In this document: piece after piece, positions 1 through 64,000 of the stretch
How positions within the stretch are numbered: position 1 is the stretch's first letter
How the letters are laid out: every line of letters starts with the position of its first letter
Assembly: GCF_964204645.1 (NCBI RefSeq)
Contig: NC_134028.1
Coordinates: forward strand, 14,639,653-14,703,652
Direction: 5' to 3'
Length of the DNA stretch: 64,000 nt
Source: Tubulanus polymorphus
Lineage: Eukaryota > Animalia > Nemertea
The notes under the pieces: generated by a model
What the model was told of the DNA's origin: nothing
What the model saw: only the letters and a program-made list of their open reading frames with translations
Database searches by the model: none
Program-made: the position numbers and the translations under genes

Positions 1-430
1 TACAAGGATTTGCCAACTTGTGAGAGACGTCAATTATAGTATTCTACAGGTCGTTTGTTAAGAATCCCTGACATCAGATGATACATTCGAAACGTCATGT
101 TCTCATATGAAACATCAATCGCACTCAGCAAACCTCAGAAAATGATTCAGATGAATAGGAGAGCCTAAACCAAAGCATCCTTTGAAGGTATGAACGCACA
201 TACACACAGTTAATGTAAACAAATGAAATAAAGTTCAACTTATTAGCACTAATGCCGCTCGTATCCATTCGCCCTGCCTATTTTTTCTCAAGCTGCCTGG
301 ACACTCTTATGTCTGCTGCGTAAAAATGGCTAGAGTCGGATTTGAACTCCATACCTACCCTTGAATTTTCCCGAGGAGCAATACACGCTACATAGTGAAA
401 TTCCTTTATGTGTGCTAATAGGTTGAACAA

Positions 431-559
431 GGAGAGAGTTGCACGAACGTTGGTTAAAGATAACCTCTGGATAAATATCATAACAACAATGGACTTGCAA
501 TTGTCACCATGTCAGCTATCTGATAGTTATCTCTAACCAACGTATGCGTAACTGGCCCC
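431..559. mobile_element. Small Harbinger-like MITE (degenerate)
   Basis: Imperfect terminal inverted repeats: gagttgcacgaacgttggttaaagataac ... gttatctctaaccaacgtatgcgtaactggcccc; GGGGCC-type end. Confidence 0.45.
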
Positions 560-829
560 TGCTGGGTATCTGTAGTATGCACCACGAACCGGTAGCTATA
601 AAATACGGTCCAAATTTACAAATTTACTCAGGCATTTGCTCGGCCGAGCATTATATCAGAAAGTTGTTTACCCGGGTTGGTTGGTGAAAGAGTCAGTGAA
701 AGTGCATACTGTAAATTGTTAAATGAATGAAACCATGCATGATGGAATAATTAAGCCAATTAAAGGTAATTCTCCCTGCATTTATTTGTTCACATGTATT
801 TTTTATTACCTTGCGTTTTCGTGATACTA

Positions 830-2420
830 GGTGTAAGAATTTTGCTAGGTGAAATGTCTACTCCTTATTGAAAATCGAGTTGAAGTATGGCCACCAGGGT
901 TGCCATCCATCTTGGATTTCTTTTCAGCACGATGCCTACACCAATTCTTGATGCCTTTTTACATGTAGTGTGATCTTTGGGGCAGCTAAAATTGGCTTGA
1001 CTTTTCATGTAAGGATATATTAACAGAAAATGGACATTATCACCACATAGCCTATACCATCTTAACTATTTTGAAACTTGTTACATCGTTACAATGTAAA
1101 TCTTTCTGTAAAAATTTGAATACTGAATCATTCTTCTACTGCGTCTTGAAGGTATAAGGCCTTGTTCTTTCATGTATTCCAAACAATTTGACAGTGCTTA
1201 ATATCATTTTAGTTTGTTATCGACCGACTACAGGATCGTGTGACTGTAAGCTTCATTTTGATGATTAATTTAAACTATGCATATTTTGTAGATTATCGGC
1301 CATTGTTTAGATACTTATTTAGCAAAGCTATTTTCTGTCCTATTCTCGAAGAATGGTCGACGTTGGAAATCCGGAACAGAGCGAAAGAGTAACGAGCGAA
1401 CTATTAGTTTGGAATATTAAAACTGGAATTGATATATTTTTAAACACAAACTATTTATATACATTGAGATACGAGACAGGTGGAGACATGGAAAATGATA
1501 GAAAAACAAAGGTGACGAGTAGTGACATGACAGAGACAAACAACGATCAACACATTCCGACACAGACAAACGGTCTCAGAGGACAATGGGTAATTAGATA
1601 GAGACATAAAACAATAAGGAGATATGAAATATAGATGAAATATGTATAACAATTATCAGTGACATTTAGTGTTGTTAAACTTACATCTGATGGTTGAGGG
1701 ACGCAACACATTTTCAACATTTCAAAGGTATGCTATCGAACTGTACATTAAAATGAAATGTAAAAAAAGTGGAATCTTTATCAAGATTTTCGTGAACATT
1801 TTACACGAGGAAATATTATTATCAAATAGATATTTTTTTTATTTTAAGGGCACTGTCTCGAACTTCTGTGAATCATTTTATTGAACAGGTGATTCCCCTA
1901 CATGTATTGCAGCGAAGCTGGAATGTATTTATCAGGCTACTCTCGTTCAACTGGAATGACGAGTTCATGTGTCCGAAATGTCTTTCCACTCCGCGTGTAA
2001 TAATTTGTGATGGGGTAGATACTGGCTTCAGGAAAGACTTTATTAAATCTGAGTCTTCCACATCATCAGATTCCCCAGAGTCATCACTAATTTCTGGAAC
2101 TAAACATCTAGACCGAGTATTAGTCCCATTACTAAAGCTTGAACGCTTCTACGGCAGTATGCGAGTCGTCAGGTGGCCGGATCAGCTCTGAAGGTACATA
2201 AGGAACCAGTTCCGTTAACACAGGCATAAAATGCAGACCTGAATAACTGTCTACACATGGAACATCTTCGTAGCTTATCCATGTTAATTTTGGAAAATGA
2301 ATCGTTGACTGCTAAGGAAAATGAGAGAGAATTGTGTAGAGCGCTTTCTTGTAATGGGCGTGTTTGTGCCCTTGTTCAGTCAAATAATCTAGAATTGACT
2401 ACAGTTCCTACAGTCCTGCT
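830..2420 (+). pseudogene. Degenerate Cys-cluster protein, possibly KDZ/Zisupton-type transposase fragment
   Basis: Broken frames with CDCKLHFD and, in ORF 1868-2191, FMCPKCLSTPRVIICDG (F-C-x2-C-x3-P-x2-I-x-DG), resembling CxC-associated KDZ transposases; many stops. Confidence 0.35.
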
Positions 2421-3379
2421 TGAGGCAGGTTGACTGTTTTCAAGTCGAGTGAGATTGCGAAATTGGATCAGTCACTCGGCCGAGTAAAGAACTTCTTAAA
2501 ATGATGCTCGACGTTGGTGGTTGGGTGTTACTAAAGCTATGCACTACTAAAACGAAGGCCGAAGACCTATGTGCTTTGCGAGACAAAAACTATGCATGAC
2601 TAAAATAAAGACTGAAGATCTATTAGAGACTTAAACTATAAGGGATGAAAACATGGTATTTTGAAAAACGCGGAAGTAAGTAAAACTACAAAAAACTGCA
2701 GTCGCGAGCACCAAAGGTGCTAAGCCCCTTACGGGGGGGTTGGGGGTCCTCCCCCAAGAAAATTTGTGAAAATTCAAGGGGTTCTTGGCCCATCTGAGGT
2801 CCATTATCCAGCATTGACTAATGACAAAATAAGACTGCTACCACGCGCGGTCGATCGTTTGCTGTTTATGTCTGGAGTCAATGAAAAGGATGGCTCCGAC
2901 AATATCCAAATCTTAGATACATATAGTGAGACCAGTTAGGTTCGAATCCCTAGCTGCATGTTTCAAATATTTTATAGCGGTAATTCCCTCAATTTGAATG
3001 CGAATGGTGCTGCTACGCAGGAAGTACGTTACTTTTCAAAAATATTTTAGGTTATTGTTCCAAATGTTTCAAAATTCTGATAAAAGCATATTGTATTCCA
3101 AAATGCATGTGTAAATTCTTTATAAATCAATCGCATGTTAACAAATTAATGTCTACTCACTTTCTATAAAAAAATTGTTGAATGATTCACCAATTATAGG
3201 AAAACTAATATGAGCATACAAACCAAAATTTTTTATTGATTTTTTTCAAATGCCTATAACACGAAGTGAAATTAAAAATAGTTTGTAACACTTCGATCAG
3301 ACTATGGTCCTAATTGTGTTGATACTTGTTTCTCCGTTTTTCCCCAATTTTTTAATTTTCTCCAGACGTTCTGCTCGTT

Positions 3380-5837
3380 TTACCTTCGCTTGAAGCGCAC
3401 TTGCAATGTCCGTGCCCTTCGTTTGGCGATTCTGGTCGTTTCCAGAGCTTGATGGTTAGTTAACCTTTGTTTTTGTTGGGTCCTTGCTTCTTCGAGCTCA
3501 TTCTTGTGTCGCTCAGCAGCTTTAGACATGTTTACTGCCAAGCCAGGATAAATTTGATCATGTTTGACATCATTCCGGTCAAAGAAATCAATAGCATATT
3601 TTTCAGCCAGCGAATGTCTAACAGTCTGCAATGCACTATACGTAGATATGTGCATCCTATTTGTCGTGGAGTCGACAATATCATACATCTCACTGAATGA
3701 GCTTTCCACTAGTGGACAGCTGAAGCAACTCATCAGTGCGAAAGCCATCTTCGACGGTATAGGGTAGTCATCATTTAAGTCAGTCCAACCAATCAGCGAT
3801 ATTTTGTTCCTCATTCACAGACAGTAACTGGCCACCATTGTACCGATGCACGTCGTAAAGGTACTCGTCTTTCTCATCCTCTTTCAAAATATTTGGTGCT
3901 ATATTAGGTAGGTCTTTGAGATAACATAGAGTGAGCTGGTGACCACGGCATGCTGGATCGATCGCAGATATTCTGAGAAGTGCTTTGTTATTCAACTGCA
4001 ACTTGCTCAAAAGGTATTTAGCGCCAGATACATGTGCTTGTCGAACTTTTTGGTAGATGTCCCTAACAATCGGGTCTGTTGAACTTTTTTCAATAATTTT
4101 TGGTACCTGGTCTCCCATAAACATATCTTTTGCCGACATTGTACTGGCATCAATATCCATTTCGGCTAACTTTCTGTCGGATACCGGAATCAGCTCAGGC
4201 TTGACGAAGCAGCACAAAAAATTTCTACATAATTTAACCTGCTCGTCTATCAACTTAGAAACTAATGGTTCGTTTTTTTGGAATTTGAGAACATATTTCT
4301 GCAAAACGGGAAAGACTGATATTAGGAAGTTCATATAGAGCATTTGTTTACGATCAACAAATAATTTGGATGTGATGCGTTGCTTTCTAGATTTTCCGTC
4401 CACTATAATCTTTCCAATCGAAGTCTGTATTACTCTGATGCGAGTGTTTGCCGCCTCCGAGACACCCCATTTCTACACAACGGCTCAGATACGTAATTTG
4501 ATCTCCTGAATCCAAGAAGACATAATAAAATATCGTATACAAATCGAATTTCATTCGAAGGTCAACGGCAGCATCATGTACAGACAGCCATCTAGTACTG
4601 ACATATCTTTCTGGCATAGTAAATGTTCCGCGAATGAGGCAGCTAATTTCCATCATGTAATCGCGCAAATCGGAAGACCATTTTAAATCATTATACAAGT
4701 CCGAGATTAAAGTTTCTACAATTTTACCAAAGCAGCCTGTGATCTGTTTAGACGCATTGTGGACATGATGGACAGAGTCGCCATCAATATCTAGAAGGTG
4801 CGGGATCTCTTCACGGAGCCTGGTCTCCACACCACTCTCCTTGCCCCTCATTACATTGCAGCTATCGGACAGTACCGACACAAGTTGGTCATATGGTATT
4901 CCTCGTCTGTTCAACTCTCCCAAAATTGCATTGAATATGTTTTCGCGGTTTGCGGTGACAAGTTCAACTGATGTCAGATGGCGGAAAACAACATTCTTCT
5001 CACTGGGCGAGTAATAACTGACAAGAATAGTCAGCACCTTTTTAAAATTCAAACTCGTTGCTTCGTCCACATTTAACGAAAAGTAGTTTTTATTCAAGTC
5101 GGTGCTGAGAACATCAACTAAAGTTTTGGCAAGACCCTGCTTCATTTTATATGATGCAGTTATACGAGACATTTTCAAACGAGACAAAGCATTCCTGTCC
5201 TTGGCAAATGATTTTGAAAGTCTTATTAAATCCGGAGCTATTGAAAATGGTAAATTATGTTCTGCAATGAATCCGAGTAAAATAGCTTCAGAATTATGAA
5301 TATGGTCTTGGATAGGGATCAACGGTGCGGGTGCAGGCCGGTTATGACTGGAACTTGATGATAAACATTTCTGAAACATGGGGTGGATACCATATGGTTC
5401 ATTTCGACCCTGAGATTTCTCTGCAAGACAAGAAAGGCCATTATCCGTCAATGTAGGCTCCATATTATGGATGGATCTTGGAATTAAATGATAAATCCAT
5501 GAATTAGGCCTAATAATAATTTGCGACTGAAAAATGAATGAGATCTACCTGATCCGGGTAAAGAATAATTCGTCTTTCTTACCATGATAATATCTCGATG
5601 TTTCGTTGATTTGCAGTGATCGGACAGTGCTGCCTTTCCTCTTCCACCATATTTGATTTCAGCATTACACCATAGGCAAATAGCTTTAGCAGGTATATTA
5701 ACCTTTCTGATACACTAGTTCAAAGTGATTTCCTCAACCTCAGTCTCCAACCAGGACCAGTTCCATTTATACTTAATCCCTGAGTCAATGGTTGAGGGGT
5801 CCAAAGCGGAGCCCCTATCTATAATTTTCCTATCCAT
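3380..5837 (-). pseudogene. hAT-superfamily transposase, frameshifted
   Basis: N-terminal BED-like Zn finger (AICLWCNAEI...LSDHCKSTKH, exon about 5550-5837); FSLNVDEAT, SVLSDSCNVMRG, STRWLS, and C-terminal CPLVESSFS across ORFs 4387-5463, 3780-4403 and 3380-3814. Confidence 0.8.
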
Positions 5838-5894
5838 TGCTCAGAACCAACACAAAGTGCGTGGATTGAAACAATGACTAATTTTATTATTGAT

Positions 5895-6003
<109 letters not shown>

Positions 6004-6368
6004 CTTGTTGAATGAATGCGCGACCGCAAATTCTAAATATAAATCTTCCGTGCAGCGCCAGCGCTATCATTTACAATTATTGATTTGTTGAAACTCGCAC
6101 TGACAGGTGGCTTTAGACAATAATGATGATTCGCAACGATGTTGTATATGAGAGTTTTAGAGATCGTAGCACTGGTTTTATAAGACGCTTTTACGGTCAT
6201 CATCATCATCATCTTTATTTTCCTTCACAATTTCAGTTACATATAATGCAAAATCATCATTACCGGTAATACACAGATATACTTGAATAGATATTTCAAT
6301 ATAAGTGAATAAATAAATGGATTTATTTCACAGTATATATAACAGAATTAGAGAGGAGGGAGCAGTAA

Positions 6369-7245
6369 CAGGGTTCCTGCACATTAAAATCAACCAAATT
6401 CCATGACTTTCCATGATATTTTTAGTCAATTTTCCATGACTTTCCCTGACAAACAGCCATAAAATTATATGACTTTCCAGAAAATCAAGGAATTTCAACC
6501 CCAAAATTCCATGAATTTCCAGAAACTCGCCCTGAAATGTAAATTTACACTTACCAGACAAAATATTTACAACTATGTACAACACTACTAACAGTTCTTA
6601 AGCTAGTTCATCTGATCTTAGTTGCTGTTCCAGCTGCTCAATCTTCTTTTGAGCTTCTGTTATTTCAGCATCCTTTTCTTTTGCTGATTTTCTGAGTGCA
6701 TTTGACTCTAGTAACAGTTTTTTTATTTCTCTACTGGTTTCAGCCTTTTCGCAGAGTTCATCTGCAGATTTTATCAGAGTAGCTTTACTTGATTCAAGAT
6801 GACGTTTCTTCTGCTTTACAACTGATATCTCATCTGTAACCAATTACCGCTTCTCAGCAGAACTAGAAGTTTGGCTAGACTTCTTTAGGTCATCCAGGTA
6901 CTTGCGGTATTTTGTCCGTGCATTAGAAACATATGAGAGGCATGCGAAAGATATTTCAATCTTTTCTAATCCACCTATTTCACGTAGATGGTCCACAATT
7001 GACCGCTGAGCTACAAGTGTATTTTCTTTCATACTTGTAGTGAGGATTTCTTTGTTGAAACAAAATCCCCTTTCAACTTGGCTTTGGCCATGAGATAGTA
7101 TCAGTATCATTTTCACTATAGTGACCAGGGAGCTGTAGTTGTTCTACTCAAAACAAGAAATCAAGAACTTGTCCAGACTTCAACTCTTAAGTGCATCGTA
7201 CTTGGAGAATAGATCTCTTTCAGCGGAATCATGTAATGCACTAAC
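6369..7245 (-). mobile_element. 3' end of a second hAT element with transposase C-terminus
   Basis: Terminus CAGGGTTCC with repeated TTCCATGACTTT subterminal motifs; ORF 6844-7116 has LSHGQSQVERGF (hAT dimerisation motif); truncated at the hairpin at 7246. Confidence 0.75.
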
Positions 7246-7367
7246 AGTAATAGGGTTTTAGTTGTTCTATACCAAAGGTCATGAGGTCGAAAAATAAATT
7301 CTCGCACACTCAAATTTATTTTTCGACCTTCCAACCTTTGATATAGAACAACTTAAACCCTATTACT
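7246..7367. repeat. ~122-bp imperfect palindrome (hairpin)
   Basis: AGTAATAGGGTTTTAGTTGTTCTATACCAAAGGT ... ACCTTTGATATAGAACAACTTAAACCCTATTACT. Confidence 0.9.
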
Positions 7368-7630
7368 TTAAATCTAAATATGTTAAATTCTTGATTTTAA
7401 CATAAAAAGTAACGAGTAATTAACAAGTGAAAACTTGCGTCGAGAAAACAGTGAATATCTATATTTATATGTGTTAAATTCTTATTTTAACATAAAATTA
7501 ACGAGTAATTAACGAGTTGAAGAAAATATCAGCCCAATAAGGGTAAAAAAATATTTTAAAGCGTAAGGTTTCAGCGAACTCTAACTCTTTTTCAATTTTT
7601 AACTAATTTTAATAAAAATTTGATATATAA

Positions 7631-8180
7631 ATGTGCTCAAGATTGATTTAAGTTCCCGCAAAAGACATGAATAATAAATATATGAATTCAATATTGTATT
7701 ATTTAACTGTTAACAATAATTTAGCTGATATTTCAGGAGTAAATATACATAAGTATTATAAATCTGAAAATAATGAATTAATTGAAACGTCAGATATATT
7801 TTGCGATAATATAATGCTTTATAAAATCATGTTAGAAAAAGAAATTATTAAAGAAAATAGGCCAACTTTTCTTAATGTTAATCAGAGAAAGATAACCCAT
7901 TATGAAATAGAATGTTTTAATCATGGAAATATTATATTGGATAACTTAGCTATAAAAATTACACGTGTTTTAACAATTCATGATGATAATTCAAAATCAT
8001 ATATCTTAAGTAGAATTAATCAAGAATTAAAATTAACAGATTATAAAGCAGTATTTAAAATTTCATTATGCAATCAAAAAATGGATAATATTGAAAAATT
8101 ATTGAATGAAAAAAATTACAATATATTAGATGTAGATGTTACACAAGATTTTAAAGGATCATTTAATTCAGATGAAATAA
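7631..8180 (+). pseudogene. Polinton-associated hypothetical protein, fused by deletion to PolB
   Basis: ORF 7667-8338 switches at about 8180 to PolB-like sequence (SIPYSFY...FYDELKNEYVKDEDY...IWNHF). Confidence 0.5.
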
Positions 8181-9962
8181 AATCAATTCCATATTCATTT
8201 TATAAATCACATAATGTTTTCAATATTACTGAATTATTAAAAGAACAATTCTATGATGAATTAAAAAATGAATATGTTAAAGATGAAGACTATAATAGAA
8301 CATTGAATATTTGGAATCATTTTAAAATAACAAATTGACAATTAGTAGATTTATATTTAAAATCTGATGTATTATTATTAACTGATATATTCGAAAGGTT
8401 TAGAGATGTAAACCTAAAATATTTTAATATTGATCCTTGCCATTGTTATTCATCACCAGGATTAACTTGGGATTGTGGTTTAAAATTTACAGATATAAAA
8501 ATGTATTTGTTAACAAATATAGATCAATTATTATTATTTGAAAAATCTATAAGAGGAGGAGTTTCAGGTGTATTAGGGGATAGATATTTCAATGTAAATG
8601 ATAACCCTGGATATAAGTTATTATATATAGATGCAAATAATCTATATGCTTGGGCAATGATGGAACCACAGCCATATGGAGTATTTGAAATAAGTGAAGT
8701 TTTACAACATGAAAATAATGATAAATTTGATTGGAAGAAAAGAATCCTAGATATTGCAGATGATTCAGAGACTGGTTACTTCTTTGTTGTAGACTTGGAA
8801 TATCCCGAAGATAAAAAATTTAAATCTAGAAATCTAGCATATTGTCCCGAACATAAAACTGTTACGCATGAAGAATTATCAAATTATCAAAAAAGAATTT
8901 AACCTGAAAATCATATTCATACAGAAAAGTTAATGGTAACTCAGGAAGATAAATATAATTATGTAGTGCATTATAGAATGTTGAAGTTTTATTTGAATCA
9001 AGGAATGGTTCTAAAAAAGTGCATAGATATATTTCATTTAGTCAATCTAAATGGTTAGAAAAATATATAGATTTTAACACCAAACAGAGAACTAAAGCTA
9101 AAACTGATTTTGAGAAAGATTTCTTCAAACTAATGAATAATGCATTCTATGGTAAGACTTGTGAAAATATTAGAAATAGAAATGATATTGAGTAAGTTAG
9201 TAATGGTAAAAGAATTAGACATTTACAAACATATCCTAAGTTCATAGGTAACAGAATATTTGATGATATTTAGCTGCAGTTAAAATGAGGAGAACATCTA
9301 TGAAATTTAATAAACCAATTTATGTTGTAGCTACAGTTTTAGAAATATCGAAGTTATTAATGTATGAATTCTATTATAACGTATTACAACCTCATTTTGG
9401 AGAAAAGCATATAGAAATCTTATATTTTGTTACAGATTCTTACATATTAAAGATAAAAACTAATAACATAACAGATGATTTAAAAACATTAAAACATCAT
9501 TTTGATTTTAGTAATTATCCTAAAGATCATGAATTGTTTAACAATGATAATAAAAAGGTGCCTGGTAAATTCAAAGATGAATTAGAAGGTGAAGAAATGA
9601 TAGAATTTATAGGTATTCGATCTAAAATGTATTCATATAAAACTAAAACTCATGAATCAAAGAAATTGAAAGGAATAACCAAAAGTGTAGTAGAAAAGAA
9701 TATTCATTTCAAAGATTACATCAATTGTTTATTCAATGAAGAAGTTAGAAAACATAAGATGAGATGTTTAAGAACTGAAGATCATGAAATTTTTATTGAA
9801 AAGGTAGAGAAGATAAGTCTAAACCCATTTGATGATAAAAGATATATTTTAGATGATGGTATACACACAGTTAGTTATGGTTGCAATTTAGATGAATACT
9901 TAAGATTTAAAAGAGAAGAAACAAAAGAGAATGAGATAATGAAAAGAATTCTAGCGTGTTAA
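8180..9962 (+). pseudogene. polB: Protein-primed family B DNA polymerase (Polinton type), intein-free allele
   Basis: LYLKSDVLLLTDIFE, SIRGGVS, motif A LYIDANNLYAWAM, motif B FFKLMNNAFYGKT, motif C region YFVTDSY, PGKFKDE, KLKGI, FDDKRY; several stops and frameshifts. Confidence 0.93.
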
Positions 9963-9991
9963 TAAAATTTTAATTAAAATATGTATTATAA

Positions 9992-10345
9992 ATGGAGAGT
10001 AAACAAGCACACAGTGAAAACAACAAATCATTTCTAGATATAATAAAAGATATCACAAATGTCAAATCAGTAGATAATAAATTTAAGAAGTTATCAGAAT
10101 TAACAATTCATAAGAAATATTTAATTACAAATATTGATACAGTTACTAATAGATTTGGTAGTAGATTAGTTATCCACTTTGAATATGAAGGACTGAAAGG
10201 AAATACATATAAATTCAGAACATATTTACCAGATAGATTTAATAGATTATCAAGTGAAGATTTAGAAGAATTAAGTTCAGGTGATTTCTATTTCATATAC
10301 AAAGGTAAGAATGTAAAAGGGCACCATGAAATAGATTTCGAATAA
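9992..10345 (+). CDS. Polinton-associated hypothetical protein (117 aa)
   Basis: Intact ORF; close paralog at 23230-23580. Confidence 0.7.
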   Translation: MESKQAHSENNKSFLDIIKDITNVKSVDNKFKKLSELTIHKKYLITNIDTVTNRFGSRLVIHFEYEGLKGNTYKFRTYLPDRFNRLSSEDLEELSSGDFYFIYKGKNVKGHHEIDFE

Positions 10346-10362
10346 GAAAATATGTAAAATAA

Positions 10363-12361
10363 ATGGTAGAATTAAAAGAATATAGAATATTTGTTGATTC
10401 TAGAAAACTGTTAAATTCTAAATCACATAATTTACTAGTACAATTAGATAGAGGATTTAAGAATTGTGTTGATTTAAAATCAGTAAATGTAAGTTTATGT
10501 AATTCTTTTTAGCCCACTTGGGAATTTAGTCCCAGCGGGCTATTGCGTTCACTTTTCGTCCGTCGTCCGTTCGTCCGTCCGTCCGTAGACGGAATCCAGT
10601 TATTTTGGGAAGTTTTGAAGACGCTTCAAGGTAATGTCTTGATATTTGGGTTACACATGTATCTACCCTAGACACATCTTCAGCCCAAAAACTGGCCCTG
10701 TCAGATTCAAGATGGCCGACTGGCAGCCATTGTTGTTCGCCAAAATCAGCACTTTTTACACATTTTTGAACTTTTTGAGGGAAATTTTGAAGACGCTTTG
10801 ATCAATTACCTTGATCTTTCGGATATATGTGAATTCCCCCAGGGCCCATCAGCATAAAAAAAATTAGGTCGATCGGACTCAAGATGGCCGTCCTATGACC
10901 TTTTTAGTGCCCAAAATGTCCTGTAGCTTCCTACTGGTTTATCATTTCTCATTGCAATTTGTGATGGGTATTCTTTGGAAAGGGATGTTTTATACCTGAG
11001 ACAGGTATTTTTCATCAGCCAATTATGACGCAATTGGCGGCCATCTTGGTGTCAGCAGTACTCGTTCGTAAGTGAAAAAAGTTTTTCACATTATATTGAT
11101 ACCAAAGCGTATTTTGTTACCACAATCATTTAGAAAGTTGTAGCTCATAACGTGTTCTATGATTGTGGTGAGTTTCAAGGTCATTGGTTTTTGTATATGG
11201 CGACCAGTGGGCGTTGAATAATGCAATATCTTAGTATTTCTATATTATATTCGTATCAATGCATATTTTGTAACCACAATCAATTGCAAAGTTGTAGCTC
11301 ATGACATCATCTATAATTGTGGCAAGTTTTAAGGCCATTAGTTATTCTATATGGTCACCAGGGGGCGTTAAATAGTAGAATAACTTAGTATTTCCTTATT
11401 ATATTGGTGCCTAGGCATATTTTGTTACCATGATCAATTACAAAGTTATAGTTCGTGACATTTTCTATGATTGTGGTGAGTTTCAAGGTCATTGGGTTTT
11501 GAATATGGTCACCAGGGGGCGTTGAATAGTAGAATAACTTAGTATTTCCATATTAAAGTGGTAACGAGGCATATTTTGTTATCACAATCAATTACAAAAT
11601 CGTAGCTGCTGACATGTTCTATGATTGTGGTGAGTTTCAAGGTCATTGGATTCTGTATATGGTCACCAGGGGGCGTTGAATATTGAAATTGTTAGATTGT
11701 TGAGCATTTGGAACCACTTCCCAAGTGGGCATGGTGACCCTGGACCCCTAGTTATAATATATGGGATAAAACCTTTGAACATAAAGGGTTTATGATTTAT
11801 ATGAGAAATAAAGATAAATGGTTTCATCTATTTTTAAAACCAGGATTATATAATTTAGAATTATTAGCGCAGGAAATTAATAGAAGAGCTCGGTTGAAAA
11901 TCGGGGGCACTTCTGTATTTGAAATTAAATTTAATAAAATTGATAGTACTAATAAAATAAGAATAAAGATATCTAATGAACAACATAAATTTATGGTAAA
12001 CAAACCAATGGCTAAAATGTTAGGAATTAAACCGCTTACAGTTACTGGAAACGCAGAAGGCATCTCAGATATAATACCTTTTACACACTTTTATATTTAT
12101 TGCAATTTAATCGATCCTACAAAAACTTTCGAAGCAACTAAAGAAACAATTTGTAGTTCTAATATATTAAATATTTTACCGCTAAAAAATGTTAAACAAT
12201 ATGGAACTCAAATAAATTATAATTTAACAGAATGTGATTTCAAACCATGCATTCCTCATTTTAATAATTTTAGATTAGAAATTAGAAATCATAATGGATA
12301 TTTAATTGATTTAGATAATTTTCCTGTGATATATGAATTAGTTATAAGATGTAGAGAATAA
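10363..12361 (+). pseudogene. Putative minor capsid (penton) protein, split by HINE insertion
   Basis: N-terminus MVELKEYRIFVDSR at 10363; resumes after 11751 with KPGLYN, FYIYCNLID and LEIRNHNGYLIDLDNFPVIYELVIR, matching the Polinton minor capsid pattern. Confidence 0.65.
10509..11751 (+). mobile_element. Helentron-associated non-autonomous element (HINE/DINE-1-like), family 1
   Basis: Inserted in a T run; subterminal inverted repeats GCCCACTTGGGAA / TTCCCAAGTGGGC, 5' hairpin, (GTCC)n microsatellite, ~154-bp internal tandem repeats (11100-11690), 3' end ...CTAG-TT; empty site visible in paralog near 23716. Confidence 0.8.
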
Positions 12362-12377
12362 TTTTTTCACTATATAA

Positions 12378-13020
12378 ATGAATATAACTGTTGGGCCGAG
12401 CATATGTTTTGGATTTGATTTTAAACATGAGAAAGAAATAAAATTTAGCATTACTGATGAAATTACACATATTAGAAATATTGCATTTTCTAATTAAACA
12501 ACATTTGAGTATGAAAAAACAATAGATAAAGAAACTTTAAATGTAGAAAAGATTACTAATTTAATTAGAGAATCTTTTAAGATTTTATGAATTAGATGAA
12601 GATTTTATCATTGATGATATTAAAAGAATACTAACTGAAATATATGAAAATGAAACTAATAATACTGTAAATGTTGAAATAATTATAACTAAGATAAATG
12701 AATATTTTGAAGATAGTAATTTTTTTGATAAATAAATGAGTGATAATAAGTGGATAATAACTGGATTATATAATGGAGCATTATTATCAGTTGGAACTGT
12801 TGGTTATTCAATGGTATAAAAAAAAGTATTTAAAATGGGAAGTGTTAATGTTGATAGATTTGATATCAATGATATTTTAAAATTAACATTAGCAGTTACT
12901 TTATCTAATTTAACTATTGATTATTTGGAAAAACAAAAATATATTCCTCCTATATAAATGTATAATTTTTTGCTAAATAAATGGCATCTGCAATTATAAC
13001 GATTATAGGATCGGCAATTG
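12378..13020 (+). pseudogene. Cluster of small Polinton-associated ORFs, including hydrophobic proteins
   Basis: MNITVGPS... (12378), MSDNKWIITGLYNGALLSVG... (12736), MASAIITIIGSAI (12981, truncated); repeated at 24354-26170 and 34800-35846. Confidence 0.65.
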
Positions 13021-13065
13021 CCACTCGCCGTGTCGCGTACTCCCACTAACGGTAAAAGACGCGTC

Positions 13066-13140
13066 CTGTCCTGTGGCAGGGTGGATAAGGTGTTTGACTC
13101 ACAACTGAGAGGTTGAGGGTTCGAATCCTAGTGACACCAT
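13066..13140 (+). mobile_element. tRNA-derived SINE head or tRNA-like pseudogene
   Basis: A-box-like TGGCAGGGTGG and B box GGTTCGAATCC at tRNA spacing; stems imperfect. Confidence 0.45.
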
Positions 13141-15912
13141 GCATTCAGGCAGGACACATATCAGTACAGTGCCGGCGCGTAACAATTGTTTTATTAATGA
13201 AACAACATGGTGGATGGTTGAAATCATTTTCGGCTTAAATTTATCGCGAGTTTCAGGACTTAAATGAATTTCACGAAACCATGATTTCTAAAATGAGTCA
13301 ATTGATTAATTCTATTCGTAAATTAATTCACGTTGGCTACATTTCCCGAAGATTTCGGGCTCAAATCAACGTGATATGGACAGAAATTGTAGGAATTTTC
13401 GCACAGAATTTTACTTCCGCGTTCAGTTGACGACTCGGATCGATGACAACGACAGCGGAGTTTATGTATTTTAAGGTGAGAATCCGTTAACCAGGGAATG
13501 TATTAAATGATTTCTTTAATAATATGAGTATGGTAGCAAATGAGTACTCGGTGAAGCAATGATCATTGTTGGCTACTTACTTAATGCCTAGCTTTTCGGG
13601 GGGATGCGTGTAGAATAGATTTAGGCCTGGTTTACACTGAATGTGCACGACAATTTATTTTGATTACTTTCTTTCCAGCTATGTATTATTCGTGGAATGA
13701 ACTGGTCACTACGGTCTTCAATTCCTTTGTGGATTCTTGCAGGAATATTAAACCACAGTGCGCAAATGCTTGATTCAAATTAGGCTTTTTCGACATTGAC
13801 AGCCAAAGACGTAACTTAACACTCTAACTGAAGCGCAACTGTCTCATATGCGGTAAGTACTTGACGTATTGCGTAATTGTTTTTTTTTGTAATGCAATAT
13901 TTGGATAAGTAATCAGTCGTGCTAACGTACATGCAGAATTGGTTTCATTGTTATTATGGGATGATAATTCATGGGCGTCACGAGTCCTGTGACATACCCT
14001 TGATATGAAGCTTTTTTTAATGTTAATCATAGACTTGTTTTGGAGTAAACTGAATAGAATAAAATACCAATGCCACGTGGCTTGGTGTCTATGCTCTACG
14101 AGACTGTAGTAATAGATTTTCACAACAAACTCATGATTTAAATTAGTCTCCTAAGATATCTATATTTTATTTCGCTCCTTAACTAAGTAATTCTTACATT
14201 TGATTGCTTAATTACAGATGGAAAGAGGTCAGATGGCATGAAAATCGACTGAGGCTGACTAATTGGCGCGAGTAACCAAAATGCTTCAATCATCAGGGGT
14301 AGACAAATTAGCCGAAGATGAATGAAAACTTCACCTAGATGATCATCAGTTGATTTTGCTGTAATTATTTGCCTGGATATATCCTTCATTTCAAAATCTG
14401 TCTCCAGTAGAATTTCTTTCGATAAAATAAAAATTTATTTGACTAATTTTTATGTATTGAAGATTGAATTTGAATTGATCTTAAAACCAGAGAAAGCATT
14501 CAGAAATTTAGAAAATCCTTGACTCATAATCAAATTCTGTGAAGTCAGTTAAGGTCTTTTTGCTCGAATCAAGCCGAGGGCTCAGGTGGCTAAAACTCAA
14601 TTCCTCACTGTCTTATAATGCCCAGTACGACAGAGTTTACACACTGAAACACGTTGGGCTGTGTAAGTGTAATTTGGATAAGTCCACAATATAATGACCG
14701 CCCTGCCCCGCTGCAACAGACGTCAACAAGTTAGACTGTATTGCTTCGATGACAAACTGACTCCTACGCAAGATGACCATCCAAATCAAATGTTAATTAA
14801 GAAAACAACAAAACTAGTTGCGTTGATCGACAAAAATAAAACCAATAGTTTATTACAATACTTCAATTTCAAAATAAGGATAGGAAAAAAGTGAACAATA
14901 AGTGTGTTTGCCATGCGTCTTTAAATATTTCCCAAGAATATTTCTTTTTCTGGCCACCAACTGCCTCGACGTCAGACTTTTTCGAGATGATTTCGCTAAA
15001 AATACGAAACAAGACAAAATTGATGGATGGGAATCATACATTCACTTTTACTGCGAACATTGGAATGAGCTAAAGCAATTTTCTAGGAGGAAACATTGAG
15101 TCAAATGATGTTTCAAAATCTGGACGGGAAAAGTTTTACTGAATTTTATGGCTAATGGCAAATACATGTTTATATTGATAAGGTAAATATCTGTATAAAA
15201 GGTTGAATAGCAACTTGAATTGAAGGATTAATGATTTCTTATTCTAAAAGACGAGTGAGCCATACTTACTAGATTGGTCATGTGAATCAACATCAAATTT
15301 AGAACTATCATCCATTTTTAGTTTTCAATCAAAGACAAATCTATGAAATAAAGTACATATTTTTCTGATAACAACGTGGAATAAATTAAAATAAATCTGA
15401 GGAATTCACCAAATTTCTGTATCGAACCCCTAATATATAACCCATAGATTGATACTTACTTACGACAAATTGACGAAGAAACTTCATTTGACAGTATACA
15501 AACTCGCAGACAAACTCCCAAAATGAATCATGTCCTATTCATGATAAACACCTAGAATCAAACAAAATACAACTAAAAAATTCACAATACAGATTTCGGT
15601 TTCGTATCCTTCAAATAGCTGTTTACTTACATGAAACGAATTTTCAAACTACTTTTACCGACAGCATACCAACTCGCTGAAAAACCCCCAAAATGAACCG
15701 TGTCATGATAAACATCTGGGGCCGGTTGCTCAAAGGTTGTTTATGTCTTAAACAGTCGTTAAATTGCTAAACGAGTCGTTAAAAATTAAACAGTCGTTAT
15801 TTCCGGTTGCTCAAAGATTTAACGGTCGGTTAAATCACTTATACGACCGTTATAGTTAAACGGTCCAAGGTAGGTTGTTTATCTCACCTAACGACACGTT
15901 AAATCAACAAAA

Positions 15913-18681
15913 ATGGCCGACGACATAGGTTGCTTTCTTCCAAATTTTCAAAATGAAAGACATTTTAGACATAATTTCCACAGGGGCTCGTTACGATAGC
16001 TGGGGGTCCAAAATCAAAGATTTGACCCAGTATCCTAGGTACCACCTATAAAAAAAGAAAATGGAGCTAACATTTTGACATACAAGAATTGACCTTCTCA
16101 TTTCAACCCCTCATAACTTCGTAACCGATCGACCGATTTACACGAAATTAGATTCGTTTCATTCCCAAGAGGTGACTTTTTCGTTTGAGACCTTCCCCGA
16201 TGAAATCGGACCGGAGACGCCCGAGAAATCACGACTCAAATCCGAAAAAAACGGGTCAAAATATCCAAAGCCGGAATTACTAGGACGGCTTGAAGTGCTC
16301 AATTTCCGACGAAAAACGATGATTTGACGCGGTTCCCGGACGTTAATCTTCACATATCATACATCGCTGGAAAGCTTATGAACTGACCTTATTGAAAGAC
16401 GCGTTTATTTGATAATCCGTTCCGATACCCGCGACTGGCGAGCTGATAATCCAGATTGATGCGATAAATACGATTTCCAAGTGTATTCCGGCCGCCATTA
16501 ACTGCGTGACGTCATGAGAAATCCCAGCATGCAACGCTAGATAATTGACATATTCAGTCGACCAATCACGTATCGCGATTTTATCAGTCCTCAGAGCCCG
16601 TGACGTCACACCCTCAATGGCGGTTCAGTGACGCTTAAAGTGCGTATTTATCGGTTCGGTGCGTATTATCACCTCGCTTGTCGCCGGTTTCGGAACGGAT
16701 TATCAAATAAACGCATTTTTCAATAAGGTCAGTTCATAAGCTTTCCAGCGATGTATGATATGTGAAGATTAACGTCCGGGAACCGCGTCAACTCATCGTT
16801 TTTCGTCGGGAATCGACTACTCCGAGACGTCCTAGTAATTCCGGCTTTGGCTATTTTGACTCGTTTTTTCGGATTTGAGTCGTGATTTCTCGGGTGTCTC
16901 TTATCCGATTTTGTCGCGGAAAGTCTCAAACGAAAAAGTAACCTCTTAGGAATGAAACAAAACCAATTTCGAGCGAATCGGTCGATGGGTTACGAAGTTA
17001 TGAGCGATTGAAATGAGAAGGTCAATTCTAGTATGTCAAAATGTTAGCTCCCTTTTCTTTTTTTTATAGGTGGTACCTAGGATACTGGGTCAAATCTTTG
17101 ATTTTGGACCCCCAGCTATCGTAACGAGCCCCTGTGATAATTTCGAGCAATATGGGGAATTCACTGATGATCAATTGCGGCAAAGATTCAGATTTGGTCG
17201 GCATGGTCTGGAATTCATCAAAAACCTAGTCGGAGACGATATGAACAGGGCAACTCACCGTAATCATTCAATTAGTGTTTCAAACCAGATTCTGATAGGA
17301 CTCCGATTTCTCGCCTGCGGTTCATTCTTGGAAGTGGTTGGTGATGGTTTTGGTGTGCATAAGAGTACAGTTTCACGTATTGTACAGCGGTTCGTTAATA
17401 GTATTTGCGAACACGCCGATGAATTCATTAAATGGCCGGCAGTCGACGATTTGAATGACCTGAAGAGAGGCTTTTTTGATCTGGCCGGATTTCCGAACGT
17501 TGTTGGTGCCGTCGACTGTACGCACATTCGCATTCAGGCTCCAACAGAAAATGAGCCAGCTTTCGTCAACAGAAAGAGCTTTCATAGCATCAATGTTCAG
17601 GCAATATGTGATCACAAAGGTAAAATATTATTCCCAGTTAATGTTTTGTTTCTCCCGTAATTTATATATTTCCGGGTACTTGCGACTAGATGCAGCAAGC
17701 GACAGTTTTATCTCAGTCTTAGCATTACAGTAGAAGGCGCTACTATACAGTCCCTAATCTTCCCCGCTTCAATACTGGTTCGAATCCCAAGATAGGTCTA
17801 CCATCATGAAGCATACCCTACTTATGTTTGTGTCAAACTTTACCCTCAGTGATTATACGTAAAAAATGTCTATTAGTAGGCCTATTGATCACGCTGTTTT
17901 TCTTCTTTCTTGCAAGATTTACCAACATCATTGCAAAATGGCCTGGATCGACTCATGATAGTCATATATTCCGATCATCTCCAATCAGCAGGTATGAATG
18001 TCTCCGTCTCACTTGAACTATGTGTTCGCCCTCCCTTGTTTCTGTAATTTATGAACTATAAAAATAACCTTTTCACAGAAATCAAATCTTGCATATTCTA
18101 AAGTGTTACGTTATTGGAAAAACCAGAAGGAAAATAATTTTCCCATGAGTCGAAATCTAAGAAAAAGTCCATTTGACTGAGAATTGCTATCAATCATTGG
18201 AATCTTTTCTTATTGAAGCTTAGAACCATTCACCATCTATAACTCACAACTTGATTTAGGGATGGCTGATTTTTTCTTTCCTAGATATTTGGAAGCACAT
18301 CCAGAATATGATGGCTTCATTTTAGGAGATAGTGGATATGCGTGCCGGAGGTTTCTGCTTACTCCGTTTTTACATCCGCACTCAAGGGCAGAGAGAAGGT
18401 ACAACGGCTCTCATAAAAGTACCAGAAGCATCATCGAAAGGGCTTTTGGAATCTTTAAACGCCGATTCCACATTCTACACGGAGAGATTAGAATGATACC
18501 CGGACGTGTCTGTAAGATCGTTTTGTGCTGTGCCATACTACACAACATAGCTATACAGTTGAATGAACCAGAGCCCGCAGATTTCGTCGACGAAATGGAG
18601 TTTGATGACGTCTTTGCACCACCAAATGTTGATGGCGTGGCATTCAGAGCCAGATTTGCGGCCAGGCATTTCAATGACTAA
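15913..18681 (+). pseudogene. Harbinger (HARBI1-like) DDE transposase, three exons, interrupted by a foldback element
   Basis: [48 protein letters not shown]; introns about 17620-17915 and 17992-18284; removing 15979-17144 restores the frame (..RHNF|EQYG..). Confidence 0.92.
15979..17136. mobile_element. Non-autonomous foldback element with very long TIRs (P/Galileo-like or hAT)
   Basis: Ends CACAGGGGCTCGTTACGATAGC / GCTATCGTAACGAGCCCCTGTG; arms inverted over about 450-500 bp; 8-bp TSD ATAATTTC (15971-15978, 17137-17144). Confidence 0.9.
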
Positions 18682-18778
18682 AATCAATCTAATCATGGGA
18701 ACAATCTTTAATAAAATTGAAGAAAACATTAAATCATACGTTGTATTGGATAATTATAAACATGAAACGGAATCTTTA

Positions 18779-19949
18779 AATTATTCTTCTAATTTTCTAA
18801 TTTCCAGAAGTAATTTTTGTTTTTGGAGTTCTGCCACTTCTTTCTGGACAATCAGCAACTCGCACTGAAGCTGCAATCGGTCATCAGTGGTAAACTTCCT
18901 CCGTTTTGGCAGTTTTGCTACTACTGACTCCGGCAGCGTAGGTGTCAGCTTCTCTTGCTCCTCTGTAACTTTCGGCTCTGGTTCCGAATTTCTGTAAATC
19001 AGCGATTGTAATTTTGTAATTCATAAGCATCTGAAAATGAGAAATCAACCCAATGAGTAAGATGAGGTAATAAAAAGCTGATTGACATAGAATTGAATTG
19101 GACCGAGCCAAATTCCAAATCCGTAACCGCAATTTAGGTACACCCTTCACTAGTAGTTTGAGTTCTTCTTGAACTTTACTGTACATGACTGTCATGTTGC
19201 CTAAGTTAACAGTTATAATGGCCGGAATCTAGCATTGATTTTCATATCAGACATTGAGAAAGTATGTAAAGGTAAGCATTTAAACAATCAGTAAGTCCAG
19301 AGGGCTTTAATTAGCTCTTATAGGCCTATGACATGTGCGAACTAAATCACAGTCACTAGAAGCCGGTCTGAAGATCGTTGGCTAGAAACCAAAACAAAGG
19401 CAGACGATTGAAAATATGTTACCAAATTAGACCCAAAAATCATTAAAAGCCCTTTTAATAGTATTTGAATAAAATGATACACGATAGATTAACTCACCAA
19501 TAGTTGCTAAATCGCTCAAAAAGGTAGTTTGCACACCACCTTCTATTCCAAAAAAAGGATGGATTTCCTCGCTCTTGGATGGCAATAATCTCGTTGATAA
19601 CTGGTGCCGGCTGAGTAGGTGCAGGTCCTCCTCCAGTTTTCCGGCTCTCCCGCTGATAGCCTCCTACTGTGGCATTTACAGTTACACAAAGCTGCCGCCA
19701 CTTTTCCTTTACAGCAGCAGGTGTCCTCTCACAAATTCAAAGAGAACTCACTGACTTACTTATCTCCACCCACTTATCATGTTTTTTTTTCCGATTTGTA
19801 ACACTGTTTGTGAAGCTGCTGGTCAATAAATCGTAGTTTTCTCTCACTAGGCTAGTTAACAGATCGATTTCTTTTACACCGAAGTTAGTTTTATTTCTAC
19901 TGTTTTGTTGAGCAGGTTTAACTGACACAGATTCCATGTTTGCAGCCAT
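18779..19949 (-). pseudogene. Harbinger Myb/SANT-like DNA-binding accessory protein
   Basis: RNKTNFGVKEIDLLTSLV...KWVEISKSV...RTPAAVKEKWRQL; frameshift near a T run at about 19785; coiled-coil last exon at about 18780-19030. Confidence 0.75.
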
Positions 19950-22246
19950 TTTCATTTTGAAAATGAGGCTAAACACTGTTTAGGACTTAACTACTAGTTA
20001 AAAAAAAGATAACGACTCGTTAGTTAACCAAAGGCTTAAACAGTCTTTGAGCAACTGATCTATACAGTCGTTAAACGAGTGTTTAAGTAACGACTCGTTA
20101 GGGATTTTAACCAGTCGTTAGTCTTAACGACTGGTTAAAATTAAACAACCTTTGAGCAACCGGCCCCGTAATAAAGCTACAAAATGTCGGTTTCGAATCC
20201 CTCAAATAGCTTTACACAAAAGATGGATTATCAAACAACTATGAACTCCTACAATGCCACATGCCAATAATCTACAGTGAAAACCTGGAATTAAATGAAA
20301 TAAATCTTAGAATTCCGATTTGAACCCAACGTAGGCCCTCTCTCTACTTGTAAGCCTAAGATCTTGAAATAGGATAAATAATGTTATGATGAAAGAGGCA
20401 TAATGGTTCGGAAAAAATTGAATTCAATATGGCTCTCGGCCCGGCAAAGTTTGCTTTTGAAATATCCTTTTGATTAGGCCTAGTTACACATTTTAAAAGC
20501 AAATGACATTTTGCATCAAACTAAAAGCGGCTTTTTTTGAGAAAAAGATTCCTTTGAGTCGTAAAATTTATAGCCTAGAACCAATGTCTTTGTCAAAGCG
20601 TGATGCACAATTTTGACTGGGTCTTTTTTCCACGTGGTAATGGACAGAAAATTTGAATAGGCCTAAATAATAGAATAATCTTTCTTAGGTTTCATGATAA
20701 AGATGCAGCATTAACTTAGATTAATGCTTATCTTTTACAATTAGGCTTATATTTCAAAGGAAAACGCCCAAAGTTGGTCGAACAGGGGTAGAGGGGCTGT
20801 GTGCTGAAACAGAGATAAAAATGCACGGGAACGAGTTTGTCGAGTGGAGCTTATTATTCCATCAGGGATAGTGTACTATGGTCATGTTATATATCGAAAG
20901 GTTCCTTATTAGTTCCGCTGCATCGTTTAAAACAAATTGAGATAGGTTTCCTTGTATTTTTTTTACATATTACATCACTTACAACGATAAACGTCCGTCG
21001 CCGACTGAAAAATTCGGAATGACAAAAACTTCCGCATTGAGAGCCCCATCGCACCAATTCAAATTCAATTATATGGATCGGAAATCCTCCAGCGATGCAC
21101 TCTATGATCTTTAGAACCTGTCTCTGCTGACTGATATTTCTATAAGGTCTGAGAATAAGCGACACTCGATGCTAGTGTTTAAGGCCCGTAAACACGAGTT
21201 CTCAGCGCGAAGGGGCGGGGCGCAGCGTCACGTGGTCCCGCTCTGCGAATAAGCGTCCGGGCACCGGTACCCGCTCGCTAGATTTTCAAAGAAATGAGTG
21301 CACGCAAACAGCCGTGACCACTTGTTAGTGACGTCACCAGGACGGATGCTCCGAGAATCGCCAAATCACAGGTTACTGTGAATAAATGGGATTCGACCAT
21401 TAAAAAGTTCAAAATGTACTTTCTTGTTTTGTAAAACAAGTTTATTCATGTTGTTATATAAAGCATTTTGTTTGAAACATTCTTTAATAATGTTTGTTGA
21501 GTTTAAAGCCAATTGTCGTTGTGTAATTCCATACTGGTCACTGACATCAAAGTTTTAGTTTTTGTTCACATATTTCGACTTATAAATATCCAACTTGTAT
21601 GTTCTATCTTTAAATACAGGCCATGTGATTAATTGCGTATCACTCCATTAGTTTAAAAAGAGAGCACATATTTCGATATTGTAAAATAATTAACTACATT
21701 TTTTCGGTCACACGTTGATTTTTACCCATCACTTATAAAATTCAAATTAACGTGATGTATTCTGTAAGCTATGTAAGCTTGTTCTTAAAAATACACTGTG
21801 CATTTTCAATTTGTACTGACCATAATAGTTTATTTTTCATAAATAAAATTCATATTTTAATTGAATAATTTCAAAATCTTTTCTATGCCCTCTGCAACGG
21901 AAAGTTACCAAGGACTATTACATATTCAGATGCACGTTGATAATTGATTTCAATCGTCCCTTCGAATAATTCTATGAACATTATTTCGGAAAATGCAGGT
22001 GGCGCACAATCATAATACATACAACTCATCAAGCTGACGAGTCGTTTCCGTAACCAATGTTACAGACGGGTAAACAATCTACTCGACTCCACAGACAACT
22101 AAACGACCCGAGTAACCCCCAATTTGACTATAACTATAAGTTATGTTATGTTAAACCGTATTGGTGTGACTTGACACATCAAATGCGTATCCCGCATTGA
22201 TATATTTCTATTATCCACTTTTCAAATTATGAATAGCACGCCTGCT

Positions 22247-23100
22247 CAGAAAACCCGTTATCGCTGCTTTGCAGCTATATTTATTATCATTATTTTTTTC
22301 CACACTTTCTGTCAAAAGTACACAGGGTTTTTTACTTTACCGCTTTTGCCGATACAATCCGTCTGATATCATTCAGCTCACTTCGATCTACAAATACTCC
22401 GTGCGTATTTTGAAGAATCAACGTTACAAAAGCAATGTCGGGCCGTAAACATCGAAAATTGAGCCCCATTCAAAGAGCCGACATGTTTTTCTAGGTCGTC
22501 TTTCCGAAATCTACCGCACGTTTCTTGCCACGTCGATTATCAATTCAAGTATAAATTAACAAATTTATTACCCAAAGATTGCACATTCTGTCGCGGTTTT
22601 TAAAAACTAATTTTAACAATAGCACATTTTCCTCATCAAATCATATTATCGATACACAGGAAATTTACTACTTTATTTTTTAAAAGCACTGTCGAGCCGT
22701 AAACGTGTGTCGCTACATCGTCGTTCCGGGGATCAGCTGCGAGTTTCTCCTCATCATGAGAATCAAATCGAGTACAAATTAATTTATTACTACCAGTGAT
22801 TTGGCAGCGGGTTTCAAGGAGTTAGTTTTACAATACCTATTTTTCTTTACCAAATTAACCGTGTATTTACTAAGGTAAATCTTTTGTGTACCGGGGAGTA
22901 GTAGGCCTAAAATAAACACGCCGAAGAGATATAGCGGAGAAAAGCTGTTGTGTCGACGAGGTATCAAAATAAAAGAGTATATTACTTTATTCGGCCGCGG
23001 GCTTCAACCTCTACATCAATAACATCAATACTCTATATTTCCTACAGCACATACCGATCATTGTCAAACGCACGAGGTATTTATTAAATACAAGTATATA
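22247..23100 (+). mobile_element. HINE-like repeat family 2 (3' end of one copy followed by the next copy)
   Basis: CAGAAAACCCGTTATCGCTGCTTTGCAGCTATATTT end motif with hairpin; homologous in reverse orientation to 41040-41890 and 47349-47775. Confidence 0.65.
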
Positions 23101-24996
23101 ACACACCATTATTTACCCATATTCCCAATTACTCCCAATAATATTCATATATATGAATGACATATAAATGAATAAGATATATAAATGAATAACTTCTAAA
23201 ATCAGTTTTAATAAAATGTTATTAAAATTGTGAGCAAACAAGTACACAGTGAGAACAACAAATCATTTCTAGATAGAATAAAAGATACTACAAATGTCAA
23301 ATCAGTAGATTATAAATTTAAGAAGTTAAATGAGTTAACAATTCATAAGAAATATCTTATTACAAATATTGATACAGTTAATAATAGATATGGAGATAAA
23401 TTAGTTATTCACTTAGAATATGAAGGGTTAAAAGGAAATAAATATAAATTCAGAACATATTTACCAGATAGATTTCATAGATTATCAAGTGAAGATTTAA
23501 AAGAATTATGTTTAGGTGATTTCTATTTCATATATAAAGGTAAGAATGAAAAAGGACACCATGATATAGATTTCGAATAAAATATGTAAAATAAATGGAA
23601 GAATTAAAAGAATATAGAATACTTGTTGATTCTAGAAGACTTACAAATTACAAATCTCATAATTTACTAGTGCAATTAGATAGGGAATTTAAGAATTGTG
23701 TAGATTGTAGTTCATGTAATTCTTTTTATAATTTATCGGATAAAAGTCTTGATCATAATTCTTCTATGATTCACGTTAGGAGAAATAATAAATGGTATCA
23801 TCTATTTTTAAGACCAGGATTATATAATTTAGAGACTTTAGCGCAAGAAATTAATAGAAAAGCTAAAACAAAAATGAGCGCAGCTGCTGGATTTGGAATT
23901 AGATTTTTTTAAAGTGATAATAATAATAAATTAAGAACAAAGTTAGGTAATGAAGAACCGCATACATTTATAGTGAGAAAACCATTAGCTAAACTGTTAG
24001 GAATTACACCAAATAAACTTTATTCAAATGTTGATTCTACACCAAATATAATGCCTTTTACACATTTTATATTCATTGCAATTTAACTGATCCTACAAAA
24101 ACATTTGAAGCAACTAAAGATACAATTTGTAATTCTAGAATATTAGATATTTTACCATTAAAAAATGTAAACAATTTGGAACTCAAATAAATTATAATTT
24201 AGCTGAATGTGATTTCAAACCATGCATTCCACATTTTAATAGTTTTAAATTAGAAATAAGAAATCATAATGGATACTTAATTGATTTAAATAATTTTCCT
24301 GTAATTTATGAATTAGTTATAAGATGTAAAGAATAATTTTTTTCACTATATAAATGAATATAACTGTTGGACCGAGTACATGTTTTGGATTTGATTTTAA
24401 ACGTGAGAAAGAAATGAAATTTAACATTAATGATGTAATAACTCATATCAAAAATATTAAATTTTTTAATGAAACAACATTTGACTATGAAACAACAATA
24501 AGTAAGAAACTTTAAATGTAGAAAAGATTACTGATTTAATGAGGGAGTCTTTAAGATTTTATGAACTAGAAGATTTTATTATTGATGATATTGAAAAAAT
24601 AATAACTGAAATATATGAAAATGAAACTAATAATATTATAAATGTTGAAATAATTATAAATAAGATAACTAAATATTTTGAAGATAGTAATTTTTTTTCT
24701 AAATAAATGGCGGATCAGAAGTGGATAATAAATGGATTATATAATGGCGCCTCACTATCAGTTGGAACTGTTGGTTGTACAATGGTATTAAAAAATGTAT
24801 TTTGAATGGGAAGTATTAATGTTGATAGATTTGATATCAATGATATCTTAAAATTAACATTAGCAGTTACTTTATCTAATTTAACTATTGATTATTTAGA
24901 AAAACAAAAATATATTCCTCCTATAAAAATGCGTAATTTTTTTACTAAATAAATTGCATCTGCAATTATAACTATTATAGGATCAGCAATTGTTAA

Positions 24997-25795
24997 AGGC
25001 CGAGGAGCAGTATAAAAGCCCAATCAAAGATGTCAAAGATGGCAGTACCCATGAAGCAAGAGTGCAGTAGAGAGCTCCAACGGTTGAAACTAGAAATCTC
25101 CTATTTTCTCTGTCAGTTATCCGATTTTGACCCTCCTTTTTGTCAGACATATGTATTAATGTGTAATATATTCATTTCTGCAGTCAAAAATGTGTTTTAG
25201 GCCCTCCTCTACGAGAAATTAAGCTTTTTAGTTGGTATTTCCTTCAAAATTTGAATCTTTGAATGACATAGAGGGAGGAGTTATCCGGTGAATTAGTATA
25301 GCTCACAGAGCACAGTAACAGTAATTTGATACCTATAGTCATCAGTATACATAAACAAAACATAGCCTCATTCATAGTACCAAAATTTGGCAACATCAAA
25401 ACTTTTTCTATGGTCAATGGATCAGTCTGAAATTTCGTACACTACTTTAGCTATCAACTATCAATGTTGTGTCCAAATTTCATCGAAATCGGATAAAAAT
25501 TAATGATTTTCAAAAAATTTGAAATGTCTCTAAAATCTTTAATCTTGGCCCTATCTCTACAAAAAAAGATCGCTAGCATCAGATTTTCATTCCCACTATG
25601 ACATTATTTAAAATTAGTTCAGAACTTAATATGAAAACTTTTATGAATTTGTCAAATTTAACTGTGTGTGACCTGCTTTTCTGTTGTGAGCCAACCTCGC
25701 TCACTCTAAACATTATAAACAAGATACTGTAAAAGTAGGACGGCCGATCTCAAGTGTTTGCCACCCGGTTAACTAGCATCCATACTCCTCGGCCT
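24997..25795. mobile_element. Non-autonomous Kolobok-type element
   Basis: TIRs AGGCCGAGGAG / CTCCTCGGCCT with TTAA TSD; splits the MASAIITIIGSAIV|NALAF ORF that is uninterrupted at 35406. Confidence 0.85.
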
Positions 25796-26889
25796 TTAAC
25801 GCTTTAGCATTTACTGGTGGCGGGTATTTATTTAAGCATATTGATAAAAATAGTTCATTAGGAGAACAAAGAAGACATAACTTAGCATTAGAGAAATATT
25901 ATAAAGCTGCAGAAGAATACAGAGAAAAGAGACAAAACTATATGGATTATATCAATAAAGAATTATACAATCAGCAAATTACACATTGAAAATCTCAATC
26001 AGTTGATGAAGATATGAGTTTATATAACGCAGTAACAAATAAAGAAAAATTACATCTATATCAACCTAAATTATCAGATTATTATGTATAATTTATGAAC
26101 AGAAGAAATATGAAATAACTTGGATTTTAGGTGGAACAGTTATTGTTATATTTGTGGCATATAAATTTACTAATTAATTATATATTATTTTTTGTTAAAT
26201 AAATGGGCGATAAAGTTGATAATAATGATATTATTCCTCATGATATAAATAAAACTAAATTAAAAATGTAGTTGGAAAAACAAATATTAGAATTTGAAAA
26301 TGATTTAAAAGAAAAAATATTTAAAAATTAAAATTATATAATATTTTGTTATTAGTGGTTCGGTTACAATTAGTTCTGTTATAACATTTTTAGCAATATT
26401 CAGTCCATTAACTCCTTTAGCTATATCAATTGGTATGTTAGGGTTAAGTTCAAGTGTTTTAACCGTTCAGAATTAAATATAAAAAGTAACAAAGAAAAAA
26501 TAAAATGTAATATAGAAATTAATAAATTAAAAAATACACTAGATTATATAATAAGTTTAAATGGTAATATAACAATTAAAGAACAAGATAAATTATTAAA
26601 AGAATTAATTATTAATTTTTACTATATAAATGGCAGATAGTTTTCCAAAAGCTTTCCAATATAATAAATCATTTAAATATAATATTCCTGCTATAGATTT
26701 TAATAAAAATATCACATATAGAAATGAAGTTTGAAATTCATTAATTAATTTAGATATTTATGTTACTGAAACTAATAATTTTAATATTAAAATGGAAAAT
26801 TAATTTCATGTATATTTAATTAATTTAAAAAAAATGAAAGATGAAAAACAATGGTTATTTAAATCTAATATGAAGTATTGGCAGAACCA

Positions 26890-27442
26890 ATTGGCAGAAT
26901 TTTCATTATTATATGATTTTATTGATAAATTTAAAACTGTTACTATTAGTGCAAATGATGAAATAATCAATGAGAATAATAACTTCCCAAGAAAATCTAT
27001 TAAAGGTATATTGATATTTATTACAATTGCAACATATTCTAATGGTGCAATACAAGTTGATGATTATAATAATCCTAAAATAACAAAAGTAGAAATAACT
27101 ATCGAAGGTATAGCAAATAAAATATTTTGCCAAGGAATGAGAATGATAGATCAGTGGCCAGAAATTAGAAAACATTTTGTGAATGAAAAAAATTTTTTCA
27201 TCTGAAAATTGTTATATTAATCAAATTGATTATTATACCGGTAATAAATACGCATTATGGTTAGATTTTTGAACAACTGAAGATAATTTATTACATGGTT
27301 CTGGGTAGAAATTACAGAACACTAAAGATGGAATACAATTATTCATGAAAAAGGAAGTTTAAATTTCAAAATGCACATTTATATCATATCTGACGCGCAA
27401 TTAAATATTATAAATTCTCAATTGAATAGTGTTATGTATTAA
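26890..27442 (+). pseudogene. Putative major capsid protein, C-terminal part
   Basis: NPKITKVEITIEGIANKIFCQGM...ALWLD...NLLHGSG...NTKDGIQL; paralog of 58005-59472. Confidence 0.6.
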
Positions 27443-27520
27443 AATTTTAATTTTAATAAAAAATTCTATAATAAATGGAAGGAGGAATATATGAAATACA
27501 AAGCCCAAGTGAACTGATAT

Positions 27521-27523
<3 letters not shown>

Positions 27524-27582
<59 letters not shown>
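27524..27582. repeat. (TA)n microsatellite
   Basis: About 29 TA units. Confidence 0.97.
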
Positions 27583-27585
<3 letters not shown>

Positions 27586-28263
27586 CGTAATACCTTATGA
27601 TGAATATAGTAAGTATTTTGGAGAATACTTTAATGAATTCAAATATAGAATAAGTAAAATAGATAAATAATAAAAGTGGTGTTGTTGATATTTTAAGTAA
27701 TGAAATTGATAATTATGTTATTCCTTCTACATCTAATAATGTTATACCTTTTACATCTGATAATGTTTTACCTTCTACATATGATAATGAAATTATATTA
27801 GATTATAGTGAAAATAGAAATTATTGTGGTTATTGTAAAGGTGAATTTTCAAACAGTCCATCAAATTGGAATAACCATATGAATACAGCTGTACATATTA
27901 CTAATGTTATAAAACGCGTTGGTTTAAGAGAATTTACAGAACACCCATTTAGATATGTAACAAAGTTTGTTTCAAATAATAAATTGCCCATGGGCAAAGT
28001 GTGGTATACCTTGAAAGCTAGAGGTTGTTTGGAATAAGGGCATTGCTTGAAAAATCTTTTAAATTCGTGACTTCAAAGTTCTAGAAGTTTATATTGTATT
28101 TTATCTTTCTTAAAGAATTATTTTATAGTCAAACAAGACCAAAGATATACATTTGTTTGCGGTCCACGTCCAAAATTTTGTAGGGTACAGGTAGGCGCGG
28201 CAGGGAAACTATTTTATATTTTCAAAAAAATATGTTTCACAATATGAAAAAATATTCAAATAA

Positions 28264-29450
28264 GGCCATCCCAAAATAATAGTCTGTTTGCCGTAACACC
28301 GACTCAACCTTTCATGACACTTTTCATGAGTCGGTAGGTAGGTAGAAATTTTATTTTACAAAATTTTTGGGCAACAAAAAAAAATTGCACCTTTGGGCTT
28401 TTTTACATGGAAACAATATCGCAAAAAATCATCTACGTTGTGCGCGGGAAATTTGTCTAATAGCGTAGAGTTCAAGAATTATTCCAAAATTATAACTTCG
28501 TCCAGAGTGTCATCTCTGTGTTAAAAATGAAACAGTACATTGAATATGTGCGCGCTTTTACGTTAAAGTCTATCCCAGTAGTTATGACCGCGGTGCATCA
28601 AAGAGTTGTTACACTAACATATCAGGATCCCTGTGGTTTTTATCACTCAGCCTTACGAGTAATTGAGGTCAAGCGACTACTGCATTCAAGAGTGAATAAT
28701 ATACCATCAACTGGCCATTCATTAAAGGATATAAAATTCCAATTTTTATAATTTTACAAAATCCTTTCTTGGATTTTTAGTTTCATTTTGGGAACAATCA
28801 TGTCATGTGGCAAATTCAATCTGATTGATTTTGTACATCTATTAACTCCTCAGAGTGTGAGCATATATAATCTGGAATCATCTCATGAGTCGAGTGGTGT
28901 TGTTTTGCTTGAAACACCATCTAAATATAATCTTTCAACTTGGAAATTGGTTTTAACACTTCATAATGTAAACACTGACTTCAGCATCCAGCGAAAATAT
29001 TCACTCTTGAATGCAACAAGACTTCAAAACTGAATTTTCATTGCTTATTACTTCATTTTCTTGGATTAAGTGTGGAAAAGTTTTGCTCTTTATTCACTCT
29101 TGCCTGTAACCATAGCAACAAGCAGCTGGGGTCCAGCGAGTCAGCGATGCTCATGGTGAGTTTGACCACTTAAAGCTGTCAGTATCAATTAAATTGTTGT
29201 TGATACTGGCTCTTTGAGAGTGAAATGCCGCGGTCATAACCACTGGGATAGACTTTACCAGCTTTAATATAGTCACTATTAGAATGAATGGCAGCTTATT
29301 GGAACGCTGCCAGTTTCCTAAGCCACATGTCAAGGCATGTTTTCACTTGAATTCAAACATACGTAGCTCATACGTCAAATAGTTTCCACTCGTACCTCTG
29401 AAGTCGGGTTGGTCGGGTTACGGCAAACAGACCATTATTTTGGGATGGCC
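28264..29450. mobile_element. Non-autonomous PIF/Harbinger-type element
   Basis: TIRs GGCCATCCCAAAATAATAGTCTGTTTGCCGTAAC / GTTACGGCAAACAGACCATTATTTTGGGATGGCC; 3-bp TSD TAA. Confidence 0.85.
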
Positions 29451-30940
29451 TAAAATTCATATGATATCACATATCAGAGGGTGGCTGAATATCGGGTCTT
29501 GGAAACCTCTTCCAATGTTGGCCGCGGAAGCCAAAATACCGGTACAGAAGAAACCGGCTATTAGATCGTTTTAAATCCTGGAATTTACCAGTACAATTTT
29601 CAGACCTCATAGTTTGCTGCTTAGTATTTTCAGGTCACAAGAAATTACAATTTATTACAAATTCTATCTAACAGAAAACACAGCGCTCATCTGCTACGAT
29701 TATTCAGCCTATTTTCATGTCGAACGTGCACGCGTTACAGCATCACCCTTAGTAGTGTACTGTACGAGCTTGTGTGTGTATCGTGTAGCACTCCGTGCGC
29801 ACGTGGAGGCCTCGTGTAAGTAAATATTCGCTTACACCTCAATCAAAACAATCACCGGGTATTAAAATGAAACAATACCTATGGCGGATGTGTGAAATAA
29901 TTACATCCTCACCAGCAATGAGCATTTGAAATTAACACGTATACGGCACCTAGTCCAATGAAACGTACGCCATTCTATGGCTTTCCCATGATTATTTTAG
30001 TAGCGCCGGAATTCCCCGTATATCCAAAAAAACAGCGAATCCCATTCGCTCGTAGAGACGACGCCCCCCAACCGAGCTCATTGCAATTTTATACGCGAGA
30101 GCTAAGAATTTTCCCGCCAAAAACAGTTTTTCGTAGAATTTTAACTCAGTTGACCATGTCATCGACGGAGGTTCGCCATGTCTCGCATCGATTATACGTC
30201 GTTTAAGCTGAGAACTAATGAAACAAATGCACACATAAAAAAACGTACCGCGATTTTACATGAATTGGCTCGATGCCAACATCATATCGCTGACAAAGGT
30301 AAACCAAAAAAGTAAGTGGTAAAGATTTATATGCAGATTTATTAGGCGAATTTTTATCAAAGGAACCTGAACTCAGTAAAGATGAATTAGATTTAACTGA
30401 TGCTAATAGAATATTAGGATCAAACATTGTAATTCAATATTAAGGTCAAACACTAATGAGTAAGAGGATAAGGAAAATATAGTTACTGGAAAGCTTATTG
30501 ATAATGAAGATTATATAGATACAGATTGGATGAAACGGAAAGTAGTGACTATTGATGACCCGGTAGATAGGTTGAATAAAATGTTAGTCCGATGATGAAT
30601 TGGAGGATGGTGATGAAAATGATGTTAGTTATTACAAACTCACATAATATATTAGTTGAAAATGAGTAATTGTAATATGGCGTTTTCGTACCAGAGCACG
30701 AGGCACTAACGAGAACGGTCGGCAGCGTTGTGCTATAAGAGTAGTACAGTGATTGCGCAACCAGCCATGCTCGGATAGATCGATGCAGTGAGGCATTGAC
30801 GAGAACGGTTGATAGTGTATTTGCTATTTACAGGGGGAAGGTGACCGCGCTCAGATGATCCAGGTTTATTTAATTGTTTAATGAATTAAATTTTTTTTTT
30901 GCTTTTTTTAATCGCCACAAGTAAATGTTTTCCCTTATAA

Positions 30941-31897
30941 ATGGGAGATAGTGAGTACCAGACAGAAAACAATAATGTTAATAAAAAATCAATATTATTG
31001 TGCATATTGTAAAAAATTCATCGATAAATCTAATCATGAAAAAACTGCAAATCATATAAAAAATGTTATAGATTTTGAAACTCCAGAAAATTCCAATGAA
31101 AGAAAAGGACGATTAGAAAATATGAATGTGGATGAAATAAAATGTGAAGTTTGTAACGAATTTGTAACAAAAAGGAATTATAAAAGACATCTCGAATCGC
31201 AAAACACAAACAAAATTTAAGTAATAATGTTTTAGGAACAGATTATTTTGATGATAAACCTCAACAAGTAAAAAAACCAGTTTTAAAAACTAAATCTATT
31301 TCAAATAAACCTTATATGGAAAATGTTAGAAATTATATCAATTCACTAGAAATAAAAGATGTAATTGAAATTTTAGAAACATTACGTAGTAAAATTGGTC
31401 CTGCAGCTATTATATCTAGATTTTTTAAAGGTACCACAATAGAAGATTATAGTAAATTTATTGAAATAATGGAAAAAACAATGGACTTTATTACAGTGAA
31501 TATCCAAAAAATAGTATTTCTGGGAAAGTTAGTTTTATGAAATCAGGAGAAAAATGGATTATAATATTCAAAAACACTCTGAAGAAATAATTTCAAAAAC
31601 ACAAATAAAAGAGAAGTTAGAAAAAATATTCAATGAATTTAAACGAAAAATTGAAGAAAGATATTTTCAGGGTTCTGGCTTATCATTAAATGAAATTATA
31701 TTTTTAGATTTAAATGTTTATAATACAAAAAGGAATAAAGCATCAAAAAGTAAAACAATGTTTAAAAATGATACAAACTTTACAACAGAAAAGGATATTA
31801 AAGCATCATCTTATATTAAATTACCAGTTACAACAAAAGCAGTAATAAATGTTAAAAAATAGGATAATAAATGTTTTCTATGGTCAATTATTAGTTG
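30941..31897 (+). pseudogene. polB: pPolB N-terminal region with C2H2-type Zn fingers
   Basis: YCAYCKK...H...H and KCEVCNE...RHL; FQGSGLSL, ASSYIKLP...KAVINVKN-DNKCFLWSII typical of Polinton PolB N-termini; ends at a deletion junction. Confidence 0.75.
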
Positions 31898-32811
31898 TGG
31901 ATGGAAAAAATAAAAAGAATATTACTAGGCATAAAAGAAATAAGAAAATCTATAGAGTTAGAACTAAATTAGGGTTTGTAGATGTTACAGAAGATCATAG
32001 TTTAATTAAACGAAATGGTGATGAAATAAAACCAACTGATGTAAAAATTAGAGATGAATTATTACACAAAAGATTTTTCCAAAGAATGGATCATATGTCA
32101 TTTGATGAAATAATTGATAATATTTATAATATGGAACCCAAAACATTAGAAGAAAAAGAATATTTTATTAAAGGATTTTTTATGGGTGATGGTTCAGCAG
32201 GTGTGTATAATTATGTTAGTTGCAATAAATATTGTGGGTATTTATGTAATCAAGATTTGAAATTATTAGAAAGAATTAAGAAATATTGTGAAAAAGTTTA
32301 CCCAAATAAAACATTTAGAATCGTGGATATTATGAAATCATCAGCAGTTTATAGAATATACATGTATGTAAATAATCCAAAAGATTTTGCAATGAAATAT
32401 AATGATGAATTCTATATTCCTGCAATAGTTAAAAGTAATACTTCAACAAAAGAAAAGATAGTGCCAGATTGTGTATTAAATGCAAAATATAATTTAAGAA
32501 AATGGTTCTTCATTGGATTCTATGCCGCAGATGGTGCTAAAGATTTACGAGTTCTCCAGTAATAACATTTGCACAAAAAGGAAAAGTTGCTATATCAGGA
32601 TTAAATATATTATGCAATTCATTAGGTTTTAATGTGAATATTGCATTGATTAAGTCTAAACCAAATTGTTTCAATCTAAAGGCATGTAGAAAAAGAATTA
32701 ACAGATGAAGTTAAAGATTTATTTGAAATATATAACCCAACAGATTATGTTTATGATTTATCAACTGAAGGTGGAACATTTAACTGTGGATTTCCATTAA
32801 TTTTTCTCAAT
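31898..32811 (+). mobile_element. Intein with LAGLIDADG homing endonuclease (N-terminus deleted, frameshifted)
   Basis: Block B VDVTEDHSL; block C FIKGFFMGDGS; block E FFIGFYAADG; block H-like QKGKVAISGLNILCNSLGF; blocks F/G DYVYDLSTEGGTFNCGFPLIFLN followed directly by extein TDAYILKIK. Confidence 0.9.
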
Positions 32812-33261
32812 ACGGATGCATACATACTAAAAATCAAGACAAATGACATAAAAAAAGACTTAAAAACATTAAAACATCATTTTGACTTTAGCAATTATCC
32901 AAAAGATCATGAACTATTTAGCAATGATAATACAAAGCAGCCTGGTAAGTTTAAAGATGAACTGGGGGGTGATGAAATGATTGAATTTGTTGGGATAAGA
33001 AGTAAAATGTATAGTTATAGAACAAAAGATCATGAAGCTAAAAAGTTAAAAGGAATAACAAAGCATGTGGTTGATAAACATATACAATGATATAAAGTGT
33101 TTATATAACTCAATTGTAATGAAACATAAAACGAATTGTTTAAGATCAGAAGATCACGAGATGTATATTAATGAAGTTGAAAAAAACTAGCTTAAATCCA
33201 TTCGACGATAAAAGATATATTTTGGGTGATGGAATAAAAACATTACCTTATGGCCATTTAA
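32812..33261 (+). pseudogene. polB: pPolB C-terminal extein
   Basis: TDAYILKIKTNDIKKDLKTLKHHFDFSNYPKDHELF...PGKFKDELGG...KKLKGIT, closely matching ORF 9285-9962 downstream of its TDS. Confidence 0.92.
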
Positions 33262-33435
33262 AAAGAAAATCAATATCATCATACTCGAAATCACTATTCT
33301 TCATTTTCATTTAATTGTTTAGGTTCCTTCATTTCATTTTTCTCATTTAAATAAAGTTCTATATTATTCCACATTTCATCTAGCTCTCTTTGTTTCTTTT
33401 TGTTCGTTAATTCATCTAATGGAATTATAATATAA

Positions 33436-34460
33436 TCAATCAAAGGAATCATAATTAATTGAATCTGTTATTTTATTATCCACATGATATTTTAATATGT
33501 TTGTGAATGTTTCTTTTATATTTTTCATATCTTCTTCTGTTAATTTAGGTTTTTTATAATAATCGTTAAATAATAAATATAAATACATTTTCTTTTCTTT
33601 TGTGTTAAATGTTGATGGAATAATTGTTTTTATTATATCTTTTTTAGTTATTTCCCCATTTTTATTTTCTATCATTTTCATTTTTTTAAGCCATTGCTTA
33701 TATTCTGGTGTATGATCTTCCATTATTTTAAAAATTTCATCTAGATATTTTAATTTTGTCTCTATAAGAATATCTCCTAGTTTTTTCATCACCCCATAAA
33801 TTTTTTTGCCATCCACATTCATTACAAAATATCACAGGATCTTCTTGTCTTAAGTACACATAAATACATTGTGGGCATTTCTTGGCAATAGATCTTCATT
33901 AAGTTTTTGGTATTTTCTTACACGTTTTCTTTATGTTTTATTATTTTATTATGTAGATTTGAATTACTTGTTGTAATAATCAATTTACAATATTTGCAAT
34001 AATATGTTTTTCTTACTAATTCATTATATTGTTTTTCTAACTGTTCAAGTGTTTCTTCATTATCTGGTAATGTTTTCTCGTATTTCATTTTTTCTAATAT
34101 ATTATTTTTTCTTTCATTGAATTCTGCTTCAAATTTATTAGAAATTTTATCTATATGTGCTTTACGAAATTGATGATTTTCCCAATCTTCTATTTTTTCA
34201 GGGCTATATTTTATTCGACAAGGCTCACAGAAATGATCTTTTATATTATTCTTGTCATCGAATAAGAAAGGTCTTTTCCAAATAATTTCAGGTTCAGTTT
34301 CAACAGAATTATTATTACTTTCGTTACCATCAACATTAACCGTTGAGTTATTTATTTTACACTTCTCTGAATGTTTTTTAACATAATTTCTTGAGAATAA
34401 TTTATTACAATTTGGGCAGTTTATTTTAGGGGGTTTATAATTTTTATCATTTTTTTCATA
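33436..34460 (-). pseudogene. Polinton-associated multi-Zn-finger protein
   Basis: Antisense frames with INCPNCNK, HFCEPCRI...H and YYCKYCK motifs; C-terminal ORF 33436-33822. Confidence 0.5.
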
Positions 34461-34489
34461 TGTCGAGCCATTTTACTTTTTCTTTGAAG

Positions 34490-36260
34490 TTCACACACTT
34501 TTTTACACACTTTTATATTTATTGCAATTTAATTGATCATACAAAAACATTTGAAGCAACTAAAGGTACAATTTGTAATTCTGGTTTATTAACTATTTAC
34601 CATAAAAAAAATGTTAAACAATTCGGTACACAAATCAATTATAATTTAGCTGAGTGCGATCTTAAGCCTTGTATTTCACAATTTAATAATTTCAGATTAG
34701 AAGTAAGAAATCATAATGGATACTTAATTGATTTAAATAATTTTCCTGTAATTTATGAATTAGTTACAAGATGTAAAGAATAATTTTTTCACTATAAAAA
34801 TGAATATAACTGTTGGACCGAGTATATGTTTTGAATTTGATTTTAAACGTGAGAAAGAAATGAAATTTGATATTAATAATGTAGTTACACATATTAGAAA
34901 TATTGCATTTTCTAATGAAACAACATTTGATTTTGAAAAAACAATAGATAAAGAAACTTTTAATGTAGAAAAGATTACCGATTTAATTAGAGAGTCTTAA
35001 AGATTTTATGAATTAGATGCAAATTTTATCATCGATGATATTAAAAAATAATAATTGAAATATATACAAATGAAACTAGTAATGAAATAAATGTTGAAAT
35101 AATTATAACTAAGTTTACTAAATATTTTGAAGATAGTATTTTTTTTTCTAAAGAAATGGCGGATCAGACGTGGATAATAACTGGTTTATATAATTGAGCA
35201 TTATTATCAGTGGGAAGTGTTGGTTATACGATGGTATTAAAAAAAGTATTTAGAATGGGAAGTATTAATGTTGATAAATTTGATATCAATGATATTTATT
35301 TTGTAATTAACATTAGCAGTAACTTTATCTAATTTAACAATTGATTATTTGGAAAAACAAAAATATATTCCTCCTATATAAATGCATAATATTTTTACTA
35401 AATAAATGGCATCTGCAATTATAACTATTATAGGATCGGCAATTGTTAACGCTTTGGCATTTACTGCTGGTGGATATCTATTTAAACATATTGATAAAAA
35501 TAGTTCAATAGGAGAACAAAGAAGACATAACTTAGCATTAGATAAATACAATAAAGCTGCAGAAGAATATAGAGAAAAGAGGCAAAATTATATGGATTAT
35601 ATCAATAAATAATTATATAATCAGAAAATTACACATAGAGATTTTCAATCAGTTGATGATGCAGTGAGTTTATATCACGCAGTAACAAATAAAGAAAAAT
35701 TACATCTATATAAACCTAAATTATCAGATTATTTTACCCCAAGTAGTGAACAGAAGAAATATGAAATAATTTGGATTTTAGGTGGAACAGTTATTGTATT
35801 ATTTGTTGCTTATAAATTTACTAATGGTAATTTCTTTTCTAAATAAATACATGATAAAGTTGACAATATTGATATTATCCTCATGATATAAATAAAACTA
35901 AATTAAAATTATATTTGGAAAATCAAATATCAGAATTTGAAGATGATTTAAAAGTTAAAAAGAAAAAATATTTAAAAAGTAAAATTATATATTATCTTAT
36001 TATTAGTAGTTCAGTTACAATTAGTTCTGTAATAACATTTCTAGCATTATTCTCACCATTAACACGTTTAGCTATCTCAATTGGAGCTTTAGGTTTAAGT
36101 TCAAGTGTATTAACCGGCATAAGTTCAAAATTAAATATAAAAAGAAAAAATAAAATCTGATATAAAAGAAATTAATAAATACATTAGATTATATAATAAG
36201 TTTAGATGGTAATATAATAGTTGAAGAACAAGATAAATTATCACAAGAACTAATTAATTA
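34490..36260 (+). pseudogene. Third copy of minor capsid C-terminus and small ORF cluster
   Basis: FYIYCNLID...NGYLIDLNNFPVIYEL; MNITVGPS; MASAIITIIGSAIVNALAF; hydrophobic ORF 35915-36160. Confidence 0.75.
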
Positions 36261-36280
36261 TTAATTTTTTTATTATATAA

Positions 36281-37532
36281 ATGGGGTTTCCAAAAGCTTT
36301 CCAATTATAATAAATCAATTAAATGTAATATTCTTGCAATAGATTCCAATAAAAATATTACATATAAAAATTTAATTTTAAATTCATTAATTAATTTAGA
36401 AATTTATGTTACTGAAACGAAGTTTTTTATTTCTAAAATGGAAAATATATTTCATACATATGAAGTCACTTTTACTCGAGAAGAATATCGTATATATAAA
36501 GTAAAATCTAATATGAAATATATGCAAAATCAATTAAATTTTGCTGTTTATTGTGCAACAACAGGGTGTGGTATAGGTTGGAATGATCATTTAAATAACA
36601 AAAATTTGAATTATTCTGATTTAAAATTATTTCATACGTATTTTCAAATCAGAACTATATTAAACGAATTTGAATGCCCTTTGCCTGGATCTAATTATAC
36701 TAAAGAATTGGATAATAATATTAATCTATCTAAGTTTTATAAAATATGTAATGAATTTAATATAGATATTTATTCCGATTTTAGAGCGCATGGTAAATTT
36801 CAAGGTATTGGTGAACAGTATGAAATAAAAAGAATTGATTATATGCATACAATTGGAGCTTATCATAATTATGAAATTGATAATAATAATGGTTGGATTG
36901 ATTTCATTTTAGAAAATAGTGAAGGTTTTACAAAATCAGGTATACAAAGAATAAATCAATCTATAAGAATATATTTAATTTGTATATTAGGTGCACAAGT
37001 TGAAACAAGATCCCCGATAGTTGGAAATGATAGTACTTCATTTGATACACAGAAACAATTTAAAGTTTTATTTGAAGATTCTATTCATAATGATAAGAAT
37101 AGATCGATTCCAGAAAACATTGTAAGATATCAAAATTATTTAGATAAATTACATATTAGATTAAACTATTGTAAAGGCCCTAATTTATTAATTATTTCTA
37201 ATGATTTAGTTTTAAAAATGGGAAATATAATTGGTTATAATAATCTAATTAAAACTGCTACAGTCAATAATAAGTTTCGATTAAATGATATAAATAAAAA
37301 GATTATTACTGTTCCAAAACTAATGGAAGGTGAAAAAATTAAAAAACATATTCAGTCAACAGAAACTAAAACTAAAAATATTAAATTGGATAATGATTCT
37401 AAAATAAAAAAAGATTACAATACTACAGAAAATATAAAAACTGATAATATTCAACATGAAATAATTAAAAGTAATAATGATAATAAATCACATGAAAATA
37501 CTAAATTATCATCGATGATATTACTTGTATAG
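36281..37532 (+). pseudogene. Conserved Polinton-associated protein of unknown function (364-aa open portion 36438-37532)
   Basis: QNQLNFAVYCATTGCG, HTYFQIRTIL..PLPG, SIRIYLICILGAQ..RS; N-terminal paralog at 26630-26890. Confidence 0.65.
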
Positions 37533-37669
37533 GAATCGTAATAGGAGGAATATTTTATTTTAAATTTTAATTGTTGTAATGGGTCCAAAAATCGCATTTT
37601 TGCCTACAAATGCGGGTGTAACTTAGACACGAAGTCATGCTTGCTACTAACTTAAGATAAGACATAATA

Positions 37670-38150
37670 TAAGACATAACAAACACACATAGATTTATCA
37701 TTACTGAATCAAATATATATAATAAATATGTGAGATAAATAAATCTATGATATTTATTACATCTATGTGTGTTTGTTATGTCTTTATTATCTTTAGTACT
37801 TTTAGTACTTTGAGTACATAAAGAATAAATCTTTATTTTATTAGTACTTAGAAAAATAAATATATAAATAATTTTATATATGATAAATCTATGATATTTA
37901 TCATTATTGAAACAGTAATATATAATAAATATGCGTGATAAATAGATTTAATTATTGAAACAGTAATATATAAAATCCATCAGATGAATAAATATAATTA
38001 TTGAAACAGTAATATGTATATATATTTATGTCTTTATTGTCTTTAGTAGTTTAGTAGTTTTAAAAATAATTTTATTCACTACTAATAAAATAAAGATTTA
38101 TTCTGTATGTACTAAAAGTACTAAGCCTACTAAAGACAATAAAGACACAA
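37670..38150. repeat. AT-rich nested inverted repeats
   Basis: gacataacaaacacacatagat (37673) is inverted at 37761-37782; about 70-bp arm 37775-37845 is inverted at 38081-38150. Confidence 0.75.
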
Positions 38151-38270
38151 GGGGTATTATATTCATATTTTAAATTACTTTTCTGATTCTAATTCTGAAA
38201 ACAATTTGAGCCATGCATCTTTCTTGTGATCTTCTTTCACCTAATAGTTTAGTATGATAACCAATACTAT

Positions 38271-40790
38271 TCAAACCGCGGGCAATAAAACCAAAATAAT
38301 GAATTATCGCGGGCGATAAAACCAGAATATTGAATTGTCGCGGACGACAAAACCAGACTAATGAATTGTCGCGGGCGAAAAAACCAAAAAAAAGAATTGT
38401 CGGGGCGACAAAACCAAAATAATGAATTGTCGCGGGCAATAAAACCAAAATAATGAATTGTCGCGGGTGACAAAACCAAAATGTTGAATTGTCGCGGGTG
38501 ACAACACCAAAATATTAAATTGTCGCGGGCGACAAAACCAAAAAAAAATTGTCGCGGGCGACTAAAACAAACTATAAAACCAAAATAATGAATTGTCGCG
38601 GGCGACAAAACCAAAAAAAAAGTTGTCGCGGGCGACTAAAACAAAATATAAAACCAAAATAATGAATTGTCGCGGGCGACAAAACCAAAAAGAAGAATTG
38701 TCGCGGGCGACAAAACCAAAATAATGAATTGTCGCCACAATCGACAATCACCACAATCGTAGTACATGTAATGAAATACAACTTTGCAATTGATCATAGT
38801 AACAAAACATGCCTAGGTACCAATCTAATAAGGAAATACTAAGCCATTCTACTATTCAGCGCCCCCTGGTGACTATATGGAATAACTAATGTCCTTAAAA
38901 ACTCACCACAATCATAGACGATGTCATGAACTACAACTTTGCAATTGATCATGGTAACAAACTATGCCTAGGTACCAATCTAATAAGGAAAAACTAAGCT
39001 TTTCTACTATTCAACGCCCCCTGGTGTCTATATGGAATAACTAATGTCCTTAAACACTCACCACAATCATAGAAGATGTCATGAACTACAACTTTGCAAT
39101 TGATCATGGTAACAAAATATGCCTATGTACAAATATAATATACCGATACTAATACTAGCGATATAATACCCCCTGATGGCCACATACAAAAACCAATGAC
39201 CTTGAAACTCACCAAAATCATAGAACACGTTATGGGCTACAACTTTCCAATTGAATATAGTAACACAATATGCTTAGGTATCAATTTGATGTAGAAAAAC
39301 TTTTTCCCACCTACGAATGAGTACTGATGACACCAAGATGGCCGCCAATTGCGTCATAATTGGCTGATCAAAATACCTGTCCCAGGTATAAAACATCCCT
39401 CTCTAAAAAATACCCATCAGCAATTGCAATGAGAAATGGCAAACCAAATTGACATTTTCAAAATTTCCCACGAAAACTTCGAAAATGTTTAAAAAGTGCT
39501 GATTTTGGCAAACAACAATGGCTGCCAGTCGACCATCTTGAATCTGACAGGGCCAGTTTTTGGGCTGACGATGTGTCTAGGGTAGATACATGTATAAACC
39601 AAATATCAAGACATTACCTTGAAGCGTCTTCAAAACTGGATTCCGTCTATGGATGGACGGACGGACGAAAAGTGAACGCAATAGCCCGCTGGGACTAAAG
39701 TCCCAAGTGGACTGATAAAGAATTGTCGTGGGCGACAAAACCAAACTAATGAATTGTCGCGGGTGATAAAACCAAAATATTGAATTGTCACGGGCGACAA
39801 AACCAAACTAATGAATTGTCGGGGGCGATAAAACCAAACTATGAATTGTTGCGGGCGATAAAACAAAAATATTGAATTGTCGCGGGCGATAAAACAAAAA
39901 TATTGAATTGTCGCGGGCGACAAAACCAAAATGTTGAATTGTCGCGGGCGACCAAACCAAAATAATGAATTGTCTCGGGCGACAAAAACAAAATATTGAA
40001 TTGTCACGTGCGACAAAACCAAAATAATGAATTGTCGCGGGCGACAAAACCAAAATAATGAATTGTTGCGGGCGATAAAACCAAAATAATGAATTGTCTC
40101 GTGCGACAAAACCAAAATAATGAATTATCGCCGGCGATAAAACCAAAATATTGAATTATCGCGGGCGATAAAACCAACAAAAAAAATTGTCGCGGGTGAC
40201 AAAAACAAAAGATAAAACCAAAATAATGAATTGTTGCGGGCGACAAAACTAAAAAGAAGGATTGTCGCGGGTGACAAAACCAAAATAATGAATTGTCGCT
40301 GACGATAAAACCAAAATAATGAATTGTCTCGGGCGACAAAAACAAAATATTGAGTTGTCACGTGCGACAAAACCAAAATAATGAATTGTCGCGGGCGACA
40401 AAACCAAAATAATGAATTGTCGCGGGCGATAAAACCGTAATAATGAATTGTCGCGGGCGATTAAACCAAAATAATGAATTGTCTCGGGCGACAAAACCAA
40501 AATAATGAATTACTGCGGGCGATAAAACCAAAATATTGAATTGTCACAGGCGATAAAACCAAAATATTGAATTGTCGCGGGCGACAAAACAAAAACAAAA
40601 AATTGTCGCGGGCGACAAAAACAAAATATAAAACCAAAATAATGAATTGTCGCGGGCGACAAAACTAAAAAGAAGGATTGTCGCGGGCGACAAAACCAAA
40701 ATAATGAATTGTCGCTGGCGATAAAACCAAAGTAATGAATTGTCGTGGGCGATAAAGTCAAAATATTGAATTTTTCGCGGGCGACAAAAT
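38271..40790. repeat. ~31-bp minisatellite array
   Basis: Unit GAATTGTCGCGGGCGACAAAACCAAAATAAT with internal TTGTCGC/GCGACAA palindrome; split by the HINE at 38735-39714. Confidence 0.95.
38735..39714 (-). mobile_element. HINE family 1, second (3'-truncated) copy
   Basis: Reverse complement of 10509-11500, including TCCCAAGTGG end, (GGAC)n and the internal tandem units. Confidence 0.85.
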
Positions 40791-41039
40791 CAAAATCATT
40801 GTTTTCTCGCGTTATTTTAGTTTTGTCGTTTTGTCGTTATGTCGCCCTCATTTGCATATTCGTCTTATCAGCCACTATACTAAAGCCTTAAGGTCGCGTA
40901 AAACTCTTACTCGATAAACACTTCAAGCGACACAGCGAACGATCTCCTTTCCTCCACAGCGAACGCTTACTCCGAATGTCAAGTGTGAGTCCAGCATACA
41001 GATAGGAGTGTGTTGTATACTTATATTTAGTAAATACGT

Positions 41040-41890
41040 TGTGCATTTGACAATGATCGGTATGTACTGTAGGAAATATAGAGTATTGATGGTATTGATA
41101 TAGAGGTTGAAGCCCGCGGCCGAATAAAGTAATATATTTCTTTATTTTGATACCTCGTCGACATAACAGCTTTTCTCAGCTATATCTCTTCGGCGTGTTT
41201 AGTTTAGGCCTACGACTCCCCGGTACGCGTATGATTTATCTTAGTAAATACACGGTTAATTTGGTAAAGAAAAATAGGTATTGCTAAACTAACTGCATGA
41301 AACCCGCAGCCAAATCACTGGTAGTTATAAATTAATTTGTACTCGATTTGATTCTCATGATGAGGAGAAACTCGCAGCTGATCCCCGGAACGACGATGTA
41401 GTAACACACGTCGAGTCGTCGATGTTTACGGCTCGACAGTGCTTTTAAAATCTAAAGTAGTAAATTTCCAGTGTATCGGTAATATGATTTTATGAGGAAA
41501 ATGGGCTATTGTTAAAATCACTGTTTGAAGACCGCGACTGAATGTGATGTCTGCAGCAATAAATTAGTTCATTTATACTTGAATTCATAATCGAAGTGAC
41601 AGTCGGCCTGCGGGTTGATTTCGGGATGACGAATCGGAAAAAAACATGTCGCCCCATTGAATGGGGCTAAATTTTCGATGTTTACGGCCCGACAGCGCTT
41701 TTGTAACGATGATTCGTGAAAAAACACGCGGGCTATTTGTAGATCTCAGTGAGCTGAACGATTTTATATTCAGATTGTATATGAAACAGCGGTAAGGTAA
41801 CAAAGCCTATGTTCTTTTGGTAAAAATGGTGTGGAAGAAAATAATAATAATAAATATAGCTGCAAAGCAGCGATAACGGGTTTTCTGCAC
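41040..41890 (-). mobile_element. HINE-like family 2 copy
   Basis: Reverse complement homology to 22247-23060. Confidence 0.75.
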
Positions 41891-42246
41891 AGTCTTAGAA
41901 TCCTGTTCAACGGTGGATTTTGACGAAGCATTTGATAAGGCACAACATCAGCCATTACTAAACAGGCTATTAGGAAACAGTATCAATGATAGGTCGCCCA
42001 AATGGCTCAGCAGTTATCTCTGAACGAAAACTTGTAGCTGAAATCAACGGAACGCCTCATCTTGGAATAAGTCGGTCAAACTAGTGGAGTCACTCAAGGT
42101 AGTATCCTAAGTCGTCTTCTGTCTAATGTCCTGACAAATGGAATACACAGTAATCCAAAATAAAAATTGTGAGTTAGAGTTAACTCTGAGTTAAAGTTAG
42201 TTCATTTTCGATGAGTTAACTCGGAGTTAAATCTTAACTCGGAACT

Positions 42247-43154
42247 GTGGAACTGGACCCTGGAGATTCAGAAAATGAAGAAGTCATTGGGCCGTATCTA
42301 TACGAACCGGAGCCAGATGAGACAAATGAATCCATTGTTCCGTCGAACAATCCCAACAGACTCAATAGGCTGAACCTGGATAATTTACACGAATGGTGGG
42401 TTTTATATTTGCTAATATGTGTTTGTATCTTTATATATAAATGCATTTTTGATAATGCACATTTTATGGTTAAAACAACCAACCCTAATAGAAACTTACC
42501 CTGTTTTTTTTTATCATTGATGCATGCCATGCAATTCAATAACAATAAGACCAAAAATAAATTTTCATAGCATTGTACCGTCGTCGTGTACTGTGTCCGT
42601 ACTGGGTTGCTTGTTATTTTCTTGTCAGTAGAAATCTATAAGGTTAGGGCCGAGCTGAACTTATGGACACTTTCTAGAACCCAAGTCTAATTTTCGCAAT
42701 GATTGTTTTTATTTTAAGGTGTTCGTGTACTCACTGCCAGGTGTTGCCCACAGAACCAGAATGTAGCTGTTGCCAGGAGAGTCCAGAGGTCACTCAAAAA
42801 TTGGCAGAAATTTTGGAATTTGAACACCACGAGGCCGTTCCTAAATGCATTACTGACACTAATGCATTTGCCTCTGTTTGTACAGATAGATGGGTGTTGC
42901 AGGTAGCCTGGTTAACATTCAAACAACAATATGGAAATAAAGCGTTTGAAGGACCCATCGAAGAGAAGTGTAGACACATAGCCTATCGACAATTTACCCG
43001 ATGGTGTTTGGGATACTGTGGCAGAAAAAATCGTGTTATTTTGCCGTCCTGTGTCGTTTCCTGCATCCGGGCTCATTTTCCTTCTGAAGATGGGGATGAG
43101 GATTTGTACAAAGGTTTCCGATGGCCAGCGTTAGAAGAAGAAAACGAAGACTGA
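42247..43154 (+). CDS. KolX / P2X7 ballast-like Cys-rich protein (spliced; start uncertain)
   Basis: PYLYEP exon, GT at about 42396, AG at about 42718; W-CSCTHC...ECSCCQE, CITD..F..VC, RHIAYRQFTRW..G..GRKNRVILPSCVV..IR..FP...YKGF. Confidence 0.85.
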
Positions 43155-43264
43155 TTGCCATAGCATTTCATTTAGTTAAATAACCTCAGTATTAAATTTT
43201 CTATATGAAATTTTATCACAGAATAAAAATTTTTCATCTTTCTACATTTCATTTTCAACTCATT

Positions 43265-46200
43265 TCATATTCTTTACAAATCTACTACGATGCAGTTCCA
43301 ACACCTCTTCCTTTGAAACTCGTTCTCGACCACTGGTCAGGCTTTGAGGAGCTCTAACAATATTTTTTTTGTATGTTGTTTCTTTTTGATATCTCCTATG
43401 ATTTCATTCAAACAATCATTGACATAATCTGAAGAAAATAGAATACTGATTTAAAATATGCTATTCAATTGACATTAAGACACCTTAAGTGACAAAGTTA
43501 TCTTTGAATCATTTAACTGCAGACGTCAGTGCAAATCTAATATGGATTTCTTACCATAAGTTGCATCATTTAGCAAAAATCGAAGCACATGACGTTTCTT
43601 ATATTTTGGGTATATCAATGACACACGACCAGTTCCATCTTTTTTTAGTTTTTGCATCCTGGAGCTGTTTTCATTGAAATGCATTGCTGCAATGTGGAGC
43701 CTAGAATGATATTAAAATATGTTAATAGCATATTAGAATAGAATTAATAGCATAATTCAGTTTTGAGCTTTTGCCTGACCTTGAGAGGAGTCCTCTGTAT
43801 GAAAACTGAAGCATTTTCGGGGCAAAATGGTTGAAGACAGAATGTAAACATTCTAATTGGCTTGTCTGTCCATATGGTGACATTTTGGTGACCTTGTTCA
43901 CTAATCTTGTTCCTTTCAAAACTTCTTCAATCTTGTCACCTGCTGGCGTACCTAGACGATTAAATTGATAGATTACTTCCACATTTTTCTAAATCAGGAT
44001 TGGGTATAGAACTATTCTATCTAGTACATGGTTTTCAATTAAATACCTGGTAACAACCACTTTTTCTGAGCCACATAAGGTTTGTGTTGACAATTGACGT
44101 GTACCCCCTGAACATGTTCCACAGCTGAGAGCCATTTTTCTTGATTGATTCCTTATCGTCTTTCGGGGAAGACGAAACACACCAGTATAGATGATATTTT
44201 AATGATTTCACCCAGTCTTGAATGTCCACAAAGGCTTTGGTCTTCGCTAATTTCTCTAACTTTTTTGTTATACCTGAAATTATAGATTATTAGATTTTTC
44301 AAGCTATCCAACGATATAAAAAGTGATTGCTGAAAGACCCAAAATGTGAAGAAAAACTAAGAGGGTATTTGACATTTTGACTCAATTCTATGCGCAATTT
44401 TCGAAACTGATCTATCAATTCAATCAAATAGTTTTGAAAATCATAGATTTGAGTCAAATTTGTATTTTTGCATTTATAATTTATACAGACATTTATGCAA
44501 AGATTTTTTTAACTTACTTTTGACAACGTGCCAGCAGTCATAATAGTGACTAACTTTCCATACTGTCCTTATCCATTTTCCAATCTGCAAATGCATATCT
44601 GATATAAATGCCTTTACCGGTATATTCCCTAATTCTGTTGTGCAGCGTTTTAGGCCCTCCAACTCCATGGCATTTGAGTTTTTAACTTCAGTTGACTAGA
44701 AAGGAATTGCGCAATATGGCATTTTTTATCAATGGCTATTAAAAAATAGATTTTAACTCACAACTTCAATCTGAAAACTTTTACGTCAGTATATCTACCT
44801 GCACTAGTTGCAGTGAAACAACTTTCTTCGCCTCGATGTCCATGATGGAGTAACTCCCAAATTTGGCAGAGTGTCCCATGGAGTCGCATCTCCCATCACC
44901 ACCGAGTAATCGCTCACCATTTAGACCATCCAAAATTGTTTTTCTGCTGACTTCCCAAACCCGGTTAATTGCTCCATGAAAGAAATTTCGTTGGTAGCGG
45001 AAAAAACGATCTCGTTGAATGAATGGCAATATTTAGCAACCTGGAAAAAAATTATGTTCCCACTATCAAATTTCAACCATCGAAACAGAGGATATTAGGC
45101 CTAAATGAATTTAGGACACAATTTTGAATATTTAACAATATCAGAAGTTCACATCTCTGGTGACTTACTCGAACAACCGTATAGATTTTGTTGGCCAGTT
45201 TCCAGTAAGCAAGATCATCGCACTTATCAAAATATTCAAAACTGGTTTCCCTGCAATATAATCCTGGTTCTGCCAACTACTCTGTTTCCAGCACAACTGG
45301 CATGTTGTTTGAACAACTAGTAATGTGCCTTTGGTTCTTTTCTCTATCTTGTTATAACCACCGCAAGAATTACAATGACGGAAAAGTTCAAATAGTTTAT
45401 GCTCGAAAACGATTACTTTAGCTTGTTTCCCATAATCTAGCTGGCTGTCATCTCTGAAAATTGGATAGATAGATCGTTGTAGGGTGGCACTAGTAATCAT
45501 CAGCAATAAGCATTACCTGAGACATACTCATAAAAAAGTTACCTCATTTCATCAAAAATAATATTTTCTTCATCAGAATCATAGTTATTATCACTACCCG
45601 AGTCAGATTCAGATGGAATGTATTCATCATCAGAATCATTATCCTCAGACGAACTGCTATCAACAACAAAGGTCTTCCTGCTGCTTCCAAGGGGCCGACC
45701 TTTCCTCTTCATATTTACCCCTGTGGCAATCGCTGAAATGCATGGTTGAAAACTTTAAAATAGTCTATAGGCCTAAATGAAATTTTTTTACTTTTTCATT
45801 ATAAGTATTGATATAGGATTGTGATCAAATCTGATAAGAAATTAGTCAATCATTGATTATATTGAAAATATTTCCTAAATGCAGTGCTTACTTTTTGTTG
45901 CAGGAGTTATCTGAACCCCCCGTGAGGTTTGGCGTACTTTTTTGAATACATAAACAGGTTTTGTTTTGTACCTTACTACTACTTTCGGTTTTGCTGGTGT
46001 CTTAAGCGTCTGAATAGCTGAATTTATCAAAAGATCAATAATTAAACTTTTGCTCTGTGAAAAACCAGTATCAACAATGAAAAAGGCACTACTGAAAAAG
46101 ATACTCACCTTTCGACACACAATCTGATGCACTTTGTATGCCAATTTCTTTAGATTTGGCGGCAATGTTGGACTCAACTAGGCAGTCCGGGTCTTGAAAC

Positions 46201-47057
46201 GAAGATTCATCATCGGGAATTACAGCTGAGGCTTTTTGAGGGTTCGCCACATTGTTAAATATTCTTTTTCTTTCTCTTTTTTTCATATGCAGCCCTGCCC
46301 TTTGGTCTGGGGGGTGAAAAAAGCATTTCGTCAGCTGAGTTTAATTGACTTGGCTGTACCGGCATATGAATTGTTGGTACAGCTCCTGACTTTAGCAGTA
46401 ACCTGAATAAATAAAACATTTTCTTCAGAAATCAGTTCATTTGGCAAAGCTCTCATAATGATATTATATGTTGCATTTTGATATTCATTTTGATTTGTGG
46501 CCTGTGCTACCTATGACCTTTTAGGACAGCTATGTTTAATCTTGTTTTCAATAAATGGAGTAGTCTATTATTATAAGATAAAGATACTTTTCACTCAGTA
46601 ATTCATAGATTTAATATTGTGAAATGGTCCCTTTTTGTAGTACGATGCCTGCATATGATGAAAGCGCTATTATAGCTTTTTACAGGCCAGGTTGTCCGGG
46701 GACCATCTCATCAAAATAATAAATCTTCAGTATCATCCAAATCCTATACTATACTCCTAAATCAGGAGGTTCCAGTCATATGGGCTGGAATTATTCATTT
46801 ATATTTCAAGGGTTTTATTATGAAGCTTACTTTTTCGCGAATTTTGCGTCAAACATCATCTTATTTGCACAAGCTGTTTCTTCAAAATGATACCGACATA
46901 AGACCGAATACCGGGTCGGCCCTGTCCAGTTTAAACGCTTCTAGCATACAAATTTCGTCCACATGGCCCTCGTCTTATCATCACTTGGCCAGTAGAATGT
47001 ACTTGCTTTGTCAGCACTGCCATGACTGCACCCATAAGCGACACAGCGAAGTCCCAT
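43265..47057 (-). pseudogene. Kolobok THAP-domain DDE transposase, multi-exon, disrupted
   Basis: THAP MGLRCVAYGC...WP...W...LCRYHF; GGDGRCDSMGHSAKFGSY; SNAMELEG; ISDMHLQI...HYYDCWHVVK; QTSQLECLHSVFNHFAPK; AAMHFNEN. Confidence 0.85.
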
Positions 47058-47348
47058 TTTGGAAAAGTAAACATGTAAATAATCATTTGTATAGATGAAC
47101 GCTGAGACAAAAGACTTCCTGGTACATGTAGTGACGTCACGCACTTGAGAATTCCGGAAATTGCCGATGTTTGTTTGCGGAAACTAGTTCAACACACCGC
47201 AAGAAAATGCAGTTACTTAAGTACTATTTTATAGATTTTATTAATAGATCTATGACTTTTAGAGCAAAAAACCTTTACAAATCCGTATTCTATATATTTT
47301 TTCCAAGGAAATTATGCCAGAATAAAATATCTGTCAGTTACCCTTTAA

Positions 47349-48638
47349 AATTAGTTTTTAAAAACCGCGACAGAATGTGCAATCTTTGGGTAATAAATTT
47401 GTTAATTTATGCTTGAATTGATAATTGATGTGACAAGAAACGTGCGGTAGATTTCGGATAGAGGACTTAGAAAAACATGTCGGCTCTTTGAATGGGGCTC
47501 AATTTTCGATGTTTACGGCCCGACAGTGCTTTTGTAACGATAATTTTTCAAAATACGCACGGGGTATTTGTAGATCGAAGTGAGCTGAATGATATCAGAT
47601 GGATTCTATCGACAACAGCGTCAAGGTAACAAAGCCTTTGTTCTTTTAGTAAAAAAAGTGTGGAAGAAAATAATAATAATAATAATCACGCGGATATCAA
47701 TAGGGTTTTCTGTGAAATAACAGAAAACCCTAATAATAAATATAGCTGCAAAGCAGCGAAAACGGGTTTTCTGGATGCATGCGATCGAAAGGAAAAATTA
47801 ATTACCGGGTATTCGATGGAAAAAATAAAATGAGATGATTTGGATATTATCGGAGCAATCCTCTTTTTGGTTGAATGGTCTAACCCCAGTATAGTCCCCG
47901 TGATTTGGAAATTCTCGGAGCCCTCCTTTATTTACTTACTAAATGACGTCACAAACTGTTATTTCGCCGGTGCTTGTTGTCTAACAATTCAATTCTTTAT
48001 TTACAGTAACCTAATAAGTAATTTTAAGTTTCAAATAGGATGGAAAGTATATTCAGACAATCTGTTGGTTCAGAGAGACCGTTATTACAGTATCAATTTA
48101 TACATTTCGTTTCGAAGATGTCAGTTGCCGAATCTGAATGAAGATGAATTTTATTTGACGAAATCGGCGGAAAATATATAATAATAATAATAATCAACAG
48201 AATTTCAAGAGGGTTTTCGACGAAAGTCAGAAAACGCTAATAATAAGAAACACGCGAATCTCAATAGGGTTTTCTGTGATGTAACAGAAAACCCTAATAA
48301 TAAGAAACACGCGAATCTCAATAGGGTTTTCTGTGATGTAACAGAAAACCCTAATAATAATAATAAGAAACACGCGAATCTCAATAGGGTTTTCTGTGAT
48401 GTAACAGAAAACCTTAATAATAAACACGCGAATCTCAATAGGGTTTTCTGTGATGTAACAGAAAACCCTAATAATAAGAAACACGCGAATCTCAATAGGG
48501 TTTTCTGTGATGTAACAGAAAACCCTAATAAGAAGAAACACGCGAATCTCAATAGGGTTTTCTGTGATGTAACAGAAAACCCTAATAATCACGCGGATAT
48601 CAATAGGGTTTTCTGTGAAATAACAGAAAACCCTAATA

Positions 48639-48640
<2 letters not shown>
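47349..48640 (-). mobile_element. Tandem HINE-like family 2 copies with amplified 5' end
   Basis: Head-to-tail junction at about 47735; homology to 22250-22612. Confidence 0.65.
48196..48640. repeat. ~57-bp tandem repeat with internal hairpin
   Basis: AAGAAACACGCGAATCTCAATAGGGTTTTCTGTGATGTAACAGAAAACCCTAATAAT, about 7 units; followed by (TA)n 48645-48702. Confidence 0.93.
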
Positions 48641-48710
<70 letters not shown>

Positions 48711-48774
48711 GGGGGTTTTAAGTATTTAGGTATCTAATACGTATCTAATACGCATCTAATACGTATTAAGGTGT

Positions 48775-49179
48775 CTAATACGTATCTAATACATAAATGC
48801 TTAAAATACCGCATTTTATAAATTTATATTCATAAGGAAATTGTAGTCTCAGTAATAATTTTGAACCTTTATTACTTTTAAATTCATTCATATATTCATC
48901 ATGTAATTCAGTAGGTATAATTTGATTTTCTTCCAGAGATTGTTGCATTGATTTTCTATCTTTAATGTAGAATAAAACTAGAAATCTAATGTTTTCTCTA
49001 AAATCTTTAACAATGGAATAATATTTTTTATTTAAAACCCATTTTGTTATCCCAAAATGTCTCCCCCGAGCTAAATAACATAACTCGCTTTCTCTAACTT
49101 TTAAATCATGTAAATTTGCACAATCATCTATAATGAATAATGTATTTGATCCTTTATAAATATCAATTGCAATTTTCAT
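48775..49179 (-). pseudogene. A32/FtsK-like DNA packaging ATPase, C-terminal half
   Basis: Walker B TLFIIDDC and arginine-finger motif GRHFGI; Walker A region deleted. Confidence 0.8.
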
Positions 49180-49189
49180 GGTTTAGTTA

Positions 49190-50371
49190 GTATTATCTTT
49201 TTGATCTTAAATATTTCTTCAGTAAAATTTGGAGTATAACCTTTATAAAATGTTTTTCGATATTTAAATATTCCTATTTTAAATTTAGTTTCTCCAAAAT
49301 TCATCCTCCCCGGCAGGGATTCGAACCTGATGGCATCGAGATTGCCACGGCAAGAAACCCTGCCATAATCGACCGTGTGCGCAGATACATGCGCAGTTCA
49401 GATGATGTGATTTTTAGCCAATCAGAAATCCCGTTTTATTTTAGCCCGGGTTTTCCCATTTATAGTTCTTCCTTGAAATTTGCCTCAACGATTATACAAC
49501 AAGCAATCTGATTGGTGCCGCCAGTTTTCGTTCGGAAAGCTGCGCATGTACCTGCGCACACGGTCTACTGATGCAGGGGTTCGTGCCGTGGCTGAGTGTA
49601 GCGATGCCATCAGGTTCGAGTCCCTGCAGAGGGAGGATGTCCAAAATTATGCGGTACAAACGCGCCATATAAATTATTCCAAACTATTTCTGAATTTTCT
49701 TTCTTTCTAGCTTGTATAGGTTTCATACCAATACTTGAATGTTTAGAATTATTTTAACCTTTCACTAAATCATCTAACACATCGATATATTGATATCTTT
49801 CATTAGCAGTTAAATATTTCCACATTCTAGTTTTAAATGTTTTTTTAAATCTTTCTATAATAGATACTTTTTTATCTGAATGCGTTGAAAAATAATCTAC
49901 ATCGTTTTCGGATGATAATGTTTTAAAATGTTTATTATAAAATTCCTTACCTTCATCAAATTGTATCTTACCTGGAATAGCTTCTTAAAATATTGATTTA
50001 AAAGCATTTGTTACTTCTATACCAGTTTTATTTTTGATTGGAATTGACCATGCGTATCTGCTGAATATATCTATAACATTTAATATCCAAAAATATCCTT
50101 TATTATGTTCTTCTAAGTTCTTCATGTCAATCAAATCTGCTTGCCATTGTTGATCAATAAATGAAACTATAACTTTTCTTGTTAAATAATTTTTATCCAT
50201 TTTCTTATGGATTTGATATGTGGGTTGATTTTGTAACCATAATTTTAATTCATTATATTTTATATTTTCATTATCAGATTTAATTTTATCCCATAATTCT
50301 GAAACACTAGAATATGATACTTCACTCTCTGGGTTATAATATAAATCTCTTAAATATTGTTCTTTTTTCAT
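49190..50371 (-). pseudogene. Retroviral-like (c-)integrase
   Basis: YYNP, QWQADLIDM, VIDIFSRYAW, IQFDEGKEF, IIERF, HSSIGMKP; internal stop at 49985 and MITE insertion. Confidence 0.92.
49302..49639. mobile_element. MITE with 9-bp TSD (Mutator-like) containing an inner inverted-repeat module
   Basis: TIRs CATCCTCCC...GGGATTCGAACCTGATGGCATCG / CGATGCCATCAGGTTCGAGTCCC...GGGAGGATG; TSD TCCAAAATT; inner IR GACCGTGTGCGCAG / CTGCGCACACGGTC. Confidence 0.85.
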
Positions 50372-51713
50372 CTTATTTTAATCCATAAATAATAATTTAG
50401 ATTTAGTTTCAATGATTTTATCATTTGACTTATTTTCTGGTATAATAGGTTTATCATCGGAATCATTATTGTTATTAAATTTAGATTTATATATTACACC
50501 AGAGAATATAATAACTGTGATTAACCCAATTGTAATATATAAGTAATTATTTCTTCCAGTATTAGAAGAATTAGATGGATTATCATTCGAATCAATATCA
50601 GATAATTTCTGTGATTCATTTATATCAGTTAATTACTTTTTCTTAGCTCTTTTTAATTCTGCAGATCTTTTACCCAATTCCCTTGCCCATTTAATTTGTT
50701 TTTCGGATCTAGGTTTCTTCTTAATATCATAACTCATTTATTTTAGTTAATTGTTGTTCTGATTCTCTCTGTTTCGCCGTGTGGGTGTCGTACGGCACCA
50801 TCCGTTTCGTTCTTACCTGATTTATATTCTATAGGTTTGATATTCGAAAATGTTATGACACCAGTAGAGATTAATGTCATAACCGATCCTAATTGAAATG
50901 AAGTGTATCCAACCCATTTTTGTAATTCATTCATAACTAAGTCGTCATTTTTTAAATCAATATATAATTTATTTTCATCGATAATTGACATTAACCGGTT
51001 ACATAATTTTGAATAACATTTGACAATACCATCAAAAATAGAATCATTTATTCTAGCTAATCTAGCTTCTTCATATATTTTGAAATGTTTGATTACTTCA
51101 TCTGGTTTCATATTATCTAATTCTTGAAAAGTTATAATTTTCCCAATAAACTCTTAAGATTTTCCACCAGCAATCAATAGTTCAAGATGGTGCTTACATG
51201 TTAAATAGTATTCAAAATCAATATTATTATCAACTTCAGCACAATTAGTAACAACTGTATCATTATTATCTGTAATACCTAAATCCTCAATTGTCTTTTC
51301 AATATCGGTATTATTCTTATTAGATTTCTTTGGCATTTATATTAGAGAAAAAGCGAAAAAATATTATACTTATTCTTCAAATGAAACTAGTAACTCTTTA
51401 GTTAATACTAGCTTAGTTAAGTTAAAGAATTCTAGTATTAACTAGATTTGAATAGCTATTTGAAGATAAAGAATTTCTATTCAATTCTATTCAAAATATA
51501 AAGTATTCTCTTTTGAAAAGAAATAATCGATTTTGAATACAAATAAAAATAATGGCTAGTTGAAGATATGAAATTTTTAATATATTTTATTTAAATTTGG
51601 ATTTAGATTATCTCACTTCTTTGGTCTATCTATAGGAGCAATTACTATAACTGTCCAGATAAGTCATTTCGGATCCTCGATAATAAATCATATTCCATAA
51701 TTGTATAAATCTT

Positions 51714-52315
51714 TCAGCTTTGATTATTTGATAATTCATTATCAATTTTATCACGTTTAATTCTATTTTCTATTTTCGATAAAGGTTGAATATTCTTCCA
51801 ATTACATATTGTTTTTATTTCAGATTCATTTTCTATTGATGATAATGGGATAACATGATCTAACTCCCAATATTCTCCATGATTCTCAAATTTCATGTTA
51901 TTATCGAACTGATATTCTATCCATGCATAAAAAAAGTCTATAGAACACCCTAAATAACCAATTGATCTATCAGATTTTATATAATTTTTGAAAACTCTGT
52001 TCAAACTAGTTCTGTTAGTATGCTTTAATTTGAATAATGGATCTGAATTATATTTTACTTTTTGGTAATTATTGATATGTTCACGGTTATCTTTTATCCA
52101 TTCTCTCATGTATTCTGGGTTATTTTCTCGATATAGTGCATTATTTTGTTTCCAACATGTTTTACAAATATTTTGTAAACCATCTTTGTAAAACTTTTGT
52201 TTATAATATTCTGAAGATTGTTTATTTATTCACACTTAGAACATATGTTATGATAAATATTTATAACACCAGCGTTATTTGTAATATTAATGATTTGTGG
52301 CTGTTTACTTTCCAT
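51714..52315 (-). pseudogene. HNH endonuclease (giant-virus/phage type)
   Basis: YLGCSIDFF..WIEYQF...M..ENHGEYWELDHVIPLS...NWKNIQPL...EN..K; N-terminal CxxC pairs; start TAAATG at 52315. Confidence 0.75.
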
Positions 52316-53412
52316 TTACAATATATGAATTTTTTATTTTATTTGAAATCTATTTGATAATTTCCGTCTGTTCGTCCTCGACTTACGTCATCCTTTTTCA
52401 TTCCTCGCTACTTTTGATAAGTCATTTCGGATCCTTGATATCAAAAACATACCAGTTGCAATGTCCAAGGCGGGCATTTAGGCCCGTTTTTGATCAGTGC
52501 GCATGCGCCAATCATAATTTTATATTCATTCTAAAAAATTGAAACGACCGAACATAGAACATTCACACGCATGCGTACTGAGCAAAAGCGGGCATTTAGG
52601 CCCGTTTTTTATCAGTGCGCATGCGCCAATCATAATTATATATTCATTCTATAGAATTGAAACGACCGAACATAGAACATTCACCAAGCAGATTTACACA
52701 ATACATATACAGGTATGTTCGGCCGTTGTATTGGCAAAATTTATAGTTTCAACTAATACATCATTTTATTTCTATAATTCCAACCAGGACTCTTCAATTT
52801 CAGGATTGTTTCCAATCATTTCTTCAATTTCTGGCACATATCTGACTACTTCACTAAATGACAAACTTAATAATTGGAATCTTTTATACTTAAATAATCT
52901 ACCTACGCTTCTTAATTTTCTTTCATGCCTGGAACTAATACTTATATTTCTTTTTACCCAAGAAGCCCAAGAAATCCCCGCAGTTTGTTTATTAAACATT
53001 AAAAAACCCCTATTTAAATAATCCCCGAAAATGATATTGTCCCATAAATGTTTCGCTTTTTTAAATAATTAAGATATATAGTTCTATATAAAGATCTCTT
53101 CTTGTGATTCTTTCACTTCTACGCCTTTTTCTATTGGATCGACTTCCATTGCTGTTGATATTAGTGGTAACTCTAGCTATCTAAAAGATATACTCAATAT
53201 AAATATATTTAAAGGTTTCATATTTAGTAGCCTCAATAACAACAAAAACTGTACTTAAATTTAACTCGCGAACTGTAAACTCCGAATTATATCCGAAATG
53301 GGATAGATATTATAACTGTATATGTGTGTCTGTTTGAGGGAGCGGTCTCTGGTTCAGTGTTAATGCGTCCTGGTATGTACTAGCGCATACGAAACTGCCA
53401 GTTATTTAATTA

Positions 53413-53577
53413 GGGATCACTCATTTATTACGTTCGCATAAAATTTGAAATTTCCAACCCCCCTCCCCCTCTGTACGCAAAATCGGCCATTTTTTCATAT
53501 ACATTAAGCATTACAATACGCAATTGCACTGACCCCCTCCCCCTCCCCTAATGCGTACGTAATGAATGAATGACCCC
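53413..53577. mobile_element. Tourist-like (PIF/Harbinger) MITE
   Basis: TIRs GGGATCACTCATTTATTACGT / ACGTAATGAATGAATGACCCC; TSD TTA. Confidence 0.8.
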
Positions 53578-53898
53578 TTAACAAGCACCATCTGTCACCG
53601 TTTGCAGTAAACGATCGTTAATAATTCCGCGCGTAAGTAGGCAACAGGTGTTTTTCAGTTTTACAGCGTTGTATGATATAATGTTAGATATCAACGGGTA
53701 GTATGAATATGGCTCAATCCTTATCTCACTACTCTGTCTATCTAAGTGAGATTTAGTTTTTATTATGTCTTGCTTTTTGAGATTTATCTATATTAATCTA
53801 TCGGACAGTAGTACTTATTTGCTTCCATTTTAATATGAAATTTTTTATTAAAATTGATTTTAGATGTTATTCATATTCATATATATGAATATTATAAG

Positions 53899-54022
53899 AG
53901 TAATAGGGAATATGTTGTTTCATATCAAAGGTTGAAGGGGCGAGTGAGTAAAAAATGAAATTTCATTTTTTATGAGCTCGACCCTTCGACCTTTGGTATG
54001 AAACAACATATTCCCTATTACT
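53899..54022. repeat. ~124-bp imperfect palindrome related to 7246-7367
   Basis: AGTAATAGGGAATATGTTGTTTCATATCAAAGGT ... ACCTTTGGTATGAAACAACATATTCCCTATTACT; half copy again at about 54740-54797. Confidence 0.9.
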
Positions 54023-55188
54023 TCGGCGTACTTAACTATGATATTTTCCTCCAATAAACAACTTTGGTAGAATTGAATAAAATGATCTATCTTTATTGGT
54101 GATATCGTATCATGGTGGTAGCCTACCGTTTACCGTTTGATGTTTCGTGTCATCATGAAAAGGTTTTAACTTTAGTAAAGGCGTTCCCGCACGATCGCAT
54201 ACGGGTTTCAGTCACGAGTAGGCTGCCGTTCCACTGCTCTAGAAATACGTATTCTGACGCTGAGAATTAATCCCAAATAATCCCATGGATACTGATAGTT
54301 GGAATAACAGTGATATCCAAACACTGTGATATTTATAAACCGGAGGTACATAATTTTATGTTTTTCTATTCAGAAAAGGCTGTTCCCGATTCTTTACTGC
54401 CAATGTCAATGCGGACATATCGCTACGCGATTGTTTAACCCGCTCTCATCAACCAGATAATGAACGAGAAAAATGCGATCGAATAACTTTTTGGACCATT
54501 AAATCAGAAATCTGGCGACGATATGTTGTGGGGAATAATTGAAACATTTTTTTTAGTCATTTTCAGCTGTTTCTAATGTTTTACGTGAACGGAGTGACAA
54601 TTTGAATTTACTATGAAAATGAGAAGAGACGGCGCTATTTTTTCGTACTACTATTTTCGATCCATTTTACTAGCATTGGCATGACGTCATAGACGTCAAC
54701 CAATGCTAATAAATTCGAGCGAGCGAGAATTTACTTTTATTTTTTACGAGCTCGACCCTTCGACCTTTGGTATGAAAGCCCATATTCCCAATAACTTACG
54801 TACCTTAAGTGGTCCCTTGAATTCTGTGATCGATCTCCAGCCACTGTGCTACTTGAATTGTTCTAATTTCTGAATGAACACTCTCTGTCTGTGTGATGGG
54901 TCTGTGTATGAGTCAGGGTACAGTATTGTGAATGAATCTATATCTACTTTTCGTTGTTATGTCATTGTTACGAGAGCGAGTGTATGCGTATAATAGGTGT
55001 TTTGTTTGTCTTTTATTACTAGCGTATTAAGTACCGGTTCACAAGGGCCAGTAGATAAGGTGCAGGACCAGTAGGTTTTTGAAGCCACTGGTCCCTTGGA
55101 CCATTGGTTTATTTTTCTTATTTCTAACCCCCTATAATGAGAAAGAGGGTTAGGTGAAATTTGGTTCAACCCCTTCAGTACCTTTTAA

Positions 55189-56141
55189 CCTTTCCAGGAA
55201 ACCAGTAAAACACACAGAATAAACAGAGCCCTTTCCTCGAAGGGGGTCACTTTATTTTAGATTGCATCACGTAACGTTATGTTGTGACTCGAACCTTATT
55301 GCATTCGAACGGTTCCTGGTGCTAGTAAACATCTAATAGATAGTGCTCCGGTAGGTTTTGTGAGAAAATTTCCAAGTTTAATGGTAAAACAAAAGGCAAA
55401 ATGGCACCGAAGTGGACACTAACAGTAAGTGAAGTGGAATAATGATATTCAATTCAATTCAAATGGCGAGAATGGCTCTGATATGGCCTAAGTAGGCCTA
55501 GCGGGATAATCTGTTAATGAAGGTATTGGTAAATACTGATAATAATTATTAAGCAATAATTCTTTTGATTCAGTAGGTCTAGGAATCCTAGGCCTAGTCA
55601 CCTAGATACATATAGGATTAGCAATTAGGATTTCATTGGAGGTAAATGATGCAAAATTGCTTCTTACTCCTTTCATGGACTGTTTCTGAAGAAGAGAAGA
55701 ACACAAATGACAGATTTCACCATTATCTGTGGAGTCTCAGGTACCCAGGGGTCACTCAGATCAAACATTATCCGATCAGTACGATATTGTTTTCGGTCAA
55801 GTTCTATCTTTCCTACCATATTTCTATGAAATATTTTGATCACATTAATTTCTTTTATCATCACTTCAATGAAAAGGAGTGTAGTGATCTATAACTGTAT
55901 GGAAATTGGCTGTATTTTGAAGATTACTAATTTTCCAGGCTTCGATTCAAGAAATTTTCTGCGGTAATATCGAATTAACGATGGCCAACATTGGTCACAT
56001 GACCACAATGCACCAAGTTCGGTGTATAGTTTTTAATCTAAATTGAGTAGTTTCTGAGTATTGTTAAGTTAACTGGAGACACTAGTTTCACCCAAAATAA
56101 TCTCAGTATCTTACCATGTAAAATGGCCAGTACTGGAAGGG
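55189..56141. mobile_element. Possible non-autonomous piggyBac-like element
   Basis: TTAA|CCTTTCCAGGA ... TACTGGAAGGG|TTAA; short imperfect TIRs. Confidence 0.45.
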
Positions 56142-57269
56142 TTAAGTAATATTTCATTGCTATAATCACTTATCATGTCTTAATAAACATATGCTATATA
56201 AATTGTATTTTATTTGAAGAGTTTGCTGTAATTTGAGTTCGTTTCTCATTTTTTTTAGTTTTAGACCCCCACGTACGAACGTTGCCAACACCATCAGGAA
56301 GTGCGTTACATATGGAAGCAGTGCTTGAAATATTTTCCAAAAAAAACCCCAAGAACCATATCTATTAAATGAGTAGCATCTTTTATTCGTGTTTTTATGA
56401 ATATTTCCTTCATCTGAATCTGCCATCAAAGTGAACAAGTTATATTAAAAAATTATCAGTCGCGACTGATAGCATATGGGTATGCAACAATGTGTCCAAT
56501 TCATGTAGCATAAATTTTCTTCATGTTGACGAAGTCATTTCAAAGTCAATTAATAACTGTTCAAAATTTGGTGTACATGTGAGTCTATGTTGCACTGATC
56601 CCAGTTCAATCATATTCCCATTAGTGCGGTCATGGTTGATTTTAACGGCTACCAATTCCTGTAAAATGAAGGATTAAAAGGAAAAATTAAATCTCAATGG
56701 CCATTCCAAGTTCACATGAGTACAAATGAGAGTGAACCATGGAGCTCACAAGCAACTGAGTCAATTTCCACTGAGTCATAGAAAAACTCGAATGACTTCA
56801 GGTGAAGAGAAGCGAACACGAAAATAGATAGGAGCCACAGTTTTTCTTAAAATAATAAAGACATTAAACAAGAAAAAGTTCCTTCAAATGACAATCTACT
56901 ACGATCATCCGATAAAGTTTATTGCCACCTGGCTCTTTGAAAAGACAAGGAACCAGTCTTGCAATTCAATTCAATTGAGAATTTATTTTACAGAAAAGCG
57001 GTTTTTAAGTTTAAGATATCTAAACTGATAAATACAAATGTTCATACAGAGATTTTCAAATTGCCGCTATTGCAAGCACCCAATGAAAGTAAAAGAAAAT
57101 TAAAATAAGTTTTCAAAAATGTGAAACTAAATGTTTTATTGTGAAATTTTAATTGTGTCAATAAAGAACGAATTGAATTGTCGACAGCAGTATGCCGCGT
57201 ATGAATACCAATTTCAAGCCTGTTCACGCACGCTCAACCAAGGCGGTTTAAATTTAGGTTCACCAAAAT

Positions 57270-57975
57270 CATCTACAAGAAATGCTCCATATAAATTATT
57301 CCAAACAATCTCGGCATTTTCAGGTTTTCTATTCCAATAGATGAATGGTTAGAATTATTATAGTCTTTTATTAATTTTGATAAAACATCAATCCATTTAA
57401 AAGTATTATTTGCTGTAAAATTTTTCCACATTCTTGTTCTTAAATTACTATTAGATCTTTCAACAACTGCTGCTTTGTTATTCGATTTTGAACTAATGAA
57501 TTATCAAATTCTTTCTATTATCACTTTTGTATTTGTTCAGGTTTCACTGAACCTGAAAGAAATTTTCTTAAAATTTTTGATGTTTGTACAGCATCTTTTC
57601 TGGATAGTGGGAAGCTCCATACATAACGACTAAAAATATCAATTATATTTAATATCCACCAATTATCATAAGTTTTAAGATTTTTAATATCAATTAAATC
57701 TCCCTGCTATTGTTGATGTATATAACTTACCACAGTTTTACGGGTTTTATATTTTCTTTCAATTTTTTTAAGTGCTGTATATGTTGGTTGTTCTAATATA
57801 AATTTATTTATATCTTTATGTTTAACTAAATTGTGTGGGATTATCTTATTTAATCTATCTTGTTTAATTTGTCGCCAAATATTTTCACAGAAGAAAAGAC
57901 AACCGAACTCTCAGGATTATGATTTAAATTTCTTTAATATTGTTCTTTAGGATTCGGAGATTATTTATTCCCCAT
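57270..57975 (-). pseudogene. Second c-integrase, heavily degenerate
   Basis: QGDLIDIKNL..WILNIIDIFSRYVWSFPL, KAAVVERS...RMWK. Confidence 0.8.
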
Positions 57976-58004
57976 TTAGATATCATCAATATTAACTATA
58001 TATT

Positions 58005-59472
58005 TTAATTTTGAATACTATCTAATTGAGAATCTTTTATATTCAATTGCGCATCAGAAATAATACAAATATGCATTTTATAATTGAGACCTCCTTTTTT
58101 CTTTTTAATGAATAATTGTATTCCATCTTTTGTATTTTGTAATTTTTTTCCAGAACCATGTAATAAGTTATTTTCAGTGGTTCTTAAATCTATCCATAAT
58201 GCAAATTTATCACCAGTATAATAATCAATTTGATTAATATTAAAATCTTCAGCTAATTTATTTTTTTCATTCATGATATATTTTTTTATTTCTACCAATT
58301 GATCTATCATTCTCATTCCTTGACAAAATATTTTAATTTGCTGCACCTTCAATTGTTATTTTCTTACTTTGATATTTCAGGATTATAATAGTTATCAACT
58401 TTTATTGCACCATTAGAATATATTGTGGTAAAAAATATTAATATACCTTTAAAAGATCTCCTTGGAAAATTGATATTTCCATTTATTATTTCATCACTTG
58501 CATTAATAGTTACAGTTTTAAATTTATCTATATAATCATATAATAATGAAAATTCTTGATTATATCGTGTTTGAATTATGTGAGCAATATTTTCAACAGT
58601 TACTGCATCATATTCTTAAAATATATTTGATCATTTATAACCCATATCTTTATTAACACTAGATAAAAAAATCTAATTTAGGCTAAAAAAAATTGATACC
58701 TTGTTTCTCCGCTCTGCTGAGCTTAAATGTTGACCCGGCCGGCCGCCTATCTACCCTATACATTACTTTTTTTTAAATCGTGATCAATTTTACCATAACA
58801 GACCCGGTCGCTATAGAAATGAACTGTTTATAAATTTTATCATATTTTACAAAAATGACCCGGCCGCTGCGGAGAAACATGGTATCATTTTTGTTTAGCC
58901 TTAGAGGTGCAAAAGTTATTTCAAATATAATATCTTCTTGAATTGCATACTTACATAAAGGTGCATTATCAGTTATTAATTTAAAATCTAATGGAATTTT
59001 ATATTTACTACATAAATATTTTTCATTAAATAATCTACAGCATTAGTTACTATTGCGTTATTAGCTTTGATCTCAATTTATTTTGGTTTTTTGATGGGAT
59101 ACCTTGAAATATCATATTATTTCTATTCCCTTTTGTTAACCATAAATCTTTATAATGTGCAAATAAATTATAATCATCTAATGTAAACAGTTTCTGGACC
59201 AAATTCTATACTTAATTTCTTAATTAAATTCTACCAACATTATCTACAACATAATTATTATCATGACCAGTTACTTCTATATTAGCTGCTAAATAAATAC
59301 TATTTAAAACATAAAAAGTATTTTGATTTAATTTCGGAATTCTAACATATACAGTTTCATTAGGATTAATATTAGAAGGATTATGTGTAATTATGTGATG
59401 AGATCTTTCTGCTTTAATTGCATTAGAAATTCTAGAATTATTTGAAGGATCTATATATTTTCCATTCACCAT
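58005..59472 (-). pseudogene. Putative major capsid protein
   Basis: N-terminus GKYIDP..R...IKAER..IITHNPSNINPNETVYVRIPKL; C-terminus FALWIDLRT..NLLHGSG..LQNTKDGIQL; about 420 codons after removing the MITE; capsid assignment inferred from size and context. Confidence 0.6.
58681..58900. mobile_element. PIF/Harbinger-type MITE
   Basis: TIRs GGCTAAAAAAAATTGATACCTTGTTTCTCCGC / GCGGAGAAACATGGTATCATTTTTGTTTAGCC; TSD TTA; second copy from about 63884. Confidence 0.88.
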
Positions 59473-60630
59473 TCATTAAGAAAAAAAATTACTTTATTTA
59501 TTTTTTATCATATTTACTTATCCAAAGATTATTGCACTTAAAACTGTAATTAAAAATATTATTATATTATCAGCAGCAAAACTAATAATACTTCCAGCAG
59601 ATTTTAAAATAAAACTAACAATTAGCGCTATAACTCCAGGTAAAGTTGCATCAGATTTTTTAGATACTTCCCGTATGTTGTATAGAATCATTATCATTCA
59701 GTGGTTAATCAGGTGGTTTAGGATTTGGTGTAGATTTTAAAGAATTTGATATAGCTAAACCAATTGTTTTAAATACCATAGTTACAGCTGTTAAAATTGA
59801 AAGAATTGTTATACCTTCTAATTTAGATAATGATCTTATTCTATCTTTTAATGATATTTGAGAATTTGGTTTTATATAATAAATCTTTAAAAATAACTTT
59901 TAATCCTTAATCTTTTTCTTCCTTCTGAAATTCTATATTATATTTTTAAATCATCAATTTCTTTTTCTAAATATGCATTTCTTTTTCAATTTCTTCAATA
60001 ACTTAATTATCTCTTTCTAATTTTAATTGTTCTAATTCTTGGTTAAATTTAGATAATTCATCTTCTAAAGTTTTAATTTTATGATCTCTAATCAGTTTAT
60101 TGTGCGCAATTTTATCAGCTTCATTTCTTACACTTATTATTATTTCTCTAATTGCTTTACCAGAAAATATATCTAATCTTCTAATTCTTGATCTGTTGCA
60201 TCATGTAATCCATTTAGAAAAAGTTTTTCAATTGGCACTTTATTTGATTCAGGTTTATTAGTTTTAGAGCTTATATTCTGGTTAGAAGTTGTTTCGGTTT
60301 CTAAATTTTCATTATTTGAAATAATTCATCAATTCTTTGTTTGAATACAATATTATTTTGGTCTAATTCTTGTTTTGTAACATCAGTTATAACATCACTA
60401 TAAATTATTCTTTTAATTCTAGATGGTTCTGAATTACTCAAAGTTGATTCTGCTAATATCTTATTTTGATTTTCATAAGAGATATTAATATAATAATTAT
60501 CTTCCAAACGATAATAATATTCACCATCAAAAAATTTCAATTGTGGTGCTAAATATTGCGCACCTATATCATTTATATTATACCCAGATTTTTCAAATAT
60601 AGGTCTAAAATGATGAATTAATTCATTATA

Positions 60631-61405
60631 CAGTCAACCCCGCATAAGTCAACATGGAATTGGTCGATTCATCACTTGTCTCGTATAATTATTTTGGTCC
60701 CGATTTTTTCCTCTTTAAACCTTATCAAATTATGCTAATAACTCGTACTTCATAAGTCGTATTTTCATGTAAGTCGTATCAATTTTGGAAGGCAAATCTT
60801 CTGATTCCATTCAAAATACCTCGTGTAAGTCATAGGCCGATATGCCCACAGCAGATAACATGAAAAACACTTTCGAGGAAAATACTGGCGCCTGGTGGAA
60901 AAATGGAGAATGTTGTAATATATACATATAGGTGAATGGGACATAGAGGTTTGTGTATCTGGGGTTTTTACATGAAACTAGGGGTCCAGGGACACCATGG
61001 TCACTTTGGATATAATTATAAGACTGGTGTATATTAAAGTTAGGCATACACCCCCAAAACGTCAGCTGCCATTAAGTAAATGTTGTATAACTTTTCACTA
61101 CGTGTGTCAATCCACGGGATATATATTTTCAATAATTTATCATTATCAAATTTGCTGCCATTAGGAATGATAGGAAAGAATCAGCTGTGTCAATGTTTGC
61201 AGCACCCCCTTGTGGGAACGCATGTGGTCTTAGAACTTTGTAGTCAGGTGACAATTCTATGGGAATATGGTTTTCAGCGATATAGGATCTGCACTGTCAG
61301 CTCAGGATATGACTGGGAACATGACGAACCATGCTGGAAACTGAGCGTCGTATATATCGTATTTTCACGGCTTATTCGTGGAATTCGTATAAAACCACGA
61401 CTTAT
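60631..61405. mobile_element. pogo/Tigger-like non-autonomous element, left part
   Basis: TA|CAGTCAACCCCGCATAAGTC terminus, repeated TAAGTCG motifs; right end not seen. Confidence 0.5.
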
Positions 61406-61628
61406 AAGGCGGGCATAGGTCGGCCTTGCGACGGGTTGCGACTGCCAGCGACGCCAGTCGCAATGAGTCGCACATGTTCTACTTTCTGCGACGTGACGCG
61501 ACCGTTGCAACCGATCTACGCGCCCTTGCGACTGGGAGCGACGCGATTTTTCCAGTAATACTGGGATTCGAACCCACAATCGCATTATTTGCGAGATGCG
61601 TTTTGAAGGCTGTGCAGTTGTTTGCAAA

Positions 61629-63612
61629 ATGGCGGCAGAGCAATGCCAATGGAGCGACGCAGACGAAGAACGATTAATCGAATTGTGGCAAGAGCGACCG
61701 TCCCTGTTTAACACGGAATCAAAAGCTTATTGCGACCGCAATAAAAAAGAAAAAGATTTGTCTGAAATGGCATTTCTTTTAGAGAAATCTGGTAATTAAT
61801 GAATAATGAGACTCTTCCTCGCCTCTTACTATCTCCCCTCACCCGAACCTGCTGCCGTGGGACCCGGCCCAGCCTCGCTCATCATTCATCATAACAGTCT
61901 CTGCTGACATGATGATATCGTTCGTCCACAGGCCAGGGGCTTTTAAACTGGTGCTCGGAATTAGCTGATTTTCCTTATAGGAGGCTTCGAACTCAATTCA
62001 CCCGTCTAGTTAAGGAACCAGCATCTGGAAGTGAGAGAAAGAAACTAACACGCCGGCAGGAATGGCTTATCAACCAATTGAAATTATTAAGGACATATGT
62101 TAAACAACGAGAAACATCTTCATCATTTGAGGTACAAATTTATTACACCACAATCAATTAAAACACAAATACATCAAGAGAACCATAGTAACTTTGTAAT
62201 GGAATCATATTCGTTTTGCTACCAACTAAATCAACCAGGTTAAATCATTTCATCTTGCCAACTTACTGCCCCATCATCGCTGATAAGATAATTAGCCAAT
62301 GTATCACGTTTTTCTTTTGGTTTTTAAGCCCGCGTAATTACTGCATGGTATTGGTCGTGAGGCAGTTGTCAAATTCCCCCTTTCTCTCCAGGTTCCTTCC
62401 TGAATAATCCCATTGTCTGTATCTTCTAAATCAAGGGTCCCTGGTATTGAGGCTATGTGGTCTCCACTTGATAATAGATAATTATGGAGGACACAAGCAG
62501 CTAACACTAATTTATCGATCTTATCTGGTGAAAGATTGATTCTATTCAGAAATACTCTGAATCTCATCACAAAGATGCCAAAAGCATTTTCAACTACTCG
62601 CCTCGCCCTAGATGATCGATAGTTGAAGATTCGATCTCGTCGGGTCATACTTCGATGAGGATAGGGTTTCATGATATAGTCTTTCAAGGGAAAAGCGTCA
62701 TCTGCTACAACATGGTATGACATTTTTATATTTGAATTAGGAAGTTCTCTGCTAGCTGGAATTTCAGAAGACATTTTTGCAAAGCTTCAGCCAAAGAACA
62801 ACCCTCAAAAACACCACCATCGGATATTCTTCCGTTGCAACCCACATCAGCATAGATAAATCTATACTTAGCATCAACAAGACCGAGCAAAACGAGACTG
62901 AAAAAGTGTTTATAGTTATAATACACGGAGCCTGATTTCTTTGGAGCAGTGATTGCTATATGTTTACCATCGAGTGCTCCCAAAGTATTTGGAAAATTCC
63001 ATTTGTCCCAAAATTCTCCTGCAATTTCCAACCAATCGTCTTCTGTTTGTGGAAGCTGGAAAAAATGACGTTTTGAAAACTAAATAAATGAAATTCATTT
63101 CATGTTTTTAGATCAGTAAAGATGATATACCGGTAACTGATGAGTTTGATGGTGACGATGGTGATGAAAATTTTGATCGCAGTGACGAGCAAAATGAATT
63201 TGATGAGGTCGAAGAGCCATCTGGGCGTAAATTGAAAACTCAAAATGCAGGACCAAACAAACGAAAAGATATCAAATCTTCCAAACGACAGGAAGAGCTG
63301 CTCGAAAAGTTATACGAAGACATCGCTAAACCCATTGAATTACCAGCTGAGGAACAGAAAGGGGAAGATGACCTATTCGGAGAATATATTGGGGCATGTC
63401 TTAAGAAATTTACGAACAAAAGAATTAAACTGCAGGTTATCAATAGAATTAATGAAGCTTTGAACGAAGGAGAAATTGCTCTATTAGATGCCGTGGAACA
63501 TTCAAAATTACCGTCGATGGCCAGTTATTACCATCAAGTACCTAATCCTTCACATCGATATACAGATATGATGATGAATGCTGAACCAACATATACTCCA
63601 TTACAATTATGA
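61629..63612 (+). pseudogene. MADF (Myb/SANT-like) protein of a second Harbinger element
   Basis: Exon 61629-61791 WSDADEERLIELWQERPSLFN...YCDRNKK; last exon 63112-63612 with EDDLFGEYIGACLKK..K (BESS-like); middle part not identified. Confidence 0.65.
62240..63055 (-). pseudogene. Harbinger DDE transposase, last exon, frameshifted
   Basis: WNFPNTLGALDGKH, YYNYKHFFSLVL, GRISDGG, VADDAFPL, SRARRVVENAFGI, ACVLHNY. Confidence 0.92.
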
Positions 63613-63629
63613 CACGTATCTATGTATTA

Positions 63630-63804
63630 CAGTCGACCCCCGATACACCGCTCTCCCATATACTGCCATCCAGCCTACTGCTAGGTTTTCTCGATGTACA
63701 TCTCTATACAAATACATAGTAAAACAGCCCCGATATACCGCCATACTCTCTATACCGCCAAAATCGTTCTGCACCGATGTGGGCGGTATATTGGGGGTTG
63801 ACTG
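63630..63804. mobile_element. Tc1/mariner-pogo-type MITE
   Basis: TA|CAGTCGACCCCCGATA ... TATTGGGGGTTGACTG|TA. Confidence 0.85.
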
Positions 63805-63883
63805 TAAACATATTTGATTATTATACAGTATGTTTACCGTAAGTTTATTTATTGTGATTATTGTACAGTATACCTTAGACCTA

Positions 63884-64000
63884 AGCTAAAAAAATTTGAT
63901 ACCTTGTTTCTCTGCTCTACTAGCTTAAAAGTTGACCTGGTCGGCCGCCTATCTACCCTATACATTGCTTTTTACCATAACAGACCCGGCCGCTATAGAA
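63884..64000. mobile_element. PIF/Harbinger MITE, partial (runs off window)
   Basis: Near-identical to the left half of 58681-58900. Confidence 0.8.

Follow-up and report, generated by a model that had tools for sequence, protein, structure and literature searches.

The locus raises the question of which transcription machinery read the genes of a Polinton-like element that lies in several decayed copies in the genome of the nemertean Tubulanus polymorphus, and whose genes begin, with few exceptions, at the hexamer TAAATG. The window, i.e. the whole 64,000-nucleotide stretch analysed (contig NC_134028.1, positions 14,639,653 to 14,703,652), had been described preliminarily as containing 19 ATGs placed in TAAATG, and the hexamer was found in the sequence at all 19 of them. 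The copies and the features within them are as follows.

7631..13025, plus strand: decayed copy 1, from tblastn of intact relatives
12362..12380, plus strand: example of the bipartite signal, with a T-run at about -16 to -11, a short spacer and TAAATG
23215..27500, plus strand: decayed copy 2, with the gene order of copy 1 (direct repeats D7, D9-D13, tblastn)
30941..33263, plus strand: pPolB gene of copy 3, starting at 30941 with TAAATG and carrying a large internal deletion
31918..32811, plus strand: partial LAGLIDADG intein in the pPolB of copy 3, at polymerase motif C, ending at N/TDA
33336..34442, minus strand: broken gene for a late transcription factor that joins a zinc finger to a VLTF3-like (poxvirus A2-type) part; tblastn matches it to P0364 with E 2e-48
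34502..37532, plus strand: structural module of copy 3, with starts at 34800 (AAAATG), 35156 (GAAATG), and 35406 and 36281 (both TAAATG)
48775..52315, minus strand: decayed copy 4, with an HNH-like ORF (start 52315), genes at 51336 and 50737, an integrase and an ATPase fragment
57247..60229, minus strand: decayed copy 5, with a fragment of the 485-aa family, a capsid gene and an integrase

In copy 1, an unknown ORF is joined by deletion to the C-terminal half of pPolB (8183-9962), after which come five small or structural-module genes with starts at 9992, 10363, 12378, 12736 and 12981, all of them TAAATG; the copy is broken by an insertion at about 10510-11750, and the ORF at 7667 had no match in the Atlas. 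Copy 2 has starts at 23595, 24354, 24707, 26203 and 26630 and ends with a major-capsid fragment (26900-27439), while the ATG itself is decayed at three more starts of the window, near 23227, 24953 (both in copy 2) and 35846. The pPolB of copy 3 is 56-63% identical to the intact pPolB P0273 in its C-terminal segments and 39% identical in the N-terminal segment, and the structural module of this copy encodes a conserved 442-aa protein, for which a low-confidence model gave no fold match. Copy 4 retains an rve integrase starting at 50371 (AAGATG) and an A32-like ATPase fragment; an alternative integrase start at 50619 was rejected as out of frame and inside the upstream gene. The double jelly-roll major capsid gene of copy 5 (59472-58005) starts at TGAATG and has several stops, and its integrase starts at 57975 with TAAATG. 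The frames that open from many of the listed ATGs are short, and the window copies are pseudogenes; the suggestion that the element is stored as an antiviral defence has no support, copies so broken being unable to make particles.

The starts in the window were assigned via homology to intact relatives, with the exception of 52315, which is an ORF start only; the listed sites 7631 and 27475, which open frames of 6 and 15 codons without orthologue evidence, were left out of the count. Over the five decayed copies, TAAATG occurs at 17 of the 21 assigned starts with an intact ATG versus 54 of the 813 other ATGs in the same AT-rich element DNA (binomial p 4e-17), and the four starts that lack it (34800, 35156, 59472 and 50371) all lie outside the earlier list. 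Chance arising from AT-richness and paralogy would be the simplest explanation, for the element DNA has 23.6% GC (about 76% AT), and several window starts are paralogous, as had been stated preliminarily and as the direct repeats between copies confirm. However, 12 of the 13 non-redundant gene families in the window carry the motif (p 9e-14), and the intact relative L002 has it at 15/15 genes versus 22/389 other ATGs. The lineage pattern contradicts chance as well: TAAATG is found at 19/22 starts in lineage A and at 45/47 starts in lineage B with its 30-39% GC (35/37 once the gene that overlaps the ATPase at its start is removed), whereas relatives of similar GC mostly go without it. Thus, among the other relatives below 44% GC it occurs at 4/41 starts and among the high-GC relatives at 1/163, with A favoured at -3 in both groups (61% and 57%, respectively), and the probability left to chance is negligible. 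In sister lineages, TATA stands near the ATG in place of TAAATG (16/19). The two TAAATG lineages do not form one clade in a single-marker tree (p-AU 0.00085, the group having been named after the first tree). No relatives of the element were found in IMG/VR and GTDB. The neighbouring DNA-transposon genes are a thin control of start context: they had been said to be spliced and to start at AAAATG, and they do contain GT..AG intron-like breaks, but only one plausible AAAATG start was seen by eye. The intergenic gaps, given earlier as about 15-30 bp, were measured at five junctions of the window, where they amount to 5-29 bp; in the intact L002 they span -80 to 325 bp.

The second part of the signal is a T-run at a fixed distance. 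T at -13, that is 10 nt upstream of TAAAT, is present in 14/17 window TAAATG starts versus 19/54 background TAAATG (p 8e-4) and in 14/15 starts of L002, while in lineage B the T-run peaks at -14 (40/45), with T at -13 in 27/45; apart from this T-run, the start profile has no conserved motif upstream. The vaccinia late promoter is composed of TAAAT(G) over the start codon and a T element 10 nt upstream (PMC11980589, PMC5294985), and both components are found in the window element, which is small and integrates and, unlike vaccinia, has the motif at almost every gene. The fixed spacing of the T-run fits the upstream T element of a late promoter better than the early terminator TTTTTNT of the preliminary reading; TTTTTNT is rarer than expected in the coding strands of lineage A (6 vs 13 expected), but this depletion is not specific, because TTTATT is likewise depleted there (22 vs 39 expected). 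A split into intermediate (A-rich) and late (T-rich) promoters was seen in a few genes and was inconsistent between orthologues. A trans-splice acceptor was rejected, as no AG precedes the starts in either lineage A or lineage B, and so was a TATA box, since from a box abutting the ATG Pol II would begin transcription about 25-30 nt downstream.

Being a stop plus a start, TAAATG could also act in translation, either through stop-start reinitiation on a polycistronic mRNA or as an in-frame stop guarding the start, and 9/64 TAA starts do follow an upstream ORF at a distance of 0-3 nt. The remaining 55/64 do not abut one, and in each of the ten head-to-head gene pairs found, the starts of which are -21 to +38 bp apart, both members carry TAAATG, an arrangement at odds with stop-start coupling; moreover, the fixed T-run spacing and the non-use of TAG and TGA are left unexplained by a translation signal, which we regard as scarcely probable.

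The reading of the signal as a promoter is supported: the conservation of the motif in intact relatives, the T-run spacing, the anti-Kozak T at -3, the head-to-head pairs and the presence of a VLTF3-like gene all fit viral post-replicative transcription. We consider it somewhat more probable than not that a putative cytoplasmic helper virus of the pox or asfar type supplied the RNA polymerase that reads this signal, in which case the element would be parasitic in the manner of a virophage. The earlier proposal of a pox-like or NCLDV transcription machinery is thus partly supported, the motif not being exclusive to poxviruses. The promoter form of the element matches an orthopoxvirus stretch (L113) and, in part, the asfar-like virus G001, in which TAAATG is also enriched (8/30 ORFs), which leaves room for a helper other than a poxvirus. 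In the proposed mechanism, transcription would start inside TAAAT, and the polymerase, by slipping there, would provide the transcripts with a poly(A) leader at their 5' end, so that the unfavourable T would no longer occupy position -3. Recruitment of the helper polymerase may be aided by the VLTF3-like protein that the element encodes, pPolB would copy the element genome in the factory of the helper, and the integrase would put copies into host chromosomes, where they decay. The nuclear location of the integrated copies, as opposed to the cytoplasmic one of a helper polymerase, was counted against the helper reading.

The VLTF3-like gene has an intact orthologue in L002 that starts at TAAATG, and its product ranked first in hhalign versus 230 controls, with 27/30 Atlas matches being Pox_VLTF3 (score 0.93). 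Pfam alone did not detect VLTF3, standard hmmsearch missed the full-length P0364, and the single-sequence comparison is weak (E 0.18). The same gene can be claimed for an autonomous nuclear virus, the VLTF3-like factor of which would make host RNA polymerase II transcribe from a viral late-type promoter that leaves hardly any 5' UTR. The mriyaviruses, for which a nuclear life is inferred, have VLTF3 but lack an RNA polymerase (PMC11253617), and the chromodomain integrase implies access to the nucleus. We nevertheless hold such a virus to be unlikely: T at -3 is anti-Kozak unless there is a poly(A) leader, a slippage property of the polymerases of poxviruses and yeast virus-like elements, in vaccinia it is the polymerase of the virus that recognises the TAAA initiator, and no VLTF3 orthologues were seen in the partial loci of lineage B. 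The 4.9 AATAAA/kb in the coding strands of lineage A were also weighed against it; however, no group shows a depletion of AATAAA, which therefore cannot tell nuclear transcription from cytoplasmic, and a test of AATAAA and splice-donor depletion did not discriminate between groups.

The gene set of the element in the window comprises, besides the VLTF3-like factor, the Polinton hallmarks pPolB (a weak PF03175 match, with 56-75% identity to the PF03175 protein P0273 in core segments), an rve integrase, an A32-like packaging ATPase and a double jelly-roll capsid. The modelled L002 orthologue of the capsid, 50-78% identical to the window capsid fragments, matches double jelly-roll capsids with E 1e-14 to 1e-17, the best matches being NCLDV-type capsids. 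All four hallmarks are shared with the Maverick-Polintons/adintoviruses (Polintoviricetes; PMC8502044, PMC11071308), which are likewise multi-copy in animal genomes, whereas the NCLDV-type capsid model and the lack of a detected Ulp1-type protease, for which neither the window fragments nor the 16 L002 ORFs (both incomplete elements) gave a match, may set the element apart. Terminal inverted repeats or a target-site duplication around the truncated copies were not found among the matches listed. The element may belong to those animal Polinton-like viruses (PLVs) that are placed outside the main groups.

The intein of copy 3 is missing from copy 1; it is allelic with the mimivirus PolB intein, and its clade falls among giant-virus-type PolB inteins, the sole named relative being that of mimivirus PolB (41%), neither a pox nor an asfar enzyme. 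The placement of the clade was counted in favour of the helper reading, whereas the mimivirus relative was counted against it, together with VLTF3 in the polymerase-less mriyaviruses, the separation of the two TAAATG lineages and the TATA of the sister lineages.

The polymerase could have been supplied by a sister element or a cytoplasmic linear plasmid, as in yeast pGKL, rather than by a large virus, given that TAAAN serves as the initiator in the yeast virus-like elements, which have poly(A) leaders and a polymerase of their own (PMC6211774). This is improbable in view of the T-run, with no other upstream motif conserved, of the capsid and packaging genes that the element has kept, and of scans of window fragments and L002 ORFs, which yielded no match to an RNA polymerase subunit.

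Within the reading based on a large helper, we tentatively suggest, at somewhat less than even chance, that a widespread animal-endogenised Polinton-like clade represents virophages of Pokkesviricetes with a late transcription factor of their own, which switched the initiator (pox-like TAAAT vs asfar-like TATA) with the helper. If this is true, pox- and asfar-like viruses of invertebrates that have yet to be discovered would have left a fossil record in the start-codon contexts of animal genomes. Helper dependence of such elements would take virophage biology from protists to animal genomes, beyond the insect PLVs of occlusion bodies. A promoter signature readable from sequence allows cheap sorting of elements and prediction of the kind of helper, and makes helper dependence directly testable.

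PLVs in entomopoxvirus occlusion bodies are described by Barth et al. 2024 (PMC11296320), the main text and one supplement of which hold no promoter analysis, as animal Polinton-like viruses proposed to be poxvirus parasites, some of them host-integrated; their likeness to the window element lies in type and proposed lifestyle. No report of such a promoter on such an element was found in the literature. Mavirus and Sputnik share the late promoter motif of their helper, and Gezel-14T (PgVV) the early one; mavirus integrates via an rve integrase such as the window element encodes. This use of helper promoters by virophages and the PLVs of entomopoxvirus occlusion bodies are precedents that favour the helper reading. 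These virophages differ in their protist hosts, Mimiviridae helpers and other motifs, and their dependence on a helper has been shown, whereas for the window element we infer it. A small element with an asfarvirus-type late promoter is known in the Pacmanvirus transpoviron (PMC11788076), which is, however, a capsid-less 7-kb plasmid of amoebae with a TATATA motif.

TAAATG, that is a start codon directly preceded by TAA, is a real and strong signal of the element. All 19 ATGs for which the preliminary description had reported it were confirmed within this hexamer, and the motif is enriched over background: 17 of 21 assigned starts in the window bear TAAATG versus 54 of the 813 remaining ATGs of the same DNA (p 4e-17), so that a motif arisen by chance is extremely improbable. 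The starts were assigned by homology to intact relatives, and thus the motif did not steer the choice, apart from 52315, which was taken from the ORF alone; the sites 7631 and 27475 were left out of the count. The motif was found in 12 of the 13 gene families of the window copies, the starts lacking it being 34800, 35156, 59472 and 50371.

The AT-rich blocks of the window are five partial copies of one element family, which carry frameshifts, stops, deletions and insertions and are non-functional. The genes include pPolB, rve integrase, an A32-like ATPase and a major capsid orthologue with a predicted double jelly-roll fold (mean pLDDT 70). A maturation protease was sought without a hit in these partial copies and in 16 ORFs of the relative L002, and terminal repeats were likewise absent from view around the copies. 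Spliced DNA transposons in the neighbourhood suggest that the host is an animal. Copy 3 is covered in full by contigs from three runs of one study, and 5299 records in X1 match at 80-99+% identity, which fits a diverged many-copy family, although the window itself may derive from these runs. The following features accompany the copies:

15973-17142: near-perfect long inverted repeat (arms about 520 bp total), directly upstream of a Harbinger-type transposase
31918-32811: motif-C intein in the pPolB of copy 3
33336-34442 (-): broken gene, orthologous to the relatives' protein P0364
36281-37532: conserved helical protein of 442 aa, hydrophobic in a C-terminal segment, with at least 145 relatives, no Pfam match and no fold match
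38244-40737: tandem repeat arrays with a 31-bp unit
38748-39212: 155-bp repeat block, with inverted copies at 11074-11689 within copy 1
53818-53914: short match, in reverse orientation, to the start region of copy 2; it may be the remnant of a sixth element

Of 281 related loci detected in metagenome contigs, 80 were retained, and first-ATG ORFs of 13 clustered families were scored in them under length filters; L031 and L036 were removed as near-duplicates, and certain loci gave no scorable start. TAAATG marks 19/22 starts versus 60/753 remaining ATGs in lineage A (L001-L004, the loci closest to the window), and 45/47 versus 77/1768 in lineage B (13 loci, 30-39% GC); the hand-checked L002 has it at 15/15 versus 22/389. 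Twelve further loci below 44% GC show it at 4/41 starts, and the high-GC loci at 1/163. In quick single-marker trees each lineage is well supported, both share a larger clade with loci having TATA near the ATG (support 99), and they do not form one clade (p-AU 0.00085, for a group named after the first tree was seen). In L002, a deoxynucleoside kinase gene (10340-10981 (-), PF01712) also starts with TAAATG. Capsid homologues with 55% identity to that of L002 (P0207 cluster), entered in databases under Bartonella from contigs of 0.5-1.6 kb, are probably contamination of those assemblies by the host animal.

In vaccinia, the late promoters are described with TAAAT(G) located at the start codon and preceded, at a distance of 10 nt, by a conserved T (PMC11980589; PMC5294985). 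In the element, the upstream T frequency is highest at -15 to -12, with T at -13 in 14/17 window starts versus 19/54 background TAAATG and in 14/15 starts of L002; in lineage B the peak is at -14. All ten head-to-head gene pairs found, -21 to +38 bp apart, bear the motif on both genes. That TAAATG would be a translation signal appears quite improbable: only 9/64 TAA starts abut an upstream ORF. The relatives without the motif prefer A at -3. The T at -3 would make sense if slippage added a poly(A) leader at TAAAT starts, as is known in vaccinia and yeast virus-like elements (PMC6211774).

On the observed gene content, motif, spacing and conservation we would base a model, considered somewhat probable as a whole, in which a helper post-replicative RNA polymerase transcribes the element genes in the cytoplasm, the element VLTF3-like protein may aid that polymerase, pPolB would replicate the element and the rve integrase would insert it, the copies then decaying in the host genome. 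Residues 322-522 of P0364 align with a 45-sequence VLTF3 profile across 130 columns, at an HH probability of only 18% and with scores above those of 150 natural and 80 shuffled controls, and 27 of their 30 Atlas matches are Pox_VLTF3 clusters (0.93). VLTF3 was already known from polintoviruses (PMC11131425). Mriyaviruses, which are inferred to be nuclear (PMC11253617), also have it, and this keeps alive the main rival, unlikely in our estimation, that the genes are transcribed by nuclear Pol II together with a factor of the element itself; supply of the polymerase by a sister element seems improbable. The antiviral role raised in the preliminary description finds no support in these non-functional copies.

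A pox-like or other NCLDV helper was presumed in the preliminary description; the form of the signal matches a pox-type one, but an asfar-type helper may also fit. The IMG/VR motif scan yielded 120 loci, and none of the 76 with at least 4 ORFs has TAAATG at more than 45% of starts; among the top loci were a phage-like contig (4/9), a Pfam-checked orthopoxvirus stretch (4/11) and the asfar-like giant virus G001 (4/10). Over an unselected 20 kb of G001 (L140 / L203), TAAATG is enriched at ORF starts (8/30 versus 36/865 ATGs); further giant-virus loci gave 7/83 and 4/30. The G001 capping enzyme matches best PDB 7d8u and its polymerase 9l8u/8ywg, of which 7d8u and 8ywg are ASFV proteins. By these counts the element signal is pox-like in form, and the helper may still be of asfar type. 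In the sister loci, TATA lies within 12 nt of the ATG in 16/19 starts versus 112/1088, a start region resembling the late promoter of African swine fever virus, whose initiator is TATA (PMC7163114). The loci of this type are L006 (6/8 starts versus 21/404 ATGs), L012, L034, L041, L047 and L058, a T-run often preceding the TATA; in L005, three gene starts read TAAAA before the ATG. A further related group is the egoviruses (bioRxiv 2024.03.23.586382), for which the cited passages hold no promoter data.

Virophages sharing helper promoters are established (bioRxiv 2022.07.28.501842), and poxvirus-associated PLVs have been described by Barth et al. (PMC11296320), whose main text and one supplement contain, by term search, no promoter analysis. 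The word "promoter" is likewise absent from the main articles PMC8502044, PMC11131425 and bioRxiv 2026.06.19.733378, and full-text searches, judged at listing level, returned no report of a TAAATG start signature in Polinton, Maverick, polintovirus or adintovirus.

Intein-like insertions in polinton pPolBs were noted earlier (PMC11071308). The copy 3 intein, missing from the paralogous copy, falls together with three intact pPolB inteins into a single clade (support 99) within a set of 33 RNA-primed PolB inteins; the sole named member is from mimivirus. Since it occurs in one copy only and the related inteins sit in two pPolB types (P0273/P0274 and P0275), the sequences suggest intein homing between Polinton groups.

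Follow-up and report, generated by a model that had tools for sequence, protein, structure and literature searches.

We analyzed a stretch of 64,000 nucleotides, referred to here as the window, which is AT-rich and consists of a mosaic of decayed Polinton copies, other transposons, and tandem arrays. Positions 31,896-32,811 of its plus strand were confirmed to be the remnant of a LAGLIDADG intein in a protein-primed family B DNA polymerase (pPolB) of Polinton type. The features of this locus and of the related elements in the window are as follows:

7955-9881, plus strand: decayed intein-free sister pPolB, with the empty site between 9,431 and 9,432
30912-31895, plus strand: N-terminal remnant of the pPolB, with a zinc-finger-like start, in several frames, ending just past NKCFLWS
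31896-32811, plus strand: intein remnant, with an N-terminal Hint part carrying block B, a two-motif LAGLIDADG part, and a C-terminal Hint part carrying blocks F and G
31897-31898, plus strand: deletion joint of the window copy, where the matches to residues 165-257 and 1244-1629 of the intact relative P0001 abut
31984-32004, plus strand: block B TxxH (VTEDHSL), from frame translation and alignment
32173-32193, plus strand: first LAGLIDADG motif, block C (GFFMGDG), from translation, alignment, and a weak Pfam match
32515-32535, plus strand: second LAGLIDADG motif, block E (GFYAADG), from translation and alignment
32,565-32,600, plus strand: block H stretch, in a different frame from the LAGLIDADG motifs
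32743-32811, plus strand: blocks F and G, with DYVYDL at 32,743-32,760 and a penultimate residue that is Leu, not His
32812-33257, plus strand: C-extein, comprising Thr+1 and the remaining polymerase (KxY and PFDDKRY motifs) with frame breaks, from tblastn with P0001
34501-36461, plus strand: further genes of the same element family, 84-89% identical in DNA to 12,079-13,020, 24,056-24,996, and 25,796-26,815
48778-50377, minus strand: fragments of an integrase and an A32-like ATPase, from another Polinton copy (rve E 5e-4, Pox_A32 E 0.011, both below cut-off)
57303-57479, minus strand: retroviral-type integrase fragment, from tblastn against the integrases of four IMG/VR pPolB loci (best E 1e-8)
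7,600-13,100; 23,200-28,100; 30,900-37,600; 48,700-52,300; and 57,300-60,700: decayed family pieces, from DNA self-match

Three-frame translation placed all the motifs named in an initial sequence-only reading of this DNA (VTEDHSL, the two LAGLIDADG motifs, a block H-like stretch, the terminal Asn, and TDAYILKIK) where that reading had put them. The terminal Asn is encoded at 32,809-32,811 and is followed by Thr and the polymerase sequence TDAYILKIK. The same reading had proposed that block A and most of the N-extein were deleted and that the frame was broken at two later points. We indeed found the deletion at about 31897 and breaks near 32,550 and 32,690, together with a break near 31,910 that had been missed, making three within the intein. 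By tblastn against P0001 (residues 165-257 and 1244-1629), about 980 codons are gone from the window copy, including the exonuclease domain, motifs A and B, the YxD, and approximately the first 53 intein residues. The N-terminal splice junction is absent from this copy because the deletion removed the YxD and the intein start. Judged by these lesions, the window intein copy is dead.

The three single-frame pieces of the remnant align with the P0001 intein at 64, 60, and 62% identity. With the single-frame piece 31,897-32,547 as query, the homolog search lay well outside what chance would give: at E ≤ 0.001 it retrieved 159 proteins, 381-2000 aa in length, with P0001 first (E 2.6e-77, 63% identity). 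Pfam matches on the window pieces were weak (LAGLIDADG_3 at E 0.003 and 18.2 bits, below the 22.5 cut-off), and Intein_splicing gave no Pfam match on them. The expected Hint and LAGLIDADG profiles are both matched by intact relatives, inside PF03175 polymerases, while the window pieces stay below the cut-offs.

Eight protein clusters at 90% contain an intact intein of 337-354 residues in a pPolB with both junctions (xxD/S...N/TDS, the slashes marking the junctions): P0001, P0002, P0003/P0124, P0005, P0157, P0158, P0159, and P0167. In all eight, Ser1 stands directly after the motif C Asp and in frame, which bears out the placement behind the YxD of motif C first suggested for the insert. The insertion site, YxD/TDS of family B polymerase motif C, is that of the pol-c allele. 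Block B TxxH is found in the window and in all 12 aligned proteins, and the terminal Asn followed by Thr in the window and all the relatives aligned. Nine aligned pPolB inteins, with pairwise identities of 35-90%, keep the block B Thr and His, both LAGLIDADG acidic residues, the block F Asp, and the terminal Asn. A penultimate His, which is common in class 1 inteins and not obligatory, occurs in six of these nine, the others having Ser, Lys, and Lys, the window Leu, and Mimivirus Lys. P0001, P0003, P0005, and the window copy are thus without it, and block D is variable. Pfam found PF03175, Intein_splicing, and LAGLIDADG in one chain in P0001, P0005, and P0157; PF14528 scored above its cut-off in P0001, P0002, P0005, P0137, P0157-P0159, and P0167, whereas the window piece, P0003, and P0124 did not reach it.

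An AlphaFold model of P0137, built from a 50-row alignment, reached a pLDDT of 91. Its best Foldseek matches were the TliVMA intein (E 5e-17, TM 0.62), PI-PfuI, and PI-SceI, with I-DmoI for the nuclease part, and the predicted structure is a Hint fold with an inserted endonuclease. P0137, P0138, and P0143-P0154 come from a 55-member cluster on contigs of up to 825 kb and are ORFs of 362-365 aa that consist almost only of intein; six begin with a common leader of 11 residues, the last of which is the motif C Asp, and in ten the frame closes 4-7 residues past the terminal Asn. From this layout, the P0137 family may be a free-standing intein-endonuclease that left the polymerase and multiplied.

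Among the 120 matches listed of the 159, the best five were protein-primed polymerases, and 113 of the other 115 carry PF00136, the domain of RNA-primed PolBs. Family B polymerases account for 118 of the 120, one of the remaining two being a topoisomerase II and the other unassigned. Related inteins were also seen outside PolB, in P0117 (a type II topoisomerase by Pfam), P0366, and P0387; the lineage also reaches non-allelic sites. Many of the polymerases also carry an Endonuclease_7 domain, located elsewhere in the chain than the intein. A search with residues 900-1693 of P0001 returned 1,881 proteins, and 6 of the 120 full-length relatives listed were filled (P0001, P0157, P0158, P0159, P0167, and, in part, P0170), so that the intein is a rare trait in full-length relatives. 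In a 50%-cluster search, none of the 142 new proteins was classed as pPolB (126 were RNA-primed and 16 unclassed).

The host polymerase of the window copy is recognizable on both sides of the intein. Residues 165-257 of P0001 match 31,554-31,895 (tblastn, E 9e-19), and a zf-U1 Pfam match (E 1.9e-5) lies at 30,912-31,217. On the other side, the C-extein shares 74% DNA identity with the intein-free sister copy and 83% identity with P0166 over 92 columns. The sister retains a PF03175 match (E 4e-7) at 8,339-8,899. The DNA match between 9,431-9,880 of the sister and 32,811-33,253 (74%, 451 bases) begins one base before Thr+1, and therefore the insert ends exactly at the D/T of motif C. The polymerase tree joins the window C-extein to the sister copy and to three empty proteins, with a support of 100.

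Within the 64 kb, one Polinton-type family is represented by at least four or five decayed pieces, 74-89% alike and interrupted by other repeats. The genes at 34501-36461 are putatively capsid-like; no Pfam match to a double jelly-roll capsid or a protease was obtained in the window, and a single-sequence fold of the capsid candidate piece was uninformative (pLDDT 44). The integrase fragment at 57303-57479 lies about 520 bases beyond a family gene at 58,002-58,556, which matches 26,896-27,445, and this proximity links the element family to an integrase. The integrase at 48778-50377 matched an IMG/VR integrase by tblastn at E 1e-20. These integrase and ATPase fragments belong to other copies in the window, outside the intein-bearing one, and are tied to it by shared genes. 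No long inverted repeat pair bracketing the intein-bearing copy was found within 27,000-39,000, and we therefore refer to it as a Polinton-type remnant and not as a complete element.

Read depth, at 80% likeness, was taken from X5, a whole-genome run of organism A. The intein was covered 148-263 times (mean 202); the lowest flank bin had a depth of 10.6, and the beginning of the C-extein one of about 553. The ratio of intein to lowest flank depth is about 19-fold, a rough figure since this is an edge bin of the stretch and the likeness of most reads is 80-95%. These depths indicate that the intein is multi-copy in organism A and present in roughly one-third of the related polymerase copies. 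At the deletion joint, 494 X5 reads (215 + 279) leave the window, and the deletion is therefore not general; contigs from X2 and X4 likewise enter the intein at the joint with different upstream sequence.

Among the relatives, two clusters hold both filled and empty alleles, with exteins 97-99% identical. Filled P0124 and empty P0127 are identical at 740 of 746 extein residues, and their polymerase columns are identical on both sides of the site. The P0003 cluster (121 members) has, among 15 listed, three filled copies, one empty copy, two intein parts, and nine not covering the site. The P0157 cluster (136 members, on contigs of 57 kb to 1.0 Mb) has 7 filled and 4 empty full-length copies among 15 listed. 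We compared these two classes, leaving out 4 shorter copies. Their exteins are 96.9-98.7% identical between classes, and the filled copies are closer to one another (98.6-99.7%) than to the empty ones. Of about 1,190 residues, 10 show fixed differences, and all of these fall between -7 and +44 relative to the site; two of six further majority differences also lie beside it. Ten random positions fell within 51 residues in 0 of 200,000 draws, a test devised after seeing the data. This clustering is as flank co-conversion from a donor family would predict, and the survival of cut-resistant empty alleles would fit it equally; with the differences clustered at the site, a site-specific process is needed under either reading. 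The seven filled precursors, of 1,537-1,539 aa, keep full open frames. Exteins abut exactly in the empty alleles, as seen for P0127 against P0124, for P0284-P0286 and P0288 against P0157, and for the window sister. The empty P0157-family alleles P0282, P0284-P0286, and P0288 have Cys at +1 in place of the Thr of the filled ones, with further changes close by, and are candidates for homing-resistant sites.

Filled and empty copies thus stand side by side, and the intein has likely spread between transposon copies. The dead relic first described was understated in this respect: the window copy is dead as claimed, but it belongs to an intein lineage with intact, polymorphic copies in several Polinton families.

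We built a polymerase tree of 61 rows from which the intein columns were removed by a 60% fill filter and P0180, which had no parsed site, was omitted. It required 11 changes for 11 carrier rows, against a mean of 10.3 after shuffling, and the carriers are therefore scattered over the polymerase tree. The intein tree contained 42 rows and was unrooted, with no outgroup; 29 RNA-primed inteins were left from 109 after thinning. In this tree, 12 of the 13 pPolB intein rows form one clade (100/99) among giant-virus PolB inteins, and its neighbor is a trio of RNA-primed inteins (92/90). The window piece groups with P0001 and P0136 (100/98). The intein tree partly follows the extein tree, with P0158/P0159 joining P0003 and with P0002, P0004, P0157, and P0170 together. 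P0005 departs from this pattern: its polymerase sits on a very long separate branch and its intein is nested with that of the window (98/93), which indicates sideways movement between distant families. The P0005 intein, a main-clade intein in a very different protein-primed polymerase group, is 48% identical to that of P0001; the polymerases of this group presumably carry a VSR-like insert.

The block G motif typical of the clade was found in 15 IMG/VR contigs, all of them with RNA-primed PolBs and 13 labeled as giant-virus MAGs. When 13 IMG/VR rows were added, the Polinton clade stayed whole (100) and fell between those rows and the other viral inteins. P0167, which with P0293 has a Mimivirus-like block G, was excluded from the clade by 200 of 200 bootstrap trees, but a single clade is not rejected by the AU test (p 0.24). 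The P0167/P0293 intein is a possible second jump and not an established one. The unrooted trees fit an origin of the intein in large DNA viruses, and we favor viruses as the donor because the allele is far more diverse in large DNA viruses and is present in archaea (PMC549080, partial text). Ogata et al. regard a jump between distant genes as implausible for plain homing (PMC549080, partial text). Further searches bore on the range of the lineage. The window piece had no related locus in viral or metagenome contigs, and P0001 had none in metagenome contigs. Alignment A1 retrieved four IMG/VR pPolB loci, all four with an empty site, and pattern scans of viral contigs returned RNA-primed PolBs only. 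An ESM Atlas search with the P0001 intein gave only leads below 0.9, a PDB sequence search two weak intein matches, and a phage search one unannotated 484-kb record at 27%. No RNA data set was listed as a carrier, a result that weighs neither for nor against any of the readings below.

Taken together, we consider it highly probable that the window holds a dead pol-c homing intein in motif C of a Polinton-type pPolB, in a eukaryotic and likely animal genome, and that its intact relatives, predicted to be self-splicing, likely spread by cutting empty copies. By analogy with class 1 chemistry, Ser1 would attack the upstream bond, Thr+1 would take over, and the terminal Asn would cyclize; excision would then restore YxDTDS and give a working polymerase. 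The insert splits a catalytic motif, so that a filled element could copy itself only with splicing or with a helper in trans. The LAGLIDADG domain would cleave the unoccupied site of a second Polinton copy, into which repair would then introduce the intein plus short flanks. With less certainty, the lineage may have left the RNA-primed PolB of some large DNA virus once, or perhaps twice, and may later have moved sideways between Polinton families. We find the case evenly balanced for the broader proposal that inteins colonized animal germ-line DNA via Polintons, after one or perhaps two pol-c jumps from giant viruses, that homing continues between integrated copies and distant families with conversion of short flanks, and that one branch without a polymerase multiplies free-standing.

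A tentative case can be made that the intein is real but has ceased to home in host chromosomes, having entered each family in a free viral phase or long ago, and that filled copies have since multiplied solely by riding along when Polintons transpose. In favor of this account, the copy in the window has decayed, and the P0157 filled copies are closer to one another (98.6-99.7%), as one invasion followed by amplification gives. However, both LAGLIDADG acidic residues are kept in 9 of 9 aligned pPolB inteins at 35-90% identity, and polymerase columns identical on both sides of the site in P0124 and P0127 make at least one event very recent. Rather improbable, in our view, is an ancestral pPolB intein with many exact losses, in which there was no transfer from giant viruses or transfer went the other way. 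The change counts are blind to gain versus loss, the tree is unrooted, and the agreement of P0158/P0159 with P0003 and among P0002, P0004, P0157, and P0170 in the intein and extein trees would follow from such descent. It accords poorly with P0005, a long-branch polymerase whose intein is nested with the window's (98/93) at 48% identity to P0001, with flank differences solely beside the site, and with an allele far more diverse in RNA-primed PolBs (113 of the 120 matches listed) and known as an archaeal pol-c allele (PMC549080, partial text). Highly improbable is an intein-derived domain that no longer needs splicing, in filled polymerases that are inactive and copied in trans by empty helpers. 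Empty copies do coexist in every family examined in detail, and the short P0137 ORFs keep the intein with almost no polymerase. Against such helpers, divergent carriers conserve Ser1, the block B Thr and His, the block F Asp, the terminal Asn, and Thr+1, and the seven precursors of 1,537-1,539 aa remain open throughout.

The intein would stay real, and the animal-chromosome claim would fail, if the host were not an animal or the sequence were viral or protist contamination. We consider this unlikely. The scanned ORFs of the window yielded no housekeeping gene of a host, as such an origin would allow, but the 64 kb are a mosaic of Polinton copies, Harbinger-type transposases (DDE_Tnp_4, E 1e-17), MADF, a hAT fragment, and P2RX7_C (E 1.7e-12), by Pfam, together with tandem arrays. 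P2RX7_C and MADF domains, we assume, point to animals. The nearest empty polymerase type is similar to Atlas clusters in which eukaryotes make up 92-100%, with Arthropoda commonest, two coral proteins are among the listed P0001 relatives, and reads cover every bin of element and flank. Contamination had been named early as an explanation to exclude, and the region proved to be repeat-rich and eukaryotic, not a viral contig. The host is very probably an animal.

Animal Hedgehog/Hint domains have the Hint fold in common with inteins; unlike the inteins described here, they have no homing endonuclease, no insertion between two exteins, and no empty alleles. Among the closest described systems is the Mimivirus (APMV) PolB intein (P0043), which is 41% identical to the window piece. 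It has the same YGD/TDS site, Ser1, block B Thr and His, terminal Asn, Thr+1, and two-motif LAGLIDADG domain (PMC549080, partial text). Its host protein, however, is an RNA-primed PolB (PF00136), whereas here the host is the protein-primed PF03175 polymerase of an integrating element, and the two have little in common beyond a short motif. The nearest group in the 42-row intein tree (92/90) is formed by giant-virus inteins with a GFPLI-type block G (P0007, P0011, and P0057; IMG/VR L005-L019), which share this unusual C-terminal motif; they are about 42% identical and have RNA-primed hosts, and when further giant-virus rows are added, the Polinton clade falls between them and the others.

Invertebrate iridoviruses, which infect animals, also carry inteins in a family B polymerase (PMC5784728, partial text) and thereby provide a precedent for splicing in animal cells. 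These are lytic large viruses and not chromosomal; two of the rows start with Cys and have other block B and G motifs, and they are absent from the trees presented here (PMC5784728, partial text). Endogenized giant-virus polymerase inteins of Klebsormidium, Tetrabaena, and Hondaea are likewise of viral type and on nuclear scaffolds, but these hosts are algae and a protist, and in the partial text the inteins sit in whole viral genes, with no Polinton, animal, or spread between transposon copies (PMC10710043). Nuclease domains inside Polinton polymerases are known as HNH and VSR inserts (PMC10748475 and PMC11071308, partial texts). Krupovic et al. suggest, citing Jeong et al., that such inserts stem from intein invasions (PMC11071308, partial text); the words intein, homing, and LAGLIDADG have 0 occurrences in Jeong et al. 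(PMC10748475). In the partial texts, these inserts have no Hint domain shown, belong to other nuclease families, and leave motif C unsplit (PMC10748475, PMC11071308).

Inteins are stated to be absent from metazoan nuclear genomes (10.64898/2026.09.14.751524, partial text). The partial text of PMC5784728 gives 0 inteins for Metazoa and 0 mentions of Polinton or Maverick, and lists the iridovirus PolB inteins. The terms Polinton, Maverick, Metazoa, animal, and protein-primed are without match in the supplement of PMC10710043, and no intein term occurs in PMC8502044 or 10.64898/2026.06.19.733378. No such intein is described in the partial texts of PMC7765530, PMC12220804, PMC13768754, PMC5718144, and PMC3671162. 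Searches of the open literature brought up no description of a Polinton, or of any protein-primed PolB, that carries an intein. The chemistry and the allele are known; the type of protein that hosts this pol-c intein is new, and the kingdom in which it occurs is likely new as well.

If true, the presence of an endonuclease intein in chromosomal elements that an animal carries in many copies would qualify the rule that inteins are absent from animals, and the cause of the barrier (splicing, homing, or germ-line access) would become testable. The rule would be qualified for a virus-like element rather than for a gene of the host, and animal cells are already a place where iridovirus inteins splice. 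Such an intein would also document, directly in sequence, that genes have passed between giant viruses and Polintons at the active site of a polymerase, bridging RNA-primed and protein-primed enzymes that have little in common beyond one short motif; this is the kind of jump that Ogata et al. regard as implausible. Filled and empty alleles in one assembly are a natural record of homing and resistance.

Several other repeats were noted in the window. Positions 10,500-11,700 and 38,744-39,724 are mutually inverted copies of a repeat with an internal 154-155-bp tandem array, which may resemble Helentron-associated non-autonomous elements. Tandem arrays of 31 bp with a GC-rich core occupy 38,277-38,735 and 39,715-40,811, split by the 155-bp repeat element. 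On the minus strand, 51,717-52,229 is an open frame of 171 aa near Polinton fragments, with no Pfam match above cut-off and what we take to be an HNH-like C-terminal motif. Finally, nested inverted repeats (56 nt at 82% and 30 nt at 97%) were observed at 28,242-29,472, which is probably a small DNA transposon.
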